Part shown: positions 1-64,000 of the stretch, in pieces
Numbering within the stretch: the first letter of the stretch is position 1
Layout: each line of letters starts with the position of its first letter
From: Scenedesmus sp. PABB004
Lineage: Eukaryota
Assembly: GCA_014905635.1 (NCBI GenBank)
Contig: JABVCE010000005.1
Location: forward strand, 1,240,001 to 1,304,000
Length of the DNA stretch: 64,000 nt
Reading direction: 5' to 3'
Notes under the pieces: generated by a model
Database searches by the model: none
Told to the model about the DNA's origin: nothing
The model's input: only the letters and a program-made list of their open reading frames with translations
Translations under genes and position numbers: made by a program

Positions 1-3000
1 ATACGCCGCGGCGAGGGCCTCGCCGAAGGTGGTCGTGTTGAGGCCTGCCGCGGCTGCAGGCAGAGCAGGGAGGTGCGGCGCGCGCGAGTCGGGGAGGGGT
101 CAGGCCAGGCGGCAGCGCACGGACCGGCGCGCGCGAGGGCCTGGCGCGCCCCCGACCGCGCGGGCTCCCGCCGCACCCGCGCTGCCGCACGCCTCGGCCA
201 CCGGCGCGACCGTCGAGGGGCTGACCGCCGCCTGCACGCACGCGCGCACGTGAGGGTGTGAGCGACCAGGGCGGCGCGGCTGCCGCGGCCGGCGGGCCGC
301 GCGGCGCGGCGGCGCGCGGCGCGGCGAGCCCGCGGCGGCGTGCGCGCCTGCGCGAGGCCGGTGGAGAGCGCGGTCGTGTTCTCCGGCGGGCAGCGCTTGA
401 CGCCGTCGAGGACGGCGGTGGAGTTGGCGGTCTGCAGGCCGCGGCAGACCTCGGCGAGGCTCGCCTCCGCCTGCGCCGCGCGCGCCTCGGCGACCGACGT
501 GGCGATCGCCTCGGCCTGGCCGCCGTCGCCGCCGCCGCCGCTCGCGGTGGCGCTGGCCGCGCTCGTCGCCTCTGCCGGCGGCGGGGCGGGGGCGGCGCGC
601 GGGGCGCGGGGCGGGCGCAGCGTGGGTCGTGCGCGGCGCCGCGCGGCCAGCAGGCGGCGGCGCAGCTGCCGCGCGCCGCGGCGCGCCCCCGCAGGCCCCC
701 GCACTCACGCGCGACGCTGCCGCCGGAGCCGAGGACCTCCGCGGCGGCGTTGGCAGACGCGCTCGCGCGCCCGCCGCCCGTGGCGCGCGCGACGGCCTGC
801 GCGGCGGCCTGGGCCGCCGCCGGCGCGGCGGCGGGCGCCTCGGCGGTGCACACGGCGGGCTGCTGCGTCGCCGGGACGACGGCGGTGTCGGGCGGGCACC
901 CGCCGGTCGCGCAGCCGCCGATTGGCCCGGGCACGCCGGCGATGTTGACCGCGGGCGAGGGGCTGGGGCTCGCCGCCGGGCTGGGGGAGGCCGACGGCGA
1001 CGGAGAGGGCGAGGGCGACGGCGACGGCGGCGCGGGCACCGGGCTGGTGGCCGGCGCCGGGACGGGCGTGAGGACGGGGATGCCGGCCGCGGTCGCGCCG
1101 GCCGGGCTCGGCGAGGGCGCGGGCGAGCCGACGGCGGCCGCGGGGGCGGGCACGGGCAGCACCGCGGGGATGGGCGCGGAGGGGCTGCGGCGCGGCGGCG
1201 CGCGCGCAGCCGTCGGCGGCGACGGCGAGCGGCGGCGGCGCGCGTGCCGCGCGCGCAGCAGGCAGGGCGCGCAGCATGCGCCGCGCCCACACACCTGGGC
1301 GACGCCGCGGGGGACGGGCTGGGCGACGGCGAGGGGCTGGGCGACGCCGCAGGCGAGGGGCTCGGGCTTGGGCTCGGGGACGCCGCGGGCGAGGGGCTCG
1401 GGCTGGCCGCCGGCAGGCACGCCTGCGCGGCGCTCGCGTCGGCCGAGGCGAGCGCGGAGCTAATGGCCTGGCCGTTGCCGGACGCGATCGCCTGGCTGTA
1501 CGCCTCTGCGGCGGTCAGGGACGGATGGAGGGGGCGGCGGCAGGGGTGGGCGCGCGGGCGGCAGCGCAGCCGCGCGGCCGCGCGCGGCGCGCCCAGGCGG
1601 CAGCGCCGCGCGGCTCACGCGCGAGCGCCTGCGCGGCGGGGCTGCCGCAGCCGCCGCCCGCCGACGCGATGGCCTGGCTGACGGCCTGGGCGGCCGCGGA
1701 CGCGGCCGGGCAGTTGCAGGTGAGGTCCTGGCGCAGCTGGGTGGGGCTCGTCACGTTGACCGCGGGTGCGGGGCTGGCGCTGGGGCTGGGGCTGGGGCTG
1801 ATGCTCTCGATGGCCGCCACGGGCGACGGCGACGCCGCAGGCGCCGGCACCGAGCTGCGGCGGGGCGTGCAGGGCGCCACGGCGGCAGGCCGGCGTCAGC
1901 GCGGAGCGCGCAGCGCGCAGCACGCGTGCAAGCCAGCGGGCGCCCATCGCCGCGCGCCACGCCGCGCCCACCTGGGGCTCGGGGACGCCGCGGGCGAGGG
2001 GCTCGGGCTGGCCGCCGGCAGGCACGCCTGCGCGGCGCTCGCGTCGGCCGAGGCGAGCGCGGAGCTGAAGGCCTGGCCGTTGCCCTGCGCCACGGCCTGG
2101 CTGTACGCCTCTGCGGCGGTCAGGGAGGGATGGAGGGGGTGGCGGCAGGGTGGGCGCGCGGGCGGCAGCACAGCCGCGCGGCGCGCCCAGGCGACGGCGC
2201 TGCGCGGCTCACGCGCGAGCGCCTGCGCGGCGGGGCTGCCGCAGCCGCCGCCGGCGGACGCGATGGCCTGGCTGATCGCGGTCGCGGTGGCCGCCGCCGC
2301 GGGGGTGCCGCTGGTGAGGTCCTGGTTGAGCTGGGTGGGGCTCGTGACGTTGGCGGGCGCGGGCGAGGCCGTGGCGGGCGCCGGCGTGGGGGAGGTGGTG
2401 ACGTTGGCGGGCGCCGGGGCCGGGGAGGCGGTCACGTTGGTCGGCGCCGGGGCCGGGGAGGTGGAGACGTTGGTCGGCGCCGGCGTGGGCGAGGCAGACG
2501 CGGGCGCGGGCGCGGGCGAGCCGACGACCACGACGGCGGGGGCGGGCGAGGGCGAGGGCGTCGGGGTGACAACCACCGGCACCACGGGCACCACCGCCGG
2601 CGTGGCGTTGACGGGCGCCGGCGGGGCCGTCACGTTGGCGGCCGGCGCCGGCGACGGCGAAGAGGCGGGCGCGGGCGACGCCGCCGCGGGCGCGGTGGGC
2701 AGGCAGTCGTTGACGGCGCTCGCGGTCGCGGCGGTCGCGGCAAACGCGTCGCCCTTGCCCTGCGTGTTGGCCAGGCCCTGCGCGGCTGCGGCGCGCGGCG
2801 CGGGCGGGCGGGCGGGCGGGCGGGCGGGCGGGTGGGCGCGGGCGGTGCGGGGCGGCCGGCACAGCGCGCGCGCAGCGCCGCCGCCGCGCGGCGCGGACCT
2901 GCCAGCGTGTTGCCGATGTTGCCGCAGCCGCCGGCGGAGGCGATCGACTGCGCGAGCGCCGCGGCGGTGGCGGCGCCGGCGGGGCAGCCGCAGGTGAAGG

Positions 3001-3765
3001 CAGCGTTGACCGCCTCGGCGACGGCCTCGCTCGACGCCTGGGCGTTGCCTGCGGGCGGCGGGGCGCGGCGCGCGGCGCGCGGTCAGGCGCGCCCGCGGCG
3101 CTGCGCAGCGCGGGGCCGCGGGCGCGGCGCGGCGCGGCGCGGCGCGGCGCGGCGCGCACCGCCGGCGGCCGCCTCGGCAACCGCTTCAGCCACCGCGTTG
3201 GCGTTGCCGGACGCGACGGCGCTGGAGATGGCCTGGGCGCTGCCGCTGCGCAGCGCGTTGCAGATGGCCTGGGCCTGCGCGGCGGGGAGGGGCGGGGCGG
3301 GCGGGCGGGTCCCAGGCGGCAGCGCTCGCGCGGCGGCGGGAGCGCAGCCGGCGCGCACCTGGGCGTTTGAGGTGGCGGTGGAGTTGCCCGTCGCGACGGC
3401 CTGCGCGGCCGCGGTGGCGCTGCAGATGCCGCCGGCGGGCGCCGGGGAGGAGGCCGCCTGGTGCAGGGTGCGCGCGCCTGCGTGCGGGGGGCGGCCGGCG
3501 GCAGCAAACGTCGGCGCCGCGCGCGCGCGGCGGCGCGGGACGCGGCGCCCCGCCGCCGCGCGGCACGGCGGCCGCCGCCGGCGCACGCGATCTGGGCCCG
3601 CGCCGGGCAGCGGATGGCGGCGCGCGGCGCCGGCGCCGCGCAGGCGCGGGCGCGGGCAGCCCCTCGCGCGCGCGCGCGCGCCGGATCACCTGCGGCGCCG
3701 CTGGCGAGGGCCAGCAGCACGCAGAGCGCGGCCGGCAGCATCGCGGTGCGGGTGGGGGAGCCCAT
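1..3765 (-). CDS. Secreted Ser-Pro/Pro-Thr-rich (HRGP-like) protein with repeated Ala-rich Cys-bounded modules; multi-exon, 3' end lies outside the window
   Basis: ATG at 3765 (MGSPTRTAMLPAALCVLLALASGAA, signal-peptide-like). Exons such as QDLTCNCPAASAAAQAVSQAIASAGGGCGSPAAQALA and EAYSQAVAQGNGQAFSSALASADASAAQACLP alternate with SPSPSP and PAPANVT linkers, separated by GT..CAG introns. Coding-like sequence (AAAGLNTTTFGEALAAAY) runs off position 1. Confidence 0.8.
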
Positions 3766-3888
3766 GGCGGGCGGCGCGGCGCGCGGCGGCGCGGAGATCA
3801 AGCCGTGTCGCGCGTCGCAGGCGCGCGTGCGGACGGGCTGGCGCTGCGTTGGGGTGTCGGGGGGCCTGTCTGGATCAAGGGGCGCTGC

Positions 3889-3895
3889 TTTTATG
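3889..3895 (-). promoter_or_regulatory. TATA-like box (CATAAAA) of the left glycoprotein gene
   Basis: The only AT-rich island in the arm, ~130 nt upstream of the ATG at 3765; mirror of 4569-4575. Confidence 0.55.
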
Positions 3896-4568
3896 CCCCG
3901 CTCAGGCGGTTGCTGACGCGCAACGGGCCTGCGCGCCCAGACCCTGCTGCCGCGCACGGCGCGCTCCACCGCCCAGGAGCCGCTCGGACACGGGCGCATT
4001 TGCGGCGCCGACAGCGCCACGCCACGCGCGGCGCCGCCCGATGCCCGGCGCGGCGGGGCCGCCAGCTGGCAGCGGCGGGAACGGCCGCCGCGCCGCGCCG
4101 TGCGGCCCCTGGCCCGGGCGCTGGTCGAGGCGGGACGGCCGGGACGGACTGCACCGCCGGGGTGCCGCTGGAGCCCGCAGCAGCGCCGCAGCGGGCGGCG
4201 CAAGCATAGCGGGACCCCGCGTCGGGCGTCGGCCGCGAGCGTGCCGCGGTCCCGCTATGCTTGCGCCGCCCGCTGCGGCGCTGCTGCGGGCTCCAGCGGC
4301 ACCCCGGCGGTGCAGTCCGTCCCGGCCGTCCCGCCTCGACCAGCGCCCGGGCCAGGGGCCGCACGGCGCGGCGCGGCGGCCGTTCCCGCCGCTGCCAGCT
4401 GGCGGCCCCGCCGCGCCGGGCATCGGGCGGCGCCGCGCGTGGCGTGGCGCTGTCGGCGCCGCAAATGCGCCCGTGTCCGAGCGGCTCCTGGGCGGTGGAG
4501 CGCGCCGTGCGCGGCAGCAGGGTCTGGGCGCGCAGGCCCGTTGCGCGTCAGCAACCGCCTGAGCGGGG

Positions 4569-4575
4569 CATAAAA
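4569..4575 (+). promoter_or_regulatory. TATA-like box (CATAAAA) of the right glycoprotein gene
   Basis: AT-rich island ~130 nt upstream of the ATG at 4699. Confidence 0.55.
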
Positions 4576-4698
4576 GCAGCGCCCCTTGATCCAGACAGGC
4601 CCCCCGACACCCCAACGCAGCGCCAGCCCGTCCGCACGCGCGCCTGCGACGCGCGACACGGCTTGATCTCCGCGCCGCCGCGCGCCGCGCCGCCCGCC

Positions 4699-5821
4699 AT
4701 GGGCTCCCCCACCCGCACCGCGATGCTGCCGGCCGCGCTCTGCGTGCTGCTGGCCCTCGCCAGCGGCGCCGCAGGTGATCCGGGCGCGCGCGCGCGCGCG
4801 AGGGGCTGCCCGCGCCCGCGCCTGCGCGGCGCCGGCGCCGCGCGCCGCCATCCGCTGCCCGGCGCGGGCCCAGATCGCGTGCGCCGGCGGCGGCCGCCGT
4901 GCCGCGCGGCGGCGGCGCCGCGTCCCGCGCCGCCGCGCGCGCGCGCGGCGGCTGACGTTTGCTTCCGCCGCCCGCACGCAGGCGCGCGCACCCTGCACCA
5001 GGCGGCCCCCTCCCCTGCGCCCGCCGGCGGCATCTGCAGCGCCACCGCGGCCGCGCAGGCCGTCGCGACGCAGGGCGGGACCGCCATCTCGCAGGCGCAG
5101 GCGCAGGCGCTCTGCAACGCGCTGCGCAGCGGCTCGGGTGTGGCGGAGGCCGTCTCGTCCGCCACCGCTGCCGGCAACGCGCAGGCGGTGGGCGAGGCTA
5201 TCGCCGAGGTGGTCGGCTCCGGTGAGCGGCGCGGAATGCTTGCGCGCGCCGCGCGCCGCCGCCGCCCGCTCTGATCAGCCGCCCGCGCCGCCGCCGCGCG
5301 CCGCCGCGCCGACCAGGCCAGGCGAGCTCGACCGCCGCGGCCGAGGCCATCGGGACCGCCCTGACCTGCGGCTGCCCCGCCGCGCCCGCCACCGCGGCCG
5401 CGCTGTCCAACGCCATCGCCTCGGGCGGCTGCGGCCCCTACAGCCAGGCGCTCGCGGGTGGGCCGCGCCGCGCCGCCGACGCGACCCCCGCCCGCCCGCC
5501 CGCCCGTGGCGCTGCCGGCCCGGCCGCGCCCCCCTGCCGACTGCCGCGACGCCCGCCGCGCCGCCGCGCGCAGAGGCTGCCTCCACCGCGCAGGCGTCGG
5601 GCCAGGGCCAGGCGTTTGCCAACGCGCTGGCCAGCGCGGAGGGCGTCAACGCGTGCCTGCCGGCCACGAGCCCCGCCCCGGCGGCGAGCCCCAGCCCGAG
5701 CCCGGCGCCGGTCACCGTGGTCGGCTCGCCCACGCCGTCGCCGTCGCCGTCGCCGTCGCCCAGCCCGAGCCGCGCCCGGCGTCGCCCTCTCCCTCGCCCT
5801 CTCCGTCGCCCTCGCCTCGCC

Positions 5822-5852
<31 letters not shown>

Positions 5853-7891
5853 GCCCAGCCCGCGGCCGAGCCCGAGCCCGAGCCCGCCGGTCTCCGTGGT
5901 CGGCTCGCCCGCGCCCTCTCCCTCGCGCAGCCCGAGCCCCAGGTGGGTGCGGCGCGGTTGCCGGCGCGCGCGCGTCGCTGCACGCTGCGCGCTCCGCGTG
6001 CGCTGTGCCCCGCTGCGCGCTGCTCGGCGTCAATGGCTGCCCGCCGCCGTGGCGCGCGCCCCGCCGCGCTCGCAGCCCGGTGCCGTCAGCGGTCATCACG
6101 AGCCCCAGCCCCAGCCCCAGCGCCAGCCCCGCGCCGACCAACCCCGCGCGCATCCAGCAGGACCTCACCTGCAACTGCCCGGCGGCGGCGGCCACCGCGA
6201 CCGCCGTCAGCCAGGCCATCGCGTCCGCCGGCGGCGGCTGCGGCAGCCCCGCCGCGCAGGCGCTCGCGCGTGAGCCGCGCGGCGCCGTCGCCTGGGCGTG
6301 CCGCGCGGCTGCGCTGCCGCCCGCGCGCCCACCCCTGCCGCCGACCCCTCCATCCCTCCCTGACCGCCGCAGAGGCGTACAGCCAGGCCGTGGCGCAGGG
6401 CAACGGCCAGGCCTTCAGCTCCGCGCTCGCCTCGGCCGACGCGAGCGCCGCGCAGGCGTGCCTGCCGGCGGCCAGCCCGAGCCCCTCGCCCGCGGCGTCC
6501 CCGAGCCCCAGGTGGGCGCGGCGTGGCGCGCGGCGATGGGCGCCCGCTGGCTTGCGCGCGCGCTGCGCGCTGCGCGCTCCGCGCTGACGCCGACCTGCCG
6601 CCGTGCCGCCCCGCACGCCCCGCCGCAGCCCGGTGCCGGCGCCTGCGGTGTCGCCGTCGCCGTCGCCCGTGGCGGCCATCGAGAGCATCAGCCCCAGCCC
6701 CAGCCCCAGCCCCGCGCCGGCGCCGCCCACCACGCGGCCGACAATCTGCTCCGGCGGCGGCGCCAGCGCGTCTGCAGTCTCCTCCGCCATCGCCCAGGCC
6801 TCGGGCGGCGGCAGCGCGGCGGCGCAGGCGTCCTCCACCGCGCAGGCGCTGTCGCCGCTGTGCTCAGGCGTGGCCTCGGCCAACAGCCAGGCCATCGCCC
6901 AGAGCGTGGTCAGCGCGCCCGCCGGCTCCGCGCCCGCGGTGTCCACCGCGCTGGCGCAGGCCGGTGCGCGCGGCTCGGCGAGCCCCCCGCGCGGCCGCGC
7001 CGCGCCGCCGCCGCCGCGCGCGTGCTCACTGCCGCCGCCGCGCCGCCGCTGCCGCCGCCGCCGCAGCCGCCAACGCGCAGACCGCCGGCGCCGTCGCCGA
7101 GGCTGCGGCGTCCACGGCGGCCGCGGGCGGCAACACCACGGCCTACGCGGAGGCGATCGCGACCGCGCTCGCTGCCGGCGGCGCGCCCGCGCAGGCGATG
7201 AGCTCCGCACTGTCGCAGGTGCGCGCGCGCGCCGCGGGCGCCCGGGCTGCCCCGCGGCCGGCCGCGCCGCGCGCGCGACGGCCGCCGCCTGCCACTGCCG
7301 CCCGCCGCCCGCAGGCCGCCGCCACCGGCGGCTGCGCCGGCGTCGCCCAGGCGCTCGCGCGTGAGTGGGGCGCGCGGCGCGCCCTGCGCGCTGCCTCGCC
7401 AGCAGTGCCGTCGCCGCTGCCGACGCGCGCGAGCGCCGCGCGCGCCCGCAGAGGCCGAGACCGTGGCTGCGTCCCAGGGCAACGCCACCGCCGCCGCCGA
7501 AGCGCGCGCTGAGGCCGCTTCGCTGTGCCCGCCCGGCCGCCCGCGTCGCGCCGCGCCCGCGTCGCCCGCGCCCGCGTCGCCCGCGCCCGCCGGCGGCGTC
7601 GCCGCCGCGGGTGTGGGCGCGGGCGCCGGCCTGCGCCGCTGCAACGCCGCCTTTGTCGGCGACTGCTGCGCCGGCCGCTTCGCGGCGGGCCAGGAGTGCA
7701 GCTGCACCAGGTGCGCCGCGCGCGCCGCGCCTGGCGGGCTGCACAGCGCGCGCGCGCCCCGGCCGTGTGCTGAGCGGCCGCCGCTGCCGCCGCTCCGCAG
7801 CACCGGCGGGCTGTGCCTGCGCCGCGTGGTGTCTCTCAACCCCACCGTGGTGCAGACGGGCGGCATCGCCGCCACGCGCTGCGTGTGCTAG
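4699..7891 (+). CDS. Secreted Ser-Pro-rich (HRGP-like) protein, paralog of the left gene, with Ala/Cys modules and a C-terminal 8-Cys domain; multi-exon
   Basis: Same signal peptide as the left gene; (SP)n tract at ~5690-5940 with an apparent frameshift near 5770; ends in CNAAFVGDCCAGRFAAGQECSCT/STGGLCLRRVVSLNPTVVQTGGIAATRCVC, TAG at 7889-7891. Confidence 0.8.
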
Positions 7892-8766
7892 GCGGCAAGC
7901 GCGCCGCGCCGCGCGGCGGCGGCGCCGCGTGCGCGCGTGAGTGCGTCCGGGACCCTGCACCGCGCGAGTGCGGCCGGGGAGCTTGATCAGAGCTTACTTA
8001 CTTGACCAGAGCATTTAGACCAGGGCGGCGCCGGCGCGACAACGCACTCCCACAAACCCCAACCCCCACGCTGCACGCGCCGCGCCGCGCGCCCCGCGCG
8101 CGCCGCCCCTGTGCCCCGCCCCCGGGTTGCGTGTGCATCTTCCATGGCTCCGGCGGCCGACCTTGACTCCGCGGCGGGCGCACGCGAGGCCCGCCGCGCG
8201 CTGGCTTGGCAGTGGGGGCGGGGCGGGGCTACGGGGCCGCCCCTGGAGCAGGGGCGCGCGCGCGGGCGGCGGCGGCGGGCGACTGCATTGGCTGCGTCGT
8301 GCCCGGCGGCCTGCATCAGGCGTAACCGCAACGACGTTGAAGAGTTACGGCCCGCGCGCCGGACCCCAGCAGCGCCGCCGCCGGGGCAGCAGCGCGCGTC
8401 GCAGCGCCGTCGCGCCGCCGCCGCGCGCGTCAAGCGGCCGCCCGCCCGCCGGCCCGCGTCACGCGCCGCAGCAGGGGTGACGGTGGTGGTTGGGGAGGGA
8501 AGGGGGTCCGCACCGCAGTGCGACAGAAGGAAGGGTGAGAGAGAGGGACGCGCAGTCAAACAGCGGCCAACGCGTGCGCACGCGCCGCAGACCAGCCATT
8601 TTTTTCAGGCGTGCGCGGGCACGCCTGTTATTGACGCCGCGCGCCGTGTCGAGAGCTGCGGTTGGGTTGAAACGCCTGCTGCGAAGTTCACGACGGCGGC
8701 GGCCGGGCACGCGGCCGCGGCGAGGCCCGAGGCCCGGCCCGGCTCCGCCAGGCGACGCCGCCGCCG

Positions 8767-10230
8767 CTACGACGCCGCGCCGCCGCGGAACAGCCGCCAG
8801 CCGCCGCCCGCGGCGTGCTGCTGCTGCGCCGCCGGCGCGTCCGCGGCCCCCGCCGCGTCCGCCGCCCTGGGCGGCGCGTTGGCCTTGTGTTCGAGCATGC
8901 GGCGGTGCCAGCACTCGAGCTTGAGCGCGTGCGCGCCGCTCGCCGTGTCCTTGATGGCGATCTGCATCGGCTGCCCGTCCAGCACCTGCGCCGGGCGGGC
9001 GGCGACGCGTGGGCGCGCGTTGACATCACCCACCCACACGCGCAAACGCGCACGCACGCACGCACAGCACACGCGGCAGACGCGCGCGCCCCCGGGGCCG
9101 CGCGCCTGCACGAGGTCGAGCTTGAGCAGCGGGAAGGGCAGGAGGAAGGTCGCGTAGTCGAGCGCGGCGTCATACAGCTCAAACGTCCACGTGTTGACCG
9201 TGTCGTAGCTCCGCCCCGCGCGGCCCGCGGGCGAGCCAAAGAGCGCGCGGCGCCGCGCCGCGCCCAGCGCGGCGCCACACGGCGCCGACAGGCCCGCGTC
9301 GTGCGCGCGCATGTCCTCGGCCGCGCCGAGCAGCGCCGGCGGCGCGCGGCCGGGCGGCGTGACGTGGATGGCCTGCGCCGCGGCGGCGAGGGGCGCGAGG
9401 ATGTGCGGGCGCTCGCCGGCCGGGGAGACCTGCACGCCGGAGCCCATCTTTGAGGCGAGCCACGAGCAGGCGCGCCCGAGCAGCGCGCCCGCGGGCAGCT
9501 TGAGCGGGCGCGCAAACTCGCTGCCAAGCACGAGCGCGTCAAATGACACCGGCTGCTTGAACCGGCCCTGCGCGGCGGCGCGGTCAGCGGCGCGGTGCGT
9601 GCGTCGGCGAGGCCGGCGGCACCGGCGCCGCCCCGCAGCGCAGCGCCCCGCGCGCGCGCGCACCTGCAGCGCGATCCACATGAGGCGCGCCTTGCCGTCA
9701 AACGCGGCCGCCACGTCCTCGGGCGTGTTGGGCATGCGCCGGAAGAGCACGACCAGGCGCCCGCTGAAGAGGGGCGTCTCCACCTCCACCGCGCGGGACA
9801 GGTCGTTGAAGGGCACCGTGCCGTGCGCGTCGCTCAGCAGCGGCGTGGCGGTCTGCGCGCGCGAGGCGGCGACGCCGCGCGTGAAACGCGCGCCTGGCCA
9901 GCCAGGCTGCGCCGCGGCGCCGCGCGGCTGCCCCACCTGCTGCGGCGCGCCCGGGGAGCGCAGGATGAGGTCGGCGCCGCCCTGGAAGGCGGCCAGCGGG
10001 GGCACGCCCGCGGCCGGGGCCGGGGCCGGCGGCAGCAGCGCCGCCACACACGCGCCCGCCACGGGCGGCGCCTTGCCCAGGCTGCCCGCGCGGCTCAGGG
10101 GCTGCTGCGCCGGCAGCAGCGCGCCAGCGCGGCTCGCAGTGTCGAGCGCTGGGCGGGCGTCGCCGTCGCGCGTGCGGGCGGTGGAGCTGGCCATCGAGAG
10201 CGGCGCCCACACGCTCGCCGCCTGCGGCAT
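8767..10230 (-). CDS. DUF1769-family protein (about 3 exons)
   Basis: VPFND..VEVETPLFSGRLVVLFR..FDGKARLMWIALQ/GRFKQPV..LVLGSEFARPLKLP and a downstream RRALF..WTFELYD..LDY motif match my recollection of DUF1769. The start codon (10230) is uncertain. Confidence 0.7.
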   Translation of the reverse strand: MPQAASVWAPLSMASSTARTRDGDARPALDTASRAGALLPAQQPLSRAGSLGKAPPVAGACVAALLPPAPAPAAGVPPLAAFQGGADLILRSPGAPQQVGQPRGAAAQPGWPGARFTRGVAASRAQTATPLLSDAHGTVPFNDLSRAVEVETPLFSGRLVVLFRRMPNTPEDVAAAFDGKARLMWIALQVRARAGRCAAGRRRCRRPRRRTHRAADRAAAQGRFKQPVSFDALVLGSEFARPLKLPAGALLGRACSWLASKMGSGVQVSPAGERPHILAPLAAAAQAIHVTPPGRAPPALLGAAEDMRAHDAGLSAPCGAALGAARRRALFGSPAGRAGRSYDTVNTWTFELYDAALDYATFLLPFPLLKLDLVQARGPGGARVCRVCCACVRARLRVWVGDVNARPRVAARPAQVLDGQPMQIAIKDTASGAHALKLECWHRRMLEHKANAPPRAADAAGAADAPAAQQQHAAGGGWRLFRGGAAS

Positions 10231-10848
10231 CGTATGGCTGCGTGCGGTGTCCCAGGAGGTGTGGCGCTGACTTGGGGGCGTGTCGCGCTTGGCGAAGGGG
10301 GCTGCGGGGCCGCCTGGAGCGCGACCAGGGCTGGGTGGGACCAAGGGCGAGCGGGGCGAGCGTGTGTCGCGCGTGGGCCGGGCGACGACGGCGCGACCCG
10401 CTCGGACGGTGGGGGAGATGGCGGGGATGAGGAGCGGCGCGCGTGATGAGGCGGAGGGAGGCCGGGCCAACCTTGAATCGCGCCACTGGGCCCGCGGCTG
10501 GCAAAACCTGCCACGGGCGCCCGAGCGCCCGCCCGACGCGCTGTGAGCTTCCTGGCAGCTGGCACACGCGGTGGGAACAGCGCCAGGCCGCGACGGGCGC
10601 GCGCGGGGCGGCGGCCCCGCGACCGCGCGCGCTCGCCGCCGCCGGCGCAGCGCGCCGGCGCACGCTCGGCCACAGCTCAGCGCAGCCACACAGTTCAGTC
10701 ACAGGCCCGCGACGACCCCGCTGACTACCCGCGCTGCGCGGCGCCGCGCGCGCGTCCGAGCAGTGCGCCCGCCCGCCCCCGCTGCCTGCGCCCGCCCCTC
10801 TCGGCCCGCGCCCGCCGCTCTCCCCCCGCGCCCGCCCGACCGCGCGCG

Positions 10849-14290
<3,442 letters not shown>

Positions 14291-15078
14291 GGTGGTTGGG
14301 CGGCGCCTGCGCGGCGAGCAGCGGCGGCGGCGCGGCGGCGCGCGGCGATCAGCTGCCCCCGGCCGGCCGCTGCGGCGGGCAAGGGATCGCGCTGTCGCCC
14401 TTCACTCATGCCCGGGGTGGGGCCCAGCGGCCCTGCCGCCGCCCCGCTGCGCGCAGGAGGGCGCGGGCGCGCGCGAGCCAGCAGCAGCGCCCGCCCCGCG
14501 CGCTGGGCGCCTGGCAGGGCGCGCTCATGCCGTGCGTGCTCAAGCTGGCGCCCGCTGCGTACCTGCCGCAGGAGTGGCGCGCTGGGTGCGTGGAGCGTGG
14601 GCAGAACGAGCGCGATGCTCGATGCTCGCCCGCGGGCGCTGGCGCCTGTGGCGTCGCGACCTGCCCCCGCTCGCTCGCTGTTTGCGTGCGCGGGAAAAAT
14701 GATGGTGGCGACAGGCCGCCCAGGGCGCGAGCCGTGCAGGGACAGCGATGATTGCCGCGGGCACAAGCGCAGTGCCCTGGGCGGCGTGCTCGGTCACGCC
14801 CGCCACCCGCGGGCCCGTAGCGCTTGCCCACCCACCAAACGCCCACCGCCACCGCCGCGTCGCGCGCGGGAGCGCCGCGCGCGCCTGGGCGCGCGCTCTC
14901 GCGCGCGCAGCACGCCGCGCGGTCGGCCGCGAGCTGTGTGTGCAAGCTCATCACTTGCGCCCTCGACTGGCTGAGCCGCGAGCCATTTACCGCCCCCATC
15001 TGCCGCCTCCTGCGCCGCGCGACCGCCCCGCGCGCCCCGGGCCCCGCCCAACCGCCCCAACCCCCGCCCGCCCGCCCC

Positions 15079-18000
15079 TCACCGCGGCGCCTGGCCGTCG
15101 CCGGCGCCGGCGCTGCCGCGCCGGCGCGTCGCGCGCGGCCCCGCGCCGGCGTAGTAGGCGTCGTCTGTGATGAAGCGGCCGCCGCCGTCCATCGCCAGCG
15201 CGATCAGCTCGTGCAGCCCGCGCTGCGGCGCCCGGGCGCCGCCCTGCGCCTTGTTGGTCTGGTCGGCGCGCCCCACGCCGCCGTCGGGGGCGGCCGCGGC
15301 GGCCTCGCCCGCGCCCTTGCGCCGCTTGCGCGCCTCCGCCGCGGCGCCGCGGGCGGGCGCCGCCGGCTCGGCCCCTGCCGGCTCGGCCGCCGCCGCCTGC
15401 GCCGCGCCGCCCGCCGCGTGGCCGGCGCGCTTGCGCTTGCCGCCGCCGCGCCGGGCGTGCTGCTCCGCCGCCGGCGGCGCGTCCGCGGCGGGGCTGGCGG
15501 CGGCGTCAAACGCGCCCGCCAGGCCCAGCACCGCGTCGCCGCCTTCGACCGCCGCGGCGGCGGCGCCGCGCCGTGCCGTGAGCGCGGTGAGCGGCGCCGA
15601 CCAGGGCGTGCCCAGGACGAGCTCGTCGTTGGCCACCCGCAGCGCCACACTGAACGGCATGACGGGGCTGGCGCTGCCACCCGAGCCCGCGCCCGCGCCC
15701 GCGGGGCTGCGCAGGCCGGCGGGGCTGCGCGGCAGCGCGAGCGGCGCGAGCAGCGGCGGCAGCGGCGCCGCGGCGACACCCGCCGCAGCCGCCGGCCGCG
15801 CCGCGCCGGCCGGGGAGTCCGCCGCTGCAGCGCCCGCGGCCTCAGCTGCCGCGTCGGCTGCCGCCTCGGCTGCTGCCGCCGCTGCCGCCTCGGCTGCTGC
15901 CGCCGCTGCCGCCTCAGCTGCTGCCTCAGCTGCCGCCTCGGCTGCTGCCGCAGCTGCCGCCTCGGCTGCTGCCGCGGCTGCCGCCTCAGCTGCTGCCGCC
16001 GCTGCCGCCTCAGCTGCCGCCTCTGCCTCTGCCGCCTTTGCCTGCGCCGCGGCCGCGGCAGCTGCGGCTGCCGCGTCGGCCTCCGCAGCCGCCGCCGCGT
16101 CCGCAGCCGCCTGGGCTGCCGCGTCCGCCTCCGCAGCCGCCGCCGCGTCCGCAGCCGCCTGGGCTGCCGCGTCCGCCTCCGCAGCCGCCACCGCGTCGGC
16201 AGCCGCCTGGGCTGCCGCTGCAGCCTCGGCAACGGCCGCCGCCTCCTCTGCGGCGCAGCCCGCGTCGGTGGCCGCCTCTGCGCCAGCCGCCGGCGGCCCC
16301 TCGGGCGCGGCCGCGCGCGCGCCCGCGCCGTCGCCCTCTGCCTCCTGCAGCAGCTCGTCATCGCCGCCCAGCGCGTTGAGCGTGTCCACGTCGGCCGGGC
16401 CCCACAGGCCGCCGCCGTCGCCGCAGCCACCCGCCGCGCCGTCGGCGCGCGGCCGGCGCCCCGAGCGGCCCCGGCGTGCGCCGCCCGAGCCGCCCCCGAG
16501 GGCCTGCCGCCGCTGCGGGAGCGGCCGCGGCCGCTGCTGCTGCGCGCGCCGGCGGCTCCGGCGCCGCGGCCTCGGCCGCCGGGGCAGGGCTGCAGCTGGC
16601 GGCGGGGGCGGCGGCCAGCATCGCCACGGGTGACGGGGCTGGGCTGCTGGCAGCGCCGCCGGCCACCTGCATGCTCTCAAACCTGGTGCGCCGCCTGCCA
16701 CCAGGTGTGAGCGGCGTCGCTCGGGCAGCCGGCTGCCTCGGCTGCGCAGCGCCTGGCTCCGCAGCACCTGGCTCTGATGCGGCTGGCTGCTCAGCGGCCG
16801 GCTCAGCAGCGGCCGGCTCAGCAGCGGCCGGCTCCGCAGCGGCCGGCCCCGCAGCGGCTGGCTCTGCAGCACCCCGCGCCGCCGCGCCTGGGCTGGCCGC
16901 CGGCGCCTCGACCGCCACCAGCTGACGGCTGGCTGACCGGCCGCGCCGCGTGGCGCCGGGCGTGGCCTCCGCCGCGCATGCCACCTCTGCACCAGCCGGC
17001 GGCTTCTCCTGCTGCTCCTCCTGCCGCCGCGTGGCGCGGACGCCCCGCGCCGACCCCGGCGCGCCGGCAGCCGCCTGCGCTGCTGCAGCCGCTGCCCCCC
17101 GCTTGCCCCGCGTCTCGCGTGTGGCGGTGCCGCCACCGCTTGCAGGCGCCACCGCTGCCGGCGCCAGGTCTGCAGCGGGGCTGTAGCTGAGCGGGCCGCG
17201 CCGGGTCAGCACGCCCTCGCTGGGCGACGCCGCAGCTGCCGCCTCGACGGCCGGCCGAGCGGCAGGCGTCGAGGCGGACGCGCCACGGCGCGCGCGCGTG
17301 CCCTTGGAGCCGGGCGTGGCAGCGGCGGCAGCTGGCGCAGCCTCGCCCGCCGCCGCCAGCTCCACTGCGCCCGCGTCTGCGGACAGCTGCCGGCTCTGCT
17401 TGGCCCGCCTGCCCAAGCTGTGCGGCGTGGGCACCGCATCGGCCGGCCGCTGAGCCGCCTGCTTAGCGCCAGCCTGTGCAGCGTCGCCGCCGACGGCGGC
17501 ACGCGGTCCGCCGGCCTGCCCTGCAGCCGCCGCCGCCGCTGCCGCCTGCTGCGCCCGCCGCTGCCGCGTGACGGTTGCGGGCGTGGGCGCGGCGCTGGCG
17601 GGCGTGGCCTGCAGGCCGCCCGCCTGCCGCCTGCTGCGTGTGCTCGCGCTGGGCGTGGCCGCGGCGGCCGCTGCCGCCTGCTGGTGCCGCGTGTGCACCC
17701 CGGCGCCAGCGCTCTGCTCGCTGCCCGCCGCGCCCGCCGGCTCCGCGCCGTCGCCGCCCTCGCCCTGCTGCGGCGCTGCCTGCGCGGGCTCCTGCTCCGC
17801 CTGCGACGCAGCGCCGCGCCGCCCCTTGCTGGGCCGGCCCTTCGCGGCGCTGCTCGCCCCGCGCTTCCTGCCAGAGCGCGGCGGCGCGGCTGCCTCTGCC
17901 GCGCCGGCAGCGCCGGGCTGCGTCCCGGCCGCCTCGCGCTGCTGCTGGCGCGCCTCCAGCGCCGCCAGCTCTGCCTCGGGGGTCTCGGGCAGCACCTCGG

Positions 18001-18693
18001 CCAGCTCCTCCGCGCCCGCCCCCGCGCCGGCCGGCGTCGTGGGGCTGGCCTGGGCCAGCACGCCGGCCAGGGCCGCGGCCGCGCCCGCCGCCGCAGGGCC
18101 CGGGGCGGGCGGCGAGGCGGGCACCATGTCTGCCTCTGGGCCCTCAACCGCCGCCGCAGGCGACGCGGCGGCCCCGGGTGACGCGGCGGGCGCCCGCGCC
18201 TCGCCGTCGTCCGCCGCCCGCGGCGAGCCCCCCGCGCCGCCGGCGCCGGCCCGAGGGCCGCCGCGCGGCGGCGAGGCCATGCAGAACGCCGCCAGGTCGG
18301 CCATTGCGTCAAAGGCCGGCTTGCGCGCCGCCTGGGCGCCCGTCTCCGGCTGCTGCTGCTGCCGCCGGCCGGCCGCGGCGCCGCTGGCCAGAAAGTCCAT
18401 CAGGCCAGCCGGCAGGTCGTCGACCTTCGGCTTGGGCGCCGCCGGCGGCGCCTGCGCCCCCGCGCGGGGCTGCCGCCGGGCAGCGGGCCGGCCCGCCAGG
18501 AACGCCGCCGTGCCGGCTGCGGCAAAGGCCGCCGGCGCCGCCGCAGGCGAGCCGCGCTCCGGCTGGGCCGGCGCCGCCAGCGTGGCGCGGCCTGCAGCGC
18601 GGGTGGCGAACAGCGCGTCTAGGCGCGCGATGTCCGCGGCCGACGGGCTGCCGGCGCCGCGCGGCGCGGCCGCGACGGGCGCGCTCCCGGCGG

Positions 18694-18737
<44 letters not shown>

Positions 18738-21700
18738 GGCGGCGGCAGCTGCGCCACGGGCGGCGGCCGCGGCGCCATGGGCGCGAGGCCAAGCTGCGCC
18801 AGGATGGCAGCCTCCTCCTGCCGGCGGCGCTGCTCCTCCGCCGCCGCCGCCTCTGCCGCCCCCTCGGCCGCCGGCGCGCGCTGCGGCAGCTGCTTGACGC
18901 GCCGCAGCGGGTTGGGCGCCAGCTCCGGCTGCGCCGCCTGCACCACCTGCGCGCTCGTGGTGGTGCTGCCGCTGCGGCGGGGCTGCGAGGTGGCGTCGTC
19001 GGCCACCTCGGCCACCTCCCGCGGCCCCGGCAGCCGCCAGCCCGGCGGGCGCCGCGCCTCGCCGCTGTCGAGCCGCAGCTTCTGCCTGCCGGGCAGCGCG
19101 CGCACGGCGACCATGCGCGGGTCCCGCGCGGGCTTGCGCGCGCCGCGCGCGCCGGGCCGCCGCTGCGGCCCGCGCCCCGCCCGCGGCGGGCGCCTGCTTG
19201 GCGCTGCGCGCGCGCTTGGCGGGCGGCGTTGCCGCGCTGCGGGTCGGCGGACGGGCGCGGCGGGCGGGGCAGGCCGTCGGGGCGTCAGGGCACGCGCGGC
19301 CGCCGCTGGTGGGCGCGGCCTGCGCCGCGCAGCGGGCCGCCGCCGCTACCCCCACGACGCACCGCGAGACGGTGACGCTGCCGTCCTCGGCGCTCGCCGC
19401 GCGCTTCGCCGGCACCGCGCGCCTCGCGCCGCCCTTGGCTGCGCCCGGCCTGGCGCCGCCGCCCTCGGCGCCGCCCTCGCGCCGCGCCGCGTCGGCGCCC
19501 GCCGGCGTGGACGAGCGGCGGCGCGCCGGCGCCTGGCCGCGGCCGCGCGCGCGCCGCTCCGCCTCGTCCCGCCGCTTGCGCTCGGCCGCGCGCGCCGCGC
19601 CCAGCAGCGCGGGGTCTGCCAGCGTGAGCTGCGTGTCAAAGTCGAGGCTGGGCGGCACGTTGAGGGACCCCTGCGCGGCGCGGCGGGCGCACGCGCGCGC
19701 CCGCGTCGCCGCCGCGGCCCGGGCGGCGGCTGGCGCTGCCCCTCTCCCCTGGCCGCCCGCCCGCCAGCGCGCCTCTCCCCGCCAGGCGGCCACCGCCGCA
19801 CCTCCTCAACCTTGCTGCTGCGCCACTTGCCGAGCAGCATGACCAGACCGCCCAGCCAGGCGTGCCGCTCCAGCCCGGGCAGCACCGCCGCGCCGAGCCA
19901 CGCGCGCGCGCTGGGCCAGGCGCCCAGGAAGGGCAGCGCCAGCGGCTCGAGCAGCGGGTGCGCCGGCGGCGCCGGCTGCTCCGCCGTCGCCGCCGCCGCC
20001 GGCGCCGCCTCGTCGTCCAGGGGCTGGGCCAGCAGCCGGCGCAGCGCGCGCGCCGCGGCACGCGCGGCCTGCTCGTCGCTCAGACCCGCCCGCCACGCGC
20101 CCGGCGCGCCGGGGCGGGTCATTGCCTTGACGTCGGCCGCCCACTTGACCCAGCCGCTGTGCAGCAGGTACAGGAAGCCGTCCACGCGCTGCTCCGCCGG
20201 CACCTGTGTGCACGCAGGGCGCTGGGCGCGCGGCACAGGGCGCAGGGCGCAGCGAGCCAGCGGGCGGGGCTCGGCGCGCGCGGCGGCAGCGCCGGCGGCG
20301 CACCCACCATCTGCGTGCGCGCCACGATGTGGGTCGCCTCGTCGCGCAGGTCGGGCGCGGGCAGCTCGGGGCGCACGGGGCCTGCCGCGGGCGCGGCGGC
20401 GGCGGCGCGCGGGTCGCGGGCCGGCGGCCGCGGCGGCCACGCGCGCGTGCTCTCTCTCGCGCGCGCTGCGCCCCCGCCGCCAGCCACCGTGCGCGCTCGC
20501 GCACCCGCCTCCACCATGGCGTGCAGGACGAACAGCAGCCAGAAGAGGGGGTCCAGCACCAGCAGCGGCCAGTCCTCAACACACGACACGTTGTGCCCCG
20601 GGTTGGGGTGCGTCGGCGCGCCCTGCGCCGGCGGCGGGGCGGTGAGGGGCTGCCGCGGCGCGTGTGAGCGCGACGCAGGGGCCGGGCTGCGCGCTCACCG
20701 CGAGCACCAGCAGCGCCGCGCGCAGCCGCGCCGCGCGCGTTGCCTCGGGGTCGCGCGGCGCCGCCGCCGCCGCCGGCAGCGCGGCCGGGGCTCCGCTGCA
20801 GCGGTCCTCGCGGTGCGCCAGCAGCTTGAGGTCCGCCGGCGACAGCCTGGCGGGCGAGCACGCGCACGGGCGGGCGGGCGCGGTTGCGGCGCGCAGGGGC
20901 CCGAGCTCGGCCGCGCCCACGGCGCGCGCCCGGCGGCTGCCGCGGCGCCGCGCACCGCTCCAGCTGCGCCTTGGCGTGCCGCGCCGCCTCGCGCGCCGCC
21001 GCCGACAGGCCGAACGTCCACTCCAGCTGGGCGGTCGGGAACGCCACCATCAAGCCGCGCCCGGCCGCCTCAGCCACCCTGGCGGCGGCGGCGGCGGCGG
21101 CGGCGCGCGTGAGCTGCCAGCAGCATGGCCGCCGCCGCCGCCGCCGCCGCGGCGCGGCCGCCCGCCCCGCCGCCCCTCGCCCACCCGTCCAGGTCGGCCT
21201 TCACGCGCGGGACGTCCCGCAGCGCCAGGTTGCCCCGCGCCGGCGCGGCCGCCGCGAGCACGCGCCGCGCCGCCTCGGCGCCCACGCGCGCCGACTCACG
21301 CCCCGCCAGGTTCTCATCAGCGAGCGGGCCGGCGGCCTCGCCACGCGCGGGCGCCCTGGGCGCCGCTGGCGCCGCCGGCTGCGTGGCCTCGTCGGCGCCG
21401 CCCGCGGCGGCGCCCGGCCCCGCGGCGCCCTCCGCCGGCACGCTGCCCTGCTGCTCGGGGCTGGGGCGGCTGCAGCTGCCGCCCGCGGTGCCGGCGGCGC
21501 CGCCGCCCGCCGCGGGGCTGCCCTCGCCCGCCGCGAGCGCGCCGCCGCTGCCGGCGGGGTCCTGGCTGCTGCCCGCCACGCCCGCCGTGGCGCGCGACGG
21601 GGCCCGGGGCGCCGAGAGGCCCGACAGCCGCGAGCCGGCGCGGCCGAGGCCCTGCGGCGCGCCCGGCTTGCCGCCCCTGCCGCCCGCCAGCCGGCTCGTG

Positions 21701-22569
21701 CCCGCGCCCGCGCCCCGGCCCTGCTGCGCCGCCGTCGGCTCGCCGCCGCCGGCCAGCGGCGTGATGAGGCGGCTGCGCCCGATGCTCCGCAGCCCGCCGG
21801 CCGCGGCCGCGGCGGCGGCGCGGCCGGGCGCCGCGCAGGAGCCGGAGCGCACGCTGCCGCCCTGGCTGCCCGCCGGGCCCTGGTACTTGCTGCCTACTGA
21901 GCCAGAGTTGGCCGGCGCCGCCGCGCGCGGCGGCGCCGCCGCCTGCGGCGCGGGCGCGAGCGCTCGCCGCGCGGGCGCGGCCGCGCCGCCGCCCTCGTGC
22001 GCCGGCGGCTGCTGCTGGCTCGCCGCGCTGCGGCCGGCGCCCTTCTGCCCCGCGAGCACGGCCGCACCGCCGGCCGCCGCCTCGGCCGCCGCGCGACCCG
22101 CCTGGAGCTGGCGCTTGCCGGCGGCCTCCTTCCTCCTGAACATGGCCTCCTGGTCCTCCAGCCACCGCGCCGCCGCGGCCGCGTCGGCGAGCTTGCCGGC
22201 TGCGCGCGCGCGGCGGGCGGCCGGGTGAGCGAGGGCGCGGCCGGCGCCGCGCCCCCGGCCCGGCGCGGCGCGGCGCGGCGCCCTGGGGGCGCGCCGCAGC
22301 GCGCGCGCGTGGCGCGCACCCTTGAGCCGCTCCCGAGCGTCGGCCGCGGCGTCGCCGCCGTGCCGCCCCGCCGCGGCGAGGACCTTGGGCAGCACGCGCA
22401 GCGGCCACTTTTCGTCGAGCGCGCTCTCCGCCGGGTCGTACTCATCCACAAAGAGAGGGTAGAGGGAGCTGCCGGGCGGCAGCTCGGACAGCAGCAGGCC
22501 CTGCAGCGCGTGCCCGAGCCCGCGCTCGTGCGCCGTCGCGCTGCTCTCCTCGTACCCTGCGCCCGCGGC

Positions 22570-22602
<33 letters not shown>

Positions 22603-23602
22603 TGGGGCGCTGGGCGTGCGGGGCGCGGCGCGCGCGCGCGGCGCCGGCGGCGGCGGCTGCCGGGCGCACCGAGCGCGAGCAGCACGAGCCGGATGCCGCC
22701 CTCCCTCAGCGTCGCGAGGCCCGGCCCCAGCAGCTGCCGCACGCGCGCCCGCACGGCGTCGGCAAAGCCGCGCGGCTCGGTGGCCGGGTCGGGCAGCTCC
22801 AGCGGCACGCCGCCGGCTGCGGCGAGCGTGGCGGGCGGGTGCGTCGGCGGGGCGTGCCAGGGAGGGCCCTCCGGCAGCGCGGCCTGCCGCGGCGCGCACC
22901 CTCTGGGAGCGCCAGGAAGGCGGCCACGGCCTCCGGGGAGCTGGGCAGCCGCAGCAGCAGCGACATGCACCGCGCCCCGCCCGCGCCGCCGCCGTCGTCT
23001 GCAACGGTGCCGTGCGGCGCGTGAGCGGGTGCGCGCGCGCGCGCAAGGCCTGCTGCCAGCGTGCGCGCGTGCGTCGCGCACCCGTGAACGCCTGGAAGCC
23101 ATCACCGCCAAACACCTGCGACTGCAGGTTGGCCAGCCGCGGCGCGCCTGCGGGCGGCGCGCGCGCCGGCGCGGGCTCAGCGAGCTCCCCACGCGCGCGC
23201 CGCGGCCTGGTTGGCACGCCGCCAGCCCAGTCCAGCCGGCCAGCGGCAGGAGCACGCACCGTCGCCGTCGCCGTCGCCGCGCGCCGCCAACAGGATCTGC
23301 AGCCCGCGCCCGCGGCTCAGCTGGAAGAGGCAGGAGAAGCGGCTGCTGCCCACGCTCGCCTCCGCCCGCCAGGCCGGCCCCGCGCTGGCACGCAGGCGCC
23401 CGATCTCCTCCGCGCAGCCTGCGTGCGTCAGGCGCTCCACCAGGGGGCCCGGCCAGGCGAGGTCGGCAAACGCGAAAGTGCTGCGCCGAGCCGCCGCGCC
23501 CAGGCCCTTGAGCGCGGCCACGAGGTAGGCCTCGATGTCGCGCGGCGCCTCCGCGCCCGCGCGCAGCGAGGCGGCGTCCACCACCGCCCAGTGGGCGTGC
23601 AT
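15079..23602 (-). CDS. Very large multi-exon protein with structured N-terminal/central exons and a long S/T-P-rich disordered C-terminus; tentatively Treslin/TICRR-like
   Basis: ATG at 23602 (MHAHWAVVDAAS). Coding-like exons include LYPLFVDEYDPAESALDEKWPLRVLPK, WPLLVLDPLFWLLFVLHAMVE and VDGFLYLLHSGWVKW, joined by GT-AG introns, followed by a long low-complexity exon at 15079-19100. Whether this is one gene, and its identity, are both inferred. Confidence 0.5.
15838..16250 (-). repeat. Coding Ala/Glu tandem repeats (AAEAAAAAAAE; AAAQAAADAAAAAEAD)
   Basis: Imperfect short-period (roughly 24-45 nt) repeats visible in the DNA and in ORF 15079..17136. Confidence 0.85.
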
Positions 23603-24102
23603 CGCGGCCGCGCCTATGCACCCCCCACGCGCATCGCCGGTGCGGCGCGCGACAGCGCGGCAGCGCGAGTCGCCAGTGCGCCACACAGCGGGCGGCCCTG
23701 GGCGGCGCGGCCGGGCGCGCGGGCGCGCGGGCGGGGAGCGCGGGAGGCGGAGGCGTTCAAACGCCGCGGCACTAACACGCTCCCCGGGCGCCCGGTCGCG
23801 CGGCAGCGCGGCAGCGCGGCAGGGCGGCAGCGTGCCTCGCTCCCCGTCGTGCGCGGCTTGCGTGCGGGCGCGCGGCCCGGCGCCTGCCGCCGCCGGGGGG
23901 CGGCGCGCGGCCGCTGCCGCTGCCGCTGCCGGCGGCGCGCGAGCGATGCCAGGCGGCGCGTGCCGCGCGCGCAAAAGCTGCCGCGCGACTGCGGTCGGTC
24001 GACGCACGGGTCTCTGTCGCGACGCCCCGACCTGACGCCCACCGCGCGCCCGGCCAGCGGCGGCGCCCGGCCGCCGAGCCACAGCCCGCCACGCCGCAGC
24101 GC
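23519..24102. repeat. Left copy of a ~590 bp inverted duplication (promoter plus first codons of the 23602 gene)
   Basis: Reverse complement of 28602-29209 with few mismatches (e.g. ttcaaacgccgcggcactaacacgctccccgg vs ccggggagcgtgttagtgccgcggcgtttgaa). Confidence 0.95.
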
Positions 24103-24348
24103 AGCCAGGAGGCATTACTAGGTAGCGCGCCACGATCTCTGCTCAACGGTCAAGGCAACCAGGATGCGCAATGCGCGAACGAAAAGCAGGCGTGCCAACA
24201 CGATGTCAACCCCGTGCCGCCGTCAGCGGTGCCGCCATCAGCCCCCGTGCCGCCGTCAGCGGTGCCGTCAGCCCCCGCGCCGCCGTCAGTCCCAGCGCCG
24301 CCGTCAGCCCCCCCCCCCCACCCCCCACCGCGGCCGCGGCCGCTCGCC

Positions 24349-24755
24349 TCACTGCGAGAAGAGCCCCGGCATGCCGGGCGGGCGCTGCTGCTGCAGCGCG
24401 TGCTGCTGCACCGCGTGCTGCTGCGCGTACAGCAGGCCTGGGTAGCCGCCGCCAGGCTGCTGCTGCGCCGCGCGCATGGCCTGCGCCTGCTGCGCGTGCA
24501 TGGCCATGCGGTGCTGCATGAGCTGCGTCAGCGCCGCCTGCTGCTGCTCCGCCGGGAAACCCTGCAGGTGCGCGCGCTCCGCCGGCGTCAGCGCCGCCGC
24601 CGGCCCGCCGTACGGACCGCCGTGCGCCAGGGGCTGCTGCAGCGGCGCGCGCATGCCCTGCAGCGCCTGCAGCTGCGCGAGCCCGCCGCCCTGCCCCGGC
24701 GGCCAGCCCGGCCGCGCCATGCCGTACGCCGCGGCCGCCTGCTGCTGGTGCGCGA

Positions 24756-24787
<32 letters not shown>

Positions 24788-25231
24788 GCCAGCAGCTGCT
24801 GCATGGCGACGGGGCCGGCGCCGCCGGGCCGCATGCCGCCGTAGGCCGCGGCGTAGCTGGGCGGCATGCCGGGGTGGTAGCCGCCCGGCAGGCCGTGCAG
24901 GCCCGGCACGTGCAACGGCATGCCGCCGGGGCCGCCGGGCAGGTAGCCGCCGCCGCGCGCGGGCGGCGGCGCGCCCGCCGGCGCCGCGCCGCCGGCCTTG
25001 CCCTTCTTCTTCGCGCGCCCGCCGCCCGCGCGCCCGCCGCCGCCGCCGCTCTTGCGCGCCTTGGCGCGGCGCGCGCGGCTCTCCTCCCAGTCCTCGCTCG
25101 AGGGCTCGCTCGACGGCTCGCTCGACGCGTCGCTGTCGTCGGCGGCGTCGTACTCGGCGTCCTCGTCGCTGTAGTCCGGCCCGCCCTGGTTCTTCCAGCC
25201 GCGCTTCTTCTTCTTCTTTTTGTGCCGCGCC

Positions 25232-25262
<31 letters not shown>

Positions 25263-26529
25263 GGCCGGCGGCCTGGGCCATCGCGGCCGCGGCCGCGTTC
25301 GCGGCGGCCGCCTCGGCCGCGAGCTCCGCGTGCAGCGCGGGCATCTGGCCCTGCACGACCGCGGCCTGCGCCTGCGGCGGGAGCTGCACAAACTGCGCCT
25401 GCTGCTGCGGGCTCCAGCGCGCCCACATCTGCGGCGGCACGACGGGCGGCGGCGCGGGGCCGCCGCCGGGCGCGCCGCCGGGCGCAGGGGCGCGCTGCGC
25501 CGCGCCGCCGGCGCCACCGCCGGCGGCCGCGCGCAGGCGCGGGCCGAGCGGCTGGCTGGGCGGCCCGCCCTCGTCGAGCGCGCCGGGCACCACCACGGGG
25601 CGCACGCCGAGCGTCGCGGCGCTGATCAGGGGCGCCACGTCGCTGACCGGGTCGGGGCGGTACGCCTTGGGCCGCCGCGGCACGACGACGCCGTCCAGCG
25701 GGGACCAGCCGAGGCCGTGCTGCGGCTTGCGGCCGCGCACGGTGGCCGTGCGGCGCGGGCGGCCCGTGCGGGTGAAGGCCTGCGGCACGACCCCGCCGAG
25801 CGCGTCCCCGCCGCCGGCGCCGCCGCCGCCGGCAGCGGCGGCAGGCGCGGCGGCGGCGGCGGCGGCCTCGCGCCGCTGCTGCTCCAGGTGCTGTTGCTGC
25901 AGCTGGCGCTGGTGCTGCTGGTGCTGCAGCTGGTGCTGCAGCTGCCGCTGGTGGTGCTGCTGCTGCATGTGGTGCGCCGCCTGCCGCGCGAGCGCCTGCG
26001 CCGCCTCAGCCGCGCGCCGCGCGGCGTCCTCGGCCTCGGCACCGCCCGCCTGCCCCTGCGCCTGCGCGGCCGGCTGTGCCGCGACGGCGGGCGCCTGTCC
26101 GGCCGGCGCCGGCCCGTCTTGCTGTGCTGCTGCAGCAGCTGGCTCCTCGGCCGCTGCTGCTGCCGGCTCATCGCCCCCCGGCGCCGCTGCCGCGGGCGCC
26201 CCTGCTGCCGGCCCCTGGTCGCCCGCCGCCTGCTCGTCCACGCCAGCCGACCCCGCGGGCGCCTGCGCGTGCGCGCCCCCGGGCGTGGGCGCCGCAGGCG
26301 CCTCTGCTGCTGCCCCAGGCTGCGGCGCCGCCGCGGCGCTGCTCAGCGGTGCCTCCACCGCCGCGGCGGGCTGGTCCCCGTCCGCCGGCACGTCCGTGGG
26401 CTGCTCCCCGGGCTCTGAGGCGCCCGGCGCTGCGGGCGGCGGCGGGCTCGCGCGCTGCTGCCGCTCCTGCTGCTGCTCCTCCGCCGCCTCCGCGTGCGTC
26501 GCCAGCGTGCCTGAGGGTTCGTCCTCCAT
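24349..26529 (-). CDS. Intronless low-complexity Q/A/G/P-rich probable nuclear protein
   Basis: Open frame from MEDEPSGTL to MPGLFSQ*. Contains TRTGRPRR, a KKKKKKR NLS-like run, an acidic DYSDEDAEYDAADDSD tract and a Q-rich tail. Confidence 0.7.
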
Positions 26530-26789
26530 CCCGCTGCTGCGCTCACGACGCCGCGGGCATGCGCTGTTGTTGGCGAGCTCTTGCGCTCGCGGCCTGTCGG
26601 GCGCAGCCTGGCGCGCGCAGAGAGCCGAGAGCCGAGGCTGAGCGAGGCGCCGTGCAAGTGCAGACGCAGGCGGCGGCGCGGTGTGCGCGGGAGGTCGTGC
26701 GGCGTCGCCGCGCAGACCCCGCAGTGCGCTTTTGCTCCTCAGACAGCCTGAAAGTTGCACGGCGGTGCCACGGCCTCACCGCCACGGCC

Positions 26790-27220
26790 TCACCGCCACG
26801 GCCGCCGCTGCAGCTGGGGTCCGCCGCCGCCGGCGCCCTTGCTGCTGCCGGCGCCCGCGCTGCCGCCGCCGCCGGCGCCCTGGCCGCCGCCGCCGCCGCC
26901 GCCGCCGCCGTTGCCTCGCTCGCTCCGCCCGCCGCCCTTGTCGCCGCCGCCCCAGCTGTCGCTCCGGCTGCCGCCCCAGTCGTCCCGGCGCTGGCGCTTG
27001 CCGCCCTGGGGGTAGTCAGCCTCCTCTGCCTGCCGCTGCCAGCCCTGCGACCGCTGCTGCGACCACTGCTGCTGCTGTTGCTGCTGCTGCTGCGACCACT
27101 GCTGCTGCTGCGACCACTGCTGCTGCTGCGACCGCTGCTGCTGCGGCTGCCGCTGGAAAAACTCCCGAACGTCATGCTGCGGCCGCAGGTCGCGCTGCTG
27201 CTGCTGCTGCTGCTGCGACC

Positions 27221-27276
<56 letters not shown>

Positions 27277-28509
27277 GCGCGCCACTGCTGCGGCGCCTGC
27301 CGCGCCGCCGGCCTGTGCTGCTGCTGGTGGTGGTAGTGGTGCTTCTGGCGGTCGCGGTCCTGCAGGCGCTCCGCCATGAGGTGCGGCGGGAAGCCGACGG
27401 GGCACTCGCCCGCCCAGTGCCGCCCGCCGCAGTTCCAGCAGCTCGCCTCTGGCGCCGTGAGCGGCGCGGGCTGGCAGCTCAGGTGCCCGCGCTCGCCGCA
27501 CACGAAGCAGCGCGCCATGTCCAGGTCGCTGCGGTGGTAGTCGCAGCTGCAGCCGCCCTCAAACCTGCGCGCGCGGCGGGGCCGCAGCGGCGGCGCGTGA
27601 GGCGGCGCGCGGCGCGGCACGGCGGCCGCCCGGCCGACGAAAGGCGGGGCGCGCGGCGCACCTGAACCAGTCAGAGAACGCCGCCGCAGCGCAGCCCGCG
27701 CGGCCGCAGCGCAGGCAGGTGCCGCTCGCGGTGGACGCCGCCGCGCTGCCGCGCTGCACGGGGCAGTCCTTGGTCATGTGCCCCGGCTTGCCGCAGCGGT
27801 AGCAGATGCCTGCGCGGCGGCGCGGCGCCGCGTCGCGGCGCCGGGCGGGCAGGGCCGCGCCGCTGCCGCTGCGGCGGCGTCGGCCGTGCAGCCGCTCACG
27901 GTGGGGGCAGGCGCTGGGCTCGTGGCCGTACTGCGCGCAGTAGACGCAGGGCTTGGACGCGCTGAGGTCGCAGTCCTTGGCGAGGTGCCCGCGCTTGCCG
28001 CAGCGCCAGCACGCGACGCCCTTGGGCTCGTAGACCTCGTCAAAGTAGCGCGGCGCGCGCAGCAGCCGCTGCAGCTCGTAGTTGCGCGGGTCGGGCGCGC
28101 CGTCGGCGATCACGCGCACGCCGACCGGCGCGGCGGCCGGCGCGCGCGCGCCCGCGTCGCCGCCGCCGCCCGCCGCCTGTGGGTCCTGCGGGGCCTGCGC
28201 GCCCGCGGCGTCTCCCCGCTGCAGCGGCGCGCCGGCCTGCGGCTCGTGCGGCTGCTCGGCGCCGCCGCCGCCTCCGCCGCTGCTGCCCTTCTTGCCGCGC
28301 CGCCGCTTCTTGCCGCCGCCGCCCGGTTCGCTGCTGCGAGCGGCCTCCTGCACGCCGTCGGCCGAACCGGGCCGCGCCGCGGGCGAGCTGCCGCGCGGCG
28401 CCGGCTCGCGCGCAGCGGCGGCCGCCTCCGCCGCGTCGCGCTGCTCGGCCCGGCGCTTCCCCGGCCGCAGGATGAGCGCGGAGATGGGGTCCTCCTCGTC
28501 GTCCGACAT
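26790..28509 (-). CDS. CCHC zinc-knuckle protein, AIR1/ZCCHC7-like (3 exons)
   Basis: LLRAPRYFD followed by knuckles CWRCGKRGHLAKDC, CVYCAQYGHEPSAC, CYRCGKPGHMTKDC, CFVCGERGHLSC and CWNCGGRHWAGEC; Q-rich and RG-rich tail. Confidence 0.82.
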
Positions 28510-28601
28510 CGCGCCGGGCGGGCCGCGGCGGCGGCGCGCGGGCGACGGCGCTCTCGAGCCGCAACGGCGCCGCTGCGGTGGGCGCGGCTCGCCGTGTGGA
28601 G

Positions 28602-29209
28602 GCGCCGCGGCGTGGCGGGCTGTGGCTCGGCGGCCGGGCGCCGCCGCCGTTGGCCGGCCGCGCGGTGGGCGTCAGGTCGGGGCGTCGCGACAGAGACCCG
28701 TGCGTCGACCGACCGCAGTCGCGCGGCAGCTTTTGCGCGCGCGGCACGCGCCGCCTGGCATCGCTCGCGCGCCGCCGGCAGCGGCAGCGGCAGCGGCCGC
28801 GCGCCGCCCCCCGGCGGCGGCAGGCGCCGGGCCGCGCGCCCGCACGCAAGCCGCGCACGACGGGGAGCGAGGCGCGCTGCCGCCCTGCCGCGCTGCCGCG
28901 CTGCCGCGCGACCGGGCGCCCGGGGAGCGTGTTAGTGCCGCGGCGTTTGAACGCCTCCGCCTCCCGCGCTCCCCGCCCGCGCGCCCGCGCGCCCGGCCGC
29001 GCCGCCCAGGGCCGCCCGCTGTGTGGCGCACTGGCGACTCGCGCTGCCGCGCTGTCGCGCGCCGCACCGGCGATGCGCGTGGGGGGTGCATAGGCGCGGC
29101 CGCGATGCACGCCCACTGGGCGGTGGTGGACCGCGCGCAGCGAGGCGGCGACGCCGCCTCGCTGCGCGCGGGCGCGGAGGCGCCGCGCGACATCGAGGCC
29201 TACCTCGTG
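28602..29209. repeat. Right copy of the ~590 bp inverted duplication
   Basis: Reverse complement of 23519-24102 plus a 21-nt insertion at 29131-29151. Confidence 0.95.
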
Positions 29210-29263
29210 CCTGCCGCGCGCGCAAGGGGCGAGCCGCCGGTCGATCAGGACGCGCTAGGGTGA
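29105..29263 (+). pseudogene. Truncated duplicate of the 5' end of the 23602 gene
   Basis: MHAHWAVVD[RAQRGGD]AASLRAGAEAPRDIEAYLV, then homology decays and TGA is reached at 29261-29263. Confidence 0.75.
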
Positions 29264-29605
29264 CTCGGGCCCCGCGCGCCGGGCCGGCGCCGCCGCCCGC
29301 GCGCGCGCCCCCGCCGCGCGGAGGCGCGCCCCGCGCGCTGGGCGGCGCACGCGCGCAGCGGCGGCGGCGGCCGTTCGGCGGGGCCAGGCGCGCTCGGCGC
29401 GGCAGGCATCCCTCTGTGCATAGACGGCAGGCGGGTGCCGGGCTCTGGGGCTCAGGTCGGCGAGCCCTGGGTGGTGATGGCTCGACCTCCCGCGCCGCGC
29501 CCCCGCCCGCCGCACTTCGCCCGCGCCGCGCAGCCCGCCCCCGGCGCGCCTAGCATAGCGGCCGCACCCCGATCAGGCCCTCCATGCGCGCGCCGGCCCG
29601 CCGGC

Positions 29606-32600
29606 ATGTCCAGCGATAGAAAGGGCGCACGAGAGCAGCGCTTCCCCAACGCCAGCCTCAATGGAGGCTTCGCGGCGAAGGCGGGGCCCGGCGGCGCGCC
29701 CGGCGGGCCGCCCGGCGGGCCTGGCGGGCGGTTCGGGATGCTGCTGCTGCCAAAGGTGCGCCGCCCGGGCGCGCCGCGGCCCGGCCGCCCGGCCAGGGCT
29801 GCGTGGCGCCGCGTGCGACCGGCAGCGCGGCCGCGCCGCGCCCCGCGGGCAGCGGGGGGCCGCTGCCGCCGCGGTCGCGGCGCGCGCCTGATTGGCGAGC
29901 GCCCGCCCGGCGCGCCTGCTCACGCGCGCGGCCCCGCGCGGTGTCCCGTTTGAATTGCAGCGCGCCAAGCCCGTGACCACGACGTCGGGGCCCAAGCTCG
30001 TGGTCCCCAAGCCCGTGAACCTGCCCTCCATCAAGAAGGTGCGCGCGCCCCCGCCCGGGCGGCGGCCGCGGCCCCGCGCGGGCCGGGCGCGGGCGGCATG
30101 GCCGCATGGCGCGGCGCCCGCCCTCCCGGGCGCGCGGCGGCGGCCGCGCGCGCCCGAGCGCGCGCCCACGCCGCGCCCGCCGCCGCGCGCCGCTGCTGTC
30201 GCCGACGCGCGCGCCCGCGCCCGCGCCCCCGCCCGCGCCGGGCGCAGGAGCACGCGGGCAACGACCCGAGCACGCAGCTCGTGCCGACCGGCGCCAGCGC
30301 GGGCTGGAGCAAGCCGGAGGAGCCGGCGCCGGCGCCGGCGCCGGCGGCGGAGGCGCGCCAGTCGGCGCTGACCGCGGGCTCCAACTGGGCGTCGCGCGAG
30401 GCCGCGGCGGCGGGCGGCTGGGTGCCGCCCGTGCGCGAGGGCCCCTTTGCGAGCGCGCTGCCCACGGGGCGCGGCTCGTTCCCGGTCGAGCGGCACCTGA
30501 ACCCGGAGGAGTACCCCAGCCTCGCGGCGGTCTCCAAGGACAAGGCGCCGAGCAAGCGCGCGCAGTACGAGCACCACATCGCGGAGCGCGCCGCGCACGC
30601 GCACTCGCAGGACATCCGCTGGGCCGACGACGAGCGCGACACGTCGGGGCACTTCAGGGACCGCGACTGGTGCGCCGGCGGCGGCGCGCCGCGCGCGCCG
30701 GCAGCGCCGCGCGCGTCCCGCGCGCTCACGCCGGCCGGCCGCCCCGCGCAGGCCGGGCCACCACCACGACGAGCGCTACAGCGGCGGCGGCGGCGGCGGC
30801 TACCACGGCGCCCGCTACGGCCGCGGCCCGCCCGACTACGACGACCGCGGGCCGCCGCACCACCACCACCACCACTCGCGCGGCGGCTACGCGGACGAGC
30901 CGGACTTTGACTACCACGGCGGGCCGGGCCCCGGCGCCGGCTGGCGCGAGCGCGAGGCGTACCACCGCGAGCGCTTCGAGGGCCCGCGCGGCGGCGGCTA
31001 CGACGGCCCGCGCGGCGGCGGCGGCTACCACGAGGGCCCGCCGCCGCGCGGCGGCCCGCCGCACGACGGCCCGCGCGGCGGCGGCTACGACGGCCCGCCC
31101 GGCCGGCCCGGCCCGCCGCAGGCGCGCCGCGGCGACGAGGGCGAGCTGCTGCCGCCGCCGCCGCCGCCGCGCGCGGGCAGCCTCGGCGGCGCCGGCAGCC
31201 GCGGCGCGGCGGCGCGGCCGGGCGCGGACAGCGACGACGAGGTGGACCCGGAGCGCGAGGCGTTTGAGGCGGAGCTCGCGCGCGTGGCAGCCGAGCTGGA
31301 GCGGGTGAGCGCGCGAGCGAGCGGGCGCGCACGGGCGTGTGGCGCCAGCGCGCGCCCCGGCGCCGGGCGCCCGTGCTCGAGCGCTCACGCTCCGCGCCGC
31401 GCCGTCCGCCGCGCCGCAGAAAAAGCTGGAGGAGGCGGCGGCCAACGCGCCGCCGCCGCCGCCGCCACCGCCGCCGCCGCCCAAGGAGAAGATGGAGTGG
31501 CACCCGCCGCCGCCGCCGCCGCAGCACCGCCACCCCGTGCTGCTGGACCGCGCGGCAGCGGACCGGCTCGCGGCGGAGCGCAAGGCGGCGGCCGCGGCAG
31601 CCGCGGCCGCGGCCGGCGGCGCGCCGCCGCCGGCGGCTGGCGGCAGGCACGGCCGCGGCGGCGGGCCCGACGCGGCCGGCGCGGCAGCGGCCGCTGCCGC
31701 CGCCGCCGCGACGGCGGCGGGCCCGCGCCCGCCGCCGGGGGCGGAGGAGGGCGAGGGCGGCGCGCGCGGCGTGCCCATGCCGCTGCAGCCGCCGATGGAC
31801 CCCGAGGCGGCGGCAGCGGCCGCCAGGGCGGCCAGGGACGCCGCGGCCGCCAAGGCGGCGGCGCGCGCCGCGGCGCTGGCGGAGGAGGAGCAGCGCCGCA
31901 AGGCGGCGGCCGCCGAGAAGCTGCGGCGGCTGGAGCAGCAGATGGCAGCGCGCAAGGGCGGCCGGCCGGGCGAGGCCGGCGAGCAGCCCGACGGCAGGCC
32001 CGAGGCCGCGGCAGGCCCCGGCGCAGGCAGGCGGGACGGCGGCAAGCAGCAGGTCCCGCGCGGCGAGCGCGAGAGCGAGCACGCGGCGCGGCAGCGCGAC
32101 GGCAAGCCGGGCGGCGGCAAGCACAGCCGGTCGGCCAGCGCCGGCTCGGGCGGCTCCGGCGCCGAGGCGCCGCGCGGCGGCGACGGCGAGCAGCAGCCGC
32201 CCGAGGGCGGGCGGCAGGGCCGCAAGCAGCGGGGCCAGCTGGTGGCCGCCGGCGAGGGCGCGCGCGGCGCGGGCGGGCCGCCGCCGCCGCCCAAGGCCGC
32301 CGCCTGGTCCAAGCCCGGCTCGGGCGTGATGACGGCGCGGCTGGGCGGCCCGGAGGACGCGGAGGAGCAGCTGGACGACGGCGGCCGGCCGGGCAGCCGG
32401 GGCCGCGCCCAGGGCGAGCTCGGCGCGCAGCAGCAGCACGACCGGCGGGGCGCGCGCGACGGCGGGCTGCCGCCTGGCGCCGCCGAGGGCGAGGCCGGCG
32501 GCCGCGCGCGCGGGGCGCGGGGCAAGCAGGGCCAGCCGCCCGTGGCGCCCCGGCCCGGCAAGCTCGGCAGGGCCGCGTCCGTCGGCGAGGAGGCGGGCCT

Positions 32601-35110
32601 GGAGCTTGGCGCGGAGCAGGGCCAGCTGCCGCCCGGCGCGGAGGGCGGCCGCGCGCGGCGCGGCAGGGGCGGCCGGGACGCCGTGGAGACGGGCAGCACT
32701 GGCAGCGGCGGCAGCAGCGGCGGCGGCGCGGCCGCCGGCAGGGGCGCCGGCAGGCAGCAGCGCGCAGAGCGCGGCAGGCCCGACGGGCTGGGCCCGGGCG
32801 CGCCCGCGGCGCCCCAGCAGCACGCGGCGGGCGGCGGCGTGCCGCCTGCGGGCGCCGGCGGCCCCGCGAGCTGGTCGCCGGCGGCCGCGGCCGCGGCGCG
32901 GCTGCAGCCCACCGCGCCGCAGGCCATCCCCGGCGCGCCGCGCGCGCCCGGCGGCGCGGCGGCCGCGGCGAGCACCGCGGACGCGCTGGGTGCGCAGATC
33001 GCCAAGAACGTGGTGTCCATGACCCTCGACGACCCGCTGAGCGGCGAGAGCGTCAACGTCGACCTGCCCGCGAGCCTCGACCCCACGCCGCCGAGCCAGG
33101 GCCTCGCGCCGTACGAGCGCGCGATCGCGGCGCTCGGGCCGCCCGGCGGCCGCCCGCGCCCGGCGCGGCGCCCGAGCCGGCGCCGGCGGGCGGCCAGGGC
33201 GGCCAGGGCGGCGCCGCGGGCGGGCCGCCGCGCCCCGGCGGCGGGCTGCCCGGCCTGCCCGCCGAGCTGAGCCTCGGCAGCGCCGTGGTGCAGCCCAAGG
33301 CGCCCGGCGGCCCGCTCGCGGGCCCGCCCGGGGGCAGCCCGGCGGCCCCGGCGGCTTCCGGCCGCCCATGTTCCCGCCCGCGCCCGCCGGCGCGCAGCAT
33401 CACGCCAACCCGGCGGCCGCGGCTGCGGCCGCCGCCGCCGCCGCGGCCGCCGCGGCCGCGGGCGGCATGCCGCGCGGGCCGCTGCCGCCGTTCAGCTTCC
33501 CTGCGCTCGGCGGCCCCGGCGCGCCCGGCGCGCCGGGTGGCGGCGCGGGCGGCCCGCCCAGCGCGGTGGCCGCGGCCGCCGCGGCCGCGGCCGCGGCCGC
33601 CGCGGGCATGTGGGGCGCGCCGCCGCCGCCGCCGCTCTTCCCCGGCGTCGCGCCGCCGCCCAGCCTGGCGGCCGCGATGGAGAGCTTCTACGCAGGCGGC
33701 GGCGCCGGCGCGGGCGCCATGTTTCCGCCGCCGCCGCACCAGCAGCAGCAGGCGGGCGCGCCCGGCGCGGGCGGCGCCGCCGAGGCGGCGCCCGGCGGCG
33801 CGGGCGGCGCGCCGGCGCCCGGCGCGCCCCCCGGCGGCGCGGGCGGGCACGGCATGCCGCCGCCGCCGCCGATGCTCGCGCCGTTCTCGCCGTTTGGAGG
33901 GCCCTTCATGGGCGGGCTCTTTGGGCCGAGCCAGCCCTTCATCCCCACGGGCCGCCAGCCCGACTGGTCCACGGGGCTGCCCGGCCCCGGCGGCATCGCG
34001 CCGCTCGCGGGCTCCGCCTCGCCCGGCGGCGGCGGCGCGGCGCCGCCGGGCGCCGCGCCGGCGCCCGCCGGCGCGGCGGGCGCGGCGGGCATGCTCGGCG
34101 GCGCGCCCGGGGCGGCGCCGCTCGGCGGCGGCGCCGCGCCGGGCGGCGGGCCCGCCCCCGCGCCCGGCGCCGGCCGCGGCGCGCCGGGGCAGCAGCTCGG
34201 CGGCCGCCAGCCGGGCGGCGGCTACGGCGCGCCCGGGCAGCACGGCCCGCCCGGCGGCGGCTACGGCGGCGCGCCGGGCGGCTTTGGCGGCTACGCCGGC
34301 GGCCCCCCGGGCCGCAGCGGCGTCGCGGTGGGGCCGCTCGGCTCGCCGATCAAGCTGCCCGGCGGCTTTGAACCGCGCGACGCGAGCAACGCCGGCGCGC
34401 ACCTGCCCGACGACATCCTCGGCCTCGCTGACGGCCCCGACACCAGCAGCGCGCCGCCCGGCCGCGACGGCGGCGGCCGCGGCGGCCGCCGCGACGGCGC
34501 GCACCCCATGGCGCGCCGCGGCGCGCCCGGCCCCGGCCCCGGCCCCGCCCCGCCGAAGAGGGCATGGGCGGCCCCTACGGCGGCCGTCCCGGCCGCGCCG
34601 GCCGCAGCGCGCGCGGCAGCGGCGGCGGCGGCGGCGGCGCACCCCCTGGCGGCGCGCCCGACGACGGCTACGGCGGCCCGCGCCCCGGCCGCGGCGGGCG
34701 CGGCGGCGGCGGCGGCGGCGGCGGGCGCGGCCCGCGTGGCGGCGCGGCGGGCCCGGACGGGGGCTACGGCGCGCCGGGCGGCATGCAGCCCAACGGCATG
34801 CCGGGCGCGCCGTACGGCCGCGGCCCCATGCCCGGGCAGGGGCCCATGGACGGCCCGCTGGCGCCGCAGGAGAACGGCCCCGGCAGGCAGGGCGGCGGCG
34901 GCCCCAGCCAGCGCCAGGACAGGGGCAACCGCGGCGGCCAGCGCGGCCCGCGCAGCAGCGGCGGCGGCGGCAGCGGCGGCGGCGGCGGCGGTGCGCAGGG
35001 CGGCGCCGCCCAGGCTGCGGGCGGCGCGCCAGCCCCCGACGCGGCGGGCGCGCAGGGCGGCGGCAACCGCGGCCGCGGGCGCGGCGGCAGGTCGCGCAAC
35101 AGCGGCAGCG

Positions 35111-35142
<32 letters not shown>

Positions 35143-35256
35143 GGCGGCCGGGGCGGCGGCGGCCCTGCCGCTGCGGGCCCCGCCGGCGGTGGGCCTGCTG
35201 CTGGCGGCAAGGCGGCGTTTGCTGCCCGGGGCGGGCAGGCGCAGGAGGGGGCCTAG
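29606..35256 (+). CDS. BAT2_N-domain protein (PRRC2/MOS1-like), long Gly/Pro/Arg-rich RNA-associated protein; multi-exon with apparent frameshifts
   Basis: KLVVPKPVNLPSIKK/EHAGNDPSTQLVP..GWSK is the BAT2_N signature. Also EEYPSL, RWADDERD, DPEREAFEAELARV, EEQRRKAAAAEKLRRLEQQM, PFIPTGRQPDW and an RGG-rich end with TAG at 35254-35256. Confidence 0.8.
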
Positions 35257-35515
35257 GGTGCGAGCCGCTGGCACCCTAGATGGTCGGAGAGTCGGCGCCC
35301 GCGGCCGCAGCACGGGCGTGGCGGGCGCAGCAGCTGTGGCTGCGCCGCCGGCTGTGAATGTATCGTGTCGCCCGCCGGCGGCGTGACGCGCCGGAGGCGC
35401 GCGCCGGTGCGCGGGGAACGGCTGCGCAGCCCGGGCGGCGCGCGCGTCGGGAGCGCGTTGTGAGCGCGTCGGGAGCTTGACGCGGCGGGCCCTAGAGACA
35501 ACCGCCTGCAACATG

Positions 35516-35520
35516 TTACA
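35516..35520 (-). promoter_or_regulatory. Candidate chlorophyte poly(A) signal TGTAA for SDH4
   Basis: TTACA on the + strand, ~95 nt downstream of the SDH4 stop; UGUAA is the established Chlamydomonas-type signal. Confidence 0.45.
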
Positions 35521-35614
35521 CCGGCGCCGCCCGCTCCGCGCCGCGCGCGCCGCGCGCCGCCCCGCTCGCCAGCAGGGCCCGGCGCCGCCGCCGCCGCCGC
35601 CTAGGGTTAAGGCT

Positions 35615-36284
35615 TTAGACCTCGACCGGCTCCTTGCGCCAGAGCCGCTTGACCGTCTCTGTGAGCCCCGGGCCGGCCAGGTTGACCTTCATTATGCCCA
35701 GGTAGGTCACCAGCGACGCACCGAGGATGGCCGCGCGCGCGGGCACTGCGCGGCGCCGCAGCCGCAGCCGGCGGGCGTGAGCCACGCCGCGCGGCGCCGC
35801 GCCGCGCCGCGCCGCCGGCGCCGCGCACCGCGGAAGCGCGTCGGCACGTAGTCTGTGACGAGCGCGTTGGTCGTGATGTGCATGTGCACCGGCACCGCCA
35901 CGGCGAGCGTCCAGTCGGCGAGCTTCTGCGTAAAGCCGTCCTGCGCGCGCGTCGCCGCGGCAGCGGGCGGCAGCCGGCTCGGCGCGGCGCAGCACCGCGG
36001 CCGCGCCGCCGCGGCAGCAGCAGCGGCCGCGCGTGCCTTGCTGGACAGCGCCGCCACCGGCACAGCGCCTGCGGCGTGCAGGGAGGCGGCGGTCGGCACG
36101 GCGGCGCGGCGGCGGCAGCAGCGGCGCCGCGCGGCGCGCGCCTGCGAGCGCGTAGTTGCTGAGCTCGTAGGCCTTCTGGAAGCCCGCCACATCGGCTGCG
36201 AGGCGGGGGCGGCGCGATGAGGCGCGGCGGGGCGGGCCCGGGCGCCCAGGCGCGCGCGGGCGCACCGGCGAGCAGCCGGTTCAT
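35615..36284 (-). CDS. SDH4: Succinate dehydrogenase membrane anchor small subunit (CybS/SDHD), 5 exons
   Basis: Spliced product MNRLLAADVAGFQKAYELSNYALAGAVPVAALSSKDGFTQKLADWTLAVAVPVHMHITTNALVTDYVP..LGIMKVNLAGPGLTETVKRLW; contains the HxH and TDYV motifs. Confidence 0.88.
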
Positions 36285-36596
36285 GCTGCTGCCGACTCTC
36301 GCAACGGCTGGGCGCGTCAGATCAGCCCCTGGAGCGCTGGCGGGCGGCGGGGAGCGGGAAGGGGCGTGTGTGCGCGTACCGAGAGCCCCCTGGGGGCAGA
36401 CGCGTGGCGGCTTGGGGCCTGCGGGCTCGGTGACGCGCGGTCACGGGCCTGCACCCTGGGCCGCCGCCCCGTGGCGTGCTGGCCCTCCACGGCGGCTGAG
36501 CCCGCGCAGTCCGCCGCCCCGCACCGGAACGCCGGCCGCCGCTGCTGGGCGCGCCACCTGCGCGGCAGCCGAGCACGATCGAGGGTGCCGACAGCG

Positions 36597-37671
36597 ATGC
36601 TTCGCTCCTCCGGCACCGCGCTGGCGCTGGTGGCGCGGCACCGAGCGGCCGGGCACCTCGCGGAGGCGCTCGCCGGCGGCGGCGGCAGCTGGGGCGCGCA
36701 GCAGAGCAGGCGCGCGCGCGCGGCAGCAGCGGCGGCGACAGCCGCGCCCGCCGACGCCTGCCGATCGTGCGCGGCGCGGCGGGCGAGACCGCAGCGCCGA
36801 TCGCCAGCTCTGCGGGTCCTCACCGGCCTCGCCAGCCGACTGCCGACCGCCGCCGCCGCCGCCGACTGCCGGCCGCCGCCGCTGCCGCCGCGCCGCCCGC
36901 CCGCTCGCCACGCAGGGGCCTCGGCGGCGACCGCGTGCCCGAGTACTTTGCCAAGCCCTCGCCCTACACCGAGGGCACCGCCTTCCTGGGCACGCCCGCC
37001 AACCACGACGACGTGCGGCGCGCGCCCCGGGCGGCGGCGGGCGCGCCCGCGCGGCGCGGCGCTGCGCGGCACGGACGCGCGCGCGCGCGACGCCCACGCG
37101 CCCCCGTCCGCGCCGCCGCCGCGGCCGCCGCGCAGCTGATCCAGAAGCGGCCGCTCTCGCCAGACGTGTTTGAGCTCGGCAATGCGCTGCAGCCGCACTA
37201 CAAGATGCCCTGGGGCGCCATCAGCTCCATCGCCAACCGCGCCACCGGCGCCGCGCTGTCGTTCAGTGAGCGCCCGCCGCCGCGCCGCCGCCGCCGTCGT
37301 TGCTGCTGCTGCCGCCGCCGCCGCCGCCGCGGCGCTGCGACTCGCGCGCCGTCACCGCCCGCCCACCGCTCACCGCCCGCGCGCCAGGCTTTGCCGCGGC
37401 CGGCTACGTCGCGCTCACGGGCGACCTGCCCGCCGCGCTGGACGCCTTCCGCGAGGGCTACCCGCTGCTGGCGTTCCCCGTGAAGCTGGGCATCACGCTG
37501 CCCCTGGTCTACCACTACCTCGGCGGGCTGCGGCACTTTGTGTGGGACCTTCACCGCATCGGCAACCAGGCCGACAAGTCGAGCCTGCTCGAGACGCCAA
37601 AGGTCGAGGCGAGCAGCCAGGCGCTGCTCGGCGCGGCGGCGGCGCTGAGCTTTGTCATCGCCCTGCTCTGA
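36597..37671 (+). CDS. SDH3: Succinate dehydrogenase cytochrome b560 subunit (SDHC), about 4 exons
   Basis: Arg/Ala-rich presequence, then KRPLSP, SSIANRATG and YHYLGGLRHFVWD; TGA at 37669-37671. Confidence 0.92.
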
Positions 37672-38229
37672 CCGACGCGGCGGCGCGGCGGCGGCGCGGG
37701 GCCGGGTGGGCGGCGGGGCTCGGGCGGCGCGTGGGGGCGGGCGGGCCGGCGCGCGCGCGCTCGCTGGCGCGGCTCTGTACCATAACGCGGCTGCCGCGTC
37801 GGCGGTCGGCAACCAAGAGGTAACCTGCCGTGCGTGACGCACACAACGCAGCACACCGATCGTCATCGCCGGCACGCGCCGACCAAGTCATCCAAACCTA
37901 TGACTGAGCGCAGAGCAGGCAGACAAACGCAGCAATGCAATGCGCCTGACTGAGCGCGCGGCGGCCAGTCGCGCATGAGCAGCAGCAGGTGGAAGGCTCG
38001 GCCTGGGGCGGTCACGCCCCAGCTGGCCAGGGATGTGCGGTGCGGCGATTGCTTTATCCGGCTGCCCGCTCGATCAGCACGTGCTGATGGTGCACCTTCT
38101 TCTTTCCCCGCGCTGCCGCCGATGCCGGCGGCGCGCCTACGGACGCATGGTCCGACAAAGAAGCGTCCGGCCCTGCGCGCGCCGCGCAGGCGGCGCGCGG
38201 CGCGGGGCTGCGCGGCGCCGGCGGCGGGC

Positions 38230-38998
38230 TCAGTCGGCGAGCACCTCGGGCTTGGTCGACAGCACGACCGCCACCGCGTCGTCGATGTCCTCCTGCGCGA
38301 CGCCCAGCTCCTGCAGCGTCGCGACAAAGTTCTCGCAGATGGCCTGCGCGCGCGGGTGTGGGTGCGGCAAGCGCGGCGCGCGGGCGCGGGCGTGGGCGCG
38401 CGGCGCGCGCAGGCGCCGCGCCGCGCCGCGCGGCCAGCGGTCGCGGCCCCGGGGCGCGCGCCGGTCACGTTGAAGTGGGTCTCGTTGAGGTGCGGCACCA
38501 GGTGGCGGTGCGCCTCAGCCATGCTCTTCCCGCTGTACTCGGCGGGGCCGCCGAAGGCCGTGGCCATGAAGGCGGCCTGGCGGAGCGGGGGAGTTCGGGT
38601 GAGTCGTGCGGCGCCTGCGGCGGCGCCGGGACCGTGACTGTGTCGGAGCGTTCCAGCCTCGCACCTGGTGCTTGCGCTGCTTGGCCATGTCCGTGCCCGA
38701 GAAGTACGACTTGACCCGCTCGTCGGCGAGGATCTGCGCGGCGGGGCGCAAGAGGGCTGGGCGGCGCGGCCAGGCCGCGCGCGCGGCGGGCGCTGCCAGC
38801 GGGCCGCGCCTTGGAGTAGAAGACGTCCACCGCCGCGGAGACCGCCGCGGGCCCGCCCAGGCGCTCGATCAGGGGCGCCCGCTTGCTGCCGCCGCCGTTG
38901 GGCGCCGCGCGGCAGGCCGGCGCGCGCAGGGACGGCGCCGCTGCGCGGCGCGCGGCCGGGCCGGCAGCGGCGGTGGGCGCGCGGGCGGCGGACAGCAT
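38230..38998 (-). CDS. Group I truncated hemoglobin (2/2 globin, GlbN/THB type) with N-terminal transit-peptide-like extension, 4 exons
   Basis: LIERLGGPAAVSAAVDVFYSK/ILADERVKSYFSGTDMAKQRKHQ/AAFMATAFGGPAEYSGKSMAEAHRHL..THFN/AICENFVATLQELGV. Confidence 0.93.
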
Positions 38999-39348
38999 TG
39001 CGCCGGCGATCTGCGCAGCAGGGCGGGCGGGGCGGGCGGCGCGTTCAGCGCGCCCTGAGGCGCGCGTGCGGCCGGCCCCGTCCCGCTGGGCCCCCCCGAC
39101 CTCGCGACGGGCTGCGGGCCCGGCGTTGGAGTGCGGGGATGGCGAGGGGCACGATCGAGTGGGCGCAGAGTGTGGCGCGACGGCGGGCTGCAGGAAAAGC
39201 CGACAGCGAACCCGAAAGGTTCAGTCCGCTCACGTGACGTCGAAGACCGTGCGACCGCTGAGTCCAACACGATCCGGATGCGCCCTGCCGCCGCTGCCGC
39301 CCGCGCCGCCGGTCGCGCACGCGCCCGCCGCTTGGGTCCCCCCCCCCC

Positions 39349-41474
<2,126 letters not shown>

Positions 41475-42132
41475 GCCCAGGGGCGGCGCCGACGACGCGG
41501 CGAGCGCTGCGCGGGGCGGGCGCGGGCGGGCGGCGCGGGGTCGGCGCGTGCACCGGCTCCAGGATGGCTAGGGCTAGGGCTAGGGCTAGGCATGTGCGAG
41601 CTGCTGCGGCCGGCTGCGCGGCCGCACCCGACTGCGGCAGCAGGCAGCAGCGGCCGCCGGGCGACGGGAGCCGGCGCCAGGCCGGCAGCGGCTGCGGGCG
41701 AGCGCCGACCAGGGGGCGAGCTCCGAACAGCTGGCGCGCAATCATGCGGCCGCCCTGGCGCCCTGGCGCCCTGGCGCCGCAGCCGGCGGCGGCGGCGGCT
41801 GGCGAGCGGCACTGGCCGGCGGGCGGCAATTCGGTTGCCGGCGAGGGCGTGACCACTGTGCAACTGAACTGCTGGGCCATGGGGAGCGGTGCTGCGGGCA
41901 GCGCGACGGCGCCGAAAGTGCCGCGTTTCGAGGGCGTCGCTGCGAGCGGTCGGCGACCGCCGTCGGGGAGCCAGCTGCTGCTCCCTCGCCCCACCCACAC
42001 CCTCCACTCCGCCTCCCTCTCCAGCAGCGCAGCCGGTCCCCGCGGGCAGCCGGCACCGCGCCGACGACACCGCCGCTGCTGCCGTGCGCAGCAGCGATGG
42101 CCCGCTGATGTGCGCGCCGCGGCGGCGGGGGG

Positions 42133-45100
42133 ATGCAGCAGGACGCCCTGGCGGCCGCGCTGGCGGCCCTGCACGGCGCAGCGTGCCCGCAGGAGCGGCG
42201 CGCCGCGGAGGCGGCGCTCGTCGCCTGGCGCGGCTCCGACGCCGCGTGGGCCGCCTGCCTGGCCCTGCTGGCGGCGCCGCCGGGCGACCAGCAGGAGCAG
42301 CAGGCGCAGCACCAGCAGGTGGCGCTGTTTGCGGCGCAGACGCTGCGCTGGAAGGTCGCGGAGCAGGGCGCGGGCCTGACCGCGGAGCAGCTGGAGCAGC
42401 TGCGCGCTGCGGCCGCGGCCGCGCTGGCGGCGCCGTCGCCGCTGCCTCCGGCCACGCTGCGCCAGCTCTGCCTCGTGCTGGCGGCGCTCGCGGCGCGCCT
42501 GCCGGCCTGGCGCGAGCCGGTCGGCCTCGCGGGCGCGCTGCCGCGGCCGCGCGCGCTCGAGCTGCTGGCGGCGCTCGCGGAGGAGGGCGCGAGCGACTGG
42601 CGGCACGTCTCCATGCCAGGCCTGACCAGCAGCGAGCACCTGGAGTGGAGTTGCGCGACGCGCGAGCGCGTCCGCGCCTGGTCGCCGGCGGCGCTGCACC
42701 TGCTGCTCGGCTGGCTGCAGCAGCAGCCGGCCGGCCCGCACCGCGAGGACGAGCTGGCCGGCCTGCTCGCCTGCCTCGCAGCGTGGGTCCGGCTCGGCGC
42801 GCTTCACGCGGTGGCGCAGACGCTGACGGAGCAGGTCGCGCAGGCGGGCCTGGTGGCGGTGCAGAGCAGCAGCGAGCGCGAGCTCGCGGCGGGCCTGGCG
42901 CTGCTGCTGGACGTGCCCGAGTTTGCGCCGCAGCCGCTGCTCGCAGCGCTCAAGCCCAGCATGCTGGAGGTGGCGCACGCCGCGTGCGCGGCGGCGGGCG
43001 CGGCTGCGGCGCCGCGCCTCGCGCACGCGGCCGCCTGGGTGGCGGCGTTCGCGGCGTTCGCCAGCGCCCTGCCGCAAGAGCTGCTGCTGCCGCTGGACGC
43101 GGACGCAAGCGGGTCGTTGCGCGAGGCGCTGCTGCAGGTGCGGGCGGGGCCCGGCAGCGCTGCGCCGCCGAGCGGCGCCAGCCTGGCCTGCAGCGAGCGG
43201 CCGCCCCCGCGCGCCGCCTCCGCCGCAGCTCGCCATCCTACCGCAGGTGGGCGCAGGCGCGCTCGTGTGCCTGCCGGCGCTGGAGGCGTGGGGCGCGCTG
43301 CTGGACCCGGACTCCGCGCCCGCGTGCGGCGGCACGCTGCCCTCCACCGGCAGCGCCAGGCCGGGCGACAACCTCAGCGAGGGCGACGGCGGCGCAGGTG
43401 GGCCGCCGGCAGCCGCTGCGCCCCGCAGGGGTGCCGGCCCGCGGCGGCAGCGCAGCGCCACGCCGCTGCGCCGCGGGCGACCCCGCCTGCGCCGCCCGCC
43501 TCCCGCAGGCGATGCGCGCCCCGCGCTGCCGGCGGCAGTTGCGCGCAGCTGCCTGCTGCTGCTGCTGCACACCTCCGCCAACTGGCTCGCCTGGCAGCGC
43601 TCCGGCGCAGCGCTGGCGGCGCTGGAGGACGAGCGGGCGGGCGCGGCGCTGCACGACGTCTTTCAGACCGCCAGCCACGCGCTCGGCGCGGCGCGCTACC
43701 TCGCGGCCGTCGCGCTGGTGTGGTGCGGTCCGCCGGGGCAGGCCACGCAGCAGGAGCAGGGCGGCGTGGCGGCGTGGCTGGTGCCGCGCTTGCTCGACGC
43801 GTCGGAGCTGGAGCTGCTGCCGGCGTGGCAGCAGCAGCAGCTGCAGGGCGCGCTGGCGGGCGTCGCCGCGGCGCCGTGCGAGCTGCGGCTGCGGGCGGCC
43901 GTGCTCATGGCCGCGGCGGCTACGGTGGGCGGCGAGGCGGGCGGCGATGAGACGGCGCCGCCGGGGCACGCCGCCCACAGCGGCGCCGCCGACCAGGTGC
44001 GCGCCCGGCGCTGGGGGCGCGCAGCGCGGCCTGCGGCCGCACACGCCGCCTCGCCTCACCTGCCGGCGCGCGCACGCCGCAGGGCGCCGAGGTGCTGGCG
44101 CTGCTCTCCGCGGCCGCAGCGGCCCTGCAGCAAGGCGGTGCCGGCCTCGCCCAGCACCAGTTTGCGCTCGACTTTTGCAACGCCGTCAAGGCGTGGGCGG
44201 CGCTGCTGGTCGGCGCGTTGACGTCAACGACGTCGCCCGCGGCGGCGGCCGGCGGCGCGTCACACATGGCCAGCCTGCTTGAGCTGCTGCTGAACCTCGC
44301 GCTTGCGTGCGAGGCCGCGGTCGCGCCGGCGGCGTGCGCGGCCGCGCGTGCCGTAGTAAACGCCGCGCTGCGGGCGGGCTGGGCGCAGCTGCACAGCTTT
44401 GCGCCGCTGCTCACGCAGGTGCGTGCAGCAGGGAGGCGGGTGGGGGCGCAGGGGGTGCTCCCTCGTGCGCTCCGGCTCACATCCCGCTGCCCTGCTCCGC
44501 CGCCTCAGGCGGTGCAGTCAGTGCCCTGCTCGGGCACGGCCGAGCAGGACCTGCTGGCCAGCCTTTCGGGCTGCCTGGCATCTCCGGGGCTGCAGGGGGA
44601 GGAGCTGCACCAGCTCAGGTGCGGCGCCGGTCTGGGCAGGCGGCGCCGCGGCACCAGGCGCCGTCGCGGCTCACCAGCGCGGCCGGCCACCTCGCAGGGC
44701 CACCGTCGCGGCGCAGCTCGTGCAGCCAGCGGCGGCGTGCGTGCAGGGGCTGCTGCTGCAGCTGCAAGGCGGCGTGCCCTGGGCGACGCTGGCGGGTGGG
44801 GCTGACCCGGCCATCTGCCGCCACCTCGCACGCGTGCGGGCGGTGCTGGAGGGCCGCCTGCTGCTGCAGCAAGTGCAGCGCTCGTTGAAGCTTCGCCGCA
44901 GCAGCCGTCTGCGCCTGCTGGACTTGGACGCCACCACGGGCGGCAGCAGCGGCCCTGAGGGCGGCAGCGGCTGCGCCGGCGCGCAGCGCGGCGTCGGCGC
45001 GGCCGCGGATGACCTTGCGGAGCAGCTGGCGGCGGCGGCGGCGATGGACGAGGACGGCGGCGAGCAGCGCAGCCCGCGCGACGCGCGCCCGGACCACGGG

Positions 45101-46246
45101 GGGCATGGCGCGGCGCAGCAGCAGCTGGGCATGCCGGGGCGCTCGCGGCGGCCGGCGGCGCCCGGCGACGAGCGCGCGCCGGGCGGCGGGGGCGGCGCGG
45201 CGGCGGCGGCCGCCGCAGCCGCCGAGGACCCCTGCCTGCAGGCGCTGCTCGCGGAGCTGTGGCCCGGCCTGCACGCGCTGGTGCTGCGCCACGGCGCGGG
45301 CGGGCAGTTCCTCGCCAGCTACGCCAAGTGCGCGAGCCGCCTGCTCAAGCTCCACCCCGGCATGCTGTCGCCGCCGCAGCTGCAGCCGCTGCTCGCGGTC
45401 GCGGTCGCGGGCTTTTCGCGCCCGGCCGGCGCCGGGCTGGCGGAGCCGTTTGGCACGGCCGTCGAGATGTGCTGCTGCCGCCAGGGCTCGGGCACGCTGC
45501 AGAACCAGCGCGCGCTGGTCATGGCGGCGCTCGCAGACTTTGCCGCGCTCCCGCCGGTCGCCGGCCTCACCACGCAGGGCGCGGGCGACCGCGCGCCCGA
45601 GCTGGCGGAGCAGGCGCTGAAGCTGCTGGGCCTGTTCGTGCGGAACGCGCGCCTGCTGCCGCCGAGCGGCGCGGCCGCGGCGGTGGTGGAGCTGGCGCTC
45701 GCCGCCGCCGCGGCGTGCGCGTGCGGCTGCCACCGCAAGACCGCGAGCTGCGGCCTCGCGCTGCTCTCCGCGGTGCTGCTCGCCGCGGCGGCGGAGGGCC
45801 CGCAGCAGGCGGCGCTGCTGGGCATCGTCGCGACGCGCGGCGCCGCCGTGGCGCGCGGCGCGCTGGGCGCGCTGCTCGCGCCGTCGCCGCTGCCGCGGCT
45901 GCAGAAGGCGACGACGGTGCTGCTCGACCTCGGCGCCGCCGCGACGGCCGTCGCGTCGGCGCCCGGCGCGCCGGGCGGGGGCGGGGGCGCGCCAGCGCTG
46001 CTGCACGGCTGGCTCGCGGCCGGCGCGGCGGAGCTCGCGCCGGCGGGCGTGGCTCCGGACGAGGCCGCCGCGCTCGCGGCCGACTGCGCCGGACTGCTGT
46101 GCGGCGGCGCGCGCAGCACCAGCCGGTCGTTCAACCTCTCTCGCCGGCTGAAGCGGCGGCTGCGCGATTTTGCGGAGCGGCACATGCGCGGCGCGCCGCC
46201 GCCCACGGAGCGGGCAAGCAGCGGCGGTGGCGCGGCGGTGCTGTAA
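42133..46246 (+). CDS. Importin-beta/HEAT-repeat karyopherin, importin-13/transportin-3-like; multi-exon
   Basis: N-terminus ALAALHG..ERRAAEAALVAWRGSDAAWAACLALL..VALFAAQTLRWKV..LRQLCLVLAALAARLPAW is the IBN_N/Xpo1 pattern; Leu/Ala helical repeats throughout; TAA at 46244-46246. Confidence 0.72.
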
Positions 46247-46433
46247 AACCGTGGTCCGGACGCTCGCAGCCCGCGCGTGGGGCCTCGAACGCACCGCACG
46301 ATCGCCGCGCCGCCGCCGCAGCGCCGCGCGCTTGCATGCAGCGCAGAGCGACCCCGAAACCGGGCCCCTTGCGCGCCAGAAACTGCAGGCGCGCGCCTCT
46401 CGCGGGGCTGCGCCGTGGCCCGGCCGGAGCAGC

Positions 46434-48299
46434 ATGGCGCCGGCGCACGCAGCGCCTGTGGACGGCGCAGCGGCTGTGGGCGGCGCAAACCTGGGCCTCC
46501 ACGAGGCCTGCGTGGAGCGCCTGCGGACACAGCTGACCGACAGCCTCGCGGCGCACCAGCACCAGCTCGCGGCGCAGCTCGCGCGTGTCGTGCAGCAGAC
46601 GGCAGTCGGCGCTGCGGCGGGGGCGGCCGCCGGCGCGGCGGCGGGGGCGGCGGCGGGCGCAGCTGTGGCGGCGGCGGCGGCCTCGCGCGCGAGCTCCGCA
46701 GCCGGCTCGCCCGAGCGGCCGCCGAGCGCGTGCTGCCCGCGCGCCGGCGCCTGCGGCTGCTCCGGCGGCCAGGCGTCGCCGGCGGCGCAGCTGCTGGGGG
46801 CGGCGCGGTTGCAGGCGCAGCTCGACGCGGCGGAGGCCAAGCTGGCGATGCACCGCGCGGCGGCGGTCGCAGCGCGGGGGCGCATCGAGAGCCTGGAGGG
46901 CGCGCTCGTGCGGCACGCTGAGCGGGCGCAGCAGGCGCAGCAGGCGCAGCAGGCGCAGCAGGCGCAGCAGGCGCAGCAGGCGCAGCAGGCGCAGCAGGCG
47001 CAGCAGGGCAAGCCGCACCCGACGCACGACGGCGCCGAGCCGAGCGCGCACCACCACCGCAGGAGCAGCTCGGTGGCGCCGCGCACGCCCGACGGCAGCG
47101 GCGACGGCGGCGCGACCGCGGCGTTGCCCCCGCCCGGCGCCGGGGCGGCGGAGCCAGCTGATGCCGGCGAGCTTCCACAGGCAGAGCCCGGCCGGGGGCC
47201 GGACGGCTGGGGCCTGGTCCCGAGCCCACGGCCCGGGCTCAGTCCGCAGCAGCTGGCGGCCCCAAGCGCCGAGTGCGAGGCCATTGTGCTGCGGCACCAG
47301 CTGCGCCTCGCGCTGGCAGACAATGCCGTGCTCTCCCGCGAGTGCCTGCACCTCCAGCAGCTGCTCGTCGGTGAGCGCCTCGCGGGGCGGGACGCGTGCC
47401 GCGCGGTGGCGCTCGCGCTCGCGCGGGACGCCGTCGCCGTGCGCACCAGGGCGACGGCAGCGGAGGTGCGCCTGCTCGGCGGCGACGCGCCGGCCGCGCA
47501 CGTGCACAGCGCCGCCGACTCCGAGACGCTGCGCGAGCTGGACGGCCGCCTCGCCGGGTTGGCAGCGTGTGCCGACGACGTCGCGTGGGCGGAGGGCGTC
47601 CGCGCACAGCTCGCGGCCTGCCAGCTGGCCTGCGGCGAGCGCGGCGCCTGCGACAGCTGCCAGCACCAGTGGAGCGGCTGCGGCGGCGGAGGCTGCGGCA
47701 GCTGCGGCGGTCCCGTGCAGGAGCCAGCAGCCGCGGGCGCCAGCCGCCCGTTCGTGACCTGCCCATGGGGGCGCGTCAGCGTGGTGGCTTCCCGCGGCAC
47801 GCAGGTCGCCGTGCAGCCACGCGGCGGCTGCGAGCGCGACGCGGGGGAGCCGCAGGTGCAGGTGCTCCTCGGCACGGCGCAGCGCCTGGAGGAGGGCCAG
47901 CCGGAGCGCTGCCAGCCGGGTGCGGCCGACGTCGTCTCCGCCACAGCGGCGCAGCTGGTGGACGCGCTGCACGCAGCGGCGGTGGCGGTGCTCTGCGCGC
48001 CGCGCTGTGCCGGCGAGCAGCCAGGGCAGGAGGCGTGCCAGCCGCAGCTGCAGCAGCAGCTGCCGGGCCAACCGCCGCCGCCGGCTGGCTGCGTGGGTGG
48101 CGCCAGCGCGGCGGCAGAGGGCGCGGGCGGCGACGGGGCGGCGCTGCAGCAGCTGCTGGCCTGCCGCGCGGCGCTGGCTGCGCGAGCGCGGGAGTGCGGC
48201 GAGCTGCGCGCGGCCAACCAGCAGCTCACGCTGGCGCTGCTGGGCGCGCGGCCCGGCCGCGCGGGCTCCGGCCGGCGGCGGCACGGCAAGGCAGAGTGA
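46434..48299 (+). CDS. Intronless hypothetical coiled-coil protein with (QQA)n repeat
   Basis: Open frame from MAPAHAAP with heptad-like helices, a 9-nt tandem repeat at ~46928-47005 and a Cys-rich patch; no family recognised. Confidence 0.55.
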   Translation: MAPAHAAPVDGAAAVGGANLGLHEACVERLRTQLTDSLAAHQHQLAAQLARVVQQTAVGAAAGAAAGAAAGAAAGAAVAAAAASRASSAAGSPERPPSACCPRAGACGCSGGQASPAAQLLGAARLQAQLDAAEAKLAMHRAAAVAARGRIESLEGALVRHAERAQQAQQAQQAQQAQQAQQAQQAQQAQQGKPHPTHDGAEPSAHHHRRSSSVAPRTPDGSGDGGATAALPPPGAGAAEPADAGELPQAEPGRGPDGWGLVPSPRPGLSPQQLAAPSAECEAIVLRHQLRLALADNAVLSRECLHLQQLLVGERLAGRDACRAVALALARDAVAVRTRATAAEVRLLGGDAPAAHVHSAADSETLRELDGRLAGLAACADDVAWAEGVRAQLAACQLACGERGACDSCQHQWSGCGGGGCGSCGGPVQEPAAAGASRPFVTCPWGRVSVVASRGTQVAVQPRGGCERDAGEPQVQVLLGTAQRLEEGQPERCQPGAADVVSATAAQLVDALHAAAVAVLCAPRCAGEQPGQEACQPQLQQQLPGQPPPPAGCVGGASAAAEGAGGDGAALQQLLACRAALAARARECGELRAANQQLTLALLGARPGRAGSGRRRHGKAE

Positions 48300-48364
48300 A
48301 TTCAAGAGTGTGCTTCTTCGATCGCAGGCCGTGGCCGGCCGACCCGCCTGCCGTCCGCCCGCCG

Positions 48365-51300
48365 CTACACCGCCGCCACGGCCGCGGGCGCGCCCGCCGT
48401 GCACTCCAGGCCGGGCAGCGGCAGCCGCGACGGCGCCATGGTTTCGAATTTGAAGTCGTAGCGCTCCGGCATGCCGCGGTGCGCAAAGCCCTCCCACCTG
48501 TCCCCCCACTCAAACGGCGGCTGCCCCTGCGCCGTCGGGCCGCCGACCGCCTCCGCCTCCATCGCCAGCGCGCGGCTGGCCGAGGTCACCTGCGCGGGGG
48601 GCGGTGAGCGCGTGTAGGCGCGGGCGCAGCGGCTGGCGCGCCAGCAGCGCCGCGCCGCGCGCCGGACGCGCGCGCGCCTTGGTGTCGTAGCCGCCCTTGG
48701 GGACAGCGAGGGGCTCCGCGCCCGGGGGCGCGAGGTCGCCGCGCCCGCACACGCTCGCGAGCGGGTGGCCGCCGCTGAGCGGGTCGGCCTGCCAGTCGTT
48801 GTAGCGCATGACCCGCGCCATGCCATCCAGGTCGGCCACGCCCGCCTGGTCGCGCCGGAAGATGCTCGCGCGCGGCGACACCTGGCCGTTGCACATTGGA
48901 CGGGGCGCGGCGGCGCGGGGGCACGGCGGAGCAGGGCGCAGGCCGGTGGGCGGCGCGCGTGCGGCCGCGGGCGCGCCAGGCCTCTGGCGCGCGCGCTGGG
49001 CGGGGCGGGCCGCGCTGCGGCGCGCGCGCTGGGCGGAGCGCGCCTGGTACATGAGCCAGCGCGCGGGCTGGTCGTAGGCCTTGCCCTTGGCGCGCGTCGC
49101 GTTGACGAGGTCGGGGTAGCCGGCGGCGGCGTAGATGGCGGGGAAGAACGCCACGTTGTACGACGGCCAGTGCCCCCGCGCGAGCACCTGCCGAGCGGCG
49201 CGCGGTCGGCGCGCGGTCGGCGGCGGCCGGCGCGCCCTCCCTCGCGGCGCGGCGGCCGCGCAAATCGCGCGCGCGCGGCCGCGCGCCTGGGTCATGTCCG
49301 CCGCCTCGACCATGCCCGGCAGCTGCTCGACCACCCACAGCAGGCCGTCCCTGAGCTGCTGGCGCGGCTCAAAGCGCTTGAGATCGACGACCATGTATTG
49401 GTTGTTGTACGTCCCGCTGTTGTGGCGGCGGAAGACGTCGACCCAGGCCGACCCGCTGCCGGCGAGCAGGTTGGCCGCGCGCACGCGCATCCAGCTCGGC
49501 ACGCTCGCGGGCGTGAGCGCCTGCGCGCGGGCGCGCGCGCGGCGGCGCGGGCGGCTCGCGGCCGCGCCGCGCGCGGCGTGGCGCGGCGGCCGCGAGCCCC
49601 GCGCGCTGCTCCTGCGCCTGCGCGGCGCGCGAGCCCCGCGCGCTGCTCCTGCGCCTGCGCGCCTTGAAGAGGTCTGGGTTGAAGATGTGGTTCGTGGTCT
49701 CCAGCACCACGAGCCCCCCGCTGGAGATGTAGAAGTCATCGTCGCTGAGAAGCTCCCCCGGGTAGCTCGAAAAGCTCAGCGACTGCCCCACCACGCCGCC
49801 CGGGACCTGCGTAAGAGCGGCGCGCGTGCGTGGGACGCAGCGACGCAGCAGCGGCGGCGGTGGCAGCGGCCGAGCGGGCGGCCGAGCGGGCGGGCACGCG
49901 GGCGGCCGCGCAAGCGCCCGCGCCTGTGTGAGGGCGAGCTCGTAGTGCTTGTAGATGCGGGTCATCGCGGTGTAGCTGTCCCAGGTCGAGTGGCCGAAGA
50001 AGATGTCGCTCAGGTCGGCGGCGACCTTGACCAGCGCGCTGCACTTGCCTGGGAACAGCAGCGAAGCGAGCGACGATGGACGGCAGCAAACGACGGCGCC
50101 GCCCTCACCGGCGCGCTGCCCGCGGCGCGGCGCGGTGCGGCACGGCGCGGCGCGCGCCGCACCGAGCGTGGCGAGGTGCGTGAAGAGCTCGGCCGGGCCC
50201 ATCGCGTCGCGGCGCGCCGCCGCGGCGTGTGCGTCGTACATGTCGAGCACGTCATACAGCTCGCCTGTGGGGCGGGGGGGGGGGGGGGTGGCGGTGTTGG
50301 TGGGCGGAGGTGGGCGGGGTCTCGACGGGCAGGTGGGCGGTGTGCGACGCGGGCGGGGCGCAGCGGCGCACACGCGCGCGCACAGCACACAGCACGCGCG
50401 CGCACCGTTGGAGTTGAGGAAGACAACGCCCTCGCGCGTGAGCCGGTGCTCGTGGTGCGGCGCGCCCGCCGCGGCGCCGCCGCCGGCCTCGCGCGCGGCG
50501 GCCGCGCTCGCGGCGGCCGCGGCGGTCATCGCTGCGTCGTAGCCCTCCCACAGGCCGTCCAGCTGCGCGAGCAGCAGCGCCATGACGCGCCAGTAGGGGT
50601 CGGACGCGCGCGCTGCGGCCTGGCGGCGCAGCCACGCCTCCTGCTTGGCGATCCTGCGCGCCGCGGCGCCGCGCGGCGGCGGCGGGCGTCGCGCGCGGCC
50701 GCGCCACACCACGCCCGCCGGCGCCCGCCGCCCTGACGACATCGCGTAGCGCCACGCCTCGCCGCGGCTCACCACTGCATGGGCTTGTCGAGCTTAGCGT
50801 CGAGCTGATGGATGAAGTAATGCTTCAGGTTGTGGTGGTGGTCGTTGATGCGCGCCGCGCTGAGGTAGCCCTCCAGGAACCCCGCGGCGGCTGCGGCGCC
50901 GGCGCCAGCCCCACCCCACGGCGGCGGCGGCGCGTGAGCCGGCCGGCCAGCGGCGGCGGCGGGTGCGGCGGCGGGTGCGGCGGCGGGTGCGGCGCCGCCG
51001 CACCGAGCTGCTCCGCGTCCGGCACGCCCGCCGCCGTCACGATGCGCAGCTTGCCAAAGTTGCTGGCCGTGAACGCGCTGTCGACGTACACGCCGTGCGC
51101 GAGGGCACCTGCAGGGGCGCGCGCGTCCAGGGGCGCGAGTGCGTCGGGCGCGGCCGCCGCCGCCGCGGGCTCGGGCGTGAGCGCTGCCTCACTCTGCCGC
51201 GCTCACCCGGCACCACGCCCTCCGCGAAGACCAGCCGCCCATCGCGGTCGCGCATGGCGCTGCCAACCACGGCCTCGTCCTCTAGCACCTCGCCGCACGC

Positions 51301-51414
51301 CTGGCTGGGCGGGCGCGCGGCGTCCTGCGCCCGCGCGGCCGCCGCCGGCGCCGGCACCAGCAGCAGCGCCGCCGCCGCCGCGAGCGCCAGCCGCCTCAGC
51401 GCGCGGCGCGCCAT
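48365..51414 (-). CDS. Phospholipase B-like (PLBD, Ntn hydrolase) precursor; multi-exon
   Basis: Signal peptide, [16 protein letters not shown] (catalytic Cys), [77 protein letters not shown]. Confidence 0.93.
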
Positions 51415-51660
51415 CCGTCCGGCGCGGAACCGCACTAGTGCGCCCGCCGGGCAGGGACGGAGCGCGCAGGGACGGCACGCAGGGGCGGCGCGGCGCGCGC
51501 TGCTGCCGCCTCGCTGGCGGGGTATCAATGACGGCTCTGTCGCAGCGAGAGCGCTTGTGCGCTCAGCAGCGATGTGGGGGGACAACGGGACCGCGAGGTG
51601 TTGCAGGCGCTCGCGTCGGCGCGAGCGGCGGCGCAGGGCTCGGCCGCCGCCGCCGCGGTC

Positions 51661-53980
51661 TCACTCCCGGCCGCCGCCGCCGTCGGGGAAGAACGCCGCC
51701 GCGAGCTCGCGCTTGTTGACCTTGCCCATGGCGTTGCGTGGCAGCGGCGCGTCCAGCAGGCGCCAGACGCGCGGCACGGCGTACGGGGGCAGCCGCGCGG
51801 CGGCGTGCGCGCGCAGCGCGGCCTCGTCCAGCGCGGCGCCGGGGCACGGCACGACCAGCGCGGCGACGGCCTCGCCCAGCGTGTCGTGCGGCAGGCCCAG
51901 CACGGCGGCCTCGGCCACGCCCGCGTGGTGCAGCAGCTCGCCCTCGACGTCGAGCGCGGAGACCTTGAAGCCGCCGGTCTTGATCACGTCAACGCTCGTG
52001 CGCCCCACGATCTGCGCAGCGGGGGCGGCGAGGCACCCCCGCCCTGGGCGCGCGCCGCGGCGCCGCCGAGCGCGGCAGGGCCCGGGCAGCACAGCACGGC
52101 CCCGGCGGCGTCGCGCGTCAGCGTCGCACCCGGTAGTACGGCGGCGCGCCCTCGAGGCTGACGGTGTCGCCGGTCAGGAACCAGCCGTCGCCGTCAAACG
52201 CGGCGTCCGTCGCCTCTGGGCGGCCCCAGTACTCGCGGAAGAGCCCCGGCCCCCGCACCGCCAGCTCGCCCTGCGGCGGGCCGCCGCCGCCAGCGTCGCC
52301 GGGCGCCGGCACGAGCTTGACCTCCACGCCCGGCAGCGGCACGCCCACAAAGCCCGGCCGCCGCTCGCCCTGCGGCGCGGCGGCGGCGGCGCGGCGGCGG
52401 GGGCGGGGGCGGCGATGTGGCCACCACCTCTGGAGGCGCCCGAGCCCGCACACGCGCACACGCCAGCAACCACAAATGCACACCGCACGCGCACGCAAGC
52501 GCGCACATACAAACAACACAAGCGCATGCACAGACACACGCGCGCCCACCTCGTATGGGTTGCTGAGTATCATGCCGGTCTCGGTCATGCCGTACCGCTC
52601 CAGCAGCTCGCCCCCCGCGAGGGCGCGCCAGCGCGCGAGCAGCGCCACCGGCGCGGCCGCCGAGCCCGCGACCGCGAGCCGCAGCGCCGCGGCGGCGCCG
52701 GCCGCGGCGGCGCGCTCCGCCGGCGTCAGCGCGCTGTCGTGGTGGTCCAACAGGTAGCGGTACATGGTCGGCACCGCCATCAGCACCGACACGCCGCCCG
52801 CCTGCGGCCGCGGCACGTGCGGGCTCGGCGTGGCCGTGCGCGGCTGCGGCGCCGGCGCCGGCGCGGCGGCACGGCGGCGCGGCGTGGCGGTGGCCCGGCT
52901 GCGGCCGGGGCGGCGGTGCGGCGCACCATGAGCTCCTGCCACGCCGCGGCGGGCGAGAAGCGCGGCAGGAAGTGCACCGCCGCGCCCGCGGCGTGCGCGC
53001 AGTGGAGGGCGTTGATCACGCCGTGCACGTGGTGCAGCGGCAGCGCGTTCAGGATGGCGTCGTCGGCGCGCCAGCGCCACGCGGCGGTGAGGCACGCCAC
53101 CTGCGCGGCAAGGCTCCTGCGGGCGCGCCGCGGCGCGCTCGGCCCCCCGCTGCGCGCCGGCTGCTGCGGGCGGCGCGGCGCGCGGCCGCACCCGTGCGTG
53201 TGCAGGGCGCCCTTGGGCCGGCCGGTGGTGCCGCTGGTGTAGATGATGAGCGCCCCGGCGCCGTCCCCCCGGCTACTGCCGCCGCCGCCCGCGCTGCGAG
53301 TGACGCCGCCGCCGCCGGTGCCGCTGCTGCCGCCGCCGCGTGCGCCGTCGCCGTGTGCACCGCTGGCCGCGTCGCCGGCGCCCAGCAGTCCGTCGTCGAC
53401 CAGGTGCAGCGCCGCGCCCGCCGCGGCCGCCACGTCGCGCAGCGCGCCGTGGCCGCTCAGCGGCGCAAGCACCTGCGACCGCGCCGGCGGGCCGCGGCGC
53501 CGTCAGCGTCGGCGCCGCCGCTGCGGCCGCCACGGCCACCGCGGCTGGTGCCCTTGCGCCGCGCGCTGCGCGCCGCCGCCGCACCGCCGCGCAGCCGGCG
53601 TCGCGCAGCACGTAGTCGAGCTCCGCCGGCGGGTGCGACACCGCGAGCGGCACCGCGATGCCGCCGGCCATCCAGGTCGCCCAGGTCGCGGCGACATAGT
53701 GGGGGCCCGGCGCCGCCCAGATGCCGACGCGCGGGCCGTCGGCGCCGCGCCGCGCCGCCGCCGGCGGCAGCAGGCCGCCCAGCTGCGCCGCGAGCGCCTC
53801 GCTGCCGGCGAGCAGCTGGCCGTAGCTGCGGCGGCGCGTGCGCGGGGGCGCGCGCGTCGGGCGGCGTGTGCACCGCGCGCCGCGCCCGCGGCCCCGCGCG
53901 CACCTGTACGCGCCGCCGCCGGCGTGCTGCCGCACCGCGACGCGCTCGCCGAAGCGCGCCGCCGCGCACACTATCTCCAT
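51661..53980 (-). CDS. AAE13: Malonate--CoA ligase (AAE13/ACSF3-like acyl-activating enzyme); multi-exon
   Basis: IIYTSGTTGRPKG, LPLHHVHG, MAVPTMY, LLERYGMTE, SNPY, FREYWGRPEAT, GWFLTGD, GRTSVDVIKTGGFKVSALDVE, LPRNAMGKVNK. Confidence 0.9.
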
Positions 53981-54417
53981 GTCGGCGGGGCGGCCGGCCC
54001 CCCCAGCCGGCAGCCGCCGGCAGCGGCTGCCGGCGCCCCTCCTGCCGCCGCCGGGGCTCCTCGCTGCCGCTGCCGGTCTCTCCTGCTGCTGCCGCTCTCA
54101 AAACCGCGCCCCCTGCTGCCCGGCAGATCCCGGATGATGGTGCATGGATGGGGGGAGCCGGGGATCTGGCTGTCGAGCAGGCCGCGACCGACCAGCAAGA
54201 GAACGCTGCGACGCGCGTTTGAGCCCCGCCGCCGGCGCCGCCGCCCGTTCGTCAAGCACGAGACGACCCGGCGGGCTCGTCGTCCCGGTGGGCGTGCAAG
54301 TGCAGCACGGGACGACCCGCGTGCGCGTCTGCCAGCTCACGCTCACGCGGCGCCGCTGCTGCCCGCCCGCCAGCGCGCCGCGGCCCAGCGCGCCGATGCA
54401 GCGGCGCGCGCTGCTAG

Positions 54418-55005
54418 ATGGTGCTGCACAGCCGCGCCCCCGCCGCTGCGCCAGGGCGGCGGCTCGCAGCAGCGGCGGCAGCGGCGCGCAGCAGCAGCTC
54501 GCGCTGCGGCGCTCGGGCCGCCGGCGATGCGCCGCGGCGGCAAGCGGCAGCGGTGCCGGTCCTGCAGACGCAGGTGGAGCTGCTGGAGCTGAGGGCGGCG
54601 GCAGCAGCGGCAGCGGTGGGACGGGGGGCGGCGGGGGCAGCGGTGGTGGCGGCGGAAGCGGTGGCGGCGGGAGCAGCGGCGACGCCAGGGCCTTCCCAGT
54701 GTGGTACACGGTGAGAGCCGCCGGCAGGCCAGCGGGCGCGCGGCCTGCCGCGGCCCAGCGCGAGCTGGGCCAGCCACAGCGCCGGCGCGCGCGCGCAGGT
54801 GTGGATGTGGGCGACGGCCGGCACGTACCTCGCCTGGCGCTGGCGCTGGCGGCGCGACCGGCGGCTGGCGGCAGAGGCGTTTGCGCGCGAGCAGGCGGCC
54901 GACGCGGCGGCGGCCGAGGACTGGCAGCGCTTCGCCGCGCGGTACGGCGTGGGCGGCGGCCGCGGCGCGGCGGCGCCGCCGCCGCACGACCGGCCCGCAG
55001 GGTAA
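54418..55005 (+). CDS. Possible small two-exon protein with a single hydrophobic segment
   Basis: ATG at 54418, probable intron ending CAG at ~54798, last exon VWMWATAGTYLAWRWRWRR..EDWQRFAARYG, TAA at 55003-55005; no homology recognised. Confidence 0.35.
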
Positions 55006-55053
55006 GGGCGCGGCACGTTGGTTGCACGCGGGGAAAGAGGGGGCTCGCTCTCG

Positions 55054-55619
55054 TCAGCGCTGGAAGCAGCAGCTGAGGCAGGGCACATCCATCTGATGTG
55101 TCACCACAGCGCAGGTGACGTCCCGCATCGGCGTCGCGCCGGGCTCAAAGTCGGCCACGCCCCGGCCGCCGCCTGCGGCGCGGACGAGCGAGCACGCGGC
55201 GGCGTGGGCAGCAGCGCGGCGGCGGCAGGGGGCGGCAGGGGGTGGCAGGCGCCCGCCGCCGCACCCGGGCGCTCGTGCTCCAGCAGCAGCGTGAGCTGGC
55301 GGTGCTGCTCGAGCAGGCACTGCCAGCGCACGAGCAGCTCCGTGCGCCGCGCGGTGAGCCCGCCCCCGCCGTCGCCGTCGCAGTCGGCGCGCTTGCCGTC
55401 CGCCGGCGCGGCCGCAGCGCCGGCCTCCGCCTGCGCGAGCGCGCGAGACTCCGCGACCAGCTCCGCCTCCGCCGCCCGCAGCGCCGCAGCGGCGGCCCGC
55501 AGCTCGCCCAGCCGCTCCTGGGCGTCCTCGGAGCCGGCCGTGACCATTGCCTGCGGCTGCGGAGCGACGCGCAGCGCATCGCTGGCGGCGAGCGGCGCCC
55601 AGCGGAGCGCCGTGTGCAT
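55054..55619 (-). CDS. Possible small coiled-coil protein (two exons)
   Basis: EDAQERLGELRAAAAALRAAEAELVAES..ELLVRWQCLLEQHRQLTLLLEHE with a probable intron at ~55175-55264; start at 55619 or 55547. Confidence 0.35.
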
Positions 55620-56295
55620 GGTGGCGTGCAGGGACGGGCGGGCAGCTCGAAGCTCCGGATGGCCCGCGCGGAGCACGATCCGCAGCGCGCAGCCGCGGCA
55701 GGACGGCCAGGCGCCGCGATCGGCCGTGCGCGTCGCGGCGGCGCGATTCCAGTTCCGCCGGCGATCAATGAATGTGCACCGAGCTCGCGTGGAAACGGCG
55801 TGGCTGGGCGGCTCTGGGCTGGTCGCGACCATCGGCCGGCGGCGCGGCTCGCCGGCGTGCCGCCGAGCGCGCGGTCAAAAACCCTGCGCGACTGGTCGGC
55901 CGCCGCTGCTGCCGCGCGCAAGAGGGAGGTTCGAAAAGGCGGCGCCGCAAGCAGGCCGGGTTCGTGATGTTGTTTACACCGCCATTCTCTCCTCGCTGTC
56001 CGCCAGCCCGCGGCTGGCGTTACGCTTTGCAGCGTAGCGTGGGGCGGCAGGCGTCGCAGCCTGCCCCGCGCGTGCGGGCGCGCGTGCTCAGCCGTCTAGC
56101 ATGCAGCGCCCGCGCGCGCGTGCCCGGCGGCGCGGGGGCGTTTGTGCAGCGCCCGCCGCGCCGCTCGCGTCGCGCGGGGGCAATGTCGTTGGCGGAATCG
56201 GCACACGCGGTTCACGCACAATCACTGAGTGGGGGGCGTATGTACAGCGCGCCCGTCCGGGGCGCGCCCCGGCGAGGGGGCGCGTCGCGCGGCGC

Positions 56296-59213
56296 TCAGG
56301 CCTTGACCTCGAGCTTGACGCTGGGCTTGTCAACGGTGATCTTCTTCTCACCGTCCTTGTCCAGCAGGCCCGCCACGCGCACGCTCGGCTGCTGCACTGA
56401 GAGCTGCATCGCGGGGATCAGGACCTGCAGCGCCGGCGGCGGCGGCGGCGGCGGCGGCGCGTGAGAGGGCGGCGGCGGCGGCGGCGGCGCGGCGGCGGGG
56501 CGCGGCAGCGGCGCTGCGCTGAGCCGCACCTTGGTGTCGTTGCCCGAGTGCAGGCGGGAGAGGTCGATCACGTTCACACCGTCCTGACCGGGGCGGGGCG
56601 GCGGGGCGGGGCGGGGCAGGGCGGCGGGGCGGGTCGGCGGCTGCTGCTGCCCGCGCGCCGGCCGGCGGGCAGCAGCCCGCAAAGCGCCAGGTGCCAATTG
56701 CTGCCAACGCCGCTGGGTGCTGCGGCGGCGGCGGCGGCGGCTGCGCGCCGCGCCGCCCGCCCAGGCCGCCCGTTCTGCGCCGCACCTTGGTGGTGGTGTT
56801 CTTGGCCACCTTGAAGCCGGCGGCGTTGAGCACGCTCATCACGGTCGAGCTCTTGAGGTCCAGCTTGGCCTGGGCCAGCTCCTGCAGCGCCGCGAGGTCG
56901 ACGCTCGGCAGCTGCGCGCGCACGCGGCGGGCGGGCGGGCGGGCGGCGTCAGCGGCTGCGGCCGCGCCGGCTGCGCGCCAGGCCGCCCCCCGGCTGCGCG
57001 CCGCCGCCGCCGCCGCGCGCTGCTGTGCTGCAGCAGCGTCCGGCGCCGCCCCGGCCCCGGCGGGCGCGCGCCTTGATCTCGGGGATGTTGATCGTCCAGG
57101 TCGCGGGCTCGGGCTTGTTGAGCACCTGGTCGGCGACCTTGGCGAGCGCCTCGAGGCCGGGCACGGTGACGGTCGGCAGCGACATGCTCACGGGCTTGGA
57201 GAGCGCGAGCGAGACGAGGCTGCTCACGTCGGGCAGGCTCAGGTTGAGGTCGGGCTTGGCGAGCGCGAGCTTGGCGAGGCCGCTGAGGTCGATGGTCGGC
57301 ATGGAGAGCGCGGGCATGCTCACGTTGTGCTTGGCCAGGAGGCCGGTGAGCGCGGAGAGGTCGACGGTCGGCTTGACAAAGAGGCTGGTCAGGCCGCTGA
57401 GGTCGACGTCGGGCATGCTGATGTTCTTCTTCAGCAGCGCGGCGAGGCCGCTCAGGTCGACCTCGGGGATGGTCACCGCGGGGATGGTGAGCGTGGGGAT
57501 GGTGAGCGAGGGGATGGCGAGCGTGGGGATGGAGAGCGTGGGGATGGTCGGCAGCGTGTGGTTCTTGGCCAGCAGCGCCACGAGGCCGCTCAGGTCGACG
57601 TTGGGCTTCTGCAGCAGGCCGGCGAGGCCGCTGAGGTCGATGCTCGGCTTGGTGAGCAGGCCGCTGAGGTCGATCGTGGGCAGGCTGGAGTTCTTGGACA
57701 GCAGCGCGAGCAGGGGCGTGAGGTCGGGCATCTCGGGCTTGCTCAGCGCCGGGAGCTGGGGCAGCTCCACCTCGATCTCGATGTTGGGCTTGTTCAGCAG
57801 GCTCGTGAGCGCGCTGAGGTCGAGGTCCGGCACGCTCAGGCTGGGCGTGAGCGCGGTCTTGGCCATGCCGAGCGCCTCCATGAGCGCGGCCTTGTCCTTG
57901 GCGGCCATCTGGGGGATGGTGATGTTGGGCTTGCTCAGCAGCGCGGTCAGCAGGTCGGCGGCGTCGACGTTGATGCTGGGCTTGAAGCCGCTGAGGTCGG
58001 GGATGGTCAGGTTCTTGGACAGCAGGCCGGTCAGGGCGCTGAGGTCGAGCGTCGGCACCTGGATCTTGGGGATGGTCAGGTCCACCTTGGGCAGCGACAC
58101 CGTCGGCTTGGACACGATCATCTTGGACAGCGCCTCGACCGCGGGGGCGGTGACCGAGACGTTGACCTTCTTGGACGCGAGCGCCATGAGCGACTGCACG
58201 CTCGGGAGGTCGAGGTTGAGGTCGGGCTTGGCGAGCACGAGGTTGGCCACGGCGCTGAGGTCGAGCTGGGGGAAGCTCGGCAGCGAGATGCTGATGTTCT
58301 TGCTCGGCTTCTCAAAGTTGGACAGGAAGGCGTTGATGTACTCCAGGTGGTTGGGCATCTGCATCGGCGCACAAACGCGCGGGCGCGTGGGGCGCGCGGG
58401 CACGTGGGCGGCGCGGCCGGGCCCGCGCCCGCGGGCGCGCGCGCGCTCGCGGCGCTGCTGCGCCCCGGGGTCTGCTGCGCCGCCGCCCGGCCTCTGCGCC
58501 GCCCCGCGCCCGCCCGCACCTGCAGGCCGCCGGTCGCGGCGGGCTGCTTGGCGAGGAAGCCGTTCACGCGCGCGGTGATCAGCTCGGTCAGGCCCGACAC
58601 GTCGACGGTGGGCTTGGCCAGCAGGCTGCTCGCCACGGCGCTCAGCGCGCTGAGGTCGGGCATGGTGAGGTTGGGCTTCTGCGCGGGCACACACACGCGC
58701 GCGCGCACGCGTGCACGCGCGGCGGTGGCGTGAGCGCGCGGGCCCCAGGCGCGCGGCCCCGGCGCCGGCGCCGGCGGCGGCGCGCGTGCGAGCGCGCGCG
58801 CGCGCGCCGAGGCAGCGCCCGCGCCCCCGCCCGGCGCCGGACTGCCGCGCGCGCACCTGCAGTAGCGCGGTGAGGCCGCTCAGGTCGACGTTGGGCTTCT
58901 GCAGCAGGCCCGACAGCGCGCTGAGGTCGACGGTCGGCACGGTGATGCTGATGTTCTTGTCGCCGCCCGGCAGGGACAGCTTCGGCATGCGCGGCAGCTT
59001 CACGTCCGGCATCTTCATGTCCGGCAGCTTCACCTCGGGCATGGACACGCTGGGGATCTTGATGTCGGGGATCTGCAGCGTCTTGGTCGGCAGCGTCACC
59101 GTGACCGACGGCTTGTCGGCGCCGGTGCTGCTCTTCTCCACGCTCACGTCCAGCGCGCTGGTGCCGGCCGCCAGGCACAGCAGGCCCAGCAGGGCGAGCG
59201 AGGTCGCCTTCAT
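56296..59213 (-). CDS. Secreted repeat glycoprotein with KPxxDLSxLxxLL and xPxxx pentapeptide repeats; multi-exon, family not recognised
   Basis: Signal peptide MKATSLALLGLLCLAAGTSA; well-biased codons; long repeat exon at 57072-58361; many NxS/T sequons; TGA at 56296-56298; TGTAA (minus strand) at 55974-55978. Confidence 0.85.
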
Positions 59214-60091
59214 CCTGGCGGAGCGCGCGCGTGCGGCGGCCTGCGGCGCGGGCGGGGCGGGCCGGCGCGCGCGCGGGATGGCGGGAGGCGCCCGAGTCGG
59301 CACGGCGGCGCTGTCGCGCCGTGGGGCGGCCCGAGCGCATGCGTCAGGAGCCCCCCGAGCTCCTGGCGCTGGGCGATGCGCCGTTGCCGAGCGTGGGCGG
59401 CCGGCGCAGCCCAACCGCGTCCGGGCTGGCGCCGGCGCGCACGGGCGTCGCCCGCCCTGGCCGCCGCGCTGAGAGCTGCCGGTCGGACAGTTCGTCTCAA
59501 CGTGGCGCCGGCGGCGCTCGCGGCGCACCCGGTGGGCTCGACGCGGGGCTGGCTGGGGGGCGCGCTCGCGGTGCGGGCCGATTGCGAGCGCGTTTTGCGC
59601 GCCTGAAGGGTGGGGGGGACTAGCTGAAGCCTTGGCGCCCACGGGCATGGCGGCGCGGGCGACCGGCGCGACACGGGGCGGGGTTTGCGCCAACTGCGCT
59701 GGCGGCCAAGCGTAACGGGACGCGCTCCCGACTCTGCAGCGAGCCTTTGGACGCCCAGGAAGTGCAATTGCATGGCCGCGTTCGCCGCGCGGGGGCTTGG
59801 GGCCCGCTGGCCGCCGCGGCGGCGGGCAGCGCGCGGCGCGGAAGGCTGCGCAGCGCGGCCGCGCCGCCGCTGCGCTGCGTGGCTCCTTTGACCTCAAGAG
59901 AGCGGGATCAGAGCACGGAGGTGTCATCCGTGCCTCGCCGCCGCCGTTACCAGCGCGCCCGGCCCGCCGCCACGATCCGCCGCGATCCGCCACGCCGCTG
60001 CCAGCGCTGGCCGCCCGCCGCCTCCCCAGCCAGCCTCCTCCGCCGCCCCGCCGCCCCTCCTCCGCCCCCGCCGCCGCGCCCGCGGCCGCCG

Positions 60092-63000
60092 CTACTGGTG
60101 CAGCAGCGAGTTGAAGAGGTGCAGCGTGACCTTGGCCTTCTTGGCGAGCGGCTCGGCGCCCGGCAGCGAGGCGACGAGCGCCTTGAGCGCGGCCATCACG
60201 CCCGTGAGCACGCCTTTGAGGTGCGGCGCGGTCGTGGCGTCGTGCGGGTCGAGCACGGGCGCCGCCTCGGCGAGCCACGCGAGCTTCAGCGCCGCGTTGG
60301 CGTCGTTGCGCAGGTCCGACGCGAGCTGGTGCACGAGCGACAGCAGCGTCGGCTGGCTCAGCGCGAGCGGGCTGCCGCCGAGCACGAGCGCGGGGTCCAC
60401 CTGCGGCGCGGCGCGGCGCGGCGCGCCGCGGCGGGCAGTGAGCGGCGGGCGCACGCGCGCTGGGCGCGCCCGCGCGTGCGCCCGCGCCGCCGCGGCGCGC
60501 GCCTGCTTGCAGGTCCACAGCACCACGTCGAGGCTGGCGGTGTTGAGCGCGCGCACGAGCGCGTCCTCATACTTGCGCACGCCCAGCAGCGTGCTGATCT
60601 CCAGCCGCGGGTCGGCCGCGGGCGCGGCGCGGCCCGCCTCGAGCTGCGCGACGCTCAGCGCGCCGCCGCCGGAGCCCGCCGAGCGCTCGGCGGCGGTGCT
60701 CGCGAGGCGGCTGAGGCTGCGCGACGTGTCGGCGAGCTCGCCGCGCATGCCCGCGACCACGCCCTGCAGCTGCGCGACGCTCGCGTTGAGCGCCGCCGCG
60801 GCGTCGCCCTGCGCCGCCGACACCGCGCGCCCGCTGTCGGCCAGCCACGCCGCAAACGCGCCCTCCACCTGCCCAAACATGACCTGCGTCGCGCGCTCAA
60901 AGGCCGGGATGATCGAGCCAGCAAAGTTTTCCCGCAGCGCCTCGTGCAGCGGCCGCGCGAGGCTGCCGGCGAGCGAGCGCTCCAGCACCGCCTGCAGGCC
61001 GCCGCCTGCCACCACACGCGGGCGCGGGCGGCGCGGCGCGGTGAGGGCCGTACACGCCAGCGGCGGCGCGGCGCGGCTCCCGCGCTGCGGCGCGGCGCTC
61101 CCGCGCGCCCACCCGCGCCGCCGGCGAGCTCGTGCTGCAGCGCGCCCGCCACCGCCTGCGCCACTGCGGGCGTGACCGCGTTGACCGTGGCCGCCACCGC
61201 CGCGCGCGCCTGCTCGCGCGCCGTGTCCGCCATCGCCTTGACCAGGCCCGCCTGCAGCGCCGACGACAGCTGCGCGGCGGCGGGCGCCGGCGCGGCAGCG
61301 GCGCGGCAGCCAGCGCATCAGCGAGCGGGCGCTCGCTGATGCCCGCGTGGCCAGCCGCGGCGCCAGGGCGCAGCCCAGCCCGCCGCGCGGCGCGGCGCGG
61401 GCCGCACCTGGCCCAGCTGCGCGGCCAGCAGCTTCTCGAGGTCGGCGCGCTCCTTCGCGGCGGCCTTGCGGCGCTCCTCCTCCGCGCGCTTGGCCTGCGC
61501 CTTGAGGCTGGCCTCGACGCCCTTGGCGAGGCTGGCCTCGCTGCCCTTGAGCGCGGCCTTGACGCCCGCGACCGTCTGCTGCGAGCTCGCCGCCAGCGCC
61601 GCCGCGAGGTCGTGCTGCATCGCCAGCAGCGCCTGCATCTGCTGCTGCAGCGCCGCGACGTCGCCGCCGGCGGGCGGGGCGCCCGCCTTCTCGGCGCTGT
61701 GCAGCAGGCTCGTGGTCGGCATCGGCGGCGGCGGCGCGGCCGCGGGCGGCGCCGCGCTGGCCGTCGACTCCTCCGACGCGGACGGCGCAGCGCCGTTGGC
61801 CGCCTCGGCAGGCTCCTCCTCCTCCACGGACGCGGGCTCCTCCGCCACCGCCGCCGGGCCGAGGCGGCCGCCTCGGCCGCCGCCGCGGCCGCCGCGGCCG
61901 CCTTGTCGGCGGTGCGCTGCTTCTCCAGCCGGCTGCCGTGCAGCAGCAGCCCGGGCGTGGGCAGCTGCGCGGGCGGCGGCACCGCCGCGGACGGCAGCAC
62001 CGCCTCGACCGCCGGCGCGGCCGGCTCGGGCTCGGGCTCCGGCTCCGCCACCGCCGCGGGCTCGGGCGCCGGCGGCTCGGCCGCCGCGGCCGCGGGCTCC
62101 GGCGCTGGCGCCGGCACGGGCGCGCTGCTGCTGCTCGCCTCGTCGCCCGGCTCCACGCCGTCCTCGCCGCCGGGCGGCGGCGCGCAGAGCGCGGGGCTGA
62201 GCACGTACTGCTGGATCGCGTCGGTCTGCACCGTGTAGAGCAGCAGCTGCTGCGGCGCGACCTCGCCCGGCACGGCCTGGCTCTCGACCGCCTCCAGCCC
62301 CGGCGTGAGGCTGAGGATGGGCTGCTTGACCGCGAAGAACGCGGCGTAGTCGAGGCCGCCGCCCGCGACCGGGCCGGGCGCGAGCGCGTAGTGCAGCGTG
62401 TACACCTGCTTGCGCACCGTGTTGGCCAGCACCACGAGCCCGAGCTCGCGCTGCACCACGGCGTGGCAGAAAAAGTCGGGCGCGCCCTTGGCCGACGTGA
62501 AGGCGACCGACTGCAGGCACTGCGGCGCCGCGCCGGCGGCGGCGCCGGCGCGCGCGAGGCGCCAGAGCTTGAGCGCCGCGTTGGTCGCGTCGCCCGTGAG
62601 CAGCAGGCTGCTGCCGTCGAGCGCCTGGGCGAGGAAGTGCAGGCTCGCGACGCCGCCGGGCGCGGCAAAGGGCGACCACGACAGCAGCGGCGCGCCGGCC
62701 TCGTCGTCGCCCTCGAGCCACCACGCGTGCACGCGGCCCGCGCTGTCCGCGGCGGCGAGCAGGTCGCCGAGCGGGCTGAACGCGACCGCCGTGACGTCGC
62801 CGCCGCCCGGCGGCAGCGTGTACGTGATGCCCGGCAGCGCCGGCGCCGGCGGCTGGCTCGCCGGCGGCGACGTGGGCACCTCGAAGATGTGCACCGCGCC
62901 CGCCGCACCGGCGGCGAGGATCTGGGGCGTCGTCGGGTGCCACGCGAGGCGCACGAGGCTCGCGCCCGGCGCGCCGCCCGGCGGCAGCGCGAGCTGCGCG

Positions 63001-63701
63001 GTCAGCAGCAGCACCTCGGCCGGCACGGCGTCGCCGTCGGGGCCGGGCGCGTCGCTGACGGCGCGCACGGCGACGTCGCCGTTGCGGCTCGCTGACGCGA
63101 GCAGGTCGGGCCCGCCCGCCGCCGCGGCGCCGTCGGGCGGCGCAAAGAAGGCCATGTGGCTCAGCGCGGACGTGTGGCCCTTGAAGAGCGCGCGCGACGC
63201 GGTGTTGCGGTTGAGCGCGCGGATGTGGCCGGCCTTGAGGCCGTAGCAGATGTAGGCCGCGCTGATCGCGACCTGCTGCGTGTGCTCGAGCGCGTAGTCA
63301 AACTTGAGCAGCGTGATCGGCTGCACCTGCGCGCGCGCACGCCGCGGACGCAGCGGGCAGTGGTCGGCGCGCCGGCGCCGGCGGTGCGCGGCGCGCTGAC
63401 GGGCGGGCGCCGCTGCCGGCGGCGGCGACCGCTGCTGCCGCGGCCGCGGCCGCCGCGCCGCGCCGCGCCGCGCCTGCAGCTCCGGCACGGCCTCGCCCGG
63501 GCGCAGGGCGTCCAGGTCGATGGTGACATCGCTCCCCGCCAGCGCGCGGCCGGTGGGGCTGGGGCCCTTGGCTGCGGTCGACACGTTTGCGCTCGCGGCC
63601 AGCGCCGCCGCCGCCGTGCTCGCAAACTGCAGCCCCGCGGCGCCGTCCGGCGTGGGCCCGGCGTCGGCGCCCTTTTTCTTGTTGAACAGTCCCCCGAACA
63701 T
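60092..63701 (-). CDS. VCS: Enhancer of mRNA decapping 4 / VARICOSE (WD40, linker and C-terminal helical domain); multi-exon with apparent frameshift near 61860
   Basis: VQPIT..QVAISAAYICYGLKAGHIRALNRNTASRALFKGH, LAWHP, LANTVRKQVYTLH, IIPAFERATQVMFGQV, LSQPTLLSLVHQLASDL..KLAWL. Confidence 0.92.
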
Positions 63702-64000
63702 GGTGCCAGCGCCGCCGGGGGCGGCCGGGCGCGGTGATGGGCGCTCTTGCGGCCGTGATCAGGCGCCTGGGGGGCGCGCGCTGCGGGTGGCGCGCTGACG
63801 TGAAGCTGTGGCACGTCCTGCGCGTCCCGGACGCCGCGGCGCATGTTACTGGCCTGTACCCGCTCGCAGAGCCCGCAACGACAGCTGCAGCCATCACGGC
63901 CGCCTCCCGCGCCCCCGGGGCCCCCCCAGTCGCTGCTACCCCGCCACCCCGCCCCCAGGCGTGATCCTTCTGTCCGACAGGCGACGCCAGGCAGCAGCTG

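What the first reader, a model, noticed from the sequence alone, without database searches (positions are those of the whole stretch)
3390..5070. Head-to-head gene pair built on a near-perfect palindrome with a 31-nt loop
Seen: the whole intergenic promoter, both TATA-like boxes, 5'UTRs, signal-peptide exons and first introns are mirror images about position 4232, with only a 31-nt spacer. Identity decays outward rather than ending abruptly. Established: long palindromes with short spacers can extrude cruciforms, are unstable and undergo arm-to-arm gene conversion. Inference: this arose by fold-back duplication, and ongoing conversion keeps the two promoters identical, forcing co-expression of two diverging wall proteins.
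Basis: partly seen in the sequence, partly recalled or inferred. Interest (0 to 1): 0.75.

Follow-up and report, generated by a model that had tools for sequence, protein, structure and literature searches.

The report
Mirror-image gene pair, patchily homogenised
Two old, quite different copies of a secreted-protein gene sit back to back, with mirror-identical promoters around a 31-base gap, most likely because sequence is repeatedly copied between the two arms, a known pattern here seen with an unusually short gap.

Summary
The palindrome is in the assembly: perfect arms 3681-4216 and 4248-4783 (536 nt each) around a 31-nt spacer, covering both promoters, 5'UTRs and exon 1. But identity does not decay outward. 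It drops abruptly at 3389/5070 to about 67%, then returns in two distant patches: one internal domain with two introns (94-100%) and the distal 3' region (92.5%). The real unit is an interrupted inverted repeat of about 9.7 kb holding two old paralogs (47-69% amino-acid identity outside the patches, introns there at background level, one intron present in one gene only). Best reading: old inverted duplication plus repeated, patchy arm-to-arm gene conversion, most recent at the centre. The same architecture is published for Caenorhabditis (PMC1803023), and this scan noted similar cases on other DNA. Distinctive here are the short spacer and proteins (Ala-rich helical domains, Ser-Pro linkers) for which I found no relatives. 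Not shown: read support, fold-back origin, cruciform extrusion, co-expression, wall location. Each gene has one apparent 1-nt frameshift, probably assembly error, so an artefact in the core is not excluded.

The parts
3681..4216 (.). left perfect arm (start of intron 1, exon 1, 5'UTR and promoter of gene A)
   Evidence: 536-nt exact mirror of 4248-4783
4217..4247 (.). 31-nt non-palindromic spacer, 27 of 31 G+C
4248..4783 (.). right perfect arm (promoter, 5'UTR, exon 1, start of intron 1 of gene B)
3389..3680 (-). outer, imperfect part of central block in gene A (rest of intron 1, first 89 nt of exon 2); abrupt end at 3389
   Evidence: differences listed; intron 1 93%, exon 2 5' part 98%
4784..5070 (+). 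outer, imperfect part of central block in gene B; abrupt end at 5070
3889..3895 (-). TATA-like CATAAAA of gene A, about 125 nt upstream of ATG
   Evidence: seen in sequence; function not tested
4569..4575 (+). TATA-like CATAAAA of gene B
   Evidence: seen in sequence; function not tested
1..3765 (-). gene A, 14 modelled exons, about 966 codons; continues past the window's left edge to its stop at L008:9329; one GC-AG intron inferred (347-232); 1-nt phase mismatch in exon 231-125
   Evidence: hand model from splice sites and frames
4699..7891 (+). gene B, 11 modelled exons, about 680 codons; 1-nt phase mismatch in the Ser-Pro run near 5770
3275..3358 (-). 84-nt intron present in gene A, absent at the matching place of gene B exon 2
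1776..2324 (-). second near-identical patch in gene A (domain 2a with two introns)
   Evidence: 95% to 6158-6713, 211-nt exact run; introns 94% and 96%
6158..6713 (+). second near-identical patch in gene B (domain 2)
1367..1772 (-). tandem second copy of domain 2 in gene A (2b)
   Evidence: 87% to 1972-2363; three-way alignment
8063..8472 (+). third near-identical patch, distal 3' region of gene B; its mirror lies outside the window at L008:8761-9154
   Evidence: 92.5%; abrupt outer end

Best explanation
An old inverted duplication made two divergent paralogs of a secreted, modular protein (signal peptide, Ala-rich Cys-bounded helical domains, Ser-Pro/Ala-Pro linkers, C-terminal Cys domain). 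They diverged in most exons, introns and domain number. Because the arms lie close and inverted, repair has repeatedly copied stretches of 0.4-0.8 kb from one arm to the other (intrachromatid gene conversion, probably through hairpin pairing of single-stranded DNA during replication or resection rather than a cruciform). The centre was homogenised most recently or most often, so the two promoters are identical. Shown: geometry, mosaic, age of the paralogs. Inferred: conversion as cause, hairpin route, co-regulation, wall or surface role.
For: Unconverted exons: 47-69% aa identity, 37 of 101 four-fold sites differ (about 51% expected at saturation); domain-2 exons 2 of 46. Four positionally matching introns outside patches 57-70%, like 59 non-homologous control pairs (mean 65%, sd 6%, max 76%); introns inside patches 93, 94, 96%; distal 3' region 92.5% behind a 68% proximal stretch. 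Intron present in A only. Inside intron 1, 6 of 7 events lie in the last 73 of 212 nt (p 0.008, breakpoint chosen after the fact). Promoter DNA has only these two strong matches among 7 in the genome, the other 5 being 71-77% over short GC-rich pieces; exon searches hit only this locus strongly. Same pattern in Caenorhabditis (PMC1803023).
Against: No outgroup or population data, so direction and recurrence of conversion are not observed. A three-copy mosaic test was strong with all sites (0 of 1000 permutations) but not significant once the Ser-Pro linker was dropped and clustered sites merged (251 of 1000). One apparent 1-nt frameshift in each gene suggests residual assembly errors. The domain-2 patch could be a recent domain insertion rather than conversion in place.
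Confidence: 0.72

Rival explanations
1. The short-spacer palindrome is young: one fold-back or template-switch event copied the 5' end of one gene over that of an older head-to-head neighbour, with no recurrent conversion at the promoter.
For: Abrupt junction at 3389/5070 inside exon 2. The genome makes local inverted duplications readily: 4 others of 0.6-1.6 kb, 95.6-99.3% identical, in 694 kb. Fold-back at short interrupted repeats is a described route (PMC4689423, passages).
Against: One event predicts evenly spread differences; all 9 lie beyond the first 533 of 828 nt (p about 1e-4), though several are 1-2 nt indels that may be sequencing errors and promoter constraint could add to it. It does not explain the two distant patches.
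Confidence: 0.13
2. The perfect core is an assembly artefact (fold-back chimera, or consensus homogenisation of two similar arms).
For: No read check was possible; apparent single-base errors in both genes; palindromes are hard to sequence (PMC4689423 passage).
Against: The locus is interior to a 1.63-Mb contig and each arm runs on into a different gene and unique flank; no orphan third copy of exon 2; substitutions and a 7-nt indel separate the outer arms; two other patches show real arm-to-arm transfer.
Confidence: 0.1
3. Purifying selection alone keeps promoter, one domain and the 3' end identical.
For: The conserved stretches include regulatory regions and one whole domain.
Against: Introns and synonymous sites inside the patches are as conserved as coding sites, while neighbouring introns are at background.
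Confidence: 0.05

Closest known systems
Divergent paralog pairs with palindromic intergenic regions in Caenorhabditis (Zhao et al. 2007, PMC1803023; parts 1-3 of 4 of the text read)
   Same: [quoted passage not shown]
   Different: Spacers quoted there are 126 and 414 bp against 31 nt here; that work had orthologs in three species, I have none; here two further distal patches exist.
C. elegans hsp16 inverted module (review PMC3966223, passages)
   Same: 100% identical inverted arms attributed to conversion, tracts including introns.
   Different: 1.9-kb arms, 416-bp loop, genes identical; here the proteins are old and divergent.
Arm-to-arm conversion in Y-chromosome palindromes (as cited in PMC1803023; details recalled)
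   Same: Inverted arms evolving in concert.
   Different: Far larger arms and spacers, near-uniform identity.
Fold-back inverted duplications (ODIRA / tandem inverted duplication, PMC4689423, passages)
   Same: Head-to-head junction with a short non-palindromic centre.
   Different: Those are fresh amplicons with identical arms; origin by this route is not testable here.
Chimeric hydroxyproline-rich glycoproteins of green algae with Ser-Pro shafts (recalled, no call)
   Same: Signal peptide and (Ser-Pro)n linkers between globular domains.
   Different: The Ala-rich and C-terminal Cys domains matched no family or protein in my searches; glycosylation and location untested.

Membership tests
Inverted paralog pair under gene conversion | Adjacent paralogs in inverted orientation with palindromic intergenic region | tested here: met
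Inverted paralog pair under gene conversion | Near-identical tracts, including neutral sites, inside old divergent paralogs | tested here: met
   introns 93-96% vs 57-70%; four-fold sites 2 of 46 vs 37 of 101
Inverted paralog pair under gene conversion | Tree topology switches along the sequence | tested here: inconclusive
   0 of 1000 permutations with all sites, 251 of 1000 in the conservative version
Inverted paralog pair under gene conversion | Arms more alike within than between species | not testable with these tools
   genome has no relatives in the held set
Fresh fold-back duplication | Arms uniformly identical over the whole duplicated unit | tested here: not met
   most exons 47-69% aa identity, different exon numbers
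Transposon with long terminal inverted repeats | Arms occur in many copies and flank an internal element | tested here: not met
   two strong copies only, arms are host promoter and exon DNA (that search gives lower bounds)
Cruciform-extruding palindrome | Extrusion in duplex DNA in vivo | not testable with these tools
   single-strand hairpin is stable but spacer is 31 nt and 87% G+C
Hydroxyproline-rich wall glycoprotein | Signal peptide and Ser-Pro repeat linkers | tested here: met
   seen in translations; signal peptide judged by eye, no predictor run
Hydroxyproline-rich wall glycoprotein | Hydroxylation, glycosylation, wall location | not testable with these tools
   needs proteomics or localisation
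Known protein domain family for the Ala-rich domain | Profile or fold match | tested here: inconclusive
   single exons only could be searched; four-helix model pLDDT 70.7, best Z 4.6

The most novel reading that the evidence does not exclude
The palindrome is functional rather than a by-product. Either a crossover in the collinear domain-2 patch flips the central 3.8 kb and swaps the N-terminal halves in frame, so that cells carry two isomers making different pairs of surface proteins; or transcripts running upstream from one promoter cross the spacer and fold into a perfect hairpin of several hundred base pairs that yields small RNAs against both promoters. The proteins would also be an undescribed algal secreted family.
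Probability: 0.08. Interest if true: 0.65.

Novelty: new member of a known kind. Interest (0 to 1): 0.28.

Why it matters
As it stands it is a clean example of concerted evolution that equalises regulatory DNA while coding sequence diverges, with a spacer shorter than the published examples I read. If reads confirm it, it shows a eukaryote tolerating a 536-bp perfect palindrome with a 31-nt loop in a promoter, and it offers a compact locus for measuring conversion tracts, isomer flipping and hairpin-RNA production.

Tried and rejected
Sequencing runs: none was listed, so no reads were laid. Protein relatives: 0 of 2646 and 0 of 2554 candidates scored (only longer proteins searched, weak evidence); 0 hits among 1.84 billion representatives for a 73-aa exon piece; Atlas no usable hit for two exons; Pfam 0 families for 9 exon pieces and 3 more; PDB sequence profile best E 0.77; fold searches nothing clear. 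All used single exons or an intron read-through of 30-190 aa with biased composition, so absence is not shown. A 37-nt centre pattern found 0 metagenome stretches. Weak own-genome hits L014, L016-L018 were read and judged spurious. One search used a complexity filter that removed long repeats, including the focal one; redone. One search used a wrong end for gene A's last exon; the last-exon (71%) and proximal 3'UTR (68%) values come. The conservative three-copy test failed. No earlier notes on this genome or this protein. Six paper searches (listings only unless cited) showed no paper on this locus or protein; subscription journals are largely missing, and no supplements were read.

Full report
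Setting. The window is G000:C46:1240001-1304000, in a 39.97-Mb, 80-contig assembly; contig C46 is 1.63 Mb. G+C is 0.74-0.86 along the window. That it is a green alga is my inference from composition and intron style, not a tool result. Negative coordinates below lie left of the window (locus L008).

The observation. The arms 3681-4216 and 4248-4783 are exact mirror images over 536 nt around a 31-nt spacer. They hold each promoter with a TATA-like CATAAAA, the 5'UTR, exon 1 and the first bases of intron 1. After a 1-nt indel a further 133 nt match exactly. The block continues to 3389/5070 with 9 difference events in all, none in the first 533 nt. In 694 kb scanned (294 kb around the window, 100 kb each from four other contigs) it is the only exact inverted repeat with arms over 60 nt and a spacer up to 1 kb; two small ones of 44 and 52 nt were also listed. 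The sample is under 2% of the genome and contains the selected locus.

Identity does not fade outward. Beyond 3389/5070, inside exon 2, it falls at once to 67% (2499-3280 vs 5095-5864), returns to 95% at 1776-2324 vs 6158-6713, is lost again, and returns in the 3' region (-1239 to -590 vs 7810-8472, with exact runs of 116, 87 and 47 nt). The whole unit is an interrupted inverted repeat of about 9.7 kb.

The genes. Hand models give gene A (minus, ATG 3765, stop -671) 14 exons and about 966 codons, and gene B (plus, 4699-7891) 11 exons and about 680 codons. Both encode a signal-peptide-like start, Ala-rich domains bounded by Cys, Ser-Pro or Ala-Pro linkers and a C-terminal Cys-rich domain. A has two copies of domain 2, B one. 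A has an 84-nt intron that B lacks. Each model has one 1-nt phase mismatch, near 5770 in B's Ser-Pro run and in A's exon 231-125; downstream exons stay open with normal splice sites, so I read these as probable assembly errors, unproven. One A intron needs a GC donor. Own-genome searches with three different exons hit only this locus strongly: 2 of 2 matches, 5 of 5, 2 of 2. A model of 63 residues of domain 1 shows four short helices at pLDDT 70.7. No family, relative or fold was identified (see Tried and rejected); 'wall protein' rests on the Ser-Pro linkers and recalled knowledge of algal hydroxyproline-rich glycoproteins.

Age and mosaic. Six exon pairs outside the patches have 47-69% amino-acid identity and differ at 37 of 101 four-fold sites, against about 51% expected at saturation for this base usage; the two domain-2 exon pairs have 89% and 100% and differ at 2 of 46. 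Four matching introns outside the patches are 57-70% identical, the same as 59 non-homologous control pairs (mean 65%, sd 6%, maximum 76%); the three inside are 93%, 94% and 96%; the distal 3' region is 92.5% behind a 68% proximal stretch. Old paralogs with young, neutral-site-inclusive patches at matching positions are the signature of sequence transfer between arms. Within intron 1, 6 of 7 events lie in the last 73 of 212 nt (p 0.008, boundary chosen after the fact), which suggests nested tracts of different age. Against this: a three-copy test (A2a, A2b, B2) that gave 0 of 1000 permutations with all 50 informative sites gave 251 of 1000 when the low-complexity linker was dropped and clustered sites merged into 15 events, so it is not independent proof.

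Mechanism. Most likely an old inverted duplication, then repeated intrachromatid conversion. A single-strand hairpin route would explain both the central tract and the distant ones. This is inference from yeast. Identical promoters and similar 3' ends make co-regulation likely, but no expression data were available.

Genome background. Four other local two-copy inverted duplications (arms 0.6-1.6 kb, 95.6-99.3%, gaps 1.2-6.3 kb) lie in the 694 kb, one of them in this window. The genome thus generates inverted copies often, which makes both the origin of this pair and a recent single fold-back at its centre plausible. Inverted duplications at inversion breakpoints are known from Drosophila (PMC1885836, abstract only).

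Artefact. Not excluded without reads. Against it: interior position, two different genes and unique flanks on the two sides, real substitutions in the outer arms, no orphan copy of exon 2, and two independent patches that a fold-back read would not create.

What is known. Zhao et al. 2007 (PMC1803023, parts 1-3 of 4 read) describe divergent paralog pairs in Caenorhabditis whose intergenic regions are near-perfect inverted repeats, including one pair 100% identical for its first 297 nt but 59.6% overall, and propose conversion and a possible cruciform role in transcription. The hsp16 module is reviewed in PMC3966223 (passages), which also warns that incomplete recent duplication can mimic conversion. 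Earlier notes of this scan report similar mosaics on other genomes (unchecked). So this is a new member of a known kind, unusual in its short spacer and unassigned proteins.

Verdict. Observation partly confirmed, interpretation partly supported, interest 0.28. The boldest reading left open, a flipping cassette or hairpin-RNA source, has about 8% probability.

Noticed in passing
window 23519-24102 and 28602-29209: Two-copy inverted duplication (95.6%, 4.5-kb gap). It appears to hold a bidirectional promoter: the left copy leads into a minus-strand gene, the right copy sits upstream of a zinc-knuckle gene (PF00098; ATG 28509) and carries a truncated start of the first gene. Fits an inversion with a duplicated breakpoint.
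   Followed up: partly
G000:C46:1124298-1133713; C1:379127-384728; C1:300058-303028 (L039): Three more local inverted duplications, 98-99% identical; the last duplicates a tRNA-Asp gene. About 4 per 694 kb suggests a genome-wide process worth a full scan.
   Followed up: partly
window 8310-8350 and its mirror in L008: The conserved 3' patch carries CGTAA on both strands, like the green-algal poly(A) signal TGTAA (recalled); it may serve both the gene and its convergent neighbour.
   Followed up: no
window about 5770 and 125-231: One-base phase mismatches in both genes; probably residual assembly errors, which would also affect gene annotation elsewhere in this assembly.
   Followed up: partly
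G000:C4:508510-554653 (L059-L064): Cluster of direct duplications, including a roughly 4-kb unit repeated in tandem at 98-99% identity.
   Followed up: no
window 12170-12333 and about 9.2 kb left of the window: Long dinucleotide-repeat tracts of about 160 nt on both sides of the locus, matching in inverted orientation; probably unrelated microsatellites.
   Followed up: no

Follow-up and report, generated by a model that had tools for sequence, protein, structure and literature searches.

The locus analysed here raises the question of whether introns that begin with GC rather than GT can be a common class in a green alga, and whether an altered splicing machinery is needed to account for them. 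GC-AG introns make up 0.4–0.9% of introns in five model species (Sheth et al. 2006, PMC1557818; Churbanov et al. 2008, PMC2490688) and are reported to average 1.2% over 121 plant genomes (PMC6310983). The window, a 64-kb stretch of the genome of Scenedesmus sp. PABB004, comes from a chlorophycean green alga whose nearest protein relatives lie in Sphaeropleales and whose nuclear DNA is extremely rich in GC. Published genomes of Sphaeropleales (Tetradesmus, Raphidocelis, Monoraphidium) have 57–72% GC. The window's overall GC content is 80.2%. In the coding sequence examined GC3 reaches 96.6%; inside introns, GC amounts to 85.8% and T to 5.7%. A first-pass annotation of this DNA listed 17 GC-AG introns with a strict donor, put them at 15–20% of the introns it could trace, and attributed them to GC pressure acting on splice-site recognition, possibly with variant U1, U6 or U1C.

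The donor word is as that annotation described it. An exonic AG precedes all 17 listed GC sites, which read GCGCG at 16 and GCACG at one (36036); 16 lie on the minus strand and one (36710) on the plus strand (Table 1; introns are named by their first base, and a slash marks the exon boundary). Homology at residue resolution fixes 12 of the 17, hereafter the validated sites: 11 by spliced protein alignment (phospholipase B, five; peptidyl-Ser galactosyltransferase, three; EDC4, two; tRNA U5-methyltransferase, one) and 38809 by matches to solved globins. At these 12 sites the flanking exons appear to be joined precisely, reproducing continuous homologous proteins or solved globins, and protein homology thus suggests that the GC-AG stretches are removed from the RNA. 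The acceptor is CAG in 12/12. Six of the 12 have lengths that are not multiples of 3, so reading through them would be impossible and removal required; the remaining six are stop-free multiples of 3 that could be read through. The claim that the listed stretches are real introns therefore stands for 12 sites, among them the five in phospholipase B, and the other five are graded below as probable, plausible or ambiguous.

Table 1. Positions of the phospholipase B-like gene and of the listed introns in the 64-kb window.
Feature	Position	Strand	Donor	Length (nt)	Remarks
Phospholipase B-like gene	48392..51282	-			10 homology-fixed introns: 5 GT-AG, then 5 GC-AG
GC-AG intron, phospholipase B	48590..48677	-	aag/GCGCGC..GCGCAG/gtg	88	phase 0
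GC-AG intron, phospholipase B	48882..49043	-	cag/GCGCGC	162	phase 0
GC-AG intron, phospholipase B	49188..49286	-	cag/GCGCGC	99	phase 0
GC-AG intron, phospholipase B	49521..49662	-	aag/GCGCGC	142	phase 0; not a multiple of 3
GC-AG intron, phospholipase B	49807..49923	-	cag/GCGCGG	117	phase 0
GC-AG intron, peptidyl-Ser alpha-galactosyltransferase-like gene	12169..12469	-	aag/GCGCGC	301	contains CA microsatellite
GC-AG intron, peptidyl-Ser alpha-galactosyltransferase-like gene	13010..13188	-	gag/GCGCGC	179	
GC-AG intron, peptidyl-Ser alpha-galactosyltransferase-like gene	13736..13882	-	cag/GCGCGG	147	
GC-AG intron, EDC4/Ge-1 gene	60401..60502	-	cag/GCGCGC	102	
GC-AG intron, EDC4/Ge-1 gene	63327..63473	-	cag/GCGCGG	147	
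GC-AG intron, tRNA (uracil-5)-methyltransferase gene	40147..40279	-	cag/GCGCGC	133	
GC-AG intron, truncated haemoglobin gene	38734..38809	-	aag/GCGCGG	76	
Probable GC-AG intron, repeat-rich protein gene	56912..57071	-	aag/GCGCGC	160	
Plausible GC-AG intron, SDH4/CybS gene	36069..36141	-	gcag/GCGCGC	73	phase 1
Plausible GC-AG intron, SDH4/CybS gene	35941..36036	-	aag/GCACGC	96	after 32-nt micro-exon
Probable GC-AG intron, Duc1-domain gene	8986..9105	-	cag/GCGCGC	120	
First intron, SDH3 (Sdh_cyt) gene	36710..36915	+			GC donor 36710 or GT donor 36767

At 11 sites, the listed junction was compared with every frame-preserving donor/acceptor pair lying no more than 45 nt away, with no condition on the terminal letters. 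This gave 32 site-by-homologue tests, in which most of the homologues are predicted proteins in their own right. The listed GC..AG pair was top-scoring in 24 of the 32 tests and at least once at each of the 11 sites; in those 24 tests it was the sole tied pair with a GT or GC start and an AG end. In 28 of 29 tests the best GT-AG alternative fell short by 13–91 points, and gene models confined to GT lost 26 to 479 alignment points.

The phospholipase B-like gene provides the densest evidence. Following five GT-AG introns (donors 51206, 51003, 50772, 50405 and 50162), its five GC-AG introns come in succession. The 48677 intron was recovered at the identical place without any splice-site constraint, and its junction, YDTK^VTSAS, agrees with three homologues and is the best among frame-preserving pairs in 3/3 tests; at 88 nt it would shift the frame if kept, and so must be removed. 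Top scores in 3/3 tests were likewise obtained at 49043 (WLMYQ^VSPRA; best GT-AG rival 50–59 points below) and 49286 (AADMTQ^VLARG; identities to homologue P0001 of 11/12 and 11/12). At 49662 the listed pair is top-scoring with P0007 and at most 5 points off the maximum with P0001 and P0005, the GT rival being 63–91 points lower. At 49923 it is top-scoring with P0001 and P0005, whereas the more distant P0007 gives a GT rival 113 against 111. The whole-gene score is 1874 with GT and GC donors and 1395 with GT only. When 15 second donor dinucleotides were tried beside GT, GC was best with both phospholipase B homologues used, although GT+CG scored only 37–45 points under GT+GC over the whole gene. 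Homology resolves junctions to a few bases, so calling these ends GC-AG depends in part on what is known of GC-AG splicing in general and on an AG acceptor that never varies.

The other validated genes behave similarly. In the galactosyltransferase gene (SGT), the search range at 12469 holds no frame-preserving GT-AG alternative in 3/3 tests. P0019 has the same residues across the 13188 junction (MRTDME^AYKDSGD), and a rival donor 12 nt downstream, GTGGGG, would add four residues and scores 13–14 points less; at 13882 (THMAPQ^YAYNA) the GT rival falls 51–57 points below. In EDC4, the 60502 junction (WTCKQ^VDP) has the top score in 3/3 tests, and that at 63473 (VPELQ^VQPITLLKFDY) is supported by homologue alignment. 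The methyltransferase junction at 40279, YQYMQ^VEGAFSQPN, matches P0050 and P0052 with the GT rival 36–42 points below, and Pfam profile positions run on unbroken across the intron. Whole-gene scores with GT and GC donors exceed those with GT only in SGT (1676 vs 1386; 1583 vs 1330), EDC4 (2533 vs 2319; 2415 vs 2281) and the methyltransferase gene, TRM2 (852 vs 826 up to 921 vs 779). In the haemoglobin gene, Pfam gave no usable match to exon 1 or exon 2 taken singly; against the solved structure 2ksc_A, the exon upstream of 38809 stops at residue 23 and the downstream exon begins at 24, the corresponding break in 1dly_A falling between residues 65 and 66. Additionally, 38809 passes the exon-end context test described below.

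The five remaining sites are of unequal strength. At 57071, which has the highest context scores among the unvalidated sites, an internal repeat, LTIPKIQVPTLDLSAL, gives an ungapped match to the peptide across the junction, INIPEIK^LPSVDLAAL, and this match together with the coding context makes a GC-AG intron probable. An intron at 9105 is also probable, despite a rival donor 6 nt upstream (ctc/GTGCAG): the Pfam Duc1 match stops at the final exon residue and the context test is passed, with no usable Pfam match to the downstream exon alone. The two SDH4 introns are plausible from reading of the frames. That at 36141 passes the context test and has no frame-preserving GT-AG alternative, and in a three-frame reading the 32-nt micro-exon between it and 36036 restores the frame into the exon that matches CybS; the micro-exon is shorter than the context test needs. 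Pfam gave no usable match to the SDH4 upstream exon alone, and a solved-structure search with the SDH4 exons returned one weak match (E = 1.3) and otherwise none. For the first intron of SDH3, whose last exon carries the Sdh_cyt match, the choice of donor is ambiguous: the GC site narrowly failed the context test (U = 8.8), and an in-frame consensus donor, atc/GTGCGC, lies 57 nt downstream.

How large a share of introns begins with GC was estimated in two ways. Among the 25 introns of the validated genes, 12 are GC-AG (24 of the 25 are placed by homologue or solved-globin matches, and donor 38468 by frame reading). The context test, which has a spatial resolution of about 20 nt, was trained on the four genes holding 11 of the 12 validated sites; from 38809, the intron alone went into the non-coding model. 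Of 74 AG/GCGCG sites 16 passed the test, compared with 6 of 328 sites carrying one of six AG/GCnnn control motifs (Fisher p = 1.2e-8); with the 12 validated sites left out, the counts are 4/62 and 6/328 (p = 0.058). GCGCG without a preceding AG passes at background level (55/2890). Tallied over the window only, the test finds about 15 GC donors and about 42 GT donors, which gives an estimated GC-AG share of about 25% of scorable donors in this single 64-kb window. The high share claimed in the first-pass annotation is thus upheld, at a value somewhat above its 15–20%. An ab initio gene finder (a periodic Markov model with donor and acceptor matrices) was rejected as an intron count. It recovered 25/25 validated donors and 15/17 listed sites, and called 76 GT and 60 GC introns while merging genes, but with decoys in place of the donor model (five GC matrices and one on the exon side) it still called 48–60 'GC introns', which means that GC..AG pairs are easily invented in such DNA.

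The GC donors are restricted in context. AG occupies positions -2/-1 in 16/16 context-passing GC donors as against 10/41 GTG[CA]G donors, and GCG occupies +3 to +5 in all of the former. This agrees with the earlier view that the GC donors mirror the local GTGCG/GTGAG donors and require an exonic AG. C is dominant at +4 in both classes. In the strong context AG/GYG[CA]G, GC is found in 16 of 26 cases and GT in 10. By phase, 14 of the GC donors are in phase 0, one is in phase 1 and one in phase 2. In a count of 2076 codons, AG lies at codon positions 2-3, 3-1 and 1-2 in 234, 10 and 70 cases, respectively. Third codon positions are nearly always G or C, so an exonic AG mostly ends a Lys, Gln or Glu codon, and for this reason GC-AG introns are almost all in phase 0. 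U12-type introns have a donor motif resembling [AG]TATCCTT. The donors here read GCGCG[CG] or GCACGC, and none has GCATCC, which is given as the U12-type GC-AG donor (PMC1557818). Moreover, the minor spliceosome is reported to be absent from Chlorophyta (PMC11347168).

These features are very probably those of ordinary U2-type GC-AG introns, made common by extreme GC pressure and tolerated where the remainder of the donor is optimal. Such introns would belong to the major spliceosome and carry C in place of T as their second base. Strong G/C pressure, whether mutation bias or biased gene conversion, would turn the T at +2 into C, and the C would be withstood where the donor otherwise pairs well with the splicing RNAs. 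The permissive donor would have exonic AG at -2/-1 and GCG at +3 to +5, the local optimum also found in GTGCG donors, and the outcome would be a single strict word, AG/GCGCG, at about a quarter of introns. The one orthologous EDC4 intron compared may indicate the direction of change: at the equal position and phase of 63473, a relative with 65% GC (L001, the 1 locus found by a metagenome scan with the EDC4 alignment) has ccg/GTGCGG where the present alga has cag/GCGCGG. From this single intron, a change from GT to GC appears likely. GC pressure as the cause, proposed in the first-pass annotation, likewise fits the window's GC content, its GC3, the scarcity of T in its introns, the precedents discussed below and the GT ortholog in L001.

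A re-tuned spliceosome, reading C at +2 as readily as T by virtue of changes in the U1 5ʹ end, the U6 ACAGAGA box or U1C, would also produce a GC share this high for a green alga, and would suit both the excess of GC over GT (16 to 10) in AG/GYG[CA]G and the prevalence of C at +4 in both donor classes, unlike the usual GTRAGT. However, a machine indifferent to +2 would need no compensation, and the restriction of GC donors to AG at -2/-1 and GCG at +3 to +5 therefore counts against it, as does the background behaviour of GCGCG lacking AG, whereas GT donors accept any exon context. Donors of the GTGCG type are, furthermore, already described from Ostreococcus (PMC2483917). We regard re-tuning as improbable, and altered U1, U6 or U1C as not needed, since confinement of GC donors to the strongest context is the textbook compensation for a penalised C at +2. 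A search of the window with Rfam at gathering thresholds gave no match and hence no snRNA gene within it.

Two further readings would do away with many or all of the GC donors. Many of the listed stretches might be translated, in-frame low-complexity insertions or introns that use a neighbouring GT; the six stop-free validated introns with lengths divisible by 3, the GT rivals at 9105 and 36710 and the weak one at 13188, and the ease with which the ab initio parser invents GC introns even with decoys all lend themselves to this. Yet the other six validated introns shift the frame, all 12 break conserved protein cores precisely where the homologues run on, they share a donor word and the CAG acceptor, and GT alternatives remove or add conserved residues, which makes this reading very unlikely. 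Assembly or base-calling errors at GT donors would be conceivable in extremely GC-rich DNA, which is hard to sequence, but errors should strike at random, and the association of every GC donor with exonic AG, when only 10/41 GT donors have it, would arise by chance with a probability of 1.6e-10; GCG at +3 to +5 of every GC donor is equally out of keeping. Independent reads bear weakly on this point. A freshwater metagenome DNA run (X1, share 0.06) yielded mostly short matches from other GC-rich organisms, and three near-identical pieces of 158–217 nt at a depth of about 2 that represent the organism or a close relative. One of these contigs spans 57041–57238 and lists no difference at the 57071 donor, which lies about 30 bases from the contig end, where differences may go unlisted. 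Error at these sites can be given almost no credence.

Ordinary U2-type GC-AG introns are thus the best account, and those described in general share with the present ones the GC start, the AG acceptor, exonic and intronic donor positions that otherwise fit the consensus better than those of GT introns, and exchange of GT for GC, or the reverse, between orthologous introns (PMC1557818, PMC2490688). They differ in that here about a quarter of introns are of this kind, the consensus is GCGCG rather than GCAAG or GCGAG, and nearly all are in phase 0. Closer parallels come from GC-rich algae. In Emiliania huxleyi, 56% of introns are reported as GC-AG and ascribed to a genomic GC of 65% (Feldmesser et al. 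2014, PMC4028052); as here, a GC-rich alga has a large GC-AG share, keeps the AG acceptor and is mis-modelled by GT-centred predictors. E. huxleyi is a haptophyte with GC donors confirmed by ESTs and RT-PCR, whereas the present case is a green alga of 80% GC with a lower share, known from DNA and protein homology. The strict AG/GCGCG context and phase bias found here have no counterpart in the accessible text on E. huxleyi (PMC4028052). In the pelagophytes Aureococcus anophagefferens and Pelagomonas calceolata, which are stramenopiles, GC-AG shares of 14–17%, predicted from annotation, are attributed to high genomic GC, and a lower-GC relative has 0.32% (bioRxiv 10.1101/2024.10.30.620910), in line with the GT donor of the L001 ortholog. 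With 80.2% GC and a GC-AG share far over 1%, this one window is of the same GC-pressure type as Emiliania and the pelagophytes.

Among green algae the share here stands apart. Donors of Ostreococcus lucimarinus read GTGCGTG (Irimia and Roy 2008, PMC2483917), with G, C and G at +3 to +5 as in the GTGCG donors of this window and in their GC form, but they are GT donors in an intron-poor genome, and GC-AG does not occur in the accessible text of that report. Major non-canonical junctions number 496/8831 (5.6%) in Micromonas pusilla (Pucker and Brockington 2018, PMC6310983, supplementary files 7 and 8), 36/5375 in M. commoda, 19/33104 in Auxenochlorella and 19/67746 in Monoraphidium neglectum (PMC6310983); these counts combine GC-AG with AT-AC and derive from annotation, which GT-only predictors may depress, and the shares in these four annotated algae (64–66% GC) are far under that found here. 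A literature search with few subscription journals in its scope found no report of frequent GC-AG introns in green algae. The suggestion in the first-pass annotation that related GC-rich algae might already have such a record thus holds insofar as frequent GC-AG introns are published, and only for algae outside the green lineage.

For this genome, and for other algae of comparably high GC content, gene prediction restricted to GT donors will fail. The expected mis-modelling by standard predictors is seen in PLB, SGT, EDC4 and TRM2, all of which score lower under GT-only models; in the tested genes, such models would misplace half of the introns and delete or insert conserved residues. The link between GC content and GC-AG usage, described for haptophytes and pelagophytes, is extended to green algae and to a still more extreme composition. 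The case also yields a clear rule: GC is tolerated only in AG/G_GCG, which through codon usage explains the phase-0 bias as well. The GC share among donors in permissive context provides a simple measure of GC pressure against splice-site selection. More tentatively, and at somewhat less than even odds in our judgement, GC-AG introns may make up at least a quarter genome-wide, which would exceed every share known so far from green plants and algae, with the change of T to C at +2 near saturation where exonic AG and GCG permit it. If so, the alga would serve as a natural titration of the donor mismatch that a standard spliceosome can bear when GC pressure is extreme; a high GC-AG share could also accompany a subtly altered U1 or U6.

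The introns were also compared with one another. An Introner-like repeat family was considered and rejected, as all-against-all blastn of 29 introns gave only low-complexity matches of 14–90 nt, in GT and GC introns alike. A branch-point-like motif, C[TC][CG]A[CT], is present 8–60 nt before the acceptor in 11/13 GT and 8/16 GC introns, a weak signal compared with 18–28% of random windows.

The first-pass annotation had listed 17 GC-AG introns following exonic AG, 16 beginning GCGCG and one GCACG, and all positions read so (sites are named here by the window position of the first intron base, on the minus strand unless marked +). On sequence evidence, the observation of frequent GC-AG introns with a strict donor is confirmed. 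The surrounding DNA is 80.2% G+C across the 64-kb window; the highest values in published green-algal genomes known to us lie near 70–72%. GC at the three codon positions of 2076 validated codons is 72.0% (GC1), 50.6% (GC2) and 96.6% (GC3), and the interiors of validated introns have a GC content of 85.8% and a T content of only 5.7%. T-rich tracts are usual upstream of acceptors; here several acceptors are preceded by C-rich runs.

At 80% GC, stop codons occur too seldom to bound exons, so a protein-to-genome spliced aligner (BLOSUM62, with a free choice of permitted donor and acceptor ends) was written and run with fetched homologues. For the phospholipase B gene against homologue P0001, the score was 1896 without a splice rule, 1874 with GT/GC donors and AG acceptors, and 1395 when limited to GT-AG. 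The model admitting both donors contains five GT-AG introns and then five GC-AG introns, exactly where five had been proposed for this gene. Admitting GC likewise reproduced the galactosyltransferase-like gene's three sites (scores of 1676 and 1583, vs 1386 and 1330 respectively for GT only), two in EDC4 (2533 vs 2319; 2415 vs 2281) and one in the methyltransferase gene (921 vs 779 with homologue P0052; 852 vs 826 with P0050). Junction peptides matched homologues ungapped, for example AADMTQ^VLARG, MRTDME^AYKDSGD and VPELQ^VQPITLLKFDY. Among 15 second donor dinucleotides added to GT, GC scored highest with each of the two homologues used; CG, which is shifted by a single base within the GCGCGC run, fell just 37–45 points below, so homology resolves the junction to a few bases.

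Junction placement was examined further by scoring all frame-preserving donor/acceptor pairs up to 45 nt away, whatever their end letters, at 11 sites (32 site-by-homologue tests). The listed pair scored highest, and was the sole tied pair starting with GT or GC and ending in AG, in 24 tests; in the other 8 it lay 1–21 points under the maximum, and each of the 11 sites came top with at least one homologue. In 28 of 29 tests the best GT-AG alternative trailed by 13–91 points; only at 49923 with the distant homologue P0007 did it score higher (113 against 111), and site 12469 had no GT-AG alternative among frame-preserving pairs within 45 nt. For the haemoglobin gene, exons searched one by one against solved globins matched residues 2–23, 24–46 and 49–83 of cyanoglobin 2ksc_A and 44–65, 66–87 and 90–123 of 1dly_A; consecutive residues on either side place the GC junction 38809 between adjacent residues. 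Homology thus fixes 12 of the 17 sites, 11 by spliced alignment plus 38809. Six of these 12 introns have lengths that are not multiples of three and therefore cannot be translated through. In the galactosyltransferase-like gene, the GC-AG intron of 301 nt holds a long CA/TG microsatellite that translates as THTHTH. Among the 25 validated introns, the exon on the acceptor side (e.g. at 48589, 48881, 49187, 60400, 63326) starts with GT (..AG^GT..) after 7/12 GC-AG introns vs 1/13 GT-AG introns.

With 74 occurrences of AGGCGCG over both strands of the window, the word by itself proves nothing. A context test with 60-nt flanks sought coding potential upstream, a same-frame drop downstream and a CAG 45–400 nt on that restores coding in the right phase. 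AG/GCGCG (slash, exon end) passed in 16/74 cases and six control AG/GCnnn words in 6/328 (Fisher p = 1.2e-8); the other rates were 55/2890 for GCGCG without preceding AG, 31/333 for GTGCG, 10/103 for GTGAG and 15/2260 for GT with +3 not G. The test, which resolves about 20 nt, was trained on genes holding validated sites, and with the 12 validated sites removed AG/GCGCG passed in 4/62 cases (p = 0.058); the homology evidence is independent of it.

GC-AG makes up 12/25 validated introns, in genes chosen because they had been flagged; 24 of the 25 are fixed by homologue or solved-globin matches, and the GT intron 38468 was placed by reading frames. Window-wide, the context test gave about 15 GC vs about 42 GT donors, less neighbours and one gene-end artefact, or about a quarter GC. 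An ab initio parse count of 60 GC vs 76 GT was discarded, as decoy donor models gave 48–60. Of the 41 GTG[CA]G donors that pass the context test, 34 are on the minus strand, which accounts for the 16-to-1 strand split of the listed sites.

AG occupies −2/−1 in 16/16 GC donors vs 10/41 GT donors, and GCG occupies +3 to +5 in all GC donors. Such a context is known to compensate for mispairing of +2 with U1 (PMC1557818, PMC2490688); the altered snRNAs that had been proposed are hypothetical and not required to account for GC donors. Random T-to-C sequencing error is excluded by the same context, the chance of 16/16 with AG given 10/41 being 1.6e-10. The permissive word AG/GYG[CA]G covers 16 GC and 10 GT donors. 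Phase 0 is found in 14/16 GC donors, an excess that follows from GC3 of 96.6% and from AG being mostly codon-final (234 times, vs 10 and 70 in the other two registers). The proposed comparison with a lower-GC relative was made for one EDC4 intron, whose counterpart in metagenome locus L001 (65% GC), identical in position and phase, reads ccg/GTGCGG, against cag/GCGCGG in the window.

Published GC-AG shares are 0.4–0.9% of introns in five model species (PMC1557818), and the mean over 121 plant genomes is 1.2% (PMC6310983). Higher shares, tied to GC-rich genomes, are given for Emiliania huxleyi (56% in a curated set of 241 junctions, of which RT-PCR confirmed some; PMC4028052) and pelagophytes (14–17%; bioRxiv 2024.10.30.620910). 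The suggestion that the phenomenon might already be noted in GC-rich algae thus holds for these groups, but no report of a high share in green algae was found in the literature searched. Four rows of the PMC6310983 supplement, for green algae of 64–66% GC, put major non-canonical junctions at 0.03–5.6%, and Ostreococcus is described as having GTGCGTG donors (PMC2483917). The mechanism is ordinary and the frequency unusual: this is a further lineage with a known effect and a clean context rule.

The five remaining sites vary in strength. Coding context is strongest, on either side, at site 57071, whose junction peptide aligns ungapped to an internal repeat in the same protein; judged from sequence, the site is probably a GC-AG intron. 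In the SDH4 model, a micro-exon of 32 nt lies between sites 36141 and 36036, and joining through it brings the reading frame back for the exon that matches CybS; by this reading of frames both are plausible, putative GC-AG introns. One of these two donors is the only GCACG of the set. The exon end at 9105 coincides exactly with the end of the Duc1 profile match, and a rival GTGCAG lies 6 nt upstream; a GC-AG intron is probable. The first intron of SDH3 lies within an unconserved presequence and its donor is ambiguous, either GC at 36710 (+) or a perfect GTGCGC 57 nt downstream, which keeps the frame. An EDC4 intron in a Gly-rich stretch, absent from the first-pass annotation, reads either ggc/GCGCGG (donor at 61106 or 61118, without a preceding AG) or cgg/GTGGGC (61112); our ab initio parser took GT. 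The sole new AG/GCGCG candidate passing the context test, 19772 (−, phase 2), is doubtful as a GC donor: a consensus GT donor stands 29 nt away at 19801, and the pass is probably owed to that closeness.

Window genes are eukaryotic, with introns, and were found by a Pfam run on stop-to-stop frames of the minus strand, with two added by reading; no Rfam families were found in the window.

Genes and other features of the window
Feature	Position	Strand	Source
Duc1-domain gene		minus	Pfam
Galactosyltransferase-like gene with ShK domain		minus	Pfam
CA/TG microsatellite	12170-12300	minus	
Zinc-knuckle gene		minus	Pfam
SDH4/CybS	35618-36284	minus	Pfam
SDH4 micro-exon	36037-36068	minus	
SDH3 (Sdh_cyt)	36597-37671	plus	added by reading
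Truncated haemoglobin gene			added by reading
tRNA (uracil-5)-methyltransferase		minus	Pfam
Short-period repeat	40913-41119		
Phospholipase B		minus	Pfam
AMP-binding enzyme		minus	Pfam
Repeat-protein gene	56296-59213	minus	
EDC4/Ge-1		minus	Pfam
EDC4 intron in Gly-rich stretch	61006-61118	minus	

SDH4 and SDH3, encoding the two succinate dehydrogenase membrane anchor subunits, stand head to head; the distance between their start codons, about 310 bp, suggests that they share a bidirectional promoter. The long repeat-protein gene, without a family match in the Pfam search, has units of about 20 residues such as KP.VDLSGL..LL.K and a start resembling a signal peptide. Toward its 5ʹ side, the methyltransferase gene region contains the short-period repeat, and alignments show poly-Q/poly-A coding there. 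The nearest protein relatives are chlorophycean Sphaeropleales at 44–68% identity (Tetradesmus, Scenedesmus, Raphidocelis, Monoraphidium). The best eukprot homologues of three genes (12–14, 48–51 and 60–64 kb) are numbered close together (11811, 11815, 11820), and the phospholipase B and EDC4 homologues of Tetradesmus share a contig, which suggests a gene neighbourhood conserved within Sphaeropleales.
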